In this document: positions 1-64,000 of the stretch, piece after piece
Layout: each line of letters starts with the position of its first letter
How positions within the stretch are numbered: the first letter of the stretch is position 1
Assembly (NCBI GenBank): GCA_024137785.1
Contig: JAHRHZ010000063.1
Coordinates: forward strand, 18,414,923-18,478,922
DNA length: 64,000 nucleotides
Source: Ginglymostoma cirratum
Lineage: Eukaryota
Reading direction: 5' to 3'
Notes under the pieces: generated by a model
What the model saw: the letters and a program-made list of their open reading frames with translations, nothing else
The model's database searches: none
Told to the model about the DNA's origin: nothing
Made by a program: the position numbers and the translations under genes

Positions 1-71
1 CATAGGAGTTTTCCTGCTCCTATGATGCTGCTTGACCTGCTGTGTTCATCCAGCCCCATGCTTGTTATCTC
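1..71 (+). mobile_element. Partial Penelope family-A terminal repeat
   Basis: Near-identical to 41837-41899 and 45031-45085. Confidence 0.75.
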
Positions 72-544
72 AATAAATTATTCATTACTACTATTCAAGT
101 TACATCCCTTTAAAACCCTAAACACACACATTCATTCACAAATTAGACAAAAGAAAACAGCAGGTATGACACAAATGTTACGGGTGGAAGAAGAAACAAG
201 GGAAACAAATGCTGTAGTTCAAGAGTTTAAACCATAGGGTGGGATAAGTTGTTTCTCACAGTTCTTTTGATTTATTTTAGTGATGCTGACAATAACTGAT
301 CATTTAGACCTGGGTCTTACCTTGTAAAGCCAAATTTCCTAATTCCTGAAATAATTCTCTTTAATGTTTTCTTAATTATATCGAAAGCTGTCATTTCCTT
401 TCTTAAGTGTGGCACCCAGAACTGGATGCAAAGTTCCATTTGAGGGTAAACTAATGTTTTATTTAAAATACAGGTTTAAGATAACCTTTTTTTTTAACTG
501 TTTGATTTAACTCCTATTGATGAAGTCCTGAATTCTGCATGTAG

Positions 545-1360
545 TCCTAGCCAAACTAGAGTTCATGGGGCTGTGGAGAAAAACTCTCTGCTAGTTTGAT
601 TCATATCTGACACATGGGAAAATGGTTGTAGTTGTTGGAAATCAGTCATCTCAGCTCCAGGACATCTCTGCAGGAGTTTCTCAGGGTAGTATCCTAGGCC
701 CAAACATCTTCAGCTGCTTCATCAATGGCCTTCCCTCCAACACGTGGGGACTTTCATTCTTGATCATGCAATATTCAGTGCCATTCCTAGCTGCTTAGAT
801 ACCGAAACAGTTGGCGCCCATGCAACAAAATCTGGGTGACGTTCAGACGTTGGCTGACAAGTGGTAAGTAACGTTCATGCCACACAAGTACCAGGCAATG
901 GCCAACCCAAAACAGAGCCTCAAAACATCTCTCTTTGACATTCAACAGCATTCAATCACTGAATTCTCCACTATTAACACCCTGTGGGTCACCATTGACC
1001 AGAAACTGAACTTGGCCAATCATAAAAATACTGTGACCACAAGAGCAGACCAGAGGTTGGGAATGATACAGCAAGTAACTCATCTCTTGACTCTCCAAAG
1101 CCTGTCCAAAATCCACAAGACATAAACTAGGAGTATGCTGGAATAGTTTCCACTTGCTTGGATGGGTGTGACTCCAACAACACTCATGGAGCTCAATGCC
1201 ATCCAACACAAAGCACTCTGCTTGAGAGGCACCCCATCCACCACAATATTCATGTCCCCATGGACTGCAGTGGTTCAAGATGGTGATTCACCACCATTTC
1301 CGATGGGCATTAGTGAAGGGTAACAACTGAGTTTCTGGCCAGCAACAACTACATCCCTGT
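545..1360 (+). mobile_element. Decayed L2/CR1-clade LINE 3' fragment
   Basis: GV.QGSILGP.IFSCFIN.LPS at ~673-738; related fragments at ~35650-36240, ~43500-43830 and ~50000-50700. Confidence 0.7.
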
Positions 1361-1549
1361 GAAAGCTTAACAAAGGGAACAGCAGTGGGCCTAACACTGG
1401 GCCCTGGTAAACCCCATTATAAACCTTCCTCCAGTCTGAAAAAAACGTCAACCACTTCCTCTGTTTCCTGACACTCAGCCAATTCCGAAACCAAGGGCTG
1501 CATTTTATGTTTTTTTTTTTGGCTGTGTCATTTTCGTCAAGTTTCACAC

Positions 1550-4500
1550 AGGGTATCCTTCCCACATCTTGTCAAACTCCCTTCAGTAACTGTCTTCCCC
1601 CAGCCCTTTGGCAGCATTCTCACCTGATTGGAGCCTCATTCTACTACCTGTCATTACCAGAACAAATCACCACTCACCAGATATCTGCCGAAAATCTGAC
1701 ATTCCCGATGTCTGTGCCATCTGTAAAAAGCCAGTGTGCACCTGGGCAAACACTGGTAATTCCAAAGCTCACCAAAGGACAGGTGTTTCAAAGATGTTGG
1801 GGAAACTAAAGGAAGGAGTGACTGCAAGAAAGTCAGTGACCTTCTCTACTTCACCAGGGTAAGTACTACATTCTGCTCTCTCCAGTACATCATACTCAGT
1901 CTACCTCTGCTACTGCACACACCTCCCATCAAGTCTCATGCTCTTCCATACTCACTACTGCATGCAACATCTTCCCTCTCATTGTTCCTCCCAATCTCCC
2001 AGACCAGTAACCCCTGCATGGCGTCTGCAGTGCCTACTCACTCACTCAGGACTCCTCACCACCTTTCAATGACCTGCACTAATAACTGTGCCAGCAACTT
2101 TCGCCTCGCCCCAATCTCTCTCCCATTATAGGAGAAAACAGTCCATAACAGGGCAAGCCGAGTCAGGACAGATAGAGAAGTACTTATCATTAGACACTTC
2201 ATCCACTACAGACAGGAGAATACAGTGCTCCCAGGAGAAGCGTGGGATAACTTTTGTGGGGATGCTATTTCAGGTGGCACTGTGGCTCAGTGGTTAGCAG
2301 TGCTGCCTCAAAGTGCCAGGGACCGGGTTTGATTCCAGCCTCAGGCAACTGTCTATATGGAGTTTGCATACCCTCCTGTGTCTGTGTGCGTTTTCTCTGG
2401 TTGCTCCGGTTTACTCCAATAGTATAAAGATGTGCAGGTTAGGTGGAATGGCCCTGGGAAATAAATGCAGGGTTACGGGGATAGGTTGGCAGGGTGGGGG
2501 GAGGGGAGTAATGGATGTGGTGTTGGTGGGGGATGGTGGTGTGGTTGGGATGCTCTTCGGAGGATTGTTGTGGACTCAATGGACTGAATGGTCTGCTTCT
2601 ACTCTTAGGGATTCTATGATTCTTTATCCCACCATTCAAGTAAGTCCAAATCTTCAGTCCACTGCAACTCTCATGTTAGGTCCACTGTCAGTGCCATGCC
2701 TATCACAAAACTTCCAACAACTGGCCCTGATGCCTTCCCTCCCTTGTGTCTTGCGGATGGCAGTGGGAAGGCCATTATCCTACACAGTAACAGGCTACTC
2801 CTTGACCTCTGAGCATGAGAGTATTGAAGTACCCCGTTCAAAACCAGCAGCTCAGATACAGACATTTCAGTGGGAGTGTCAGGTTCAGAACATCAAGTAG
2901 CACAAGTTGGTGAACACATCACTGTGACATCTCTGGAGGTGGCCAATGAATTTATCCCCCAGACCACAGGCACTCATAGCGCTGCTGGTTCCTACAGCTG
3001 GGGATGGGGGGAACTACCCAAAGGCTCCTTTGAAGTCTCCTCCCTGCACACTCCAGAGATGGGCGGGCCCTACACCTGCATCCTGCCTTTCCTACTCTGC
3101 ACCTTGAAAGTTCAAGCCAAGGATGGTCCACTTGCCTCCTGCAAGCATGGGTAGGCAGTCTAGACACAAAGGTGCCCAGGGTCACCTGAGCAAACCTCCA
3201 AAGTCAGGGGGTTCCACTGCTGAGCAATCTCCCTCCACCCCAGCTGCAGAGAATGGACTACACTGAGACATAGTGGGAGGGAAAGACTGAAGGTAACATT
3301 TGAGTGCACTTTGTGGACAAAAGTGACATTGCACTGTACACCAATGCTCACATTTCCATAAATGCTAATGGTTTGATTGAGGCTCTGTCCAGCTCCGAAT
3401 GAAACTGTGCCACCATTATATTTGACATTGTGCCCATATAGTATGCAGCATGGATCGACAACTATGTTGAGAGCCTGCTTCAGCATCTGGAAGCAAGAAC
3501 AAGGCTCGGTCAGTATGGGGTTCTGTTGCCTTTCTTGGTCCTTATACTTATCCTTTCCTGGTCTCTGTGTACAACAGTGTTGGTGCTGAATGAAGTGATC
3601 AGCAATGTCTGTAGAAGGGGGATAGGCAGCAGACAGGGAGCGAATGCATTAGAATTGCCAGGGATAGGGGAGAACACATGTCTGGGTCCTGTACAGTGCA
3701 TGCGTCGGTGCCTAGTATTCTATCCCTCTAAACAGCCTCACATCAAGTGGTCTTGCAATCCTATCCCTCACAGCTCAAGACGTTTACTCCTCACACTCAG
3801 AGTGTGGTCATGACTGTTTCATTCTCACTGTGTAGTTTTGATTTCCGGCTTAATGGAAGTCGACAGCGAGGGGGGTAGTTGGGGCTGTGGTGGCCAGCTT
3901 CCACCTGTATGCGTTAGTGAGGCTGGTGGATAAAACCCCTCCTATGTAACTAGGCTCTCATCCATGCTTTACCAAATCCCCACTTTACGAATACATTTCC
4001 CATAACCCTACCCCAACAAATAGGTTCCTGAGTCTCCTGCCCACAGCAGTGTACCCCTCCCTCCCAATTAGATTCTCTGGATGGACCAACAGACTGGCTG
4101 TAGCCTATCAATGTGACCCGAACAGAGACTGGTGGATGAGAAGTGTCCAGATCCCAACTGATGCCTGTACATCCGCCCAGCTGCTTGAGTCATACCTCTC
4201 CCCCAGACCGGCCACTCAGGAACCCCAGGACTGTCTGTGGCCCAGTTGCCAGACCACAGTCAATCGCCTGAATTAGTATCAGATTGTGCTCCACTCTGAC
4301 CCATTGGCTGTGACGCCTCCTCTCTCTTACGCCGTGTAGATGCCAGCAGGATGGCCACAGACCCTGCGGAATAGAATGCTGCTCTGCCAGAGGGCACCTC
4401 CTCCACCCCTGAGGGAGAATGCTGCAAGGCCTCGGAGGAAGTATCGACAAGGCTTTGTCCTGCAAACCCCTCCACCCCCACCAGCTCAGGTACTGTACTT
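1550..4500. mobile_element. Decayed Harbinger/PIF DNA transposon (Myb/SANT gene on +, transposase remnant on -), interrupted by a SINE
   Basis: + strand KVSDLLYFTR|gtaagt (1859) spliced to ag|EKTVHNRASRVRT (2132), resembling Harbinger Myb CRKK..DL...EK.AHNR. - strand AAYP/LLQTLLITSF (~3590-3630) and NIVVDPCCILYGHN (~3430-3470), resembling AYPL.WLMTP and I..CC.LHN. Boundaries approximate. Confidence 0.5.
2273..2622 (+). mobile_element. tRNA-derived V-SINE (HE1-like)
   Basis: Box A TGGCTCAGTGG, box B-like GGTTTGATTCC, V-domain GGAGTTTGCA...GCTCCGGTTT, tail GGGATTCTATGATTCT. Confidence 0.85.
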
Positions 4501-4759
4501 AAACATACAGCTGTATTTAAATGAGGCCCAAACCTGAACTTAGTCTGGATATTGACTTGAACCAACATGCAGAATGATCACTCATAGACTTCACAGCAGT
4601 TTTAGGTTGAAGTCAAATTTCTCAACAAGAAAAATCAAATGCTGATCATCTCCTGACAATTTAGTCAACGGGTTAATTATAATAAAGGTGAATGAACATA
4701 ACCAGAAAACATTGTAAATTACAAATAATACACAACAAAACTCTTCACAGCTGTAAATC

Positions 4760-4765
4760 TTTATT
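4760..4765 (-). terminator. Candidate RAG1 polyadenylation signal (implies a ~3.3 kb 3' UTR)
   Basis: AATAAA on the - strand followed ~20 nt downstream by GU-rich GAGTTTTGTTGTGTATT; 4760-8032 is nearly TE-free. Confidence 0.45.
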
Positions 4766-5905
4766 TTTTTCATGTTTGCACTGAGCATCATCATCACAGT
4801 ATATACTAATGAATTTGGCAGCTTAACATTTAGACTTAAAACATATTTTTAAAAAGTAATTAAGTATGGATCTCAATAATGAATAATTCAAATTTGCTGG
4901 CTCATTGAATGAACAAAGATCTTTTAATGTCAAAATTTGCTGCATATAGAGAAAAACTTTCTGGAAATGTAACAGATTACAGTAAATTTCAAAATTAAAA
5001 CACAACAGGCATCCAAACCCTGTGATACATTGTAAGCGCTATAATACGGAATTGGAAAATAAACAATTTTGCAAACATGATTTGAGTTCCATGACTAATA
5101 AAAAAAAGACAACAATCCAGTTATTGAAACAAATTTAAGGAATAAATCTATTATAAAATGTAAAGCATTCGGTATCCAGTAAAATAATTCAGGCATTTGA
5201 CGTAAGCCTATACTAATATATGTAGCTAAGTTAATCAGTTAAAATTTGCGTTGTTATAAATTTGATGCATCATTAATCATATTTCCCTTTGCCTGACAAC
5301 AGACATAGCAACTTTAACCTGCATCGCATTGGTTTGAAACTCTCCATCCTAGCTTGGCGTTGTCAATATTCAACTAATGGTGAACACAACATGGCAGCAG
5401 CAGTTGTAAGTTTCAATTTGGAAAGCATATGTGTCCTCAGTCCATTTTGCAACAAGTGATTAAGAGTAGGTTTGGTAATGGACAAGATGGTGTCCATTCA
5501 CTTGGATCTTGTATATTAACATTTGGCTTTGGACAGAACACACTTAGGTACTTCAGGAAAATAAATGTACAGAAAGTAAATTATGCATTTTGGTTTGGGT
5601 TCCCAGTGTTCTGAGCCATAATCAGATTTTTATCCAGTAACATTTCTTTTTTTTATAGATTTTATGTTGCAACTTAAAAGTTGGAAAATAAACAATCGCC
5701 TGCCAAAGATTTAAAGACTGTTTACTCCTCGAACCAAGTGGTATATTTAGCCAAGCCCTTATTGTGCCTCTGCAGAAAACTATTAATAAAATGTTAAATC
5801 AGCTTTCAATAACAAGAGATTTGCAACCAAAGCAAAAGATATCATTTGTCATTTGTCAAAACCACAATTTGGCTCCAAGATGACTGCAAACTAACATCTC
5901 AATAT

Positions 5906-6103
5906 TATAAAAATCAAAAGAACTGCGGATGCCGAAAATCAGGAACAAAACCAGAAGTTGCTGGAAAAGCTCTGCAGGTCTGGCAGCATCTGTGAAGAGA
6001 AATCAGAATTAATGTTTCGGGTCTGGACCTGAAATGTTAACTCTGATTTTTCTTCGCAGATGCTGCCAGACCTGCTGAGCTTTTAGAGCAATTTCTGTTT
6101 TTG
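5906..6103. mobile_element. Family-B (Penelope-terminus-like) inverted dimer in the putative RAG1 3' UTR
   Basis: Inverted arms of gttgctggaaaagct...gcagcatctgtgaag; 10-bp TSD ATCTCAATAT (5896-5905, 6104-6113). Confidence 0.75.
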
Positions 6104-8032
6104 ATCTCAATATAATAGACACATGACATATGATAAAGTGATAAAATTAAATGCATATCTATATCCAACATCTTTTCTATCAATCAATAATACGAGCAGA
6201 TCTCCTCTAAGGTTGCTTACACACTAAAATATAACATCTAAATTATGACAATGGACTGTCAAACTGTGACTAGTATGACAAGTCATGCGTGAATGATGAA
6301 AGAAATAAAATTAATGTTTTATAAAAACTGCTCATTTTGGGGTCCAAACTCAGCAGTCCCTAAAGCAATAAAAAAATTAGTCCTCAGGCCTCATCTGAAT
6401 ATTGACAATAAACAGTCAGTATTAGTCATATCCATATGTAACTGACATGATGAGAGACATCAAGGGCATGATACTTGTATTGGCAGTGATCCTCCAGTAA
6501 ATACCAGGAAAACAACTGGATCAGGCTACAGGGAGGGGAATGGCCTCCTATAGAAGTAGGATGCATTCTGCTGAATTCACTAGATGTCTTTTTAAAAACA
6601 AAATTTTAACTGCGTATCTTCGGTTGGATTATACACTGCCTGTGAAAAAGTCTTGCATGAAGCAGAGATTAACCATTAATTTTGCAAACAGATCCTTTAT
6701 CAGACTTTAGGTCCATATTTTACACAAGTAGGAATCCTAAAAGAATGTCCTGTGCCACACAAAGTTAGCAGTGGCACCAGTGCCTGAAAAATGCATACTT
6801 TATGCCTGATTTACACCATAATAACTAGTACAATGCAGCAACTTCTCATTGTCTGCTATGTAGTTCACACTCCCGCAAAGTGTAACACTTGCTTCAAATA
6901 AAACTTTCCAAACGTGTTGTGAATGCTTCCATTATTGCAGAGTAGAATGTCTAACCCATGGGAGATCTGCTAGTGTTGGACATTGAGAAAGTTTTAGAAG
7001 GTGTGCTAGGGGTCATAAAAGTCGCTGATGCAAATTCTCATGGCATTGTAAATTCTTTATGAGAAGAAAACATGTATGAAGAGAAAACAAATTCACAATT
7101 CCCAACGTACAGAGAAAGATCCTCTAGCTAAAAACACAACTGAAGATGTTCTAACGAATAGTTGATCTGTTTAAGGACAATTAACTTCAAATTGACTATG
7201 GATGGTCCAGCAATTACACCACAGTTTAGTAGGTATTCATAGCTATTCTATTCCACTGACTATGGTGAGTTACTCGTACTTGCCTTACAAGGTGCAGGAT
7301 CACACTGTAGCCCTTATAACTCAGTCAATTTCAGGCCCAGTCTAATTAGCACCTCTCCAGTAAACCAGATCAGATGAATTGATGGTGTGTGAGAGCAGTA
7401 ACTTTTTCAAAACCTCTATTAAGGAACAAGAATGCTGTAAAGTAGCACAGTACTCATTCTCTATTTTCTAAACTAACTTTCAAAATAATTGTAAGTTTAA
7501 TAACAGACACAACTAAATTATTTGCCGCAACAAATCAGTAAATAGCTGGATAAGAATGTAGAAAAACACAGCAGTCATTGAACAGAGCCAATGGGAACTG
7601 ATGATCATCGCCATTTCCTCTCCAACAATAAATCTGCCGTTTTTAATTTTGAAAACTGAATTCTGTATTCAGAAAAAAACCCCATTCCTTATCCTGAATA
7701 ACAGCATGTTGGCTAACATCTTGCCCATTTTTCCTTCACATCTAAGCACTAGTAACCAACATTACTGCTTTCTGTGAACAGCTCTTAGGTTTCAAATATC
7801 AGAAACAGTCACTCACTTGTGGCTTCAGCTGTCACATAGATTTATCAGTGAGACTGTCTAACACTGCATCCACCACAACTTTTCCATAATACTGCTAGAG
7901 CTTTTCCCACCAATGCCAATATTGCATTCAAGGCTTGGCCATGGTAAGCCTAACTGTCCACATTACATAGACTGTTCACAGTCTGCTGTGGGTTAAAGAT
8001 ACTGAGAACCAACTTCAGCACCAATAATTCAG

Positions 8033-11000
8033 CTAAAAATCAAGGGAATTATTCTGAAGTATTGTATCTTCTTCACTGATCAGCTCAGGTGGTACAGCAT
8101 CACACTTTACATTCTTTAACGTGTTGGGTACATCCATGAACCTTTGTAAATATTTTGAAGTGTACAGCCAGTGATGTTTCAAAATGTCTTCCAATTCATA
8201 ACTTTTGGACTGCCTTGCATTCATTTTCCTGAAACGACGAAAAAGTTTGTTGCCTGATTCATTGCCTTCACTCGCCCACGCGCCTATGGAGCCATCCCTT
8301 TCAATGATCTCGGGGACGTGAGCCAGAGTCTTGTGCAGGTAGTTAGTGATCTTCCCTTCATATCTGTGCTTAAACTCCGTACGAAGCAGTTCTGCGAATC
8401 TTTGGGAATTGCAGCTGTACTGACAAAGAAGCTCAGGGCATTCCCTGGTTGGAAACGTGGAACGCCACACTGGTTTCATCTGAAGATAAAGGTGCATGAG
8501 CTCCTTGAGGATTTCCCGCCTTCGTTCGGATGGAATTAGCTCACAGACAGCCTCGACTGTCTCTTTGGTCATTAGCTTTCGCGCAAAATTCCCGTTCAAC
8601 CTCATGACAGGCTTTAGGTTCATCTTCATTCTCAGGTGCTTGTCAAGCATCGCTTGCCACCGTTTCCTCTCTTCCTTGGATGTGCTGGGATTTTTGTACA
8701 GCTCCCCGATCTCATCCTGGAAAAGTCTGTAGAATTCCGTGGCGTTCCCAATATCACAGTGCAAGGCATCGATGGACGGCTGGGTTTCAATGAACGGCTT
8801 CGCTGAAACCCCCTTAACCCGGCCACGCAACTCATCAGCGGTTTCGCGGTACGGGTTTGAGCGCCAAATTTCGTAGCGCTCCAAGTTCTCCTGGTGGCTT
8901 CTCGTTATGGAATGAAGAACCAAGTTCTGGGAAGCCTCGTTTCGCGTGGCATCGCACAACGTGCAGACGTACATGGAGCCCGAGGCTTCAAGACCCTCCA
9001 TTTCCCGAACGAGCTTCTCATCGTATCCCGTGCCCCTAAAGATGAACTGGAAGGATCTATGCAAGTCCCCAATCTCAAGAATCAAATCGCTGCTCTTCAT
9101 AGCTTCTCGCTCAGCGATGACTGGGCCCAGGATCGCGGTCAACGTTTCGTGGTCGGATTCGTCCGCCAACATCAGGGAAAGCGGTCGGCAGCACAACTCA
9201 GAATTGGGCTTCAGCTCTTCAAAAATGACCACTTTCTCGTCGTTCTCATTCATCATACTTATACTCATGATCGTAAAGGAAAACCTCACTGCCTTTTCTG
9301 GAACGGGTGGGCCACAACCGTGTTTCTCACTGACATCGCCCATTCCATCGCAAGACTCCTTGATCACGACAGTAAACGGTCCACTCACACACTCGTCTAC
9401 GTTATGATGTTTCAAACCTTCCAGAATATCGTCTTCGAGCTCCTTCACGGCCGAAGCAAGGGCCACATCATACCTGAACCGTCTAGAAATGGTTTCCATT
9501 GGGTAATCATCTACACATTGTGTCCAGCCACTCAGTCCATCTATAATTCCCACTTCAGTGTTTGTTGAGACATTTGCCAGAGGGGGCTGCCATTCAAATG
9601 AATAATAACCTGGCAACAGTATTTTTTCTGCATTTCGAAGTGCATGCAGCGGCTGGAAGATCTGCTTCCCAGTTGTTGCTTTGACTGTCCTATACATTTT
9701 ATGATACTGACTACAACTCAGAAATGTGTTAACTCTAATGGCAAGGCAGACTGCTGGTCTCAGTTCGGATCCTTTCCCCTGCATTACAGCTTCCAGCTCA
9801 TCTGCTTGCCTGTGCTCATTTCCAGCTCTGAGTGCCAGAAGTAACAGAGTCAGACAAACGGACTTTACATCGCCATCTTCCTCTTTGTCTGCAAAAGCCT
9901 TCACCTGAAGTTTCAGGTTTCGCAGACGATGTTTTTGAGCTCTTCGGGTTAGAGAAAGCAAATGTAGTCTTGGACGGCCCCCCTTGTTGACTGCTGAGTA
10001 AGCATGCTTCATTCTCGTTTCTTTGTGGTTTTGGGCATGATTCGAATATTCACCGAGTCTCACCTCCATTTCACAGTCTGTCACTGGACACTTTAGCACA
10101 AGTGAATTGAGAACATTTATGAACGACTTAACAGGGCTTAAGAACTCTTTGGGACCACAAGGAAATCTACAAACTGGACAATACTTGCCCAGGACTGCAA
10201 TGCATTTGAGAATACACGTTCTGCAGAAAAGATGCTTGCAAGGTGATTGCACAGGGTCAGCAAGTAAGTGCTCACAAACCTGACAGGATACAGACTGGAT
10301 AAAATTGTTGGGATAATCAAGCACAAGGAGTTTTGAAGTCAGATGGAACTTCTTGCAGTTGATAATCTTTTTAGCCAATAACAGACTTGTGCTATTTACA
10401 TGATCTTTTCTTTTAATGACCCTTGGTCTGATTAGAGCATCAGTTGCTACTCTGGGTTTCTTTGTGACAGGTGGACTTTGTTTGAGACCTTTTCGTTTGC
10501 GGGCCCCACTCGAAAAGCTGCAAATGCTGCAAAGATTGGAATGTGGTTTCCATTCAATGATTGTACTGATCGGAAAGAATGCATCTTCATTCGTTGTATT
10601 GTTAATTGCCTGAATCACAATACACCAACATTTATAGCAGAAGTGAGTGGGATATCTGGCTTCTGTATCAGTCTTGACATCTATCCTAAATGTGTTACGG
10701 ATGAGTTCTGGCCAAAAACAATTGTCATATCCCATTTTCCTGAGCACCTCTTGGGTGACATCATCAACAGGACCATTAACCAGAAATTTCATATCATAAC
10801 TGTTGGTGTTAAAGGAAACTCCACAAATACGACATAGATTTTGCAATCGTAATATATGCTCTTCCAAAGATTTCGCTTCCATTTGGTTAAAGTCACAGGA
10901 CTTGTTTTTTGACGGGTTGAGTTCTAAAGGCATTTGTTCCAGGGCCTTGTCTTCAAAAGTCTTCTTGTCCAAAGGCAGTGTTTCCAATGACATAGTTCCC

Positions 11001-11179
11001 ACTGGTTTGGTGTGTGGCAATGAGGAATGCTGAAGTAGGCCATGAACTGGTGCAACCACCTCTGTCTCATAAAGCTTTTCCATTGAAACCATGACTTCCT
11101 TCTGGGTATTTTTGAAAGGCCTGGTTTCTGCATAAAGAAAGTCATCAGGTAACAGTTGCAGAGGCATCTTCACTTCCAT
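8033..11179 (-). CDS. RAG1: V(D)J recombination-activating protein 1, single coding exon, ~1048 aa from ATG at 11179 (the ORF track starts at a GTG that is the first exon codon)
   Basis: N-terminal CRICG/CYKC zinc ligands, C3HC4 RING (CQVCEH...CKHLFCRTC...CPVC), nonamer-binding GGRPR, catalytic motifs [16 protein letters not shown] and [10 protein letters not shown], zinc ligands CTLCD and HKTLAH. Polypyrimidine tract plus AG acceptor at 11193-11192, 12 nt before the ATG. Confidence 0.98.
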
Positions 11180-12264
11180 AACCACCTGCACCTGACAGAA
11201 ATAAAGAAAAATGATTCTTGATTAAAATAGGATTAGAGTTCAACACCCTCAGAAGCAAAACAGCTTGATGTTCAATGCTAAATCACAGCACTCACATTTT
11301 AATTATGTATTATTCATAAAGCTGCATTTTACAGTGTTAGGGCTGTATAACAATTGAGTTTCTGATCCAGTTCAATAAAAGACCATTGTATCTAATATCA
11401 GGGGATTAATATTAATCTAAGTGAGTGGGAACTACAGAATGGGGAAAGCTGCTCATTTGAATGTACTTAGGCAGGTGTAAGAACGGCTATCAGCTTCTAT
11501 TCCCATTGGGTAGGTTAGCTTAAAGTTGCACCTTTGATGATGAAAAACATATCCTTAGCCAAGAAAGAAATACCTTCGAAAACTACTACCGTGTGATTTT
11601 TATTTTATTCATTTAAGACTTCCACTACAGATTGTATAGGCAGAGTGAAAATGCAACTTAGAAAAACCATTGTTCAACCAGACATGAAGGTTATCTTTAA
11701 GCTTCATCATGCCTGAGTAAACAGGACAACAGCTGAACAATTGGCACTTAGGTTTTCACTCTCATAACTCAAGGACTTTTAAAAAATTGCTAAACTGCAG
11801 CTTGCCTGACAACCTGCCTCTATAGACACCTTCCTCTGCTGCCTTCTCTTCACAACTTTATCACCTGTCTTTGTATATATCTGTTTGTTAGTGTGTTCTA
11901 TCATTATTTTTCTCAGTTTTATTAGGTAATAACTCCACTCTCTTCTACTCAAGAAAACCCTGGAATTGACTTTCCTTCAATTTTAATTTGGTCAATTAAA
12001 TTTATTTAAAGTGTGACTTAGCCACGTGCTTAAAAAAACAATAAGAATATTTACAGCAAGGGAGTTCAAAGAGGGAGGCTAATCACCCCTCCTTATCCAA
12101 CCATAAAAATGCGTAGAAATACATAAAAGTGACAACAAGATAGCATACCTAACCAATCTGCACACAACTAAATAGTTTCAATCAATGTCCTCAGCTTACA
12201 GTACAAAAAAGTCTTGCCCGAAAGTAATCACTTTATCTCTGTTGCTTTATATTTGCAGTCGATG

Positions 12265-12472
12265 GTCAGTTAGCTTAGTTGGATGACACCTTTGCAATAC
12301 AGAGTGATGCCAAATATACAGGTTCAATTCCTGTCCTGATTGAGGTTGCCATGAAGATTTTTCCTTCTCAACCTCTCCCCTCACCTGAGGCACGATGACC
12401 CTCAGATTAAAACACCACTACTTGTCCCTGTCTAATGAGACACCATTCTCTGGGGCTATGGCAACTTTACTT
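12265..12472 (+). mobile_element. tRNA-derived SINE remnant in the putative RAG1 intron 1
   Basis: Box A TAGCTTAGTTGG, box B GGTTCAATTCC, (ACTTT)n tail. Confidence 0.55.
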
Positions 12473-13597
12473 TAAAGACTTTCTTCAGATGGCACCTGCA
12501 GTCAATATCAATGATCCATTACATAATAGAGGCTGCTGCTAACTTGCATATTTGACAAAAGACAGAAAATCATGGTTTGTGAAAATGAGTCTTAAAGTTT
12601 TACAAAATTAATAACTACAACTGTCAGACTTTGGTAAGACAATCTTTAGGTTAGGTTGACTCAAGTATCTAATTCCGAAGATTCACCCTTTTTTTTCATG
12701 ATAAATCATGCAAAGTATAATTTTGAGCAAAGAGAATTATACATCATTGGTTATTTGTACAGTCCTCAGGAGTAATATTTTGATATCTAATTAATGCTGT
12801 ACACAAACAAGTTTCATGTTTTCTGGAATATATGAATTTTTACTGTGAATTTATATCTCTTAAAATAGAGATAAGATTACACTTAAGGAAATACTTCCTA
12901 ACTTTAATAACAGCCCACGGTACAACATCATAGCCTGCACAGATCCTAGCTTAGGTCTTAATCAATTTATAGAATGAGGAAGGCTACGAGATAATACAGT
13001 TGCATCACCTAGCCCACAAAACTAGCACAGCACAGTTTAAGTTTCTAAAATATTTTTCATCTTATTTTATATACATAACCAAATAACACATTTTGCAAGG
13101 TCATTAATGATAATGTTTGTAAGTTGTATAACATATCTTGTTGTAATTTAACTCACTTCCCTGAGGTGTTTCCCACCATCTCTCCATACTTTCCTTAGAG
13201 TTCTTTCTAATATAATAAAACTTTAATATGTTCCGATATCCAGTGAAGTGTTTTGGAAAACAGTTGTCAGTTATGAAACTGAAAAACATTCTCTTTGATA
13301 TATATTTGTTTTTACCACATTCTAATTTAAAATACTATTATAAGATGTATCTAAATATAAAATAATAAATTGACCAAGTGATGTTTCTTGGTCCTTTTTT
13401 ACTTCCTAGCATATTTTATTCCGCATAATAAATACAAGATAGATATGACGTGACAAGAATCTTGTGTAACATTAAGTTATACATCCTAACAAGATAAACT
13501 TGCAGGAACATGACTTACAATGTTCAGAATGCCTTTCCAAACTGAATTAAATTAGTAATTGTACAAGTATTGATAGTAGTGACAATCTCTCCATTAC

Positions 13598-13800
13598 CTT
13601 TCTCTCACAGAATATGTTTTTCACAGAGGGCTCCCATCCGTTTCATACCATGAAGTAAACTCTGAAATAACAGGAACTCTCTCTACCTCTTCTACCTCTG
13701 TGACAGCTGGTGTGGTGACCTGCCTCTTTACCATTTCACTCCTAAGCCAACAGTCGCACTTAAACGCACTTTGAAACCATTTTTTTTATTGTAGGTGAGT
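13598..13800 (-). promoter_or_regulatory. RAG1: Candidate RAG1 non-coding exon 1 and proximal promoter
   Basis: Donor AAG|GTAATG at 13598/13597 in TE-free sequence ~2.4 kb upstream of the coding-exon acceptor. Adjacent E-box CAGCTG (13704-13709) abuts RUNX TGTGGT (13711-13716). RAG1 genes typically have a non-coding first exon. No transcript evidence available. Confidence 0.4.
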
Positions 13801-14088
13801 CATTTTCTTCATTATTAAATTAATTGATACTTTATGTAGCAATCTTGACTGTTATTTTATGTTATATATTATTGAGGCTGTTTAGTTTCTATTTCTACCT
13901 TGTGTTTCATATATAATGTGTATATATATAAAATCTCAATTGTTAACTTTTCTTTATTGCTAGAATTTGATGCTTCTGTTACTTAATGCTCATAGCTATT
14001 TTTGAATTAATTTCCTTCCTATCACCATTCAACTTTGGTCTCATTTACTCATGTTCTCAATCACTTACTGTCGCGGGCACGCAGAATG

Positions 14089-14102
14089 CTGCCATCTTGT
14101 GG
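14089..14102 (-). promoter_or_regulatory. Candidate CTCF site
   Basis: CCACAAGATGGCAG on the - strand, one mismatch to the CTCF core CCASYAGRKGGCRS, in a small CpG-containing patch. Confidence 0.4.
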
Positions 14103-14449
14103 ATCAGTTCAGTTTTGCAATGTATTGCAATGATTCTCAATTCAGTTATCTATTTACAGCAAATCCCATTTAAACAAAAAATATCCATCTCTACTGAGCA
14201 AATAAACGTGAATAAGTTCAAACTTAATGTTCTTTCTGCATTCATCGTTTCTCCTGATCTAGTTCTGCAATTGCTATAAATGTGTTTTCAAATTGGTCTC
14301 TCTTTTAATTTTCATGGCAAAAGCTACGCAGCACAACAAGATTTGATCTAGATTGGTTAAAAAAAATGAGAAAAATACAGGCGGTTGAAGATACTTTGAA
14401 CATTCCATTAATTCTAAAGAATATGGGGAGGAATTAAGTTCCATAACCT

Positions 14450-15660
14450 TCAGCAGAGAAGTAGTATTAAACAAAGTAATGGGGCTAAAGACAGATAAGT
14501 TCCCTGGTCCTGATGGCTTGTATCATTGGAACCTAAAAGAAGTAGCTGAAGAGATAGTGGATGCATTGTTTGTAATTTTCCAAAACTCATTGGATTTTGG
14601 AGAAATACCAGAGGACTGGAAAACTACCAATCTATTCAAAAAGGGAGGGAGGCACAATGTGGGTACATGTAGGCCGATTAGCCTAACATCCATTGTTGGG
14701 AAAGTATTGGAATCAATTATTAAAGAAGGAATAATTAAAGAAGTAATAGCAGAACATTTGGACAATTATAATCGAATCAAGAAGAGTCAGTTCTGAGGAA
14801 GGGTCACTGGACCTAAAATGTTAACTCTGTCTTTTTCTTCACAGATGCTGCCAGACCTGCTGAGCTTTTCCAGCAACTTTGTTTTTGTTCAAGAAGAGTC
14901 TTCATGAAAGAGTAATTGTGTCTAATTACAGTTATTTGAGGAAGTCTCAACCAGAGTGGATAAAGGAAAACCAGGAGATGTGCTGTATTTGGAATTCTGG
15001 AAGGTGTTCAAAAAGGTACCTCACTAAAAGTTTTGTCATAAGTTAAGAACCCACAGTGTTGGAAGTCATATATTGACATGGATAGAGAATGGCTATTGGC
15101 AATAAATAGCAAGTGGGGATAAGGGATTCTTTTTCGGGTCGGCAACCTTTGACCTGTAGGGTTCCACAGGGATCAGTGCTGGAACCGTAACTACTTACAT
15201 TATTTATTAATGACTGGGAGGGAGGAAGTGGATGTACTGCAGCCAAACTTGCAGATGACACAAAAAATCAATGGAAAAGTTGTGAAAGGGATAAAAATAG
15301 TTTACAGAGAGATAACGTAGGTCAAGCAAGTGGGCAAGGAGTTGGCAAGTGGAGTATAAAGTGGGAAAATGTTAAGTTGTTCATTTTGGAAAGGAGAATT
15401 TTTTAAAAAAGCTTATTATTTACAAGGAGAAAAGCTGCAGGAAGTAGCAACACAACGGGACTTGGGGGTACTTGTACATGAAACATAGAAAGCTAGCATA
15501 CTGGTGCAGTAGGTAATCAGAAAGGCTAATGGAATGTTAGCCCTTATTTCAGGTGGGTTGGAGAATAACAGTAAGGAAGTCTCACTGTAACTGTACATAG
15601 TGCCGTTGAGACCACATCTGCAGTACTGTGAGCAGTTTTGGTCCCATTGTTTAGAGGAAG
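14450..15660 (+). mobile_element. CR1 LINE RT fragment
   Basis: PGPDG...PEDWK...RPISLTSIVGKVLESII; decayed QGSVL and ADDTK. Confidence 0.85.
14789..14888 (+). mobile_element. Family-B short element inserted in a CR1 fragment
   Basis: 12-bp TSD TCAAGAAGAGTC (14777-14788, 14889-14900); CTGAGGA-AGGGTCACTGGACC core with GAAAC decayed. Confidence 0.8.
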
Positions 15661-15664
15661 TTTT

Positions 15665-16290
15665 CATTGTGGTTGGTTTGCTCGCCGAGCTGGTTTGTTA
15701 GTTCACAGACTTTTCATTACCTTGCTGGGTAACATCATCAGTGCAGCCTCCGATGAAGCGCTGCTGTGTTTTCCCGCCTGGTATTTAAACTCTGGGGTCC
15801 GTTGGAGTTGATTACCTCATTAGCGGTTTTTTTTCACAGTATATATAGGGTTAATTCTACGTGTTTATAGATGGCCTTCTTGGTGGAGAACCAGGCCTAT
15901 AGAAATTCCCGTGCTCATCTCTGTTTGGCCTGTCCTAAGATCCTGATGTTGTCCCAGTCGAACTGGTGGTTCTCTTTATCCGTGTGAATGGAGATAAGTG
16001 AGTATTGGTCGTGTCTTTTTGTTGCTAGTTGGTGTTCATGTATTCTTGTGGCTAGTTTCCTGTCTGTCTAATGTAATGTTTGTCACAGTCCTTGCATGAG
16101 AAAGAACAAGACCCAAGTGACACAATCTCCTCAGACAACACGCTGAAACTACTGGACCTATGCCTTACAACCCACATTATCTTTAAAGGCCAAATTTAAT
16201 GAACAAATATATAATTTGTAAACAAAGAATACTTGAACACCAACTAGCAACAAAAAGACACAACCAATACTCACTCATCTCCATTCACAA
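15665..16290 (-). mobile_element. Second Penelope-like lineage: decayed GIY-YIG fragment, terminal hammerhead-like motif and inverted RT scrap
   Basis: - strand reads CKDCDKHYI..QTDRKLATRIHEHQLATKRHD...FDWDNIRILGQ; CTGATGA TGTTACC..GGTAAT GAAA AGTC at 15708-15741; + strand LKLLDLCLTTH at ~16145. Confidence 0.75.
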
Positions 16291-16752
16291 ACGTTTAACT
16301 GAAACTAACAAAATTTGTTAGTGCATTTCACTTCGCACTGATGCTATATTTTCTGTATAAATGCAGTGAGCAGAACCAGATTCACCTGAAACCACAGTGA
16401 AGCAGATTTTCCATCAGGCAGGTTCAATAAATTTTCTTCAACCTCAATTCAGCCCTTCGTTCTTCATTTACACTTCTGTCACACATTCATTAATGTTTTC
16501 TTTGACCTCACACTTTTTGCCAGAGATTCAGACTTTTCAACTTTGAAAATATTTTCATTTCTGTCTTCCCATTCCAAAACATCATTGCTTTCTTCAGGAG
16601 ATAGTAGAAGATCTTGAGCAACTTCCCACAGATACTGACTTTGAAAACTTTAGAGAGAAAGAAGGAATAAGAATCTTAATGAATAGAATCAAAAACAAAG
16701 TTGCTGGAAAAGCTCAGCAGGTCTGGCAGCATCTGTGAAGGCAAAAAACAGA

Positions 16753-16788
16753 GTTAACGTTTCGGGTCTGGTCACCCTTCCTCAGAAC
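16753..16788 (-). ncRNA. Minimal type I hammerhead ribozyme-like motif within a family-B element (16689-16790)
   Basis: GTT-CTGAGGA-A-GGGT gaccag ACCC-GAAA-CGTT-AAC: stem I GTT/AAC, stem II GGGT/ACCC, intact core. Confidence 0.6.
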
Positions 16789-19567
16789 AGTTCATGTTCC
16801 TCCGACATAATCATGCTTGTTCAGAATGTTTGTTCCAGTCCCTTTGTGAGGTTAACTGATTCCTCTATCCAGGTTGACTTTGTGGCCTCACAATACTGCA
16901 AAATTGGGGAGGGGAGTGGGGGATTGGGGCTGGGGAGGGGTGGGGGAGGGAGGCAGGCATACCTGAACCCAAGACTGTCCTCAACCTGCCTTCGACAAAA
17001 GCACACTTTTCAGCTGGCTAAGATAACACAGTATGGAGCTGGAAGAACACAGCAGGCCAGGGAGCATCAGAGGAGCAGGGAAAACATTTCAGGTCAGGAC
17101 TGTATCTCTTTCCAGCAGGCTGACTGCTTGTCGATCCAAATCGGGAAGCGAGAACAAATTAGTTTCCTGACATGCAGAGGACTTTAAGATGTAGTTCCAC
17201 CACCATCACCATGGTTTGATGCCAGCTAATATAGAATAGATCAATCTGATGCAACATTTCTGGTCTGTATATCACATATCACATCATTTGCACCCCGAAT
17301 TATTGAAAGAACCAAGCTTTTTGTCATCTCCTGATTGTCAATTTTATATTTTTGGAACATGTGGATGGAAGGAGCAGTGGGGACATCCAGAGGAGACAGG
17401 GAGAGGCAATGCAGGGGGAGATCAGCACCCGGTGGAATTGCATCATGCCCAGAGAACTGGAGGGAGGTGGGAGGGGCAAGAGAGCCATCGGGCGAACGAA
17501 AGACTGGAGACAGAGGGGGAAAGGGGCTCCCAGCTCCCAGGCCCGATTTGTTGCCCTCCCCAAAATTCCTCTGCAAAAAAAAAAAGTTGAAAACACTCAG
17601 CAGTGAGCACTCCACAAAAAAACGTGATTTAGAATACCTTCAATTACGAAGTCTCACATTAAAATAATCGAGATAGGCAATCTCAAACATTTGGTTTAAA
17701 AAAAACTTTGTGATTGTAAAATGTTTGAAACTTTGACTAACTGATCCCTGTTTCCCCCTAGATTCTACCTGACCAATTTCAGTTTCTGTCTTCACAGGAA
17801 TAATGTGTTTTTGATGGAGTTGGGAGGAAGATGAAGTGCAGTACAAAAGGTTCAGAGATAGATTGAAAAGGTTAGACCAGTCACATATCAAGTTTTACTG
17901 ACATAAATATTTAATAATAACCTAGTTCTCTATCATATCTATTTAATTTCCTGTCACTACAGATCAGAAAGGTTACATTAGTTTTCTGCAGTTCTGCACA
18001 TTCCTATCGTCTGTTAATCCACATAGAACAGTACAATAGCAAATCACTCCAGATGCTGGAATTCTGGACTATAAATGGAAAATGTTGAAAATACTCAGCA
18101 GGTCAAGGAGCAATTGTGGAGGAAAGCTGTTAATGGTTCAGGTTGATCAGTGGAAAATCCCAGCAACGTTGTTTATAATTATCAATGCCTTCCTTGCCTA
18201 GAGATGATGCAACTCTGACTCTTCACTTCTAAATGGAAATTTCTATTTCTAGGGATAGGCTGTCTCCCAATTATCACCAGTTCTCATGGCTAACATGATT
18301 ACATTTCCTGCCACCAAGCTTTCTATAAGGACTGTATTCCCATCTCTGCCACATCCATCTGATGATACTGCTTCCACATCACTGCTTCTGATGTCATTAA
18401 TTTTCTTCAGCCAAGGATTTCTTTCTGCCCTGGTTTACAGGTCCTTGAACCTAGCCATTCCACTTTCAATGGGTACCCTGGTCCCTCCCAGGAACATAAT
18501 TCCCCCTTTTCCTCACCAACCCACACTATTTCTACTGCTTTCAGCATGATGCCGTTACCAAACAAATAGAGTGGACCATTTGGCCCTTATCACAAAGCCT
18601 TATTCCCTCTTTCTCCCCACAGCCCTTGATGCCTTTAAAAAATCTAAAAATGTCTTTCTTGAATATATTTGGTGACCTGACTTCCACAGCCTTATGTAGT
18701 AGAAAATCCCACTGGTTCACTGGCCTGTGTAAAGAATTTCTTTCTCAATCTTATATGGTCTACTCCATACCCTGAGACTTTCTCCTGGACTCCCCTGTCA
18801 AGGGGAAACATCCTCTCTACACTTAGTCTGCTCAGCCTTGTTAGAATTTTAGATCCTCTCTCATCATTCTAAACTCTAGAGAATACTGGTCCAGCCAAAC
18901 TAATCTCTCCTCACTGAATAGTCCTACCATCTCTGGTATCAAACTAGTGAACATCTTCTGCACTCTCTCAGTGATAAATATATTCTCTCAAGTAGGGAGA
19001 CCATAATTGCATGTAATACTCCATGTGTGGTCTCACTAAGGCCCTGTATAACTGCAATAAGATTTCCCTAGTTGTGAACTCAAATCCTTTTGCAATGAAG
19101 GCCAATATACCATTTGCCTTTTGAAAATTTAAAGTCCCCCAACTAATCTGGTGGGATTTGAACCTGGACATAAACCTGGCATTCTGGATTAGGAGTCTAG
19201 TGATATTAACACTACACCACCATCCTCCACATCTTCCTTCTCTCTTCCCTTTCGTGAAGAAACCATTCTCCTCCAAACATCCTGGTCTACTCTTCCATCT
19301 TTGCCAACATTCACCCCTGTCCACAGACCATTTCTCATCTAAGCGTACCAGAGCCACCTTATCTTTCACCCACTTCTAACTCAGCCCAAGAATCCTCTTT
19401 AAGGTTAATATGTGTTTTTAATGACTATTCCAGAGTTTTGGGTAGTGATTATTCCTAGCATTAGGTTCACATTAAGATCATGTCTCAATTTTCATATCAA
19501 ATCTTCTCACACCATTTTAAAAAACACCTTCTCAAAATCTTTAATCATTCATTGTTCTGTCATCTAA

Positions 19568-19890
19568 GGGGAGGCAATGGCCTAGTGCTGTTATCAGTGG
19601 ACCATTAATCCAGAAACTCAGCTAATGCTCTGGGGACAGTTTCAAATCTTACCATGGTAGATGGTAGAATGTGAATTCAATAAAAATAATCTAAAATTAT
19701 AGATCTAATGATGACCGTGAAACCATCATCAGTTGTCAGGAAAAACCCATCTAGTTCACTAATGTCCTCTAGGGAAGGAACTCTGCCATCCTTACCCAGT
19801 CAGGCCTACATGTGATTCCACACCAACACAGCAATGTGAATGACTCTTGACTGCCCTCTGGACAAGAGATGCTGGCCCAGGGGGAAAAAA
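19568..19890 (+). mobile_element. tRNA-derived SINE of a second family; further copies at ~42580-42925 (+) and ~48750-49075 (-)
   Basis: Shared GGCAATGGCCTAGTG...GGTTCAAATCC...GATGGTGGAATTTGAATTC...AGGGAAGGAAA.CTGCC motifs across copies. Confidence 0.75.
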
Positions 19891-21040
19891 TCTATCCACT
19901 TACATAAACAAATTCGTGAAGAAAGACCTATCCTTTGCAAACCGTGCTTATAATCCTTGGGCAATACTTATGATCTAAAAGATAGAAATTCCTCTTCATC
20001 TGCTTTATATGGACAGCCTCTTATTCTGGAGACTGTACCCTTTAGCCTTAGATTAGATTTTGCCATGTGGGGAAACAACTTTTCTCTGCATCTACCCTGT
20101 CAAGTCTCCTAAGAATTATATATATTTTTGAATAGATTGGTGTTTGGAAGAATGAGGGGCAATGAGTACAGTCCCAGCTTACTCAACTTCTCCTAAGTAA
20201 ATTCTTTCATACCCAACTTAGTGAACCCTCAGGACTGCCTCCAGTCACAGCATATCTCGAGACAAGGGGACCAAAACTGCTCTCAGTACCCCAACTGTGG
20301 TAAACCAGTGCATTACATAGTTTCAGCAAGACTTCCCTATTTTCATACTCCATTTGCTTTCCCTGTTACTTGAACCTGTATGTGAGCTTCTTACGATTTA
20401 TGCAGGACTCCCAAATCCCTCTGAGCTGTAGTTTTCTGCAGTGTTTTTCCATTTAAATAACATTCAGCTCCTCTATTCTTTCCCTCTAAACAAAATGACC
20501 AAGAGCCAGATCAGGTATAGGGAACAGAAACAAGGATGAGCAGGATCCACTTCACAATCAGCAAGATAAGGGACAGCTTGAGTGGGCATGAACGATGCCT
20601 GATGTATGTTTTGAGGGAAATAAGTGACAGTTGGTTATCATATGGTTGGAAATTGATCGGATTAAAAATTAGAAATTTTATGCATGATCTAAGGTTATAT
20701 AAGAGAAAAGAACATTTTACCAAAGTTCAATCTTCGACAACAATCTTGACTGGCTGTCCTTGTGTACACAAATAAGTAACCTGTACTGGAATCGTTCAGT
20801 GGCTTGTCAAGTTGAATGCCAACACCACCTCACTGTCAATCAAATGTCCAGGTTAAACATGTTCTTTCTTTGAACACAGGCAGTTATTACAGTTAAGACT
20901 GCTACAAATTATAATGTTATACAAGTAGTTTATTTACATATGTTCCACACAAATTATTAGGTTATGCAGAAAAGTCATTTTAGGCCCACTTTAAATTTGA
21001 CATCAGACAGGATTTCCCCTAAAGATTAAGGTGTTCCTAT

Positions 21041-21208
21041 TCATTTTGTCTCAGGTTTTTTCTCTCCCGCTTCAAGTTTGGGTAATTCTGCAGGTTCTCG
21101 GTACGCTGGGAAAGCTTCCCATGGACTGTTGAGATCAAATTTGCGGAATTCCTGGGCAAGTTCAATAGGCTCAGCTACAATACGTTTTACCTCATCATCA
21201 TATCGTAC
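21041..21208 (-). CDS. NDUFS3: NDUFS3 exon 7 ([31 protein letters not shown]...PETK*)
   Basis: Recognisable C-terminus, TGA at 21043-21041; AATAAA on the - strand at 20929-20934. Confidence 0.96.
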
Positions 21209-21874
21209 CTAAAAAGAAAAGGAATAGTTAGGCAAAGACAAAAACACAAGAACTGGGATGTAATGACAGAGCAGTGTACAATATTGGTTAAACCACAGCT
21301 GAAGTATTATGTTGATTTCTGATAATCACACAATACGAAGGATGTGATTGTACTCAAGAAGGTATAAAGGAGCCTCATCAAGATGCTGCCTGGGTTGAAG
21401 CATTTCAGAGCTATGAATAGAGACTAGACAGAATAGGGATGGCATCCCTGGAGCAGAGAAGACTGAGAGGGGACATGACGGAGGACTACAAAAATATGAG
21501 TGGTATAGTTAGAATTAACCTTTCTCCTTAGAGGGGCTAATTACCATTAAGTAAACATTTAAGCTAAGGAGCAAGAGCTTTAGAGGGGATTTAAAGGAGA
21601 GTTATTTTTACCCCGAAGGTGGTAGAGGCTGGAAGTATTACAACACTTTAGGAATATGCAGATGAGCACCTGAAATGCCACAGCATATAAGACTACAGAC
21701 AAAGTGCTGGAAAATGGGTTTTGAGTAGATGGGTGCTAAGAGATTTTCACTCCAACTTACAAAGTTGACTCAAGTAGCTTTTAGGAGGTGTGGGGTGTTG
21801 CCAGGTGGGAGTGCAGAACAAGGAAGAAAAGGAAAAAGCTTCATAGACGTACAGCTTTAAAAAACATTATTTTA

Positions 21875-22054
<180 letters not shown>

Positions 22055-22487
22055 TTAGAACTGTCAAATTTTAAGTAAAGAGCAAAATATTACTTGTATT
22101 TTGTCTATTATAAATGTGTGTGTTAAATTTGAAACAAATTCTTAAAAACAATTGAGCCAAGACAGAAGCGTATTAGGCAACTTATAAAATACTCAATTAC
22201 ATTTAAACACCCTACTTTTCATGTGATTACAGGCTATAAGCACAGCATAATAGTTTTAAATCACATTATTGATCATTGCATAATTAATTTTGTGAATTAT
22301 AATACAGTACGCAATGATCAGTGTTTGCCTACTCCATGAAAGTCCAATGTTCTTGATTTCAGCAAAAAGATCATAAAACATGAATGGAGAAATGGTGATC
22401 TAACTGATCAAACCTGCTCCCTCCACAGACAACACGATTCAATCTTAAACTCCACCACAGTTATCTGCAAACCTCAAACGAAATATC

Positions 22488-22716
22488 AAAACAAAAACAG
22501 AGGTTGCTGGAAAAGCTTAGCAGGTCTGGCAGCATCTGTGAAGAAAAATCAGAGTTAACATTTCAGGTCCGGTAACCCTTCCTCAGAACAGGAAGGGTCA
22601 CTGGACCCATAATGTTAACTCTGATTTTTCCTCAGCTGCTGCCAGACCTGCTGAGCTTTTCCAGCAACCTCTGTTTTTGTTCCTGATTTACAGCATCTGC
22701 AGTTCTTTCGGTTTTT
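22488..22716. mobile_element. Family-B inverted dimer in NDUFS3 intron 5
   Basis: Two ~100-bp inverted copies meeting at the hammerhead-like ends. Confidence 0.75.
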
Positions 22717-23203
22717 AAGTATTGAAACATTCAGCCATCTCCACAATTCAACAGTGGCCTGATTGAATATACAGATTATTTGCCCACCCCCACAACAATC
22801 ATCCTAGTTGCTACATAAAGTTCACTGAGCATCAGAAATAGCAAATTGACATTCTGGCTAGAATTCTGTCAGAGTTCCAAGTATAATGTAACATACATCT
22901 TTGCCTTTCAAATGTTTCCTGGCAACAGTGCAGACTTTACCTTCATCTCAAATCCTACTCACAACCAGACAATGCCTACTCTTAAAATTGAGTTAATTTA
23001 CAGAAGATAAATGTCTTCTGCTAAGAATGTGTAAGATGGTGTAATTTCTTGTTCCCTGTCCATCTCACTCTGTCTGCAATGTTGAATACACCCTTACCCC
23101 TGATTCAATTATTTTCTGTTCTCTGACTCAGTCTTGATTTGCTTAGAGATTGACTAGTAATAAAAGTCTTCTCATAACATTTCATCCAATTTATTCAACT
23201 CAC

Positions 23204-23329
23204 CTCTCTCTCATACCAGTTTGCAGCCTGGAACACAGGTACCAGGGAATCCAGTGGTGTCAACTCATCGGTATAAGTCTTCACACGGATACGAGAGTTA
23301 AACTGCAGTGAAAGTAAGTTATATACAAT
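23204..23329 (-). CDS. NDUFS3: NDUFS3 exon 5 ([23 protein letters not shown]...ANWYERE)
   Basis: Recognisable peptide, 126 nt, canonical splice sites. Confidence 0.96.
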
Positions 23330-24079
23330 CTGTTGGAAAGGGAACAGAAGAGATCTTAAAATTAAATCTCAACAATATCAGTACAGAAGGAACCGAAACC
23401 CCCAATCAAGTTGAGGTTCCAAAGCAATGCTCCAAGTTAATGCCTATTTTATAGCAAACTTATTGTAACAAAGGCAATCTAACAAGCAATTTGGCATTGT
23501 AGGTTATTATTTTAAGGGATTCTTAAATGATTAACCTTATACTTTTATATTTTTATTTTAGAAAGGGGTTTTCTGGGACCAATTGTTATGGGAAAGGACC
23601 GGCTCAAAGTTTAGTTCTGAGATTACTTTAATAAGAGTCACAGCAAGTTTTCAGTTAGACAGTGATGTACAGTCTAACATTAGCTAAATACTTCTCATAA
23701 AATTCAGAACGAGAAACACTTCTCATTTTCAGGTTTTAGACTTCAATCTTCTCTATTTTGTCTCTTGTATTCTCTACACTAGATTTCTTGGCTGTACAAA
23801 CCTGATTGGGAAGACTTCTTTTATCTTGATTTTAGAGAATTAACCTCTTCCTCTCTCCACTTATCTTCAGCCCATAGTCGAGCATGCTTTTCTTAACCAA
23901 CCAGATATCATTTGCATGAGCTTCACACCATTCCATAATGCTTTTTAAATTTTTTTTTATTTGACTTCCTTATCTCAAGCTTAGGGTCTTATCTCTTGAA
24001 GGGACGCAACTTTTCCAATTTTGTATTTTCTCATGTACATCAAGTTCTCAGTCTGCAAGGTCTCAGATTCTTCCTACAT

Positions 24080-26870
24080 TAGAACATAGGAATAGGATTA
24101 GGTCACTTAGCCCATCAAGCCTGCTCATTGTACCATTTAGTACAATCATGGCTGCTTAAATGGTTCAGTGTCTTTTACCCACACTGTCCTCATAACCCTT
24201 TATACCATTGATAATGAAAAATTCAACAACCTCTACTTTAACCATACTCAAAGATTGATCATCCTCAAAGAATCGGGGTAAAGAATTTCAAAGATTCACT
24301 ACATCTGAGTAAAACAAAAATTCTCAACAGTTCTAAATGGTATCTCCCTTATTTTTAAAATTGTATCCCCGGGTTCCAGACTGTCCAACCAGGGGAAACA
24401 TCTTATCTGCATCTACCTTGTATTCAGTATTCTGGAAGTTTCAATGAGATCATCTCTCATTCTTCAAAACTCAAGAGAGAACAAGGCACATTTGCCCAAT
24501 CTCTCATCATAGAACAGTCTCACCATCTCAGAAATAAGTTTGGTGAATCTTCACTTTAATCCCTCTCTGGCAATAACTTCTTTCCGGAGATAAGGAGATC
24601 AAAATTGCACAGTTCTTCTGGCAGTCTAACTAAGCTCCTGTATAATTGAAGCACAACTTGACTACTCCTGTACTCAAATCCTCGTGCAATGAAGGCTACT
24701 GTTTCATTACCCATTCACCTGCATTTTAGCCTTCAGTGACTTAATGGCAAGGACAACCAAGTCCCTTTGCACAACTATACTTTCCAATCTCACCATTTAA
24801 GAAATATTCTGTATATCTGTACCTCCAAAGTGGATAACCTCATTTTTCCATACTATATTCCATCTGCCTTATTCTTAACCAATCACTAAACATGTCCAAA
24901 TCCTCCTTAAAAAAAACCCTAAAGAATTGAGAGTGCTGGAAATCAAAAGTGAAATCAGAAATTGTGGAAAACTTAGGTCAGGCAGCATTTGTGAACAGAA
25001 AGCAGAGTTGATGTTTCAGATCCAGCGACCTTTCTGACTCACAGAAGCATCACTGGACCCAAAACATTAACTCTTCTTTCTCTCCACAAATGTTTCTCAA
25101 AAGTGTTGTCCAGCTTCCTCACAACACACATTTCTGCTTAGCTTTCTTTCATCTGCAAACCTTAAAATATTACATTTGGTCCCCACATCCAAATCATTGA
25201 GCAGCTGGGGCCCCAAGTTCTGATTCGTGCACACTTCACTAGTCACACTCCGCCTACATGAGAATAACCTCTACATTACTAATCTGTTTTGCCTTTGTTG
25301 GTCAATCCTTAATCCATGCCAATACATTACCTCCAATCCAATCTGATATAAGTTTGTTAGCCAATCTCCTGTGGGCAACCTTATCAAAATCCAAATATAC
25401 TACACCCATCAACTCCCCTTCAATTTTGTTAGTAACATCCTGAAAAACTAGACTATCAGGTCCCAGGGACTTCTCAATTTTCCAACCCACTAATTTCTCT
25501 AATATTACCTTCTTACTAATTGTAATTTTCTACAGCTCCTCATGGTCCTTACTCACTTGGATCTCTGATTCTGGGAGATTTCTTACACCTTCGTCAGTGA
25601 AAACAGGCAAAAAGTATAATTTAGGTTCTCTGCCGTTTCTTTATTCCCCTTTATAGATTCTCCTGACTTTGATTTTCATAGACCCACATTTGTCTTAATC
25701 AAATGTCTCCTTTTTACAAACCTATAGAAACTTGTACAGTTTGTCTTTTATGTAGTTTGCTAGGTTATATTCCTATTTGATTTTTCCTTTCCTTATCAGT
25801 CTTCTTGGTCTGTCTTTGCTGTATTGCAAAATCTTCCCAATCCTCAGATTTATTACTATTATTCACCACTTTATAAGCATTTTCTTTTAATCTTACATAA
25901 TCTTTAACATTCTTTGTCAGCCATCGTTCACTGACCTATTTTGTGTCTTGAGCATAGGAAGGATATCAAGGCATAGCCAGGAGTAGATAAAGTGAAAAAG
26001 GGAGACTTATCGTAGATACTGAAGCCCTACAGGAGTACAGAATGTGCACAGGGAAACTTAAAGGAAATTAGGAGAACAAGTACGGGACATGAAAGAACAG
26101 TGGCAGGTAAAACAAAGGCAAGTCCTAAATTTTTTTTTAGTACATTAAGGGTAAAAGGATAACTGGGTAAAGCCTATTAAGGACCACAGTGCTAACTTGC
26201 ATGGAGCTGGAGGGTGTAGGAGGCAAACTAAATCAATACTGTGTCAGTGTTCACAAGTGAGCGGGACAAAATCAGGAAGGAGGACTGTTATCTACTTAAA
26301 GTAAGCAGCATTGACAGGGAGATTCTGAGTGATCTGGCAGATTTAAAATTGGGTAAACCTAAATGCCAGATGAAACATATCCCAGGCTGTGTGAGGCAAA
26401 TCAATAGCAGGAACACTAGTAATAATTTTAAATTCCTCTCTGGACACAGCAGCAGTGCTGTAGGATTGGAAGACAGCTAATGTACAATTAATCAAGAAAG
26501 GAGCAAGAGGTGGAACATGATTGAGGAGCGTAGACAGGAAGGAACTTTTCCACTTGCTGGAGGACCAATCACAAGGAGGCATTCATTTAATGTAAGGGGC
26601 AGAAGATTTAGAGGGAATAAGAGGAAATTATTTTTCAGATGGTGATGGGCAACTGGAACTCACCACCTTTAAGCGTAGTAAAGGCAGAAACCCTCATAAC
26701 ATTTAAATAAGTATTTAGATGCACACTAATGATGACAAAGCATAAAAGGTTAAGGGCCAAGTGCTGGGAAATGGAATTAGAATAGTTAGGTGGATATTTT
26801 TGACTGGCATAGACTTGATGGGGCGAATGGCATTATTTTTAATGCTTTAATACTATAAACCTCTACACAG
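24080..26870. mobile_element. Cluster of decayed CR1 fragments (- then +) in NDUFS3 intron 4
   Basis: GVVYLDFDKVAHRRL...WIKD on the - strand; CR1 3' motifs. Confidence 0.65.
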
Positions 26871-27667
26871 AACATAGAACAATGCAGCGCAGAACAGGCC
26901 CTTCAGCCCTCGATGTTCCGCCGACCTGTGAACTAATCTAAGCCCATCCCCCTACACTATCCCATCATCATCCATATCTATGACTCCATATTTCAACAAT
27001 TCATCTTCCAGCTGCTAACATATTAATTTTACTGCTTCTGCTGGAAAACAAAACATAAGAGATTCTGTGTGGAACAATCATCCCACCAAGAAAGATATGT
27101 ATTATTAGATGTGAAAGAGCTTAAAAAGTTAAACAAAAGGAGTGCTGGACCCACTAATGTAGTTGACACTTAACTGCCCTCTAGACAACTAGGGATGGCA
27201 TTAATTGCTGGCCTGGCCAGTGATGGCCACATCCTGTGAATGAATTAAAGAAAGCACATCAGGTCCGTCACCAGCTCTGGAGAGAAAACAGTTCTGATGA
27301 AGGGTCACTGGACTTGCAATGTAAATTGTTTTCTCACTACAGATGCTGCCAGATCTGCTGTGTTTCTCCAGAACTCTGTTTTTGCCTCAGATTTCCAGCA
27401 TCAGCAGCTTTTGTATTTACTTCAGAGCTTAAGACTAGAACGTTGACATGTTCTCCATCATCATCTTTTAATATGTTGTTGCTGCAGTACAGTTGTTCTC
27501 CAAATCAATAAAGAAGTCTTCTTTGTAAGATATAACATTTAATATTTGTAAAGCATTTAGAAATTGCAACTAAAAATACGCAAACTTTCAAAGCTGCAAC
27601 AAATGTACTATTCTGTAACAGAATTGTTAAGTTACATTTCACCCTTCCCAACCAATTCTCCAATTAC

Positions 27668-27817
27668 CTCAAACCTAAATGGACGAGAAGGGACATCGAC
27701 TGCAGTTTCATCTACAAGAGATTTAAACTGGGCATTGGTGTGATCCCGAAGGAATGTCAACACTGGTATAATGCCATCTGGATGGATAAAAACCTCCAAC
27801 TCATTGAAACATGTCAC
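27668..27817 (-). CDS. NDUFS3: NDUFS3 exon 4 ([15 protein letters not shown]...RFE)
   Basis: Recognisable NDUFS3 peptide, 150 nt, canonical AG/GT. Confidence 0.96.
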
Positions 27818-28371
27818 CTGTTTAACAAAGACAAAGCAAACAGATATCATGTTTACACATACAGGGTTGATCTAAGTAATAACAGTATAACATATAACAG
27901 GATATAATAACGAACAAGTGAAACAAATTAATGGCCAAAATCATTTTTCCCTTTCAGTCCATCACCATTACTTTCATCATTGGATATATTCATGGGTTAA
28001 ATAAGACTAATTGAAGGAATTAAGAAAGGATTTTTTTTATAGCTTTCTATATCTAACATTTACACAATAGTGTGACAGTGAGATATCTTCAAAACATCGC
28101 TTGGATGAGAAACCCTGCTTGTTATTTTAGGTGACGATTGCCTCCTACTTAACAATCACTTCCATGATGGCACGGGACTGGATTCCAAAACAGGTTTTGG
28201 AAAACCATTTAATAGGCCAAATCACGCAAGGGAAGAGATTTCCCAATGAAAAACCTAACTTCAGAGACACCAATTCAATATTTGGCCACACAACACAGAT
28301 ATTTCATTGATTTATAAAACTGAATAACCTGATTCGTGTTTAGGTATCAGTCTAACTGCTGACACACTGAC

Positions 28372-28469
28372 CTGCACTTGTTGGACGTATTTGGGAAGAA
28401 TTTCAGCAACATATTCACCAAATGCAGAGAGCTGGTTGCGCTGTAGTTCATTCCTTGGTCGGACAGTAG
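28372..28469 (-). CDS. NDUFS3: NDUFS3 exon 3 ([33 protein letters not shown])
   Basis: Recognisable NDUFS3 peptide, canonical AG/GT. Confidence 0.95.
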
Positions 28470-30115
28470 CTGTGAAGTAAAGTCCAGCAATGCTAAGTTA
28501 AATTTCACTGCTCCAATTCCGATCATATTATGTACTATTAAGAAATCTCAAACTTCTTGGTTTATTCTGCAGAATATGCTAATATAAACAGATTATAAAG
28601 TTTTATAAAAAAACGAAAACAGCAATAAACGGTGTAGCTACTCAAACAAGTCATAGGCAGAGTATTCTGCACAGAGTGATCCACCTCCTGACTCTCAAAA
28701 GCTTTTCCATTAATTGTAAGGCACAGATAAGGAGATTGAAGGAATATTCTCTACATCAGAACAGTTGCACACTATTCAAAGGTTACCACACCATCTGGGT
28801 CAAAACACTTCTCGTTTGCCACCCTCTGTAGTTTTAAACATCCACTTTCTCCATCAGAGTAACCTGTCTGCAGTTCTACCTAAAGGATGCACAACAGCAA
28901 GTATTAATCTACAGTCCACAGCAAATTTACGACCTGGCTAGAAAAACAAGAAGGGATCAGCATCAACTTTAGGTTCTGCTTCATGGTACACAGCCCCCTA
29001 ATGCAGACACATAATTCTATCTTTATTGTCACTGTGTCAAAACACTGGAAACACTCTGTCTAAGAAAGTATAGCATGGGCACCCAAACATTGACTGCAGA
29101 GTTCAAGGTAGCATCTTCTCAAAGGCAACTAAGGATAAGCAATTGAGGCAGCCTTGCCAGTGATATATTTGTGCTGAACAATGATGGAGGAAATTCCCAA
29201 ATTAGGTACTTCAAAGGTCAAATAATTACCTCCAACTCTGCACCAAGAACAATCAGTTCAAAAAGTGAATACCAGCTATCTTTGTGACTTCTCTGATCCT
29301 GAACACATGCCTACATGGTGTTTTGTCTGATCTCTTGGTAGTCATCCATCATACAAAATGACAGGTTGTACTTTGTTGAATAGTGCTGTGTGCAATGATA
29401 GTGAATTAACCTCTCCTAAGCATAAGCCTGAGCAAAATTAACGAAGGCCCTCAGCTCACTGAATGTCCTTGCCCCCTTCTCCATCTCCCTGTTTGGGTTC
29501 AAAACAATCCACACCACTTCTGGCATTGGCTTGTTGGTCAGAGTTGTCAGGAAGTTGACAAGAATTAGAGGCTCTACTCCAAACTTTTAGTCAGGACTTA
29601 CTACCTTATGCTTCAACTGTCTCTCTCACAAGGTATCCATAAGGCAGTGGAGCTATCTGCCCATAGCTGGGAGGTGGCTTCACAAGTGCCAGGTGTGTCC
29701 ATGATAGCAGGCCTGCATAGTGTGTATGTGTATGTGTGTGTGTGTTGGTGGGGGGCACAAGATCTCCTCCAGGTTTCTCTGACGTTTAGACTGGTTTTGT
29801 GAGGGACCCCGTTTCCGTACATCACCATAAGGAGGCACAGCCAAGAACAAGCTGGAGGACCGGCTGTGTACACGGACAGGGAAGAACTTACATATTTGGC
29901 TCTTGTTTTCATTTTTATGTCTAGTGGTGCAGCCCAAAAATTAGAAGCAAGGTAATTCTCTTCCACACACTACTAGCTGTTTTATTCTCTTTCAAATACA
30001 GAAGTATGATCTTTACCTTCAATTTGAAAGTGCATATATAGGAGGAAATTTGCGTTATAAATGGGGTCGTTATTCAAACAGTATACAACTGAAAGTTAGC
30101 TTGGCATTTACTTAC

Positions 30116-30178
30116 GCCGTGTCTCAGAAATGGATCCCTCAAACCTGAACTGAGAGGCTACAGCACCACGGCCAGGAC
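30116..30178 (-). CDS. NDUFS3: NDUFS3 exon 2 (GPGRGAVASQFRFEGSISETR)
   Basis: tag acceptor and GTAAGT donor, phase 1-1; matches the RRES...DTRP region of vertebrate NDUFS3. Confidence 0.8.
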
Positions 30179-30807
30179 CTATAATGAAAGCACAATGGCA
30201 AGATTTTTACACCACAAACGTACAAATAAAACAAAACATTTCAACGCAATGAGCCATTTTTCCTTAGCTTTAAATACAATAACGAAGTATAGTAAAGATT
30301 AAAAAGTTAATGGAATCTGAATTACTTGATGAAACGCCATGAAAACCCACAGAAATAACAACTCTTATCAACAGAGACATGGCAACATTTTGAGGAAGCA
30401 CCCTTTGCACAAAGTGAAAAATGAAAAATTAGAACTTCTCAATAAGATAGTTGGCGTTGGTATAGTGTCAAAGTCATAAATTGAAGCTATGTTACAAAAA
30501 TATTATTTCCATTCCAGGCTGAAACAGCAGTGCAATGCTGAGGGGAGTGCTTCATCAGAGGTTTTGCCTGTCAGATATCAAAGCAACGCCAAGTTGGGCC
30601 TGTATATTTGGATGCTCAAAAATGCAACAGCATTGGACCAAGAGACAAGGAGTCATTGAGATGAATCCAGAAAAATGCAACCTAACGTGGTGGGGAAAAT
30701 TGAGGGGACCCAGGCGACAGTTCAGAGAAGTGACCAAAATGCGAAATTTCTGCCAGAAGTGTGGTGCACAGTAAAAGGGCTCGTAAAACATATCTCAATT
30801 GCATTAG

Positions 30808-32083
30808 AGATAAAAGGTACTGCAGATGCTGGAGAATCCGAGATAACAAGCATGGGGCTGGATGAACACAGCANNNNNNNNNNNNNNNNNNNNNNNNNNN
30901 NNNNNNNNNNNNNNNNNNNNNNNNNNNNNNNNNNNNNNNNNNNNNNNNNNNNNNNNNNNNNNNNNNNNNNNNNNNNNNNNNNNNNNNNNNNNNNNNNNNN
31001 NNNNNNNNNNNNNNNNNNNNNNNNNNNNNNNNNNNNNNNNNNNNNNNNNNNNNNNNNNNNNNNNNNNNNNNNNNNNNNNNNNNNNNNNNNNNNNNNNNNN
31101 NNNNNNNNNNNNNNNNNNNNNNNNNNNNNNNNNNNNNNNNNNNNNNNNNNNNNNNNNNNNNNNNNNNNNNNNNNNNNNNNNNNNNNNNNNNNNNNNNNNN
31201 NNNNNNNNNNNNNNNNNNNNNNNNNNNNNNNNNNNNNNNNNNNNNNNNNNNNNNNNNNNNNNNNNNNNNNNNNTGTGGGGGAGGGGAGATTTTGAAGCTT
31301 GTGAAATCCACATTGATGCCATTGGGCTGCAGGGTTCCCAAGCTGAATATGATTTGCTGTTCCTGCAGCCTTCGGGTGGCATCACTGTGGCATTGCAGGA
31401 GGCCCGGGATGGACATGTCATCTGAGAAATGGGAGGGGGAGTTGAAATGGTTCGCGACTGGGAGGTGCAGTTGTTTGTTGCGAACTGAGCGCAGGTGTTC
31501 TGCAAAGCGGTCCCCAAGCCTCCGCTTGGTTTCCCCGATGTAGAGGAAGCCACAACGGGTACAGCGGAAGCAGTATACCACATTGACAGATGTGCAGGTG
31601 AACATCTGCCTGATGTGGAATGTCTTCTTGGGGCCTGGGATTGGGGTGAGGGAAGAGGTGTGGGGGCAGGTGTAGCACTTCCTGCGGTTACAGGGAAAAG
31701 TGCCGGGTGTGGTGGGGCTGGAAGGGAGTGTGGAGCAGACAAGAGAGTCGCGGAGGGAGTGGTCCCTCCGGAAGGCAGATAAGGGTGGGGAGGGAAAAAT
31801 GTCTTTGATGGTGGGGTCTGATTGCAGATGGCGGAAGTGTCGGAGGATGATGCGTTGGATCCGGAGGTTGGTGGGGTGGTATGTGAGGATGAGGGGGATT
31901 CTTTTTTGGTTATTATTGCAGGGACAGGGCGTGAGGGATGTGTTCCGGGAAATGCGGGAGACACGGTTGAGGGCGTTCTCGACCACTGTCGGGGGGAAGT
32001 TGCGGTCCTTGAAGAATGAGGACATTTGAGATGTGCGGGAGTGGAATGTCTCATCCTGGGAGTAGATGCGGCGGAGGCGAAGG
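30808..32083 (-). mobile_element. 5'-truncated Penelope-like element (C-terminal/linker region and GIY-YIG endonuclease) ending in the family-A terminal repeat; in NDUFS3 intron 1; contains a 400-N gap
   Basis: Uninterrupted reading frame with VVYCFRCTRCGFLYIGETKRRLGDRFAEH...VANHF...GIN; 11-bp TSD AATTGCATTAG at 30797-30807 and 32084-32094. Confidence 0.9.
30874..31273. other. Assembly gap (400 N)
   Basis: N run. Confidence 1.
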
Positions 32084-33010
32084 AATTGCATTAGTTCATG
32101 CGAAAGTGTAATTTTAGTTTAGTTTGATGTACAGTATTAGCTAACTCCTAAGTAATGTTTCATCTATGTTGAGTTAGTTTGCTACACTAATAGTCTCAAA
32201 ATTTGAATCTAGTCCCTTGATCATTTCCATTAGTTGCCGGGAAATTAATTTCTTTTAAGGAGTTAGTGGTCTATTTGGGGATCATATCGACAGGTGACAA
32301 CATATAGGTGACAGCTCAGGAGGCCATACAGTCGGTTGTGTCTGTGCCACACCTCTACAACCAGTCTCAAAGCTCCAATCTATCCTTGCAGCACTGCAGT
32401 TTTCTTCTCTTCAGGTACTTATCCAATGCTCTTTTGAAAGTCATGATTGACTGGCCTCCACCACACAGGCTGTCCATTCCAGAACCTAATCAGTCACCAA
32501 GTAGAAAAGTTAACCCCCATGTCACCATGAGGAAATGAACCAACCAGTCACTTTAAATTGGCATCTTCTCCTTCTCAATCCTGGCATTAAGGGAACAATT
32601 TCTCTATCTATTCTGTCCAGACCCATCATAACAGTATCCAATATATTAAACCTCCACTCACCCTTCCATTCTGTAAAAAGAATATGCCCAGTTTCTCCAA
32701 CCTATAATTGAAACGTCTTACACCAGAAACATTCAAGTAAATTTTTGTCACCGTCATAAAGCAATCATATCTTTCCTGAAGTGAACATTTCCTGCACTTC
32801 CTATTTTTACTTTAGATTTCCAATCTCTGCACTATTTTGCTTTTATTAACTTGGTATCCATGTCAGCACTTTCCCTTTACTCTGTGGACTTCAATTTTGC
32901 CAGCAGGTCTAATATATGGTTCTTTATCAAATCCCTTTTAAAACCCATAGATAGACATCTCCATTACCTTCATGAAACCATTACCTCATCAAAAAACAAT
33001 TAATCCACAG

Positions 33011-33494
33011 ATAACAAGGTGTGGAGCTGGATGAACACAGCAGGCCAAGCAGCATCATGGGAGCAGGAAAGCTTGACGTTTCGGGCCTAGACCCTTCATC
33101 AGAAATGGGAGAGGGTTCTGAAATAAATAGGGAGAGAGGGAGAGGTGGATAGAAGATGCATAGAGGAGAGGATAGGTGGAGAGGAGGCAGACAAGTCAAA
33201 GAGGCGGGGATGGAGCCAGTAAAGGTGAGTGTAGGTGGGAAGGTAGGGAGGAGATAGGTCAGTCTGAAATCTCCTCTCCCCCTATCCTCTCCTCTATCCA
33301 TCTTCTATCCGCCTCCCCCTCTCTCCCTATTTATTTCAGAACCCTCTTCCCCTCCCCCATTTCTGGTGGAGGGGGGTCCAGGCCCGAAATGTCAAGCTTT
33401 CCTGCTCCTATGATGCTGCTTGGCCTGCTGTGTTCATCCAGCTCCACACCTTGTTATCTCAGATTCTCCAGCATCTGCAGTACCTATTATCTCT
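33011..33494. mobile_element. Penelope terminal-repeat (family A) inverted dimer
   Basis: ~180-bp inverted arms; 13-bp TSD AATTAATCCACAG (32998-33010, 33495-33507). Confidence 0.85.
33072..33105 (-). ncRNA. Minimal type I hammerhead ribozyme-like motif (family A)
   Basis: CTGATGA-A-GGGTCTAGGCCC-GAAA-CGTC: intact core, stem II GGG/CCC, GUC triplet. Confidence 0.6.
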
Positions 33495-36400
33495 AATTAA
33501 TCCACAGTTGCCAGAGGGAAAAGATGAAAATAGAATAACATGAAAGGGAACAAAAATAGTTGGGGTGTAAGACATGTGAGTCAGATTGGAAACAAAGAGG
33601 GTGATATATGTTCATAGGCAGAGGACAAGGTTAGAGTACTTGATGAATACTTCGTATCAGTGTATACTGAGGAAGAGGATGCTGACAAAATACAGGTAGA
33701 AGCAGAGTACGAAAACTGAAATGGAGGAAATAACGGAAAGGCTGTCTGTGCTTCGGGCATGTAAGTCACTTTGTTCTTGTGGGTTGCATCCAAGATTGTT
33801 AAAGAAAATGGGGAAATAGTTGATGGGTTTGCCACAATCTTTCACTCTTCTCTAGATTAGGGAGTGGAGGTGCCAGAAGACAAAGGGCAAATGTGACAAC
33901 CTTATTCAAGAAAGGGTGAAAAGGACATTTCTAATTGATACAAACTGGTGAGACATTAGTGAGGATTAAAGTTTTGAAAATCAAAAAATTAGCAAGCATT
34001 CAAGAGGCTTGAGTTAATTAAGGACAGCCATTTACAGGTTTATAGAAGGTGAATTGTGCATGTCTAATCTAACTGAATTATTTGATGACATAAAACAGAA
34101 GTTCCAAGGGAATGTGGTTTTTGTTGTAAACGTGGATTTTAAGAATGTTTGACAAACTACCACAGAGCTGGGTTAACAAAAATCAGGCTCAGGAAGAGGA
34201 AGGCCAGTGTCATCTTTGATTAAAAGAAATAAAATTACTTACAGATAGAAAACAGTGAGCCATAGTAAATTGTTGTGTTTCAGACTGGAGGGTGGATAGT
34301 AGTATTTCCTAAAGTTCTTTATTAAGGCTTTTTACATATTTACCAATTTTGCCCATGATATATTCAGAGAAGAGGCAAACAGTGAGGTGATATAAACTGC
34401 CTCAAATACTACAAAGATAGGCTCACAGAATGGGCAGAACCTGGAACTGAATGGTCTTGTTGCCAGTTTTGCAGGGTATTTATCAATGACTTAGATCAAT
34501 AGGGTATTCCAAATCTAAATTTGATGATTATGTTAGGTGGCACGGTAAGCACTGGAGACAGAAGTGGGACATTGCAAAGGGACTTTGATAGCTTTACCCA
34601 TCAAACTGTGACAAATACAGTTCTACGTAGGAAAGTGACAGGTCACCCAGAGGAATTACAATGGAGGAATCACTACTTTCCAAGTGAGTAGTGGCAGAGC
34701 ATGGAGATTCAAGTTCTCATGAATGGAATTCACAAACTGCTGGAGAGGGTTAAAAACTCATTTCAGAACCTAACGGAATATTAGACTTTACCTTAAGAAA
34801 TACAGAATGCAAATGGATGGTGATTACATTAATGTTACATAAAGCTCTTTACAAAGAATACCATTGTAAAATGGATACATTCACAATGGAGGTGGGTGCA
34901 CAATGGATTTCTCAGGATAATACCGGCATTGAGGGGACTGAGTGCTTTGCCCAGGGTTCCATTTCTGTGAGTACAGAAGATCCACAGATGATTTAAATGA
35001 AATGTGTAAAATGATTAAAGGCTTTAATGATGGGGAAAGCTCATCAAAACGTGGAATATTTAGAGCTGAAAGGAATGTGGAAATCTAAAACTCACTGAAA
35101 TGAACATTAACACTAGGTCAAGTAAAATTACAAAAATCAACAGGCATCAGATATAAGGCAGCAGGGAATCAATTGAACAAGCAGGACAATACTTCATAAT
35201 TTTTACACAAAGTCTGACATACAGCAATGAGATGGGTACCATCATAGGATCCAACTGTCTTAGCAAATCAGATGCAGTTAAAGCAGTAAGGCTTCATTTT
35301 ACTAAGCTTCACCAGGCAAACGTAGCAGGAGGCAACACTAATTGCCAAAAAATTGTAATTACCAGCTATTTTGTAGTTCTAATATTATTGTAATAATTTA
35401 TTAAATAAAACAAAGTATAACATTTAGCAACCACATGACATCCTAAATTACTTCACAATTAAACACTTAGAAAGCATTGTATTATAGGCAAATACAGAAG
35501 GCAATTTTGCAGGGTCTCACAACCAGCAATTATATTAACTCAGATACTCCACTTTAGCAATGTTGATTGAATGAGAAATAATTCAGCCATTCGAACTTTT
35601 CGGAACCATATTACACTGAATCTGAACCGGATCAGCTATAATCATACTTTGGTGACAATAGCAGGTCAGAGGCTGGGAATTCTGCAACAAATAAATCACA
35701 TCCCAACCACCCTAACGTCTGTTCATAATCTACAAGGAACAACTTAAGAGTATGATGGAATACTATCCATTGCCTGGACGAGTGCAGCTCCAACAAGCTC
35801 AACACCATCCACAACACAGTAACCCAACTGATCAGCACCCTTTCTATCATCTTCAACAATCACGCCCTCCATCATAGATGCATAGTTGGCAGTATTGTAC
35901 ACTAACTGCAAGATTCACTGCTGCACCTCACCAAGCCTCTTTTACCACTGCTTTTCAAGCCCAGAAACTTATACATAAAGTACAGGGACAGAATATATAT
36001 GGGAACCTCACTACCTGCAAGTTCCTCTTCCCTCCGACCATCCTAACTTGAGAATTATATCACCATTCCTTCCCTTTGCTGGGTCATAATCTGGAAATTC
36101 CCTTCCTAACAGCATTGTGGATACACCTGTTATTTTACAACTGGAGCAGCCCAAGATAGCTCACCGTCACCTTCTCAAGTGCATTTTGGGAATGGGCACA
36201 GGTGCTGGCCTAACCAATGATGCCCCACATTCCATGTACAAATAAATTTTTAAAATCCCTGCTCACATTCTGTAGAAAATCCAAATATTGCAATGTAGAC
36301 AAGAACATTCTGAACAATGAAAATAACAGGCTGTTGTTGCTCACATTTCTATCAGTTCAATCATGTCTGACATACACTTTCAACACCATTTTCTCATCTA

Positions 36401-36699
36401 TGTTGCACGCTCATTACTCTGAAAGATTTAATCACTCCAAGATTCACAGCTTTTTGGGAAGATGCAGAAACAGTGACTCCCACTAGTAGATGTAATTTAT
36501 TTCACAAAGTGTCAGTTTAATCTAACAAAGTATTTTGCCACATATCAATGTTCCCCTTGAGTTTTCTGAAGGTATTACAATTCTCCAGGATCAAGTCGCT
36601 GTTATTCTTGAGGCCTTGAATAGTTGACAGTCAAACCCTCACCTTCAGCCCTGATGTTTCTCATTGCAGAGATCCAAAGAAAATTCCAGGCTCTTCATT

Positions 36700-37430
36700 C
36701 TCCCTACCCCACCTCACTCCCACACCCTCCTAACAGAAGCAACTCCATTCCAGCAGCAAAGTCCACAACCAGCACACCAGCAGCACCCACAAGCCTCCGA
36801 GCAATGCCATAACCCCACACATACTCAGGGACCCCACAGACCGAAATGCTGCAGCAGCTCACTGCCTCTTAAACAGCTGCAGTATCCTCTTCTTCACATC
36901 CCTTCCCTCAGCTGCAGTGCACACTTTACCCACCAGCACCCAAAACCCCCAACAACTGCAGCACCCTCTTGTGCACCCCATCAACACTCTCTCTGCTCCC
37001 CCTCTCCACCAGCTGCAACACCCTCTTCTGCTACACCCATTGCACCCTCCTCTCTGCTCGCCCCTGCCTGCAGCTCCACCCTCTTACCCGCACTAGCTGT
37101 AGCATCCACCCCCTTCTCTCTCCCCTCCACCAGCTGCAGCACCCTGCCCTCTCTCCGCCACCCCCCAACACTAGCTGCAGGACCTGACCCAACCAGCAGC
37201 AGCCCCTTCTCCCCTCCACCTCACAAGCCGTTGCAACCCCCTCTCCCCCATCAGCTGCAACACATTCCCCCCACTAGCTGCAGCACCCTTTCCCCTCTTT
37301 CCCCCCACTCACTGGCTACAGCATCCTGTTCGCCTTGTTGTATAACCCTTTTCCCTTATACCCCATATCCGCAGCACCCTGTCTCAACAGCCCACTTCCA
37401 GTCTCTCCGCCTGCACCCGGTTTATCTGCA
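36700..37430. repeat. C-rich degenerate tandem repeat with a (C/T)AGCTGCAGCACCC core in NDUFS3 intron 1
   Basis: About ten recurring AGCTGCA/GCACCC units separated by pyrimidine runs. Confidence 0.7.
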
Positions 37431-37930
37431 GTGACAACTTCCAGGTGCCGGCTGCGCACGAAGGTCAAACAGCGGGGACATGGATTCTCCCTCCTCCCCG
37501 AATCCTTCATCCACCGCCTCCTCCCCCCTCCCCCGGAGACAAGCGGAAATCCCGGGAACCCTACACCGCCTGCTGCGCCCTCAGTCACCGCCACTCACCC
37601 ACATTCCAGAAGGTTCTCAACAATCCGGCCCGAGCCAGACCCACCAGCCTGGCCGCCATACTAACGGAACCGGAACTACCGGCACGCACGGTCCGCCCGC
37701 CAATCCTCTCCCTCCTCCCCGCCGCGGTGTTCACCTTCACTCTTCCCCCAACCCCCGTCCCCTCTCGGAAGTTGTGGTCGCTGCTCCTGATAATTAAAGG
37801 TAAAAAAAACAAAGAGAGGACGCGTTTGGAAATGCGATTCCGCTCGGTTAATAAATAGAGGTGAATTCGAGGGAATTTCTTATTCCTGGGGCCTGGTTAT
37901 TGAGCTTCTTTCTCCCTGAGCCGCAGGGCC
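37430..37930. promoter_or_regulatory. CpG-island bidirectional promoter NDUFS3/KBTBD4, with candidate KBTBD4 non-coding exon 1 ending at 37799
   Basis: CpG-dense; ETS/GABP-like CGGAA motifs (CGGAACCGGAAC ~37665, CGGAAGT ~37766); donor AAG|GTAAAA at 37800; same head-to-head arrangement as in mammals. Confidence 0.75.
37599..37659 (-). CDS. NDUFS3: NADH:ubiquinone oxidoreductase core subunit S3, exon 1 (MAARLVGLARAGLLRTFWNV, mitochondrial presequence)
   Basis: ATG at 37659 in a CpG island, donor GTGAGT at 37598, phase 1. Join 37659-37599, 30178-30116, 28469-28372, 27817-27668, 23329-23204, 21997-21878, 21208-21041 = 786 nt, 261 aa. Confidence 0.85.
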
Positions 37931-37949
37931 TGAATAATGCACTTTCCTG

Positions 37950-38260
37950 CTGAATAATTTCACCCTTTTCAAAATAAATTTCTTCATTTAATAATTCCAT
38001 CTTCCTGTTTCATAACATACTGTTCTGCTTAATAATTTCCATTTTCTGTTTAATAATACTATTTTCTGCCTAATTTCCAATTTAATAATTTCTCCCTTTG
38101 TTCCATATTTTTTACTCAGTGAATCATTTCCCTTTCCTATTTAATAGTTCATTTCTGCTTAATAAGTTCATCTTTCTATTTAATGATACAACCTTCTGTT
38201 TCACAATTTCCATTTCATTTAATAGTTCACATTTCTGCTTATAATTGCACCCTTTTTTTG
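37950..38260. repeat. AT-rich degenerate ~20-bp tandem repeat (TTAATAATTTCCA..TTCTG)
   Basis: Recurring AATAATTTC units immediately 3' of the CpG island. Confidence 0.6.
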
Positions 38261-38904
38261 CAATCTAATTTTTAAAATTTGTTCATGTGACATGGACCTT
38301 ACTGCCTAGGCCAGAATTTATTGCTCATCACTAATTTACTTGAAAATGCAGTGTTGAGTCACCTTCTTGAGCCACTGCAGCCTGTGTGTTGTAGGCATGT
38401 CCACTGTGCTATGAGGAAGGGAGTTCCAGGATTTTGAGCCTATAAGCAAAGGAATGGTGATTTTAGTTTCAAATCAGAATGGTGTACAGCTTGAAAGGGA
38501 AATTGCAACTGATTTTGCCCTCCTAGGTGGTAGAGGCCACAGCTTTGGAGAGTGCTGTTGAATGTGCCTTGACAAGTTACTGCAGTGTATTTTACAGTGC
38601 TGTCACTGTACATTGATGAGGAAGGGAGTGAATGTTCAATGTGGTCGATAGGGTACAGTCAGTTGGCTACTTTGCCTTGAATGGTGTTGAGCTTGGGAAC
38701 CCCACTTATCCATATTATTCTTTCACACTCGTGACTTGTACCTAATTAGTTATGAACAGGCATTTGGGAATCGGGACAAGAGATACTGCGGAACTCCTAG
38801 CCTCTGACCAGTTTTTGTAGCCACAGTTTATGTATCTAGGTTCAGCTTCTGATCAATTTTAACTTCCAGTATGTTGATAATGTAGATTGCCATATTTCTG
38901 CTTA

Positions 38905-39990
38905 ATAGAGTCATAGAGATATACATCACGGAAACAGACCCTTTGGCCCATTACATCCATACCAACCGGATATCCTAGATAAATCTTGTCCCATTTGCCA
39001 GCATTTGGCCCATATCCATCTAAAGCCCTCCCATTCATGTACCCATCCAGATGCCTTTTAAATGTTGTAATTGTTCCAGCCTCCTCCACTTGCACTGGCA
39101 GTGCATTCCATACATGCACCACCCTCTGTGTGAAAAAGTTGTCCACTAGTTTTGGACTCCCCACCCTGGGGTAAATACCTCGCCTATTTACCCTATCCGA
39201 GCCCTTCACGATTTTATAAAGTTCTATAAGGTCACCCTTCAGCCTCCGACGCTCCAGGGAAAATAGCCCCAGCCTCTTCAGCCTCTCCCTATAGCTCAAA
39301 CCCTCCAACCCTGGCAACATCCTTGTAAATCTTTTCTGAACCCTTTCAAGTTTCACAACGTCCTTCCTATAGCAAGGAGACCACAAGTGAATGCAGTATT
39401 CCAAAAGTGGCCTAACCAATGTCCTGTACAACAATGGCATGTTGTACAGCTACAACATGACCTCCTAACTCCTATAGTCATTGCACTGACCAATAAAGGC
39501 AAACATACTAAATGCCTTCTTCACTATCCTGTCTACCTGCGACTCCACTTTCAAGGAACTATGAGCCTGCATTCCAAGGTCTGTTTGTTCAACAACACTC
39601 CCCAGGACCTTACCATTAGTGTATAAGTCCTGTCATGATTTGCCTTTCCAAAATGCAGTACCTCACATTTATCTAAATTAAACTCCATTTGCCACACCTG
39701 ATCAAGATCCCGTTGCACTCTGAGAAAATTCTTCACTATCCACTACACCTCCAATTTTGGTGTCATCTGCAAACTTACTAACCATGCCTCCTATGGTCAC
39801 ATCTAAATCATTTATATAAAGGAAAAAAAACAGTGGACCCAGCATCGATCCTGTGGCACACTGCCGGTTGACAGGCCTACAATCTGCAAAGCAACCCTCC
39901 ACCACCACCCTCTGTCCTCTACCTTTGAGCCAGTTGTCTATCCAAATGGCTAGTTCTTCCTGTATTCCATATGATCTAACCTTGCTATGC
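38905..39990 (-). mobile_element. CR1 LINE 3' fragment
   Basis: KFADDTK, LYRTLVRPLLEYC, LERVQKRFTRMLPG; tail at ~38905. Confidence 0.9.
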
Positions 39991-41098
39991 AGTCTGCCAT
40001 TGTCCCTTTTTATGTTAAATAATCAATATTTCTGTTCAATAGCTTAAATCTATGTGTTTAATAATTTCAGTCTCTCTTTCATCATTTTCACAACTTAATA
40101 ATTTCCACTTTAGTCTTGCTAAAAAAATGGCACTCGCCTAAGCTTTTCACCCTGCACGCATCAGGATTGCACTTGCTAATGTAAAGAGAAATAATATTTT
40201 TACGTTGTATGAGAAAAGATGCTGATTTATTAGCAAGTGGACTTTAGTCGAGGAATTAATAATGCACCTGTTAAGGGACAACTGACAGTTAACTGGCAAG
40301 CTTTGCATAATTTTAAATCACATAGGTATGACTGGCTCAGAGTATTAAACCAGAGAATGCTGTCTCCTATTTTGTTAAGATTAAACAGGTGTTAAGATTA
40401 AACTGCACATGTGTGAACAATTTTTCGCTGTCTGCAAGATAAAGGGCCCTTTCTACCGATATATAAGATATGAAGTACCCCACACAGTCAGCCTGGCTTA
40501 TGATCTGTTAGTCATCATCTAACTGGTACACAGTCAAATTGCATTTCCTTGTATTATCTATGTCTTGTTAAACATTGAATTTTTTTGCTGTATTTTTCCT
40601 GACGATACTGCCTCAGGAAATAAGGAAATTGTTAAAAGATACTCATTGCCACTCCAGGTCTTAGGTAGGGTTCCTACATAATTAGTTAAAATCCCATTCA
40701 GTGGTTTTTCAGAAGCTTGAATCAAGTTGTTTAAGTTCTGGTTGGGGTTTGTCTACTACCTGACGTGTTGCAGTTAAAATCAGATCATCCATGTTCTTAT
40801 TGAAAGGTGCAGCTGCTCAAAAGACCAAGTGGCTTATTCTTGTTCCTCGGTTGCATTTTCGTGTATTCAAGCAAGACATTGCTGCTTTATATTATTGGTG
40901 ATGTAAAATATTCACAATTGTGCTTTGTTAACATGGAGATTAGCAAAAGGAATGACTGGCTTTAAGTTTCTATTGTTGTAATAAGAGAGAAGTTTATGGA
41001 TTCAAAATACTTTAAATTTTCAAAATTTTAAAAAAATTTTTAACAATTTATTTTTTAATGTAATTATTCCTATAGGTCCTGCTTTACCAGTTGCTAAA

Positions 41099-41702
41099 AT
41101 GGAGCCAAATAGTGATGCAGGAGGTGCAGCCATTGCTGGAACAACAGATGAAAGTTATTTCATGAGCTATACTTTCACAGATAGATTCCATTCTGTGCGA
41201 GTTGCCCAGAGTATTATGGATCTGTGCCTTGAAGACCGGCTGTTCGCAGATGTTACCATCTCTGTGGAAGGCAAAGAATTCCAGCTCCACCGACTTGTGC
41301 TTTCTGCTCAGAGCTGCTTCTTCCGTTCCATGTTCACCTCTAATTTAAAAGAAGCTCATAATGATGTTATAGAACTCAAAGATGTGAATGCAAGTGTTTT
41401 CCAGCTTCTTGTGGACTATATTTACCGGGGCACTGTAAAATTGAGAGTGGAGGACCTCCAGGAGACATACGAGGTGGCAGATATGTACCAGTTAACGTCA
41501 CTTTTTGAAGAATGCTCTCGGTTTCTGGCTCGGACTGTTGACATCAGGAATTGTTTACAGGTCATGTGGTTAGCAGATCAGCACAGTGACCAGAAACTGT
41601 ACACTGCAGCAAAACAATGTGCAAAAACACATCTGTCACAGCTCCACAAGACAGAAGATTTCGTGAAACTACCTGTAAGGTTGTTTACAGATATCATTAA
41701 AG
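41099..41702 (+). CDS. KBTBD4: Kelch repeat and BTB domain-containing protein 4, first coding exon (BTB and BACK)
   Basis: YFMSYTFTDRFHS...FADVTISVEGKEFQLHRLVLSAQSCFFRSMFTSNLKEA; donor G|GTATGT at 41703. Join 41099-41702, 43061-43167, 46215-47072 = 522 aa. Confidence 0.95.
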
Positions 41703-41788
41703 GTATGTGTTTTTCTGTCTTCATTTTTGGAATGAGTCTTTCTTGAGTCCAGAAGGCTGTAACATATCTAAGCAGAAGTTCAGGTACT

Positions 41789-41898
41789 AGAGATAAAAGG
41801 ATTTTCTGATGAAGGGTTTAGGCCCGAAACGTCAAGTTTTCCTGCTCCTATGATGCTGCTTGACCTGCTGTGTTCATCCAGCCCCATGCTTGTTATCT
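41789..41898 (+). mobile_element. Short Penelope terminal-repeat insertion (family A) in a KBTBD4 intron
   Basis: 16-bp TSD CAGAAGTTCAGGTACT (41773-41788, 41899-41914); begins with a short inverted copy of the element end. Confidence 0.85.
41803..41836 (+). ncRNA. Minimal type I hammerhead ribozyme-like motif (family A), sense to KBTBD4 pre-mRNA
   Basis: CTGATGA (41806-41812) A GGGTTTAGGCCC GAAA CGTC. Confidence 0.6.
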
Positions 41899-43060
41899 CA
41901 GAAGTTCAGGTACTGTTCTTCAAGTTTGCATGGGTTCACTGAGACGCTGCAGCAGGTTGAAGACAGAACTACAAGCATGCAAACAAGGTGGTGAATTAAG
42001 TTGGAAGCATTGGATGCTCAGGATTATGCTTGTGGTCTAAGTGGAGGTGTTCTGCAAAGCGGCCACCCATCTGCAGCATTCTGCTTTTCACTTGTAACTA
42101 ATGATCTTCCCAGAAGTTCCCTTATTGGAAAAAATTGGAAATGTTTTTGCTCTGCTGTAGAAAAATTATCATTAGGGGGCCAGATTAAGGAGGCTGCAAT
42201 AGAATCTGATTGATTTGTGAATCACATTGAGGTATTAAGTATAAACTGAAGTACACACATATACTGGAATTGATACATCTCCATTGAAAGTTGTTGGGAT
42301 GTTTTACACAAGTAATGACAATGTCCCTACTTCTGAGCCAGAAGTTAATGTTCCGTACTATGACTTCCAGAAACTCCAAGTTCATGTTCCATATCATGAC
42401 TTGGTGACCAATGAATGTGCACTAATAATATGGCCAAACACCTTGATTATCAATTTTCCAACAAAACCCAATGGGAGGCAGTAAGAAGGGAAAAACGAAA
42501 GAACATTGGTGCCTCTACCATCACTATCCATATCTCCAAGCTAAAATATGTGTGTAAAAGTGCAAGTTCCACAATAAGGTGAGGTAGTGGTGAGTAGTAA
42601 TGTCACTGAGCTGGTAATCCAGAAATGAGGGCTAATGCTCTGGGGACATGGGTTCAAATCCCAATCTAGCAGATGGTGAAATTTGAATTCAACAAAAATC
42701 GCCAATAAAAAGCTGATATAATGACAGCAATTGTTGTAAGTACCCATCTGAATCACCTATGTCCTTTAGGAAGTGAAATCTACCTCCTTATCTGGTCTGG
42801 CCTACGTGCGATTCCAGATCTAAAGCAATGTGCTGACTCTTAACTGCCCTTTAGGCAATTAGGCATGGCTAATAAATGCTGGCCTAGCCAGTGACACCCA
42901 TATCTCATGAACAGATTGTAAAAACTCAAACTCTGAGTAAACTGCAGCATACCATCATCAAATAAGGTTGGTAGCCAGAAAAAAAAAATCAGCTTAGTGT
43001 GGATTATATCAAAACATACTAGCAAACTAAAAAATATGCTTTTCTTTCCTGGTACTATAG

Positions 43061-43167
43061 ATGGTGTTCCTAGCTCTCAGAAACCTGCCAAAGCCATAGA
43101 AACATGGATAGATCACAACAAGGAAGAGCGAGCACAGTACTCTGAGAACCTGACATCCAGTTTAAAG
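43061..43167 (+). CDS. KBTBD4: KBTBD4 second coding exon (DGVPSSQKPAKAIETWIDHNKEER...SLK)
   Basis: tatag acceptor and AAG|GTATGT donor; phase 1 to 0 fits the flanking exons. Confidence 0.92.
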
Positions 43168-44572
43168 GTATGTTACCTCAAAACTAGACCACGCAAGTAC
43201 CTTCTTTCCCCAATACAAGTTGAAACTAATATTTCCTGTGAGTGTGAAACGGAAGAATTCCTGCAGGATAGTGCTAATTATAGAGTTTGGGGCTTGGCTT
43301 TTACCTTTTCTGGAAACACATTATTCCAAACTTTTCCAAATAGTGAGAAGGATTATCAGATAAGTGACGAATGTTGGTTTAGTGGTAGAGTTCTAAATAA
43401 TGCAACACCCCTCCATGGAAAAGTCCCTTTTGAGCTTCAGGACATCATGGCAGGACTCTTCAGAGAAGCATCCTCAGCTCAACCATCTGCAACTCCTCCA
43501 TCAGAAGGATTGGGATTGTCTACTGACAGTTTCAGTATTCAGTCTTGATGGCATCTTCAATAATGGAACTGTCCATGTTACATTCCAGTAAGGACTGGAT
43601 AATATCCAAGTTTGAGCAGTTAAGTGACATGTTACATGTATGCCAGATAGAAGTAGTCCATGACTATCTTGAACAAGAGTGCCCAATCATCTCCCCTTGT
43701 CTTTCAAGATCCACAGCCATTGACAGATTTCCCTGTAATGAGGGCAATTACCATTGACCAGAAGTTAACTGGTCCTGCAGACCAGCACAATGGCTATAAG
43801 GGCAAATCAGAGTTTGAATACCCTCAACGACTCTCAATATGCAACCTTCCCAGAAGGACAAAGGAAATGTTCAAGGATAGACTGAAAGTTTCCTTGAAGC
43901 ATAGCCGAATGGATATTAATGATGCAAAGAAGCTTGCTACCAATCATTCAAACTAGCAACTTGTTCATCTAGCTGCAATATGCTTTGAGACGAAAGACAA
44001 CAGTAGCAGAGAAGTTAAAAGGAAGCCAGTCCTCCACTCTGGATCTCACTACTTCATGAGACATCCTACTCCATCTGCTTAACGATCTATGCGTCATGAA
44101 TCAGCCTGTTCAGTCATATTCAGTCAGGCAGAAATTTGGAGGCCCATGGCAGAACATGCCATGAATAGACATCATTTTGAATCAATGGACAGCTGACAAT
44201 GGCAGCCCCATGATGAGTAGCTCATCCCCTGTTTCTCAAAATTTCTCCATTGAAAGACTGAATTAGAAATATGATGGAATACTTACAGTTGCTTAGATAG
44301 GCACAACTAAGCAATGCCTAATCCAGAACGCCTCTAAAAGATTGATATTCATATTGAACTTCACGCTGTTTTTTTCACCAATCCACAGTAACTGTAGTTG
44401 ACAACATTATTTTGACAAAAACTCGCTCTCCCTAATCACCCCTACAATTCAGGGCATGAAAGCAATGTCACAAGAAAACTCTTACCTACAAATGCAATAG
44501 ACCAGCTTGATTTGACTTTTATTTGCTGTCCCTGTTGCTTCTGATTGGGTATCCTAGAAGTTTCCATCTGGA

Positions 44573-45125
44573 TAACAAGCATGGGGCTGGATGAACACAG
44601 CAGGTCAAGCAGCATCNNNNNNNNNNNNNNNNNNNNNNNNNNNNNNNNNNNNNNNNNNNNNNNNNNNNNNNNNNNNNNNNNNNNNNNNNNNNNNNNNNNN
44701 NNNNNNNNNNNNNNNNNNNNNNNNNNNNNNNNNNNNNNNNNNNNNNNNNNNNNNNNNNNNNNNNNNNNNNNNNNNNNNNNNNNNNNNNNNNNNNNNNNNN
44801 NNNNNNNNNNNNNNNNNNNNNNNNNNNNNNNNNNNNNNNNNNNNNNNNNNNNNNNNNNNNNNNNNNNNNNNNNNNNNNNNNNNNNNNNNNNNNNNNNNNN
44901 NNNNNNNNNNNNNNNNNNNNNNNNNNNNNNNNNNNNNNNNNNNNNNNNNNNNNNNNNNNNNNNNNNNNNNNNNNNNNNNNNNNNNNNNNNNNNNNNNNNN
45001 NNNNNNNNNNNNNNNNCAGCAGGTCAAGCAGCTCCTATGATGCTGCTTGACCTGCTGTGTTCATCCAGCCCCATGCTTGTTATCTCGGATTCTCCAGCAT
45101 CTGCAGTACCTTTTATCTCTGATAC
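44573..45125. mobile_element. Penelope family-A inverted pair spanning a 400-N gap
   Basis: Inverted copies either side of gap 44617-45016; 14-bp TSD AGTTTCCATCTGGA (44559-44572, 45126-45139). Confidence 0.8.
44617..45016. other. Assembly gap (400 N)
   Basis: N run. Confidence 1.
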
Positions 45126-46214
45126 AGTTTCCATCTGGAACCATTTTAGGAGCTGCATCATCACAACTTTGGGATGGGCTAGAAATTCAATCTTACAATG
45201 TTGGCTGTGTCTTGAGTACCAATTTTAAAAATCGCAGTTTAACGTTTGAAAGCAAAATCATTGAATGTTATTTTTCCACTCAGACTATATCTATTTTTAT
45301 GAAGTTCACTTATCAAAAGCTTATTAAAGATCATGATCTGAGTAAACTGTGGACCAGTGAAGCAGGATTTAATATACTTACAGTAAAACCGAGGCAGAAG
45401 CCCCCTTAACCATCTATTACGGTACAGATTCATTGAGTGGGGTGTATTGTTTGGTAAGTGGTGATACCAGTATAAGCTGCCAAAGTAGGAGTTTATCTGA
45501 TGGTCCTCTAAAAGTTAAGGTTTAATCAGAATCAAATGTAATTTGAAACTTAGTGATTTAACGAGAGGCCATTTTTGTTAGGCATCACTGCAATAATCAC
45601 CAAATGCATTGGTCTGATTGTTCCAAGTTTAATATCTAATCCTTCCTTTATTTTCCTGGCAAGACCAGAAAAGATGATCTTGCCACAGTTTGAAAATGCA
45701 AATAAATTTAGCCAGTATTCATCTTTTCTAGGATTAAGTTTTAATTTTGTAATACATTTTAATTACTAACCAAAACTGGTCTTAGCAAAAATTGTAGGTA
45801 ATTCACAATAGATTTTCAAACAATACATTATCGCTTGATATTTTAAAGTGGATTGTACAACTGTTTTGCTGTGAGAGTTATACAATGCAATGCAACACAA
45901 CACAGCACAGGAACAGGCCCTTCGACCCACCAAATTACTGGTTTGCCAGTATGTATTCTCCGCAGAAACTGATCGAAAGAAGACCTTTTTGATTTACTCT
46001 AAAGTCAGACCAAAAGTACTTTTTGTGATAACAGGGAAATGATTCAACAAGTCATAGTGAGCACTTAAGTCATCCTAGCAAAGGAAGATAGTCTTTTGGA
46101 ATCCTCCCATTAACTAAATACCTGTGCAGCTTGTATTAATTTTAAGATTATTATCTAAAGATTAAACTGTACCATTGTTGTTTATCAGGTTTGGAATTTT
46201 TTTGTCTCATACAG

Positions 46215-47072
46215 GAAATTGGCGAAATTGTTCATATTTATCTGATTGGAAAAGAAGACACTCGGACTCACTCACTTGCAGTTTCTTTACATTGTGATGA
46301 TGACGCCATCAGTGTCAGTGGACAAAATAGATTGCGTCAGCAGATTACGGCTGCGTGCAAGCATGGCAGTGACTTATATGTTGTGGGTGGCCCCATTCCA
46401 CGCCGAATGTGGAAGTGTAATATGGAGACAATGGACTGGGAACAGTGTGCATCACTGCCAAGAGATCGGCTTCAGCACACACTGGTATCTGTGCCAAGTG
46501 AGGATGCCATTTATTCACTCGGTGGAAAAACTCTACAGGATACGCTATCCAGCGCTGTCATTTATTATGTGGTCCGTGATAATGTATGGATTGAAACCAA
46601 TCAGCTGGACACTGCAGTATCTTGCGCTGCTGGTGTTAACCTGAATGGAACTATTTATCTTCTGGGTGGGGAGGAGAATGACCTGGATTTCTTTACCAAA
46701 CCATCACGTCTCATCCAATGTTTTGACACGCACTCCAGAACGTGCCAATTAAAATCATACCTTCTCCCCTTTGCAGGCCGTATGCATGCTGCTATTCACA
46801 AGGACCTGATTTTTATTGTAGCTGAGGGGGATTCTTTGGTTTGTTATAATCCTTTGCTCGACAGCTTCACCAGACTGCGTTTCCCAGAGGTATGGAGTCG
46901 TGTGCCTTCCCTCTGGAAGATTGCAAGTTGCAATGGATGTATCTATGTTTTCAGAGATAAGTGCAAAAAGGGTGATGCCAATACATTAAAACTGAACCCA
47001 GCCACATCTGTGGTGTCAGTAATTAGTGGAATTGAGATACTGCTGACGAATTGGCAATTTGTTTTGGCATGA
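46215..47072 (+). CDS. KBTBD4: KBTBD4 last exon (kelch propeller)
   Basis: EIG...YVVGGPIPRRMWKC...LLTNWQFVLA*; acceptor acag at 46214; AATAAA at 47606. Confidence 0.96.
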   Translation, partial: EIGEIVHIYLIGKEDTRTHSLAVSLHCDDDAISVSGQNRLRQQITAACKHGSDLYVVGGPIPRRMWKCNMETMDWEQCASLPRDRLQHTLVSVPSEDAIYSLGGKTLQDTLSSAVIYYVVRDNVWIETNQLDTAVSCAAGVNLNGTIYLLGGEENDLDFFTKPSRLIQCFDTHSRTCQLKSYLLPFAGRMHAAIHKDLIFIVAEGDSLVCYNPLLDSFTRLRFPEVWSRVPSLWKIASCNGCIYVFRDKCKKGDANTLKLNPATSVVSVISGIEILLTNWQFVLA

Positions 47073-49221
47073 TTTCAAGTCAAAACTGCAATTCACCCTT
47101 GCAGGACTGTTTTGCATTGTGAATGTTTGTCAAAGTTCAGTGTTATGACTTAATTCAGTATCAATCCATAATTGTACGTCTTGTTTTCCCATATCCAATA
47201 GTGATCAGATGTTTGTTACATTTAACAGGAGATTTAAATGCAGATTTTAGCTCTTTAGTATATTGGCCACAACATTTTTGTTTCTAAATATTGCAGTTGT
47301 GATCAAAATTTGATTTTTTACATATACTGCCTCACAAACTATATTGATCCCATTTGAAATTAAAACAGTAGTGTAAGGATAAGAAAAGGGAAGCTTCATA
47401 ATTCTATGTAAGTGTTATGTCCAAAAATATTTTTCACTAAAGCAAGCAGCAACATTATTTTCAACATTACTTTTATCTTAAAACTATGCTATCAGTTCCT
47501 TTTATAACAGAAATAATGTAGTTCTGCAATAAGTGCTTGAACAAATGGATATTGATGTTTTAAGTCTGATCAGGGAACATTTCCTCTATGTCCCTACATA
47601 TGTGTAATAAACTTGCTCTTTGTAAATAGGCTTCCAGTTTTATTGCATACAGCATACAGAGGAATGGTCGACAATACTTTTGTTAAAGTATGTTGCACTG
47701 TGGAACAGTGGGCTGCTATAAGTGTACATTACAGCATTGAATAATCATCTCTACTCTGCATCTGCAAGACCCACGCTCCGAGTATTAAATTTAACAGGCA
47801 CCATAAGTCCCCAACCTTCAACTGAAAAGTCAGGAGATTGGGGTCCACCCTGCAGAAGAATAGCTGCCCTGATTTTTTTTGTTAATATACTGGAGGCAGG
47901 ATATTCTGTACTTGGGGGAACTGGAGGAGGCATGCAACATGCAGTTGAAAATGATGAGTGTTTGGTGTCTCACCAAGGCTATGTTTTCAGGCCCTAGCTA
48001 AGGCAGAATGGGTACCACAGTTTGGGAGGTCAGTGTGGGTAGACAGCTTAGGGGAGTTGGTAAAATCTTGGGTCCACTGATAGACTCAGAAAACCTGATA
48101 AGGAGGAACCCACCACCAGACCAAGTAAGAAATTTTGTCTACATGCTTAGCCCGGGCCTTTCCCACAAATAAAACCCTCAGATGGGTATAATTGTTTATT
48201 TGAGAGCTCCAATTGGCCCACCAGCAGGCAGAAGCTGATCAGACCTTCCACGTGATCTAATGTGCCCTCCAACCCAACCTTCAAACCCTCTTGTGGGCGA
48301 TGCTAGATCCAAACCCTAATTTCTCATTTCTACCAAGGACTCCTCAAGAAGGAAAAAAATTTCTGAGGACGTTATCACACTTCACCTGTTTAGCAGACCT
48401 AAAGGCAGGTAACCCAGTAACCTTCTGACCAACAGGAGCAGGTAGCATGACAAAGAAGGCAAGTTGCTAAAACAATTTAGATGGACATAGAGAGGCTAAA
48501 CTAATTACCAACTCAATACTGGCATAACTTTGATAAGTAGGGCAGATGGCCCAATAATCAACATCACAGAAGCAGATTATCTGGTTATTGATTTTCTGGG
48601 AATTTGTTTACTAATTGGTCACTGCACTCCTACAACAGTGACAACACTCCAAAGTTACACCAGAGCCTGTAAAATGCTTTGGGATATCATGAGGTCATAG
48701 AAAATGCTACATTTCCTACCCCCCCACCCCCGCCAAACTCCTTTATTCATTAACAGGATGAAGGCATCACTGCTAGGCAGCATTTATTTGCCCAAAGGCA
48801 GTTCAGAGTCAACCACGTTGCTGTGGGTCTGGATTTATGTGTAGGCCAGACGTGGTAAGGATGGCAGTTTCCTTCCCTAAAGGGCATTAGTGTCCTCCCC
48901 AACTATCGGCAATGGATTCATGGCCATCATTAGATTCTTAACTCCAATATTTTTTTTATTGAATTCAAATTCCGCCATCTGCTGTGGTGAGATACAAACC
49001 CGGGTCCCCAGAATATTATCTGGGTCTCTGGATTAACAGTCCAGCGATAATACCACTAGGCCATTGCCTCCCCTTCAATTGTTTTTTAAAAAAAAACCCT
49101 TGCCAAGTCCAATCAATCTGTCAGAATTTTGGATTCTATGAAACGTGTTTATGATCAAAGTCTGTCTTGATACTGTTGTTTGGTAGTATAAAACTTGAAT
49201 ATTGCTTAAAAAAAGTATTTT

Positions 49222-49905
49222 GTCAAAGATTTTCATTTGCAGTTAATAGCAATTTTCAAGAAATACCAATGTGAAGGAAAACATTTATATGTATGAGAGG
49301 AGAGTGTTGATTGGTGGGAAAATGGTCTCTTGTTGGTAGATACATTGTCACAGAGAATATATTATTTAATGAGGACTGACAGTTAACTTCTAAGCTTTGT
49401 TTAAATTTTAAACCAGACAGGTTGACTTTGCTTAAGGCATTTCCCTATGAAATGCATCAGAGAATGCCTATCATCTATTTTACTGAGTTGAAACAGGCAC
49501 AGTGTGCGTTCTTTCTGTATACAGATAATATGGCCCTGTGTATTAATATATGTAACTTCCAGTACATAGAAGTGTGCCACTCTGTGACCTTGACTGGCAA
49601 TTTGTTGTCAGTGTAATTCTTTGCACATTTGGGATTATTTAGCAAGTGTTATCCAAGCACAGAAATAGAACTAAGTTTCACAAGTGCAGGCTGTTTAGGT
49701 AATTGGTTTCTTGCTAGTTGTGAACAGCCAGAGCAATGTATTGTTTGACACAATCTGCAAGGCTTTGGCCTACATTGCACTGGCACTAAGTTTCACTTGC
49801 CAACCAATTAGCACTCTCCTCTTACACAGTAAACATGTTATTTTCCCTATACATGAATAGTTTTTGAGAATTGTTATGATGTGTGAAAGATAAAAAGCTT
49901 TGACA
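49222..49905. mobile_element. Dispersed repeat with ~120-bp inverted termini (family C); related copy at ~40130-40620
   Basis: GAGAGGAGAGTGTTGATTGGT (~49295) is inverted to ACCAATTAGCACTCTCCTCT (~49803); internal ACTGACAGTTAACT...AAGCTTTG shared with ~40281. Confidence 0.6.
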
Positions 49906-50921
49906 GCATGTATCTTTTATTCAGCAATCTTCATACCCTATGGTGTGGCATTACTGTCATACTAAATGGGATAGATTGAGAACAGATCTTTCATTCAAAC
50001 TGGATATCCATGAGGCACTGTGAACTATCAATGGCAGCAGAATTGTAATCAACTACTACCTGTAACCTCATGGTCCGGAATATTACACAATCCACAATTT
50101 CCATCAAGCCAGAAGATCAACCTCAGTTCAGTGAGAGGTGCAGAATAGCATGCCAAGATCAGCACCTGGCCTATACCGGCAGGACCTGTAACAAAGCTAT
50201 TCCAGTAGAACCACAAGATTACAATCCACCTGACAATACAGAATTACCCAGGTTCACCCTGTTCACAAGAGTAAGCTGAATTCATTAATTATTACCCTAT
50301 CAGTCTACTCTTGATCATTAGCACACTGTGGAAAGTGTTGTCAGTAGTTCATTAGAGCGATCAATAGAGCAGTAACCACATCGATAATTATCCCTTGATG
50401 TTCAAATTGGATTCAACACTGACCACACTAGTGCAGCTCTTGTTCAAACAGAAAAAAGCTGAATTCCAGAGGAAAACTGACTCTCCTTGACGTAAGGGAG
50501 CTGAGCAAACGTGAAGTCAATGGGAATCAGAAGAAAAACTCTCCAATAATTGGAGTCATACCTAACTCAATGAAAGATGGTTGTGTTTATTGAAGGCCAA
50601 TTATCTCAATCTAAGATCATCACTGCTCTAATTTATCAGGATAGTGTCTGAAGTCCAACCATCTTCAATTATTTATCGATTTTTCTTCTATCATTGGGTC
50701 AGAAGTGAAATTGTTAACAGCTTTTCCATGCATTGCTGAAATTTTCAGGCTTGAGAGGTGACTGGCAATGGGAGGGAGTGGGTGTGAAGCCTGGTGATTT
50801 TATTAGATCAGATCTTTGGCTGGAATAAACACCTTCCTGCCCCCCAGCCTTTGGAATTCAGCCCTCATCAAATTCAACCAGCAACTCTCAGCACCGACCC
50901 TGCTGAAAGACCCACAGTATA

Positions 50922-51262
50922 GGAGCAGCATGGTGGCTCATTGGTTAGCACTGATGCCTCAGAGCACCAGGGACCGAGGTTTGATTGTACCGTCGGGTGA
51001 CTGTCTCTGTAAAGTTTGTATATTCTCACTGTGTCTGTGTGTTTCCTCCCACAATCCAAAGGTGTGCAGGTTCGGTGGATTTGCCATGCTAAATTGCCAT
51101 AGTGTCCAGAAATGTGTAGGTTAGATGGATTAGCCGTGGGAAAGGTAGGGTTACAGGGATAATGTAGGGGGCATGATCTGAGTGGGATGCTGTTCGGAGG
51201 GTTGGTGTGGACTCAATGGGCCGAATGGCCTGCTTCCACACTTGTAGGGATTCTATGATTCT
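50922..51262 (+). mobile_element. tRNA-derived V-SINE (HE1-like), second copy
   Basis: Collinear with 2273-2622 and same tail. Confidence 0.85.
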
Positions 51263-54200
51263 GTTTACATTTCCATCCAGATTTTGGCTCTATTCTCATT
51301 GGTATTAGATGCAGTCTTCCAGCGGCACTGTTGGGACCAGAGAGCTGCCAGACAATCAGATGGACCGATTACTCTTGAGGCATGTAGACTGCAGCGATTC
51401 AACATGGTAGCTGACAGTAATTTCAAGGGCAATTAAAAATGGGCAATAAATACAACAGTGATGCTGCATCCTTTGAACTAATATTTAAAAACTATTATGT
51501 CAGTAATAGAGTACTTCATGAAAATTATGATACCCTCAAAATTGGAAATACAGACAGTGAAATAAAAACAAACTGCTGAAAATACTTGAGGGGTCTGGTA
51601 GTATCTATGGAAAAGAGTTACCATTTTAATTGGAATGACTCTTTCAGTTTTAACATTAGATTTCTGAATGTGTTACAATTGTACTGGACTTTGAAACTCT
51701 TGAAGGTTAATTGTTTTCTTCAAGTAAAATAGGAGAAATCAATGTTCAGTATTTGTTGAACTAGTTCAGCTATATTCTCATCGATATATTGCCTAATTCG
51801 TAAGTGCTCTGCCTGAAGGCAAATCCTTGATTCTTTGTCTGTTGATGCTTCATGCTGAACCATTTTCTTGGCAGTTTTTCACAGTAATGCTTTTCAATTG
51901 CATTCCTCTATTGGATAGAGTAAAGAGGCTGGTTCCAAGTCTACCTCAGCTGGAAACTCAATTGAACCCATTTTGTCAGCACTACAGTGAACCACCAATT
52001 AGCCATCTAAGCTAACAAGTTCCTCTCCCCTACATGTCTATTAAAAGCTTTGTGAAAAACAATTCTTTTTCTCCCACAAGACTTCCACTGACTGACATTT
52101 ATCTCTCAAGTAATTACATTCAAAAAGATTAAGCATTAATTACAATATCCCACAGTTATCAGGTTTAATTTTTTAATCTGGATAAGATGATTTAGCTGTT
52201 CCCATGAAGTTTTCATGAAAGTAGAACCAAACATAGAATGGGAAATCATTGTAAAGACATAAAATTAATCCCACTTCTCTGTAGTCAGTTGCACCTGCTT
52301 CAAATGTTTTGTGAAGCCACGTGATAATCTCTGCTTTAATTAATTCCATACTGCTCAAAGAAACTTCTCCAATCTCCAATTACCTTGACGATTTTAAATT
52401 GTTCTACCTCTATTCACAAATAATTTAGTTGATGAGCTACAAGTAATACAAAATTGAGAGGCACAGACAGATCATGAGAATTGTTTCCCCATGGCAGACA
52501 TGTCTAAGACTAGTTAAAGAGGAGGAGTAAGAGGTTTAAAGGAGATCTTCGAGAAACAAATCACCAACAGGGTGGTAGAAATATGAAATATGCTACCTGA
52601 AAGGGTGGTCAAAGCAGGTACTCTTGCAAAATTTGCAAAGCATCTGGAAGAGCACTTAAAATGCCAGGACATAATAGACCATGGACCAAGTCAGATAAAT
52701 TGGATTACTGTAGTTTGGTGTTTATTGGTCAGCAGCATACATATAGTGAGCCAAAAGGCCTGTTTTTATACTGTGTGACTCTGTCTATGCCTCAAAGGTG
52801 CTATATGAGCAGCTTATTAACTTTACATTTCAGGTTATCTTGCTTACATGTTTGTTAAAACATTTAGCACAAGATATTAACACCTTTTGCAAACTGCAGG
52901 TTAGACCAATGTACGTTTGGGATTCTCGTTATGTAGTTGTTTCATTTTGCCTTCACAACATTTCATTTATATTAATAATTGTCAATTAGATTCTTGACAC
53001 GATTTGCATAATCCGACAAATCTTCACAGTTCCATGTGTTAAAGTCATTTATTTGACATCTTTTAAAACTGTAACATCTAAAGCTTTTAGGTACAAATAC
53101 AATTCAGATTAATGCAATGAATGACTCCCCGCTATTATCTGCAAGGGCTCTATATAAAATGTAATTGGAACATAATCCAATGCACAAAACCAGCCCAACC
53201 GTGGCACTGAGGTGATATAAGATTAGTAAAGTAATTAAGTTGTCATTGGCCAAGAGCACATGGCTCCCATTTTTCCTAACAGGCCCTGACAACTTCAACT
53301 AACTGATAGCCAAATGCAGTAGGTAGACTCTTAAATTTAGCATCGAAATTCTATCCAAGTTGTCTGATCACGTAGAATGACACTGAACATTCACAAATTT
53401 GTGTAACTTCTTGATGGAAAATAGCTGAATTATTTTGAGTAATTACATAGAAGTTAAATATTATGAATTATTCTCCCCTATGGACTGTCAGATACTAAGA
53501 AAAGTCAAAATTGGTGTTTTCTAAATGTACGATACAATAAATAGCTAATTTCACAATCGAATGAAATGATTCACAAACATTAAATTGTTTAATTGCATCA
53601 CAGTGAAATACATTTTTACATATTACAAGTCATAACTACATGTTGCTTATGGGTACACTTTGGAGTAATACTTCAATCCCAAACCCTTCGCAGGAGTCAC
53701 ATCAAAGCTCTCTGCAAGAATAAAAACTCCTTGCTGACAGCATGGAATTATGGTATTAATAGAACTCAGCCAACACTTACAAATCACATAAATAACAAAA
53801 ATGTTGTTTTACTGTTCTTTTCCAGGTGACAGGTGGCAAGTTAGTTCATGCAATAAATGATTTCAAAAACATAAAAGATCCTTTACTGACACAAGCTATC
53901 TCCTTGAAAACATTGCAATACAGCATTTAATGTACAAATGGCACCCAGCTCAATAAAATGATGTTACATTAAATTTCACTGGAAATTAATAAAGGGCATT
54001 AAGTACCCAGTATTTATATTCAAAAGTAAGAACTATCCTGTTCAGTCTGCAAGTTACTTTGAAACAGTCTATAAATAGCAAAGATCTCAACAAAAGTTCA
54101 AAACAGATTAATATTTACATCAGTACAACTGTTCTACATTGTATTTAATTCTACAGAAACAAAAACAAACATCAACTGGGTGACTCTGAAAGCTGCTCAT

Positions 54201-54311
54201 CGCAGAAAATGGACAATTTAACCATATTCTCTCCAGTTATCATTCTCGATTCTAAACCTTTTGAGTCACTTAAGGGTATTAGCATTTATGTCCACAAAAT
54301 ATTGTGCCACA

Positions 54312-54479
54312 CTACTTGAAAGCTGCAGAGCGTTTTGCTTCACAGATGATGTCTGGTTCTTCTGAGAACAGATCACAATAATAGCTCTTCAAAATTTTAA
54401 ACTGTCCACTACGAATAATAATGTGAGGTCTGATCGAAGCAATATAATCACATGCCTTCTTTGGAGTCCAGTGATGCTG
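54312..54479 (-). CDS. PTPMT1: PTPMT1 last exon (QHHWTPKKACDYIASIRPHIIIRSGQFKILKSYY...AAFK*)
   Basis: Matches the W.P..A...I..IR..I.IR.GQ pattern; NAGNAG acceptor cagCAG; TAG at 54314-54312. Confidence 0.9.
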   Translation of the reverse strand, partial: QHHWTPKKACDYIASIRPHIIIRSGQFKILKSYYCDLFSEEPDIICEAKRSAAFK

Positions 54480-55157
54480 CTGAAGAAAGGATTCAGGAGG
54501 TAAACTGTTAAAAGATATTTTCTAAATAGTTATATTTAATTCAGAATAAGATCAGATATGCACAAAATAAGCTGCAATATTTTATAGCTCAGTTAATTCA
54601 ATCACACCACTACAAAGACTATAAAACAAAAATTAATTACCAGCAAATACGAAACATAGTACAGAAAAAACCAGCTGTTCCTATCAGGAGAATTTAAAGC
54701 ATTCAATTAACTAAATTTTTTTTGTCAGCAAACAGAGGAGCATTAAACAGCACAGTACAATTTTAACATTATAGTGGGACTTGTTTGGAATTGAAGGACC
54801 AGCTTTTTGACAAGCGGCAGCTGTAGAGATAAGGCAATAGAAAAGCATTAAGTGGAAAGATATCTTGGAACTTGTGGGGGAGGGGTTATAAAAACAGATT
54901 TTTACAGGTTAAAAGTGTAAGCATATTGAGTTCAAAGGACATATCTCCATGCAAATGAGGTTAATAAGACGGCAAATGAAATACAAAAATAATTGGTAAA
55001 ATAAGAGCGACATAAGAACAACCAGAGTTGAACCACAAAAAGATATTAGAAATAAAGATGTGAAACTAGAACTGCCCTGTTATATCCTTAGTGAAAATTT
55101 GGCTAGAGACAGCACAGAATCTATTTGCTTGCCATAAACAGTCCTAGGATACAAGTA

Positions 55158-55255
55158 CATTTCTGAAGGAGGGTCTAGGCCCGAAATGTCAGCCTCCCTG
55201 CTCCTCTGATGCTGCTTGGCCTGCTGTGTTCATCCAGCTCTACACCTTGTTATCC
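55158..55255 (+). mobile_element. Penelope family-A short insertion (degenerate hammerhead core)
   Basis: 12-bp TSD AGGATACAAGTA (55146-55157, 55256-55267). Confidence 0.8.
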
Positions 55256-56184
55256 AGGATACAAGTAGTTTTATTAATTGGGACCTATAACAACAATGTA
55301 AGGATGTTTTTTTTTACAGTTAATCACCAGGATTGTTGCACTCAGGGAGGCAAGATCAAGGTCAATTTGTTCAGGTGGGAGGGTGATTGGCAGCTAAGCA
55401 GCAGCAGGCCGATAAGTTAAAGTCAGGAAAGAGAATGGAATTACTACAAAATTACTACAAAAACACTAAGTAAACAGGAAAGGAGGAGTGGGGGTAAAGA
55501 TCAATCTAATAATGTTCTTTTGATTCACTGTAAATTTAACAAACATTTACTGCAAATCAGTTATCTATAACATGTACCTGTTAGTACAGCTTTATCTTCC
55601 AAATTAAAAAGATATTTAATGATAAAACTCTAAAACAATCTTGTGAATATGCAGTTTTAGGAAACAAAATTTCAGAAAGTTTAGGAAGGAAAAACTAAAT
55701 TGCTTCTTTTTATAGGTTCACACAATCCGCATTCTGCCTTTAACTAATGTTATCTCAATCAGGATTGAGCAACTGAATTTCTCAATATTAAGTACATTAA
55801 GATGTACTTATTATGTTGTATCTCACTGAAATTTTATTCAAATATACTAAAAGGTATAATTATATTTCAAGCATTTACTGTGTTTAAAGAGGTCAGGCAG
55901 CATCTGTGAAGAGGCGAAGAGTTAATGTTCTGATTAAAGAGTATCAAGAGAGTCAGAGTTGGAATTTTTACAGCATGGAAAAAGGCCCTTTGGTCCTGCA
56001 TGCTGAGGCTGGTCTTCAAACATTCATCTGTTCTAATCTCATTTTCCAGCACTTGGCCCTCAGCCTTATGACGTTTCAAGTGTTCATCCAAAAGGTTCTT
56101 CATGTTTCAGAGGTTTTAGCCTTTATTAACTTTTTTAGGCAGTATGTTCCAAATCACTACAACCCTCTGGGTAAGAAGATATTT

Positions 56185-59100
56185 AGAACAAAGAACAAAG
56201 AAAATTACAGCACAGAAACAGGCCCTTTGGCCCACCAAACCTGCAGCGATTCAGATCCTCTACCTAAACCTATGGCCTATTTTCCAAGGATCTGTATCCC
56301 TCTGCTCCCCGCCCATTCATGTATCTGTCTAGATACATCTTAAATGATGCTATCATGCCCGCCTCTACCACCTCTGCTGGCAACGCATTCCAGGCACCCA
56401 CCACCCTCTGCGTAAAGAACTTTTCCCCTCTCACACTGAAATCGTGACTCCTAGTAATTGAGCCCCCCACTCTGGGAAAAAGCTTCTTGCTATCCACCCT
56501 GTCTATACCTCTCATGATTTTGTAGACCTCAATCAGGTCCCCCCTCAACCTCCGTCTTTCTAATGTAAATAATCCTAATCTACTCAACCTCTTTTCATAG
56601 CTAGCGCCCTCCATACCAGGCAACATCCTGGTGAACCTCCTCTGCACCCTCTCCAAAGCATCCACGTCCTTTTGGTAATGTGGCGACCAGAACTGGACGC
56701 AGTATTCCAAATGTGGTCGAACCAAAGTCCTACACAACTGCAACATGACCTGCCAACTCTTGTACTCAATACCCTGTAGGATGAATGAAAGCATGCCGTG
56801 TGCCTTCTTGACCACTCTATCGACCTGCGTTGCCACCTTCAGGGTACAATAGACCTAAACACCGAGATCTCTCTGTGCATCAATCTTCCCCAGGGCTTTT
56901 CCATTCACTGTATCGTTCGCTTTTGAATTGGATCTTCCAAAATGCATCACCTCGCATTTGCCTAGATTGAACTCCATCTGCCATTTCTCCAACCAACTCT
57001 CCAATCTATCTATATTCTGCTGCATTCTCCGACAGTTCCCTTCACTATCTGCTACTCTACCAATCTTCGTGTCATCTGCAAACTTGCTGATCAGACCATT
57101 TATACCTTCCTCCAGATCATTTATATATATCACAAGCAACAGTGGTCCCAGCACGAATCCCTGTGGAACACCACTGGTCACAGTTCTCCATTTTGAGAAA
57201 CTCCCTTCCACTCCAACTCTCTGTATCCTGTTGCCCAGCCAGTTCTCTATCCATCCAGCTAGTACACCCTAGACCCCATGCGACTTCACTTTCTCCATCA
57301 GCCTACCATGGGGAACCTTATCAAATACCTGACTGAAGTCCATGTATATGACATCTACAGCCCTTTGCTCATCTATCAACTTTGTCACTTCCTCAAAAGA
57401 ATTCTATCAAGTTGGTAAGACATGACCTTCCCTGCACAAAACCATGCTGCTGCCTATCACTAATATGCCCATTTTCTTCCAAATGTAAATAGATCCTATC
57501 CCTCAGTATCTTCTCCAGCAGCTTCCCCACTACTGACGTCAGGCTCACCAGTCTATAATTACCTGGATTATCCTCGTTACCCTTCTTAAACAAGGGGACA
57601 ACATTAGCAATTCTCCAGTCCTCTGGGACCTCACCCGTGCTCAAGGATGCTGCAAAGATATCTGTTAAGGCCCCAGCTATTTTCTCTCTCGCTTCCCTCA
57701 GCAACCTGGGATAGATCCCATCCAGACCTGGGGACTTGTCCACCCTGATGCCTTTTTAGAATACCCAACACTTTCCCCCTTCCCCTGCCCCCCACCTCCT
57801 TATGCCGGCTTGACCTAGAGTAATCAAATATCTATCCCTAACCTCAACATCCGTAATGTCCCTCTCCTCGGTGAATACTGACGCAAAGTACTCATTAAGA
57901 ATCTCACTCATTTTCTCTGACTCCTCACATAACTTCCCTCCTTTGTCCTTGAGTGGGCCAACCCTTTCTCTAGTTACCCTCTTGCTCCTTACGTACGAAT
58001 AAAAGGCTTTGGGATTTTCCTTAACCCTGTTTGCTAAAGATATTTCATGACCCCTTTTAGCCCTCTTAATTCCTCATTTCAGATTGGTTCTACTTTCCCG
58101 ATATTCTTCCAAAGCTTCGTCTATTTTCAGTCGCCTAGATCTTATGTATGCTTCCTTTTTCCTCTTTGCTAGTCTCACAATTTCACTTGTCATCCATGGT
58201 TCCCTAATCTTGCCCTTTCTACCCCTCATTTTCATAGGGACATGTCTGTCCTGCACTCTAATCAACCTCTCTTTAAAAGCCTCCTACATATCAAATGTGG
58301 ATTTACCCTCAAACAGCAGCTCCCGATCCACATTCCCCAGCTCCTGCCAAATTTTGCTATCGTTGGCCTTCCCTCAATTTAGCACTCTTCCTTTAGGACC
58401 ACTCTCGTCTTTGTCCATGAGTATTCTAAAACTTACAGAATTGTGATCACTATTCCCAAAGTAATCCCCTACTGAAACTTCAACCACCTGGCCAGGCTCA
58501 TTCCCCAATGACAGGTCCAGTACGGCCCCTTCCTGAGTTGGGCCATTTACGTACTGTTCTATAAAACCCTCCTGGATGCTCCTTACAAATTCTGCTCCAT
58601 CTAAACCCCTAACACTAAGTGAATCCCAGTCAATGTTGGGAAAATTAAAATCTCCCATCATCATCACCCTATTGCTCCTACATCTTTGCATGGTCTGTCT
58701 ACTTATTTGTACCTCTCTCACGTTTGCTGTTGGGAGGTCTTTAGTACAGCCCCAACATTGTTACTGCACCCTTCCTATTTCTGAGCTCTGCCCATATTGC
58801 CTCACTGCTCAAGTCCTCCATAGTGCCCTCCTTCAGCACAGCTGTGATATCCTCTTTGACCAGTAATGCAACTGCTCCACCCCTTTTACCTCCCTCTCTA
58901 TTCCGCCTGAAGCTTCTATATCCTGGGATATTAAATCGCCAATCTTGCCCTTCCCTCAACCAAGTCTCCGTGATAGCCATAACATCATACTCCCAGGTAC
59001 TAATCCAAGCCCCAAGTTCATCTGCCTTATCTACTACACTTCTCGCATTAAAACAAATGCGCCTCAGACCACCTGTCCCTTTGCTTTCATTATCTGGTCT

Positions 59101-60630
59101 CTGCCTACTCTTCCCCTTAGTCACACTGACTTCATTATCTAGTTCCTTACAGGCTTTAGTTACTACCTCCTTACTGTCCACTAATCTCCTCATTTGGTTC
59201 CCATCCCCCTGCCACATTAGTTTAAACCATCCCCAACAGCATTAGCAAAAGCACCCCCTAGGACATTGGTTCCAGTCCTGCCCAGGTGTAGACCGTCCAA
59301 TTTGTAATAGTCCCACCTCCCTCAGAACCGGTCCCAATGTCCCAAAAATCTGAACCCCTCCCTCCTGCACCATCTCTCAAGCCACTCATTTATCCTGCCT
59401 ATTCTTTCATTTCTACTCTGACTAGCACATGGCACTGGTAGCAATCTTGAGATTACTACCTCTGAGGTCCTACTTTTTAACTTGGCTCCTAACTCCCTCA
59501 ATTCTGCCCGCAGGACCTCATCCTGTTTTTTTTAACCTACATCATTGGTGCCTATATGCACCATGACAGCTAGCTGTTCACCCTCCCCCTTCAGAATGTC
59601 CTGCAGTTGATCTGAGACATCCCTGACCCATGCACCTGGGAAACAACATACCATTCGGGAGTCTCGTTTTTGACCACAGAACCGCCTATCTACTCCCCTT
59701 ACAATCGAATCCCCTATGACTATAGCCCTTCCACTCCTTTTCCCGCCTTTCTGTACAGCAGAGCCAGCCATGGTGCCATGAACCTGGCTACTGCTGCCTT
59801 CCCCTGGTGAGCCATCTCCCCCAACAGTATCCAACACAGTATACCTGTTTTGGAGGGAGATGACGGCAGGGGACACCTACACCGCCTTCCTGCTTTTTCT
59901 CTGCCTTTTGGTCACCCATTTCCTTTCTCCCTCAGCAATCCTAATCTGCGGTGTAACCAATTTGCTAAACGCACTATCCACGACTTCCTCAGCATCGTGG
60001 ATGCTTCAAATTGAGTCCATCCGCAGCTCCAGAGCCGTCATGTGGTCTAACAAGAGCTGCAACTGGACACACTTCCTGCACATGTAGGAGTCAGGGACAT
60101 CAGCCGGGTCCCTGAGCTCCCGCATTGAGCAAGAGGAGCATAACACGGGTCTGGGATCTCCTGCCATTTTTACTCTTAAACTTAGCTTAGTCCTACTATA
60201 ATATCAAATAATAGATAAACGAAATGAAAAAAGTTTTACCAATCACTCTACTTACCAGAACACGATAAAAAAAAGAAAAGCCTTACCTTATCAACACACC
60301 ACAGAGTCTTTTTTTTGGGTTAGAGAAGGAGGGCGGGTGGGAGACACTACACGTGTAGTGTCTCAGGTTTAGCCACTACCCAAATATATCAGAGATAACA
60401 AGGTGAAGAGCTGGATGAACACAGCAGGCCAAGCAGCATCAGAGGAGTAGGAAGGCTGACGTTTTGGGCCTAGACCCTTCTTCAGAAAAGTAGCCCAAAT
60501 ATATCAGTTCACTCACCTTCCCAGAGCGCAATTCAACCGCTCCCACTCACCTCCACTGCCGAAATGAAGAACCTACCTTCCCGGCAGCCCCCTGGTCCTC
60601 GCTCTCACCGCTCCCGCTGCTGCTGCAAAG
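56185..60630 (-). mobile_element. Near full-length CR1 LINE, frameshifted (ORF1 with SGNH esterase; ORF2 APE-RT), in a PTPMT1 intron
   Basis: ORF1 IVIGDSIVRG...CFPGA...HIGTND; APE CFNARS, TETWL, GDFNFP, SDHN; RT GVPQG.VLGP, KFADDTK; C-terminal ERVQRRFTRM. Confidence 0.93.
60393..60493 (-). mobile_element. Penelope family-A short insertion nested in the CR1 5' region
   Basis: 14-bp TSD CCCAAATATATCAG (60379-60392, 60494-60507); core GAAA mutated to AAAA. Confidence 0.8.
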
Positions 60631-61517
60631 ATTTCCTCAAATCCCATCTAAACCTCCAACAATTACTTTAAAACAGTGTTCCCTGCTTATTGACCCTTCT
60701 ACTAATGGGAAACGTTTCTCCCTAACCACCCCGTCTATACCCCTTAAGACGTTTGTTCACCTCAATCGGATACCCCCTCAGCCATCTCTGCTCTAGGGAA
60801 AATAATCCAGTCCATCTAGTCTCTCTTCAGTCTACCATAGTTGACTCATACCAGGCCAGGCAACATTCCCTCCACCCCTCACATACAATCACAACCCTCC
60901 TATAGTGTTAGGACCAAAATTATACATAGTACTTCAGCCGTGGCCCAACACTATATACAGGTCCATCACAATCTGAAACAGTAATTCTATATCTCCCCTC
61001 ACAGATACCGTTGGACCTACTATTTCCAGCAGTTTATGTTTCCACTTCACATTTCCAGCATCTGTTTTTGTCCTGAACAACAGGGCCACAGATGCAATTT
61101 AAAATAAATTTTACTGGTGTATTTCTGAATGAAGACTGGAGCCACCACTATTGCTTTATTTTCAAGACCAGCCTCAAAATCACAATCCCTTCTTGCAAGA
61201 TGCAGTAGAAAGAATAATGAAGGTATAATTGAAGGTATATTTCCACTTGTCATCTTGCAATTAGAATGAAGATTTTAGGAGGTAAATGTCCTGCGGTAAA
61301 AATTAACTTACCTTTCTATAACTTATGCAAAAATTTACTGTTAATAAATTCAGTATTTTACATGTAAAATTACACATCAGATATATAATTTTACAACTGT
61401 GATTGTGTAATGTGAAGTTTCTTAAAGTTTCAAAAACAAAATGCCTACATTTACCCAGAACAGACTTTTACTATAATAAGTAATACTTATTTCACTAAAG
61501 AGGTTTAGTCAACATAC

Positions 61518-61709
61518 ATGAATTAAATACGCTGCCACCATAGTGGCACTGCGTGATCGTCCAGCCTTACAGTGCACATAGACACTGGTTCCATTTTGAC
61601 GATGCTTAGTAAGAAAATCAACGCCTTTTCTCAGGTCTTCTAATTTTGGCACTCCAAGTATATCCACCGTGCTGAGACGCAACTGCTCCACGCCAAAGGA
61701 CTCCCATTC
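61518..61709 (-). CDS. PTPMT1: Mitochondrial phosphatidylglycerophosphatase / protein-tyrosine phosphatase 1, penultimate exon (earlier exons lie beyond the window)
   Basis: EWESFGVEQLRLSTVD...VYVHCKAGRSRSATMVAAYLIH; CX5R motif HCKAGRSRS; 192 nt; canonical splice sites; synteny with KBTBD4/NDUFS3. Confidence 0.95.
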
Positions 61710-64000
61710 CTGAAAACACAGCTTCAGTTAGGAATCAACTTGACAGCATTCTAATGAAGTGCAATACCTCAAACAATGCTGCATTTCTCAATAAAAATCA
61801 ACGTGTCAAATAATGCTTTTGGTCACAAGGCATAGCCAAGTAACTGCACTGCCAAGATATGAACATATCTTGTAAAATCTGAATGATAATGCTCATAACT
61901 GGCTGACAACCTACATTTAAAAAAGAACTAGTTTCCAATGGTAGCGTGTGCAGAATGAATCTTGAAAGGACTGATCACTTCATATTTTCTACAGATTCTT
62001 GATTTAAGTAACAAGTGGCACAAATTCTGTGAAATTACAGACTGAAGAAAAAAAAATTCAATTGCAATGAAGCATTCCATACTTATATTGGGGATTCTGT
62101 CTCGCGTAAAGACCGATATATTTTAGCAAAATAGATGTATTCACATGAATAAGAAAATCTTCCAAGGCTACAATTGGTAGACTGCATGTAAATTGAAACT
62201 TCTAATTGCAACACATTTTCATCCTCAGTAATAATACTAATGATGAGGTCCTTCATCAAACCACAGTCCTGTTTCAATAACAAACTCAATAACACAAAAC
62301 CTATATGCCTTCAGGTTCTGCATGATCAAATACTTTTTGTACACTTTACTTCCCTTTTTGTCAGCTTGCAAATCACAAAAAGCAATAAAGCAGCAGCTAA
62401 GGAAATTGAAATCGTAATAACATGAAATCAACGCATAGTGGTCAACCGAAAGAAGGCACGTAAACATCAGCATTCAGTTTGATGATGCTAAAGAGTGGCT
62501 CATGACGAAAATGTGAATGTTTGAACATCTTGCAAGGAAAGAGTTAGCTTGTGTCTCATATCCACTGTACCGAAATAACCTTCAAGACACGTGGTCCAAA
62601 ATAGCACATAGCATAATCACTGGGACAAAATACCAGACATCAGAGCGGAACTGTAGCCTGGAGGACAGAAAATAGAGATGGCAGCAACCAAGACTGACCA
62701 CACAAAGAGCTCAACTGCAAAGCTTGAAGGTGTTTTTGGTAAAATCAGTAACTTGCAATTCTCCTCTCTCATTTGGTACAATATTGTTCCGTGATTGGCC
62801 ATGATCGTGAAGAATGGCCTCCTCCTGCTCCCAACTTCTATGTTCCTATATTTCTAAATGCTACATGAAATGGCAGGATGTAGGAGCGAAGTATGAACAA
62901 GGTTGGTGACATTTGATGGTAATTACAAATTACAATGCTATTAAAAGATTACTGTCTCATCTCAAAACTCAAACTTATTTTGTATTATTCATCTGCTGTC
63001 AATCCTTTCTGCAAAGGGATCCCACACAAAAGGAATATGCTCCACTTCAGTCTAAGTCGTACATTATCTATTGGGATATCTCCTCATTTATGAAGTTTGA
63101 TTTATCTACTTACCTTTGTTGTATTCACAAAAAATTTGGTTTCATAGTCTTCAGTCATGGTTATCACTCCTCGAACATTCTCTTTCTTTATTAACTGTAA
63201 ATCAAAATAAGAGAATCATCAAAGGAGATAAAGCAGACATAAATGTTAACGTCAGACAGACCTACAAATAATGTGGACTTTTGCAGAGAAAAATCAAAAT
63301 TTTTCAATAACACTAATTGACTATCAGTGAATAAAGGTTGGATATGGGTTAAGGGACTGTGCAGTAATGTAGCATGTATAATTGAAAAGGGATAAATATG
63401 AAGTACAATTAAAATCAAAATCAAACAAATTAAAATTTGAAATGGAGTAGAGAAACATAGATCTCCAAGAGGACAAGTCACTTAAAGCAAGATTGGAAGT
63501 AGAAAACTCTCTCAGGCAAGTGGGATGATGTATTTCATGCTGTTTCAGCCACAGTTAGAGACTGGTGAAAACTCAAGATCACAGGTTTCTGCCATGGTTC
63601 CACCTGTGACAGAACAGACTCATTTTCAACCCTCTGGTACATGGGACAATGTGTCTCACATGTTATTGGGATCTAGAGTGCAGGATTTGCTTCCTTTTCT
63701 TTCCTTCTCTGTCACCACGCTGCCTCATTAAGGCACCTAGACTCAAAAGCGTGATGCAGTTTAATGGACAAGTCATAAAATGCAGAAGAGACCCTTCACC
63801 CCATCAAGTCTGCACCAATAACTCCCACTAAAGGTGCGCTAATCCTAATTTTCTGCACTTGTCTCATATCCTTGAATGTTATGTTATTTCAAGTGCTCAT
63901 CCAAATATTTTTTAAAAGGTTGTAAGGCTTCCATCCTCCACTACCTTCCCAGATTCCCACCACCCCGAGTGAAAAAGTTTGTTTCAAATTCCCTCTGAAT

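Follow-up and report, generated by a model that had tools for sequence, protein, structure and literature searches.

The short hammerhead-bearing repeats of the shark Ginglymostoma cirratum are, judged from their sequence, the termini (pLTRs) of Penelope-like elements (PLEs) that encode a reverse transcriptase (RT) and a GIY-YIG endonuclease (EN), and these short copies, or stubs, were probably made when the enzyme of an autonomous element reverse-transcribed no more than the 5' part of that element's capped, uncut RNA. The window analysed here is a stretch of 64,000 nt from contig JAHRHZ010000063.1 (18,414,923-18,478,922; assembly GCA_024137785.1), and the genome searched for further copies comprises 4.36 Gb.

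Self-alignment of the window finds about 17 insertions, 8 of family A, 8 of family B and 1 of family D, in agreement with an earlier sequence-only reading that had recognised a dozen or more short elements of families A and B sharing a hammerhead core; absent from that reading were the GIY-YIG-bearing A copy at 30808-32083 and the third family, D (~15639-16290). Exact target site duplications (TSDs) of 10-16 bp are present at 8 window insertions, where seven or more had been claimed, and one more has an 8-bp TSD; none was found at 6 other window insertions tested, and the chance level for such a TSD is 4 in 2000 random intervals. The core pattern CTGA[TG]GA-A-GGG..CCC-GAAA-CG-T[CT] is intact at the three places that had been named, 16760-16785 (-), 33079-33102 (-) and 41806-41829 (+), and the remaining window cores are mostly broken, chiefly at CpG sites. 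A loose form of this pattern is weak evidence on its own, as it has 15 matches in the window against 8.0 ± 3.1 in shuffles.

In the numbering used below, 0 is the first C of CTGA, and predicted cleavage, which should follow GUC/GUU, falls after +27 in A and +29 in B. The single-armed A insertions are a terminus at the window edge (7-72, +), outside the range of the sequence-only reading, a degraded terminus without a core (17018-17083, -, found by self-alignment), a 98-bp copy with a broken core that starts at -5 (55158-55255, +, 12-bp TSD), a 101-bp copy that starts at -3 and has lost G12 (60393-60493, -, 14-bp TSD), and the 5'-truncated PLE at 30808-32083 (-), which consists of the ORF C-terminus (CX4CxxC linker and GIY-YIG), a 400-N gap and terminus A with its tail, between an 11-bp TSD at 30797/32084. 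Two-armed A insertions lie at 33011-33494, with the intact core 33079-33102 (-), a left arm to +92, a right arm to +130 with tail and a 13-bp TSD, and at 44573-45125 around another 400-N gap, with a left arm to +91, a tailed right arm and a 14-bp TSD. The copy at 41789-41898 (+), with the intact core 41806-41829, opens with an inverted 12-nt stretch from the end of the tail, after which the terminus starts at -4/-3, and has a 16-bp TSD; it is the limit case of a two-armed insertion, its second arm being just that inverted stretch. We note that the 400-N gaps (30874-31273 and 44617-45016) are both inside family A insertions, and that young PLE copies break the assembly.

The B insertions include a two-armed one at 5906-6103 (left arm to +133 with tail, right arm to +97, cores lost at the fold, TSD ATCTCAATAT at 5896/6104) and another at 22487-22718 (left arm to +96, right arm to +132 with tail, core 22561-22586 (-) changed from CG to TG, no TSD found), and an old B-like two-armed insertion was found by self-alignment at 24913-25092. 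Single copies of this family are the 100-bp one at 14789-14888 (+), which starts at A(-4), has a 12-bp TSD and carries a broken core (G12 lost, CG to TG), the one at 16687-16788 (-), which starts at -3, holds the intact core 16760-16785 and has no TSD that was found, an old B-like copy of 72% identity with the 8-bp TSD (18019-18126, -), an old B-like copy with a broken core that starts at -5 (27289-27407, +), and a fragment from self-alignment (55890-55933, -). The family D insertion, whose limits (~15639-16290, -) are approximate, is a 5'-truncated PLE with a broken GIY-YIG C-terminus, a core at 15712-15741 with a mutated palindrome, an inverted piece and no TSD that was found. Its hammerhead has a T bulge and a longer stem II, no CxxC-type match was seen in the fragment, and the family may be Poseidon-like.

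Other sequence in the window includes an intact single-exon RAG1 gene at 8033-11221 (-) with a 1062-aa open frame, and a BTB/BACK exon (40985-41743, +) and a kelch exon (46146-47072, +) that likely form one BTB-kelch gene. The gene evidently tolerates the intact sense-strand core at 41806, immediately behind the BTB exon; RNA depth over the BTB-kelch exons is 1-3, too shallow to show splicing across this core. RT and endonuclease fragments at 14389-14796, 18968-19375, 38859-39449 and 56270-59245 belong to a LINE, presumably CR1-like, and the first of these has the B copy at 14789 at its end. Two open frames overlap at 3160-3813, one of 162 aa (-) and one of 123 aa (+) that includes a hydrophobic stretch.

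The shared core has the form of a minimal type I hammerhead, CUGANGA-N-stem II-GAAA-palindrome-UH, with a stem I and a G10.1-C11.1 pair. Stem I reads ATTT/AAGT, AGTT/AACT, AACAC/GTGTT, GCA/TGC or AGTC/GACT and stem II GGGT/GCCC, GGGTC/GACCC, GGAGT/ACTCC or GTTACC/GGTAAT in the different families, and the palindrome is CG or GC. Both stems thus differ yet stay paired in five families, so the covariation whose absence the sequence-only reading had named among its refuting conditions is present, in a sample of nine copies that is biased because they were hand-picked and found with a descriptor that requires stems. An Rfam scan of the window gave no hammerhead family among 19 matches up to E 10, and the miRNA families among those matches are fold-backs. 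RNA folding does not favour a monomeric hammerhead (P(2.1-1.1) at most 0.03). Across 137 B alignments, CpG positions in the core show 24–40% mutation and the remaining core positions are like the flanks; A replaces G12 in 35% and T replaces the palindromic C in 40%, and selection on inserted cores was rejected. The keeping of the core CpGs across families points to selection on the source elements. Further PLE-like hammerhead families are present at loci L044, L023 and L101, one of them with GC in place of the CG palindrome.

Two features next to the core deserve mention. Between +3 and +170 of family A (loci L087 and L088) a 14-codon uORF begins with the ATG of the core, and its stop overlaps a second uORF, of 40 codons, that ends 2 nt before the main ATG, and predicted cleavage would take off the cap and the first uATG. 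Just behind the B hammerhead, from +28 to +52 (for example at 14820-14846 in the window), TTAAC, a pyrimidine run and CAG/ATG resemble a 3' splice site; introns in PLE 5'UTRs are known.

The parentage of the repeats follows from colinearity. The GIY-YIG ORF runs through a ~300-bp 3'UTR into the hammerhead and terminus A at 18 of 20 loci, the other two reaching N gaps, and the terminus is also found in front of the ORF start; locus L274 reads terminus-ORF-terminus with two internal N gaps. One terminus therefore stands both before and behind the ORF, as in a pLTR. At the family A locus L086 an open frame of 590 aa holds RT and GIY-YIG in one ORF, with YIDD and DKG motifs; GIY-YIG scores 25.7 bits (cut-off 22.6) and RVT_1 has E 1.7e-6 and 28.4 bits, just under its cut-off of 29.6. 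The linker motif CX2-5CxxC is present between RT and EN as CNRRKCYTC at residue 440 of the L086 piece, and by domain order and linker the family A ORF has a layout of the Neptune/Nematis type. The window copy 30808-32083 has a Pfam GIY-YIG match that is below cut-off (E 6.5e-4) and is 95.6% identical to an RT-bearing copy. The nearest named relatives of the element's protein are in whale shark (93%), zebra shark (89%) and bamboo shark (79%), and since many RT copies score identically, family A appears young. Colinearity with the autonomous element's terminus extends to the short copies, which have the same subfamily variants as long ones. Family B shows nested truncations that extend upstream into an endonuclease ~50–60% identical to that of A, and of 24 long B termini 15 are preceded by a match to PLE protein, a few of these matches possibly being neighbours; the B coding sequence found consisted of RT-distal and EN pieces, and no intact B ORF was recovered. 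Together with the hammerhead features, the ORF-terminus colinearity bears out the original suggestion that these are PLE termini with minimal type I hammerheads.

As had also been foreseen, the repeat is genome-wide, with at least 73,045 exact A cores (reversed control 0) and at least 105,450 A and 20,853 B terminal anchors, arms being counted singly (reversed controls 0). A query with the GIY-YIG region (+1 frame) retrieved near-identical copies and gave 114,905 candidates, which is not a copy number. A random genome sample covered 800 kb, of which 507 kb is N.

The 5' ends of the copies share a start. Among copies unselected on their 5' end (from the window, random blocks and anchor loci, with ends beside N dropped), 48 of 73 B and 18 of 71 A copies end within -8 to 0, 0 of 73 and 2 of 71 within -89 to -9, and 4 of 73 and 25 of 71 past -90. 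These 25 A copies run on into the 3'UTR, which indicates that a second template route exists. In 100 A copies inspected by eye among the matches listed, 37 are long, none ends in -25 to -8, 27 end in -7 to -1 and 36 end downstream. Exact A ends number 5,977 at -4, 1,238 at +1 and 1,095 at the cut site +28 (patterns that differ in length and CpG content and are only roughly comparable), and so few at +28 argue that the cut site is not a favoured 5' end. Scattered background ends occur from +1 to +50, and a weak cluster of A starts at +29 to +31 (~5–6 of 71) could be trimmed cleavage products. The sequence-only description of the repeats as truncated insertions thus holds, with the amendment that their 5' ends are mostly non-random and stop at one place. 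Splicing as the source of this fixed start is ruled out, there being no common sequence upstream of it. Short A copies often have ATTTT for ATTT, or the first 7 nt repeated, and long copies among the matches listed do not; these changes are slippage at the template end. The sequences at -4, CCATTTC and TCAGTTC, fit an initiator consensus. Drosophila Penelope has an internal promoter inside its pLTR (PMC2377424).

The base before A(-4) is G in 3,430 of the 5,977 A copies that end exactly there (57%), and among the first 100 matches listed, scored by eye, G precedes 19 ends at +1 and 16 at +28 and stands at position -9 in 19. In B the excess is weaker, 51 of 100 before the start against 32 of 100 at -9 (by eye), a control that is not position-matched. 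About half of 30 inspected extra-G junctions could draw their G from the opposite arm or the 7-nt duplication; after these classes were dropped by eye, G remains in 35 of 77 A (p 2.5e-4 against 19 of 100) and 43 of 92 B junctions (p 0.04). An extra 5' G marks capped templates, and reflects the mRNA cap, in L1 (PMC11702581, PMC9341517), and the comparison makes it fairly likely that the extra G before the A start is a copied mRNA cap. Instead of at a capped end, the 5' ends could have piled up where RT stopped, or where end joining had a hot spot, at the front of a folded (protein-bound) hammerhead in read-through or circular RNA, a reading which fits the match of the stop to the outer edge of stem I in both families, the spread of B starts over several bases (-7 to 0) and the other possible sources of G at many junctions. 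We nevertheless consider this unlikely, because it is hard to see why RT should stall on leaving a 4-bp stem, because copies reaching beyond -8 hardly ever end within the next 80 nt, and because the G excess at -4 is absent at +1 and +28. Our search of freely accessible article text turned up no publication that treats PLE hammerheads of sharks or a capped start at a hammerhead.

The 3' ends are bimodal and ~35 nt apart, at ~+92 and ~+127 in A and ~+95 and ~+132 in B, and in vitro work has assigned the corresponding PLE tail to two internal sites of RT initiation (PMC11167929). One-sided tails of PLEs are known qualitatively (PMC3846280, PMC8557442). In the shark, all 40 of the 40 TSD-flanked head-to-head insertions detected (23 of 23 in A, 17 of 17 in B) have the tail on one arm and not on the other; their TSDs are 8-18 bp, and an inverted 5' copy, a tail at one end and a TSD thus occur together. 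From this strict rule of one short and one tailed arm we infer that each target strand primes at its own site.

Ten of 20 ORF-start loci, picked from 41 ORF-start matches in favour of those with a terminus in front, are composites in which a 5' piece of the ORF, cut at an arbitrary point, joins a terminus starting at -4/-3, and RNA reads include two ORF-piece/terminus joints with a G in between. The simplest reading of these composites is run-off at the RNA end followed by a template jump. A poly(A) RNA run (36,816 reads, unstranded and mostly from passive copies) has no pile of starts or ends, and none of its reads ends at the predicted cut site, in a library dominated by passive copies; no circular-RNA joint was seen among the reads listed from this library, which is of a kind unsuited to circles. 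A second run gave 10 reads. Long copies may owe their seamless junction of 3'UTR and terminus to read-through, a circle or homologous transfer. As a test of circle formation or transfer, linkage of subfamily variants does not break down across the cut site (+4/+44 r2 0.91), an observation that says nothing if both pLTRs of a source have one and the same sequence.

In the mechanism we favour, Pol II would start at the initiator-like A(-4), which would make the hammerhead the first 32 nt of the mRNA and leave a stem I of only 4 bp. The endonuclease would make a 10-18 bp staggered cut in the target, and each target 3'-OH would prime reverse transcription at one internal RNA site, ~+92 or +127 in A and +95 or +132 in B. 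After ~100 or 135 nt the cDNA would reach the capped end and run off, often with a C added opposite the cap; it would then be joined to the target or the other arm, or else switch templates. For the RNAs that get copied we predict a mostly uncut hammerhead, which would be kept by selection on active source elements and not on inserted stubs. The stubs look dead, and the repeat in itself looks ordinary.

Non-LTR retrozymes are, like the stubs, short, non-coding, PLE-related and equipped with a type I hammerhead, but they are tandem 150–450 bp repeats expressed as circular RNA, whereas the stubs lie dispersed, flanked by TSDs, as single or head-to-head units whose limits are the starts of the RNA and of RT and not the cut site (PMC7229834, bioRxiv 10.64898/2026.07.22.740005). 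No tandem unit is present in the window, and 5' ends lie at -8 to 0 with those at +28 at background; by both tests the stubs are not retrozymes. It is accordingly very improbable that they form a self-propagating non-autonomous family, retrozyme- or SINE-like, of short transcription units processed by the hammerhead and mobilised in trans. Such a family would suit the discrete lengths, long TSDs and very high copy number, the present shortness of most B copies (48 of 73) with no intact B ORF recovered, and the occurrence of tandem retrozymes in one chondrichthyan genome (bioRxiv 10.64898/2026.07.22.740005). Against it, the units start before the core, short and long copies carry common variants, and only 2 of 78 tandem repeats at unselected loci carry a core, both at one 403-bp, 1.9-copy locus. 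Since the stubs end at the inferred RT start sites they would also be without the downstream sequence that the anole enzyme requires (PMC11167929). The non-autonomous, retrozyme-like system of the sequence-only reading is not supported, as the copies are dispersed, colinear with an autonomous terminus and begun before a core that decays neutrally. Least probable of all is that long copies simply lost their 5' parts at random, without any special start, a reading that would explain the scattered ends from +1 to +50 but is contradicted for most short copies by the sharp -8 to 0 edge in two families of different sequence and the G enrichment there.

Described EN+ PLEs of the Neptune/Nematis type share with the shark element a single ORF with RT, CX2-5CxxC and C-terminal GIY-YIG, pLTRs with a hammerhead, 5' truncation, an inverted 5' copy, a 30-40 bp tail at one end and a TSD (PMC8557442, PMC3846280). 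Unlike those described, shark copies consist, mostly in B and often in A, of only the 100-135 bp front. The authors of these two papers proposed antisense-template self-priming, or recombination for solo pLTRs, and no description of a fixed start, an extra G or template-jump composites was found in the accessible text of either. The minimal hammerheads of metazoan PLEs and the shark cores alike lack helix III and have a palindromic 15.2/16.2, an extra base between 9 and 10.1, G10.1-C11.1 and a helix I of 3-5 bp; in both cases most are solitary copies from truncated PLEs (PMC4209133). On the extra A, which the sequence-only reading had compared with the CChMVd viroid hammerhead, that paper notes no more than a similar unpaired base in some canonical hammerheads. 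Massive populations of such hammerheads from truncated PLEs are known from it in fishes, coelacanth and Xenopus; the one supplement of it that was searched contains no shark term. The shark has at least 73,045 intact cores of one family against ~4,000–9,000 in coelacanth or Xenopus, counts obtained by different search methods. The cleave-and-circularise model of the same paper is not supported for the short copies of the shark.

The closest parallel in mechanism is PAc, the Poseidon element of Anolis carolinensis, for which internal RT starts, extension on both strands and dispensability of hammerhead cleavage have been seen in vitro (PMC11167929). In PAc and the shark PLE alike, the tail is delimited by a pair of adjacent internal RT start sites, cutting and extension take place on both target strands with uncleaved RNA as substrate (so we read the shark copies), and no RNA ends at the cut site, for the shark in poly(A) reads (PMC11167929). 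The two differ in that PAc, being Poseidon, belongs to another clade, that the main ATG of family A is ~170 nt after the core and that of PAc in stem II, and that PAc in vitro has no strand difference in start site, against one site per strand in 40 of 40 shark insertions (PMC11167929). The shark system is thus an EN+ PLE of known kind that works like PAc.

We put forward, as a possibility of rather low probability, that PLEs copy like a target-anchored retrovirus, in which a strong-stop DNA of ~100-135 nt is made near the capped 5' end and transfer to the 3' pLTR is needed to reach the ORF; stubs would be failed transfers and the pseudo-LTR the product of transfer. If this were true, a cut at +27 by the hammerhead of the downstream pLTR would produce a terminal redundancy of 32 nt, an R region made by a ribozyme. 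The favoured mechanism itself makes testable statements, namely that the template is capped 4 nt before the core, that it is mostly uncut and that the two target strands use different RT start sites. More than 100,000 young copies in one genome are a base-resolution record of insertion intermediates, and they bear on how PLEs form pseudo-LTRs, inverted ends and tails and on the role of the hammerhead (PMC8557442, PMC11167929).

Follow-up and report, generated by a model that had tools for sequence, protein, structure and literature searches.

RAG1 beside NDUFS3 in Ginglymostoma cirratum: a probably ancestral flank of the RAG locus

Is the mammalian neighbourhood of RAG1, in the order TRAF6-RAG1-RAG2-IFTAP (NWC), the original one? 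The question is raised by a stretch of 64,000 nucleotides (the window) from contig JAHRHZ010000063.1 (here C63) of the Ginglymostoma cirratum assembly, in which RAG1 lies behind NDUFS3. We propose that this is an ordinary RAG locus, that its NDUFS3 flank is likely to be shared by cartilaginous fishes and ancestral, and that TRAF6 came to lie beside RAG1 later, a reading to which, taken whole, we give a probability of about 0.62.

The RAG locus and its NDUFS3 flank

Along C63 the genes follow one another as API5, IFTAP, RAG2, RAG1, NDUFS3, KBTBD4, PTPMT1, ABTB2 and NAT10. Features are listed in window coordinates unless marked C63.

8033..11189, minus strand: RAG1 coding exon (ATG 11179, stop 8033-8035, 1047 amino acids)
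11190..13595, minus strand: RAG1 intron 1 (GT-AG, 2406 bases; joint 11189/13596 in contig 1 of run X1)
13596..13792 or further, minus strand: RAG1 non-coding exon 1 (run X1 contig, no difference)
13793..21040: NDUFS3-RAG1 intergenic stretch, including the NDUFS3 3' UTR; gap-free, with interspersed repeats and no TRAF6 exon
21041..37659, minus strand: NDUFS3, seven coding exons, stop at 21041
37659-37597, 30182-30117, 28467-28366, 27817-27668, minus strand: NDUFS3 exons 1-4 (ends approximate)
23329-23204, 21997-21878, 21208-21041, minus strand: NDUFS3 exons 5-7 (ends approximate)
41099..47072, plus strand: KBTBD4, head to head with NDUFS3; BTB, BACK and Kelch domains
41099-41703, ~43060-43168, 46215-47072, plus strand: KBTBD4 coding exons
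54312..61708, minus strand: last two coding exons of PTPMT1 (Pfam DSPc; exons near 54315 and 61512)
C63:18398098-18399657: RAG2 open frame, intact, convergent with RAG1
C63:18356430-18381488: IFTAP exons, next to RAG2

RAG1 is a single, intact open frame on the minus strand, whose coding exon matches the Pfam RAG1 profile (1233 bits) together with a RING and a zinc finger and is 97% identical to RAG1 of Rhincodon typus. Aligned to mouse RAG1, it keeps the catalytic residues (shark D611, D720 and E974 for mouse D600, D708 and E962), and shark R860 falls on mouse R848, the gatekeeper arginine in the sense given in a portion of PMC10629977. RAG1 and RAG2 have one match each in the assembly, counts that are lower bounds. 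A spliced RAG1 contig is present in run X1, a run that we guess to be RNA, and two raw RNA runs hold almost no RAG1 reads. The 5' end of exon 1 is not fixed, as transcript contigs cannot show a start; the promoter presumably lies just above this exon.

RAG2, IFTAP and API5 are where they normally lie, so RAG itself did not move, and judged by its sequence, which bears the marks of RAG, the RAG1-RAG2-IFTAP locus here is an ordinary one and the only one of the shark. The same three genes, with the single RAG1 match, dispose of the relocated RAG1 copy that the first-pass annotation had entertained. A narrow heptamer-spacer-nonamer pattern has no match in the window or in the 30 kb on its RAG2 side. 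CRY2 was considered as the gene beyond IFTAP and rejected: no gene was recognised in the 140 kb beyond IFTAP, and C63 holds no CRY match.

From the NDUFS3 stop to the RAG1 ATG there are 9861 bases on the same strand with 0 N, which bears out the first-pass annotation in placing RAG1 less than 10 kb behind NDUFS3 with neither a gap nor a TRAF6 exon between them. The non-coding exon 1 of RAG1 narrows the gap to ~7.2 kb. Searched by tblastn with whale shark TRAF6, the interval gave 0 matches, the only window match being the RING finger of RAG1. Both 400-N gaps lie outside the junction, in introns of NDUFS3 and KBTBD4. DNA contigs from two related organisms contain homologous pieces of the interval, no contig spanning the whole, and 5 of 15 reads start at 20985. 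The NDUFS3 exons are each 86-100% identical to Rhincodon NDUFS3 (tblastn), with the Pfam domain Complex1_30kDa, and three of the introns are backed by transcript contigs and reads. KBTBD4 and PTPMT1 are names that we assign presumptively, from sequence and neighbourhood; the first exon of PTPMT1 lies 1.5 kb past the window end. The order NDUFS3-KBTBD4-PTPMT1 stands as first described, with PTPMT1 falling outside 8033..47072, the span originally assigned to the flank.

RAG1, NDUFS3 and TRAF6 across genomes

As a proxy for neighbourhood we used the distance between protein accession numbers, which is not a map. RAG1 and NDUFS3 lie within 5 accessions in 8 of 19 elasmobranch annotations, or 7 of 17 species: Rhincodon, Chiloscyllium punctatum, Heterodontus, Scyliorhinus torazame (twice), Mobula birostris, Amblyraja and Leucoraja. 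The remaining 11 have gaps of 32 to 5305, full-length models included (Heptranchias 511, Hemitrygon 432, Rhinoraja 499). RAG1 and TRAF6 are that close in 0 of 10. In the chimaera, NDUFS3 (XP_007885830) and RAG2 (XP_007885835) are 5 apart, TRAF6 is XP_007903019, and the RAG1 accession is 217 from that of NDUFS3. TRAF6-RAG1 adjacency in rays or chimaera, which had been named as evidence against an ancestral flank, did not appear by this proxy. The close accessions in elasmobranchs and chimaera make a misjoin or a one-species change very unlikely, and the NDUFS3-KBTBD4-PTPMT1 flank is likely common to all cartilaginous fishes.

The proxy's positive control came from coelacanth and the frog Ascaphus, where RAG1 and TRAF6 are consecutive. 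This adjacency, which is also the mammalian arrangement, was seen only in sarcopterygians, and no such pair was placed in a ray-finned fish. The two genes are on different contigs in Hymenochirus and in the teleosts Denticeps, Salvelinus and Carassius; the teleost separation cannot be used for polarity because of the extra teleost duplication. Scaffolds of Acipenser sinensis are short and multi-copy.

TRAF6 itself is on C63, its ATG 32,675,651 bases (32.7 Mb) from that of RAG1, with no head-to-head arrangement; with RAG2 and IFTAP beside RAG1, all three genes that the first-pass annotation had wished to see located are placed. The order there, PHF21A-ARHGAP1-TRAF6-PRR5L, recurs on contig C21 as PHF21B-ARHGAP8-PRR5 in the same orientation; a TRAF6 copy was looked for between the paralogues on C21 and not found. 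ABTB and CHST form further C63/C21 pairs. For the PRR5/ARHGAP/PHF21 block the exon identities are 44-78%. The PRR5-ARHGAP8-PHF21B block, at 22q13 in human and on C21 here, has the order and orientation of PRR5L-(TRAF6)-ARHGAP1-PHF21A on C63. The human read-through name PRR5-ARHGAP8 occurs in a published supplement. Judging from these identities and from the presence of both paralogues in human, the duplication would predate the shark-human split. From the order and orientation shared by C63 and C21 we infer that the PRR5L-TRAF6-ARHGAP1-PHF21A block is older than the vertebrate genome duplications, which makes the junction of TRAF6 with RAG1 in coelacanth and tetrapods very probably derived. 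Family searches of the genome for TRAF6_Z2, HbrB and ATG13 gave 0 matches, which says nothing on presence, and FAM180 matches fall on contigs other than C63.

Amphioxus does not keep the local order. Its PTPMT1 has unrelated genes around it, although by gene number it is, weakly, closer to NAT10 and CAPRIN1 than to the distant CELF and RAPSN, and PRR5 and ARHGAP1/8 have distant numbers in a microsynteny table from which NDUFS3, IFTAP/C11orf74 and TRAF6 are absent. Hagfish gene numbers near PTPMT1, PRR5 and ARHGAP lead to unrelated genes. With PTPMT1 in such company, amphioxus is unlikely to show the empty insertion site that an ancestral NDUFS3 flank had been expected to mark there.

Which neighbour came first

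We favour NDUFS3 as the ancestral jawed-vertebrate flank of RAG1, a probable but only most economical reading, given a reshuffled chromosome and a comparison that does not extend to gar, bichir or lamprey. The PRR5L-TRAF6-ARHGAP1-PHF21A block would be older than the duplication behind C63 and C21. Along the bony vertebrate lineage, two or more intrachromosomal rearrangements would then have split TRAF6 from ARHGAP1 and RAG1 from NDUFS3, and put TRAF6 head to head with RAG1. An ancestral neighbourhood broken by one inversion in bony vertebrates had been suggested at the outset. Its TRAF6 half gains independent support; the single inversion, from shark to human order, fails on orientation, with RAG1 (-) and TRAF6 (+) facing each other across the interval.

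The least certain step is the choice of NDUFS3 over a third gene as the earlier neighbour. Both flanks could be derived, TRAF6 having joined RAG1 in bony vertebrates and NDUFS3-KBTBD4-PTPMT1 having been inserted between RAG1 and ABTB2 in the cartilaginous stem, a scenario that we consider unlikely but serious. C63 differs from human in order at many other points and is much reshuffled, which leaves room for a move of the NDUFS3 block in the shark line. On C21 and C271 the ABTB paralogues stand head to head with CRY rather than PTPMT1, so the PTPMT1-ABTB2 end of the block would not be the pre-duplication state, although the CRY-ABTB picture would look no different had single-copy housekeeping genes been lost from the paralogons. 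PSMC3-, MTCH2- and AGBL2-like genes, whose counterparts bracket the block in human, are grouped at C63 62.0-62.1 Mb with the block absent, an arrangement compatible both with its removal and with its later insertion. Two derived flanks require one event more than an ancestral NDUFS3, and the amphioxus numbering of PTPMT1 weighs weakly against them.

Elsewhere, CELF1 was not located in the assembly and RAPSN is on a 228-kb unplaced contig. CAT lies at C63 50.57-50.60 Mb, and the 43 kb on its 5' side showed no gene that would reveal the reciprocal junction. Beyond NUP160 there is a CD59-like exon, the rest of that walk being unreadable.

An ancestral TRAF6-RAG1 pair, with the region rearranged later in cartilaginous fishes, would suit the occurrence of the pair in coelacanth, frog and mammals, but sharks must then have rebuilt the PRR5-ARHGAP-PHF21 order and orientation seen on C21; the paralogous block largely refutes this, and we hold it to be highly improbable. 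An assembly misjoin or second RAG1 copy is scarcely credible: contigs of four DNA runs all break at repeats without bridging the full 11-21 kb, and in the 2018 assembly of Chiloscyllium punctatum the two genes fall on separate scaffolds. Against this stand a single RAG1 match in the genome, a junction with no gap, and consecutive accessions in independent assemblies, among them a catshark scaffold of 260 kb and the newer assembly of C. punctatum.

If NDUFS3 is the ancestral flank, it may mark one edge of the RAG transposon's first site. It is tempting to speculate that the transposon landed between the NDUFS3 3' end and the bidirectional IFTAP promoter, that cartilaginous fishes keep both original edges, and that the TRAF6 side, with upstream RAG1 regulatory DNA, was a later bony-vertebrate gain. 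Amniote RAG enhancers are unrecognisable in fishes according to part of a review (PMC8199221). The shark RAG1 5' regulatory region is confined to the ~7 kb that follow a housekeeping gene, short enough to be tested. Should TRAF6-RAG1 be derived, RAG1 and an innate-immunity adaptor were not linked from the beginning, and searches for the empty site should seek IFTAP beside NDUFS3, not TRAF6. Work on the domestication site has so far leaned on the IFTAP side and the mammalian map, and the literature searched held no description of the NDUFS3-RAG1 neighbourhood. The finding brings neither a new protein nor a new mechanism.

Comparison with known RAG systems

As in the mammalian locus, shark RAG1 and RAG2 are convergent and ~23 kb apart, the first RAG1 exon is non-coding, API5 lies further out, and transcription of IFTAP leads away from RAG2. 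Upstream of the RAG2 coding exon lies an inverted pair of ZNF143-type sites (consensus from part of PMC3439442), also as in mammals. The shark differs on the 5' side of RAG1, which is taken by the NDUFS3 3' end in tandem where mammals have TRAF6 head to head. With the ProtoRAG and RAGL-A transposons it shares the convergent pair and the catalytic residues; unlike them it is single copy, has arginine at the 848 position and yielded no signal-like terminal repeats, and on these features shark RAG appears domesticated rather than mobile.

That the RAG transposon landed at the NWC/IFTAP promoter is reportedly also the proposal of Sniezewski et al. 2018. The conserved IFTAP side of the shark locus is as this hypothesis expects. 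The available part of PMC3439442, where the hypothesis is set out, addresses only the RAG2/IFTAP side; the shark finding bears on the other edge of the presumed insertion.

The RAG1–NDUFS3 junction

The first-pass annotation placed the RAG1 start less than 10 kb downstream of the NDUFS3 stop, gapless and on the same strand, with no TRAF6 exons between, and this was borne out: 9861 bases without a single N separate the NDUFS3 stop from the RAG1 ATG, and a TRAF6 protein search found no match in the stretch.

Features around RAG1 in the window
11179 (ATG) to 8033 (stop), minus strand: RAG1 coding frame
3' end at 21041, minus strand: NDUFS3, each exon located with whale shark NDUFS3 as query
41099–47072, plus strand: KBTBD4
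54312 to slightly past the window end, minus strand: PTPMT1

The source contig of the window, C63, belongs to a 4.36-Gb genome. The RAG1 product shares 97% identity with its whale shark counterpart, which marks the animal as a carpet shark. A contig of sequencing run X1 gives a splice (13596 to 11189) from a non-coding first exon, with some 7.2 kb between that exon and the NDUFS3 stop. The interval is mostly tiled by DNA contigs from two related organisms, none of which bridges it. Further upstream, a short ATG-started piece ending in a strong splice donor (14065–14100, minus) is possibly an alternative RAG1 first exon, though the runs compared do not support it. Mobile elements occur in the neighbouring introns: a Penelope-type element with a weak GIY-YIG match beside a 400-N gap in NDUFS3 intron 1 (31274–32118, minus), and, within a PTPMT1 intron (56273–60203, minus), a disrupted LINE of the CR1 type that retains parts of its endonuclease and reverse transcriptase.

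Adjacency in other vertebrates was judged by protein accession order, a proxy; annotation pipelines often give neighbouring genes consecutive numbers. Of 19 shark and ray annotations, 8 have RAG1 and NDUFS3 accessions no more than 5 apart (7 of 17 species, sharks and batoids alike). Assuming 500–2000 accessions per chromosome, the chance of 7 in 17 species is <1e-7, a figure that, the species being related, only rejects coincidence. Gaps in the other 11 run from 32 to 5305: six have shortened RAG1 models, whose numbers were probably assigned in a separate batch, four show such gaps despite full-length models, and in one, an old assembly, the two genes fall on separate scaffolds. TRAF6–RAG1 adjacency was not seen by this proxy, the distance being at least 81 across 10 comparable shark and ray annotations. 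The chimaera annotation of 2014 numbers NDUFS3 as XP_007885830 and TRAF6 as XP_007903019; with RAG2 as XP_007885835, called shark RAG2 beside the RAG1 number in bioRxiv 10.1101/100735, and RAG1 as XP_007886047 in PMC12730594, the distances from NDUFS3 are 5 for RAG2, 217 for RAG1 and about 17,000 for TRAF6. The RAG1–NDUFS3 arrangement is real, no artefact, and present in more than one species.

By the same proxy, RAG1 and TRAF6 are consecutive in coelacanth and Ascaphus, and sturgeon RAG1 and NDUFS3 are 206–226 apart on three chromosomes. Among the frogs in the protein lists, Hymenochirus boettgeri stands apart in having RAG1 and TRAF6 on contigs that differ in length.

The RAG2–IFTAP side

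About 23 kb past the RAG1 stop lies RAG2, an intact frame convergent with RAG1; minus-strand IFTAP exons come next, and API5 lies 4.6 Mb further out on C63 in the same orientation as in human. RAG1 retains its catalytic residues and R848. Two ZNF143-type sites in inverted orientation stand 2.9 kb upstream of the coding exon of RAG2 (196–285 of C63 stretch L075; C63 about 18,395,120–18,395,205), presumably at the IFTAP/NWC promoter; the plus-strand site fits in full the consensus in PMC3439442. Just past the last IFTAP exon, a 510-aa low-complexity open frame without a Pfam match (3475–5004 of C63 stretch L071, minus) is probably a retroelement remnant.

The suggestion of a relocated RAG1 copy falls: RAG1 has one match in the assembly, with RAG2, IFTAP and API5 still in their usual places. 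The RAG block stayed in place, and the difference from mammals is the RAG1 5' flank only.

TRAF6 and its paralogous block

Human gene orders serve here as background, and KBTBD4, PTPMT1, ABTB2, PRR5L, PRR5, ARHGAP8, PHF21B, MTCH2, PSMC3 and CHST1 are presumptive names from sequence and neighbourhood, with domain matches for some.

TRAF6 block on C63 and its counterpart on contig C21
C63 51.10–51.13 Mb, plus: TRAF6
C63, at TRAF6 5' side, minus: ARHGAP1
C63, beyond ARHGAP1, plus: PHF21A 3' end
C63, at TRAF6 3' side, minus: PRR5L
C21 40.60 Mb, plus: PHF21 paralogue
C21 40.64–40.67 Mb, minus: ARHGAP1-like gene
C21 from 40.77 Mb, minus: PRR5 gene

The C21 genes are homologous exon for exon to their C63 counterparts, in equal order and orientation. 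In human, PHF21B adjoins PRR5-ARHGAP8, and the PRR5L–TRAF6 pair is kept. PRR5-ARHGAP8 is a human read-through, its name listed in Dataset S2 of PMC13012124. The simplest reading of these gene orders, to which we give a probability of about 0.88, is that PRR5L-TRAF6-ARHGAP1-PHF21A is ancestral and that the TRAF6/ARHGAP1 break, joining TRAF6 to RAG1, fell on the bony vertebrate side.

Is NDUFS3 the original neighbour?

A late arrival of TRAF6 would not by itself establish NDUFS3 as RAG1's first neighbour. The NDUFS3 3' flank in jawless fish or amphioxus had been proposed to mark the empty insertion site if the shark order is ancestral, and amphioxus supplies none here: PTPMT1 shares a block with CCDC186, TDRD1 and ZDHHC16 in five species, and NDUFS3, IFTAP and TRAF6 are absent from all listed blocks. 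RAG1 and TRAF6 face each other over a distance of 32.7 Mb, so a single inversion of the stretch between them would leave them unjoined; at least two events are required.

Past PTPMT1, C63 carries ABTB2 and then NAT10. ABTB paralogues stand head to head with CRY genes on C21 (12.24–12.27 Mb) and contig C271 (0.56–0.73 Mb), a place PTPMT1 occupies on C63, where CRY has no match beside ABTB2 or elsewhere; CRY2 may thus be lost or unassembled in nurse shark. This would reflect either loss of single-copy genes from the paralogons or a later arrival of the NDUFS3 block. Non-human orders are also seen for CAT, CHST1, NUP160, PSMC3 and MTCH2, so the chromosome was shuffled often. A secreted phospholipase A2-like gene, a single frame, lies opposite and just inside an MTCH2-like gene (9150–9755 of C63 stretch L217; C63 62.049 Mb, plus).

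The proposal of an ancestral neighbourhood later broken in bony vertebrates thus stands unevenly: the C21 block supports its TRAF6 side, and economy of events makes NDUFS3 a reasonably likely ancestral jawed-vertebrate flank of RAG1. A TRAF6–ARHGAP1 break in the bony vertebrate line would have set TRAF6 against RAG1, and NDUFS3 plausibly marks the opposite border of the site where RAG landed.

We found no description of the shark RAG1–NDUFS3 arrangement in the literature covered, the text of mainly open-access papers, and the passages considered of PMC10629977, PMC3439442, PMC8355894, PMC13012124, PMC8199221, PMC1845163 and PMC4939155 do not mention the RAG1 5' flank in sharks; the arrangement may already be in print. 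NDUFS3 as a landing-site edge is attractive but less secure; what is both new and firm is that the TRAF6–RAG1 neighbourhood of the textbooks is very likely derived.
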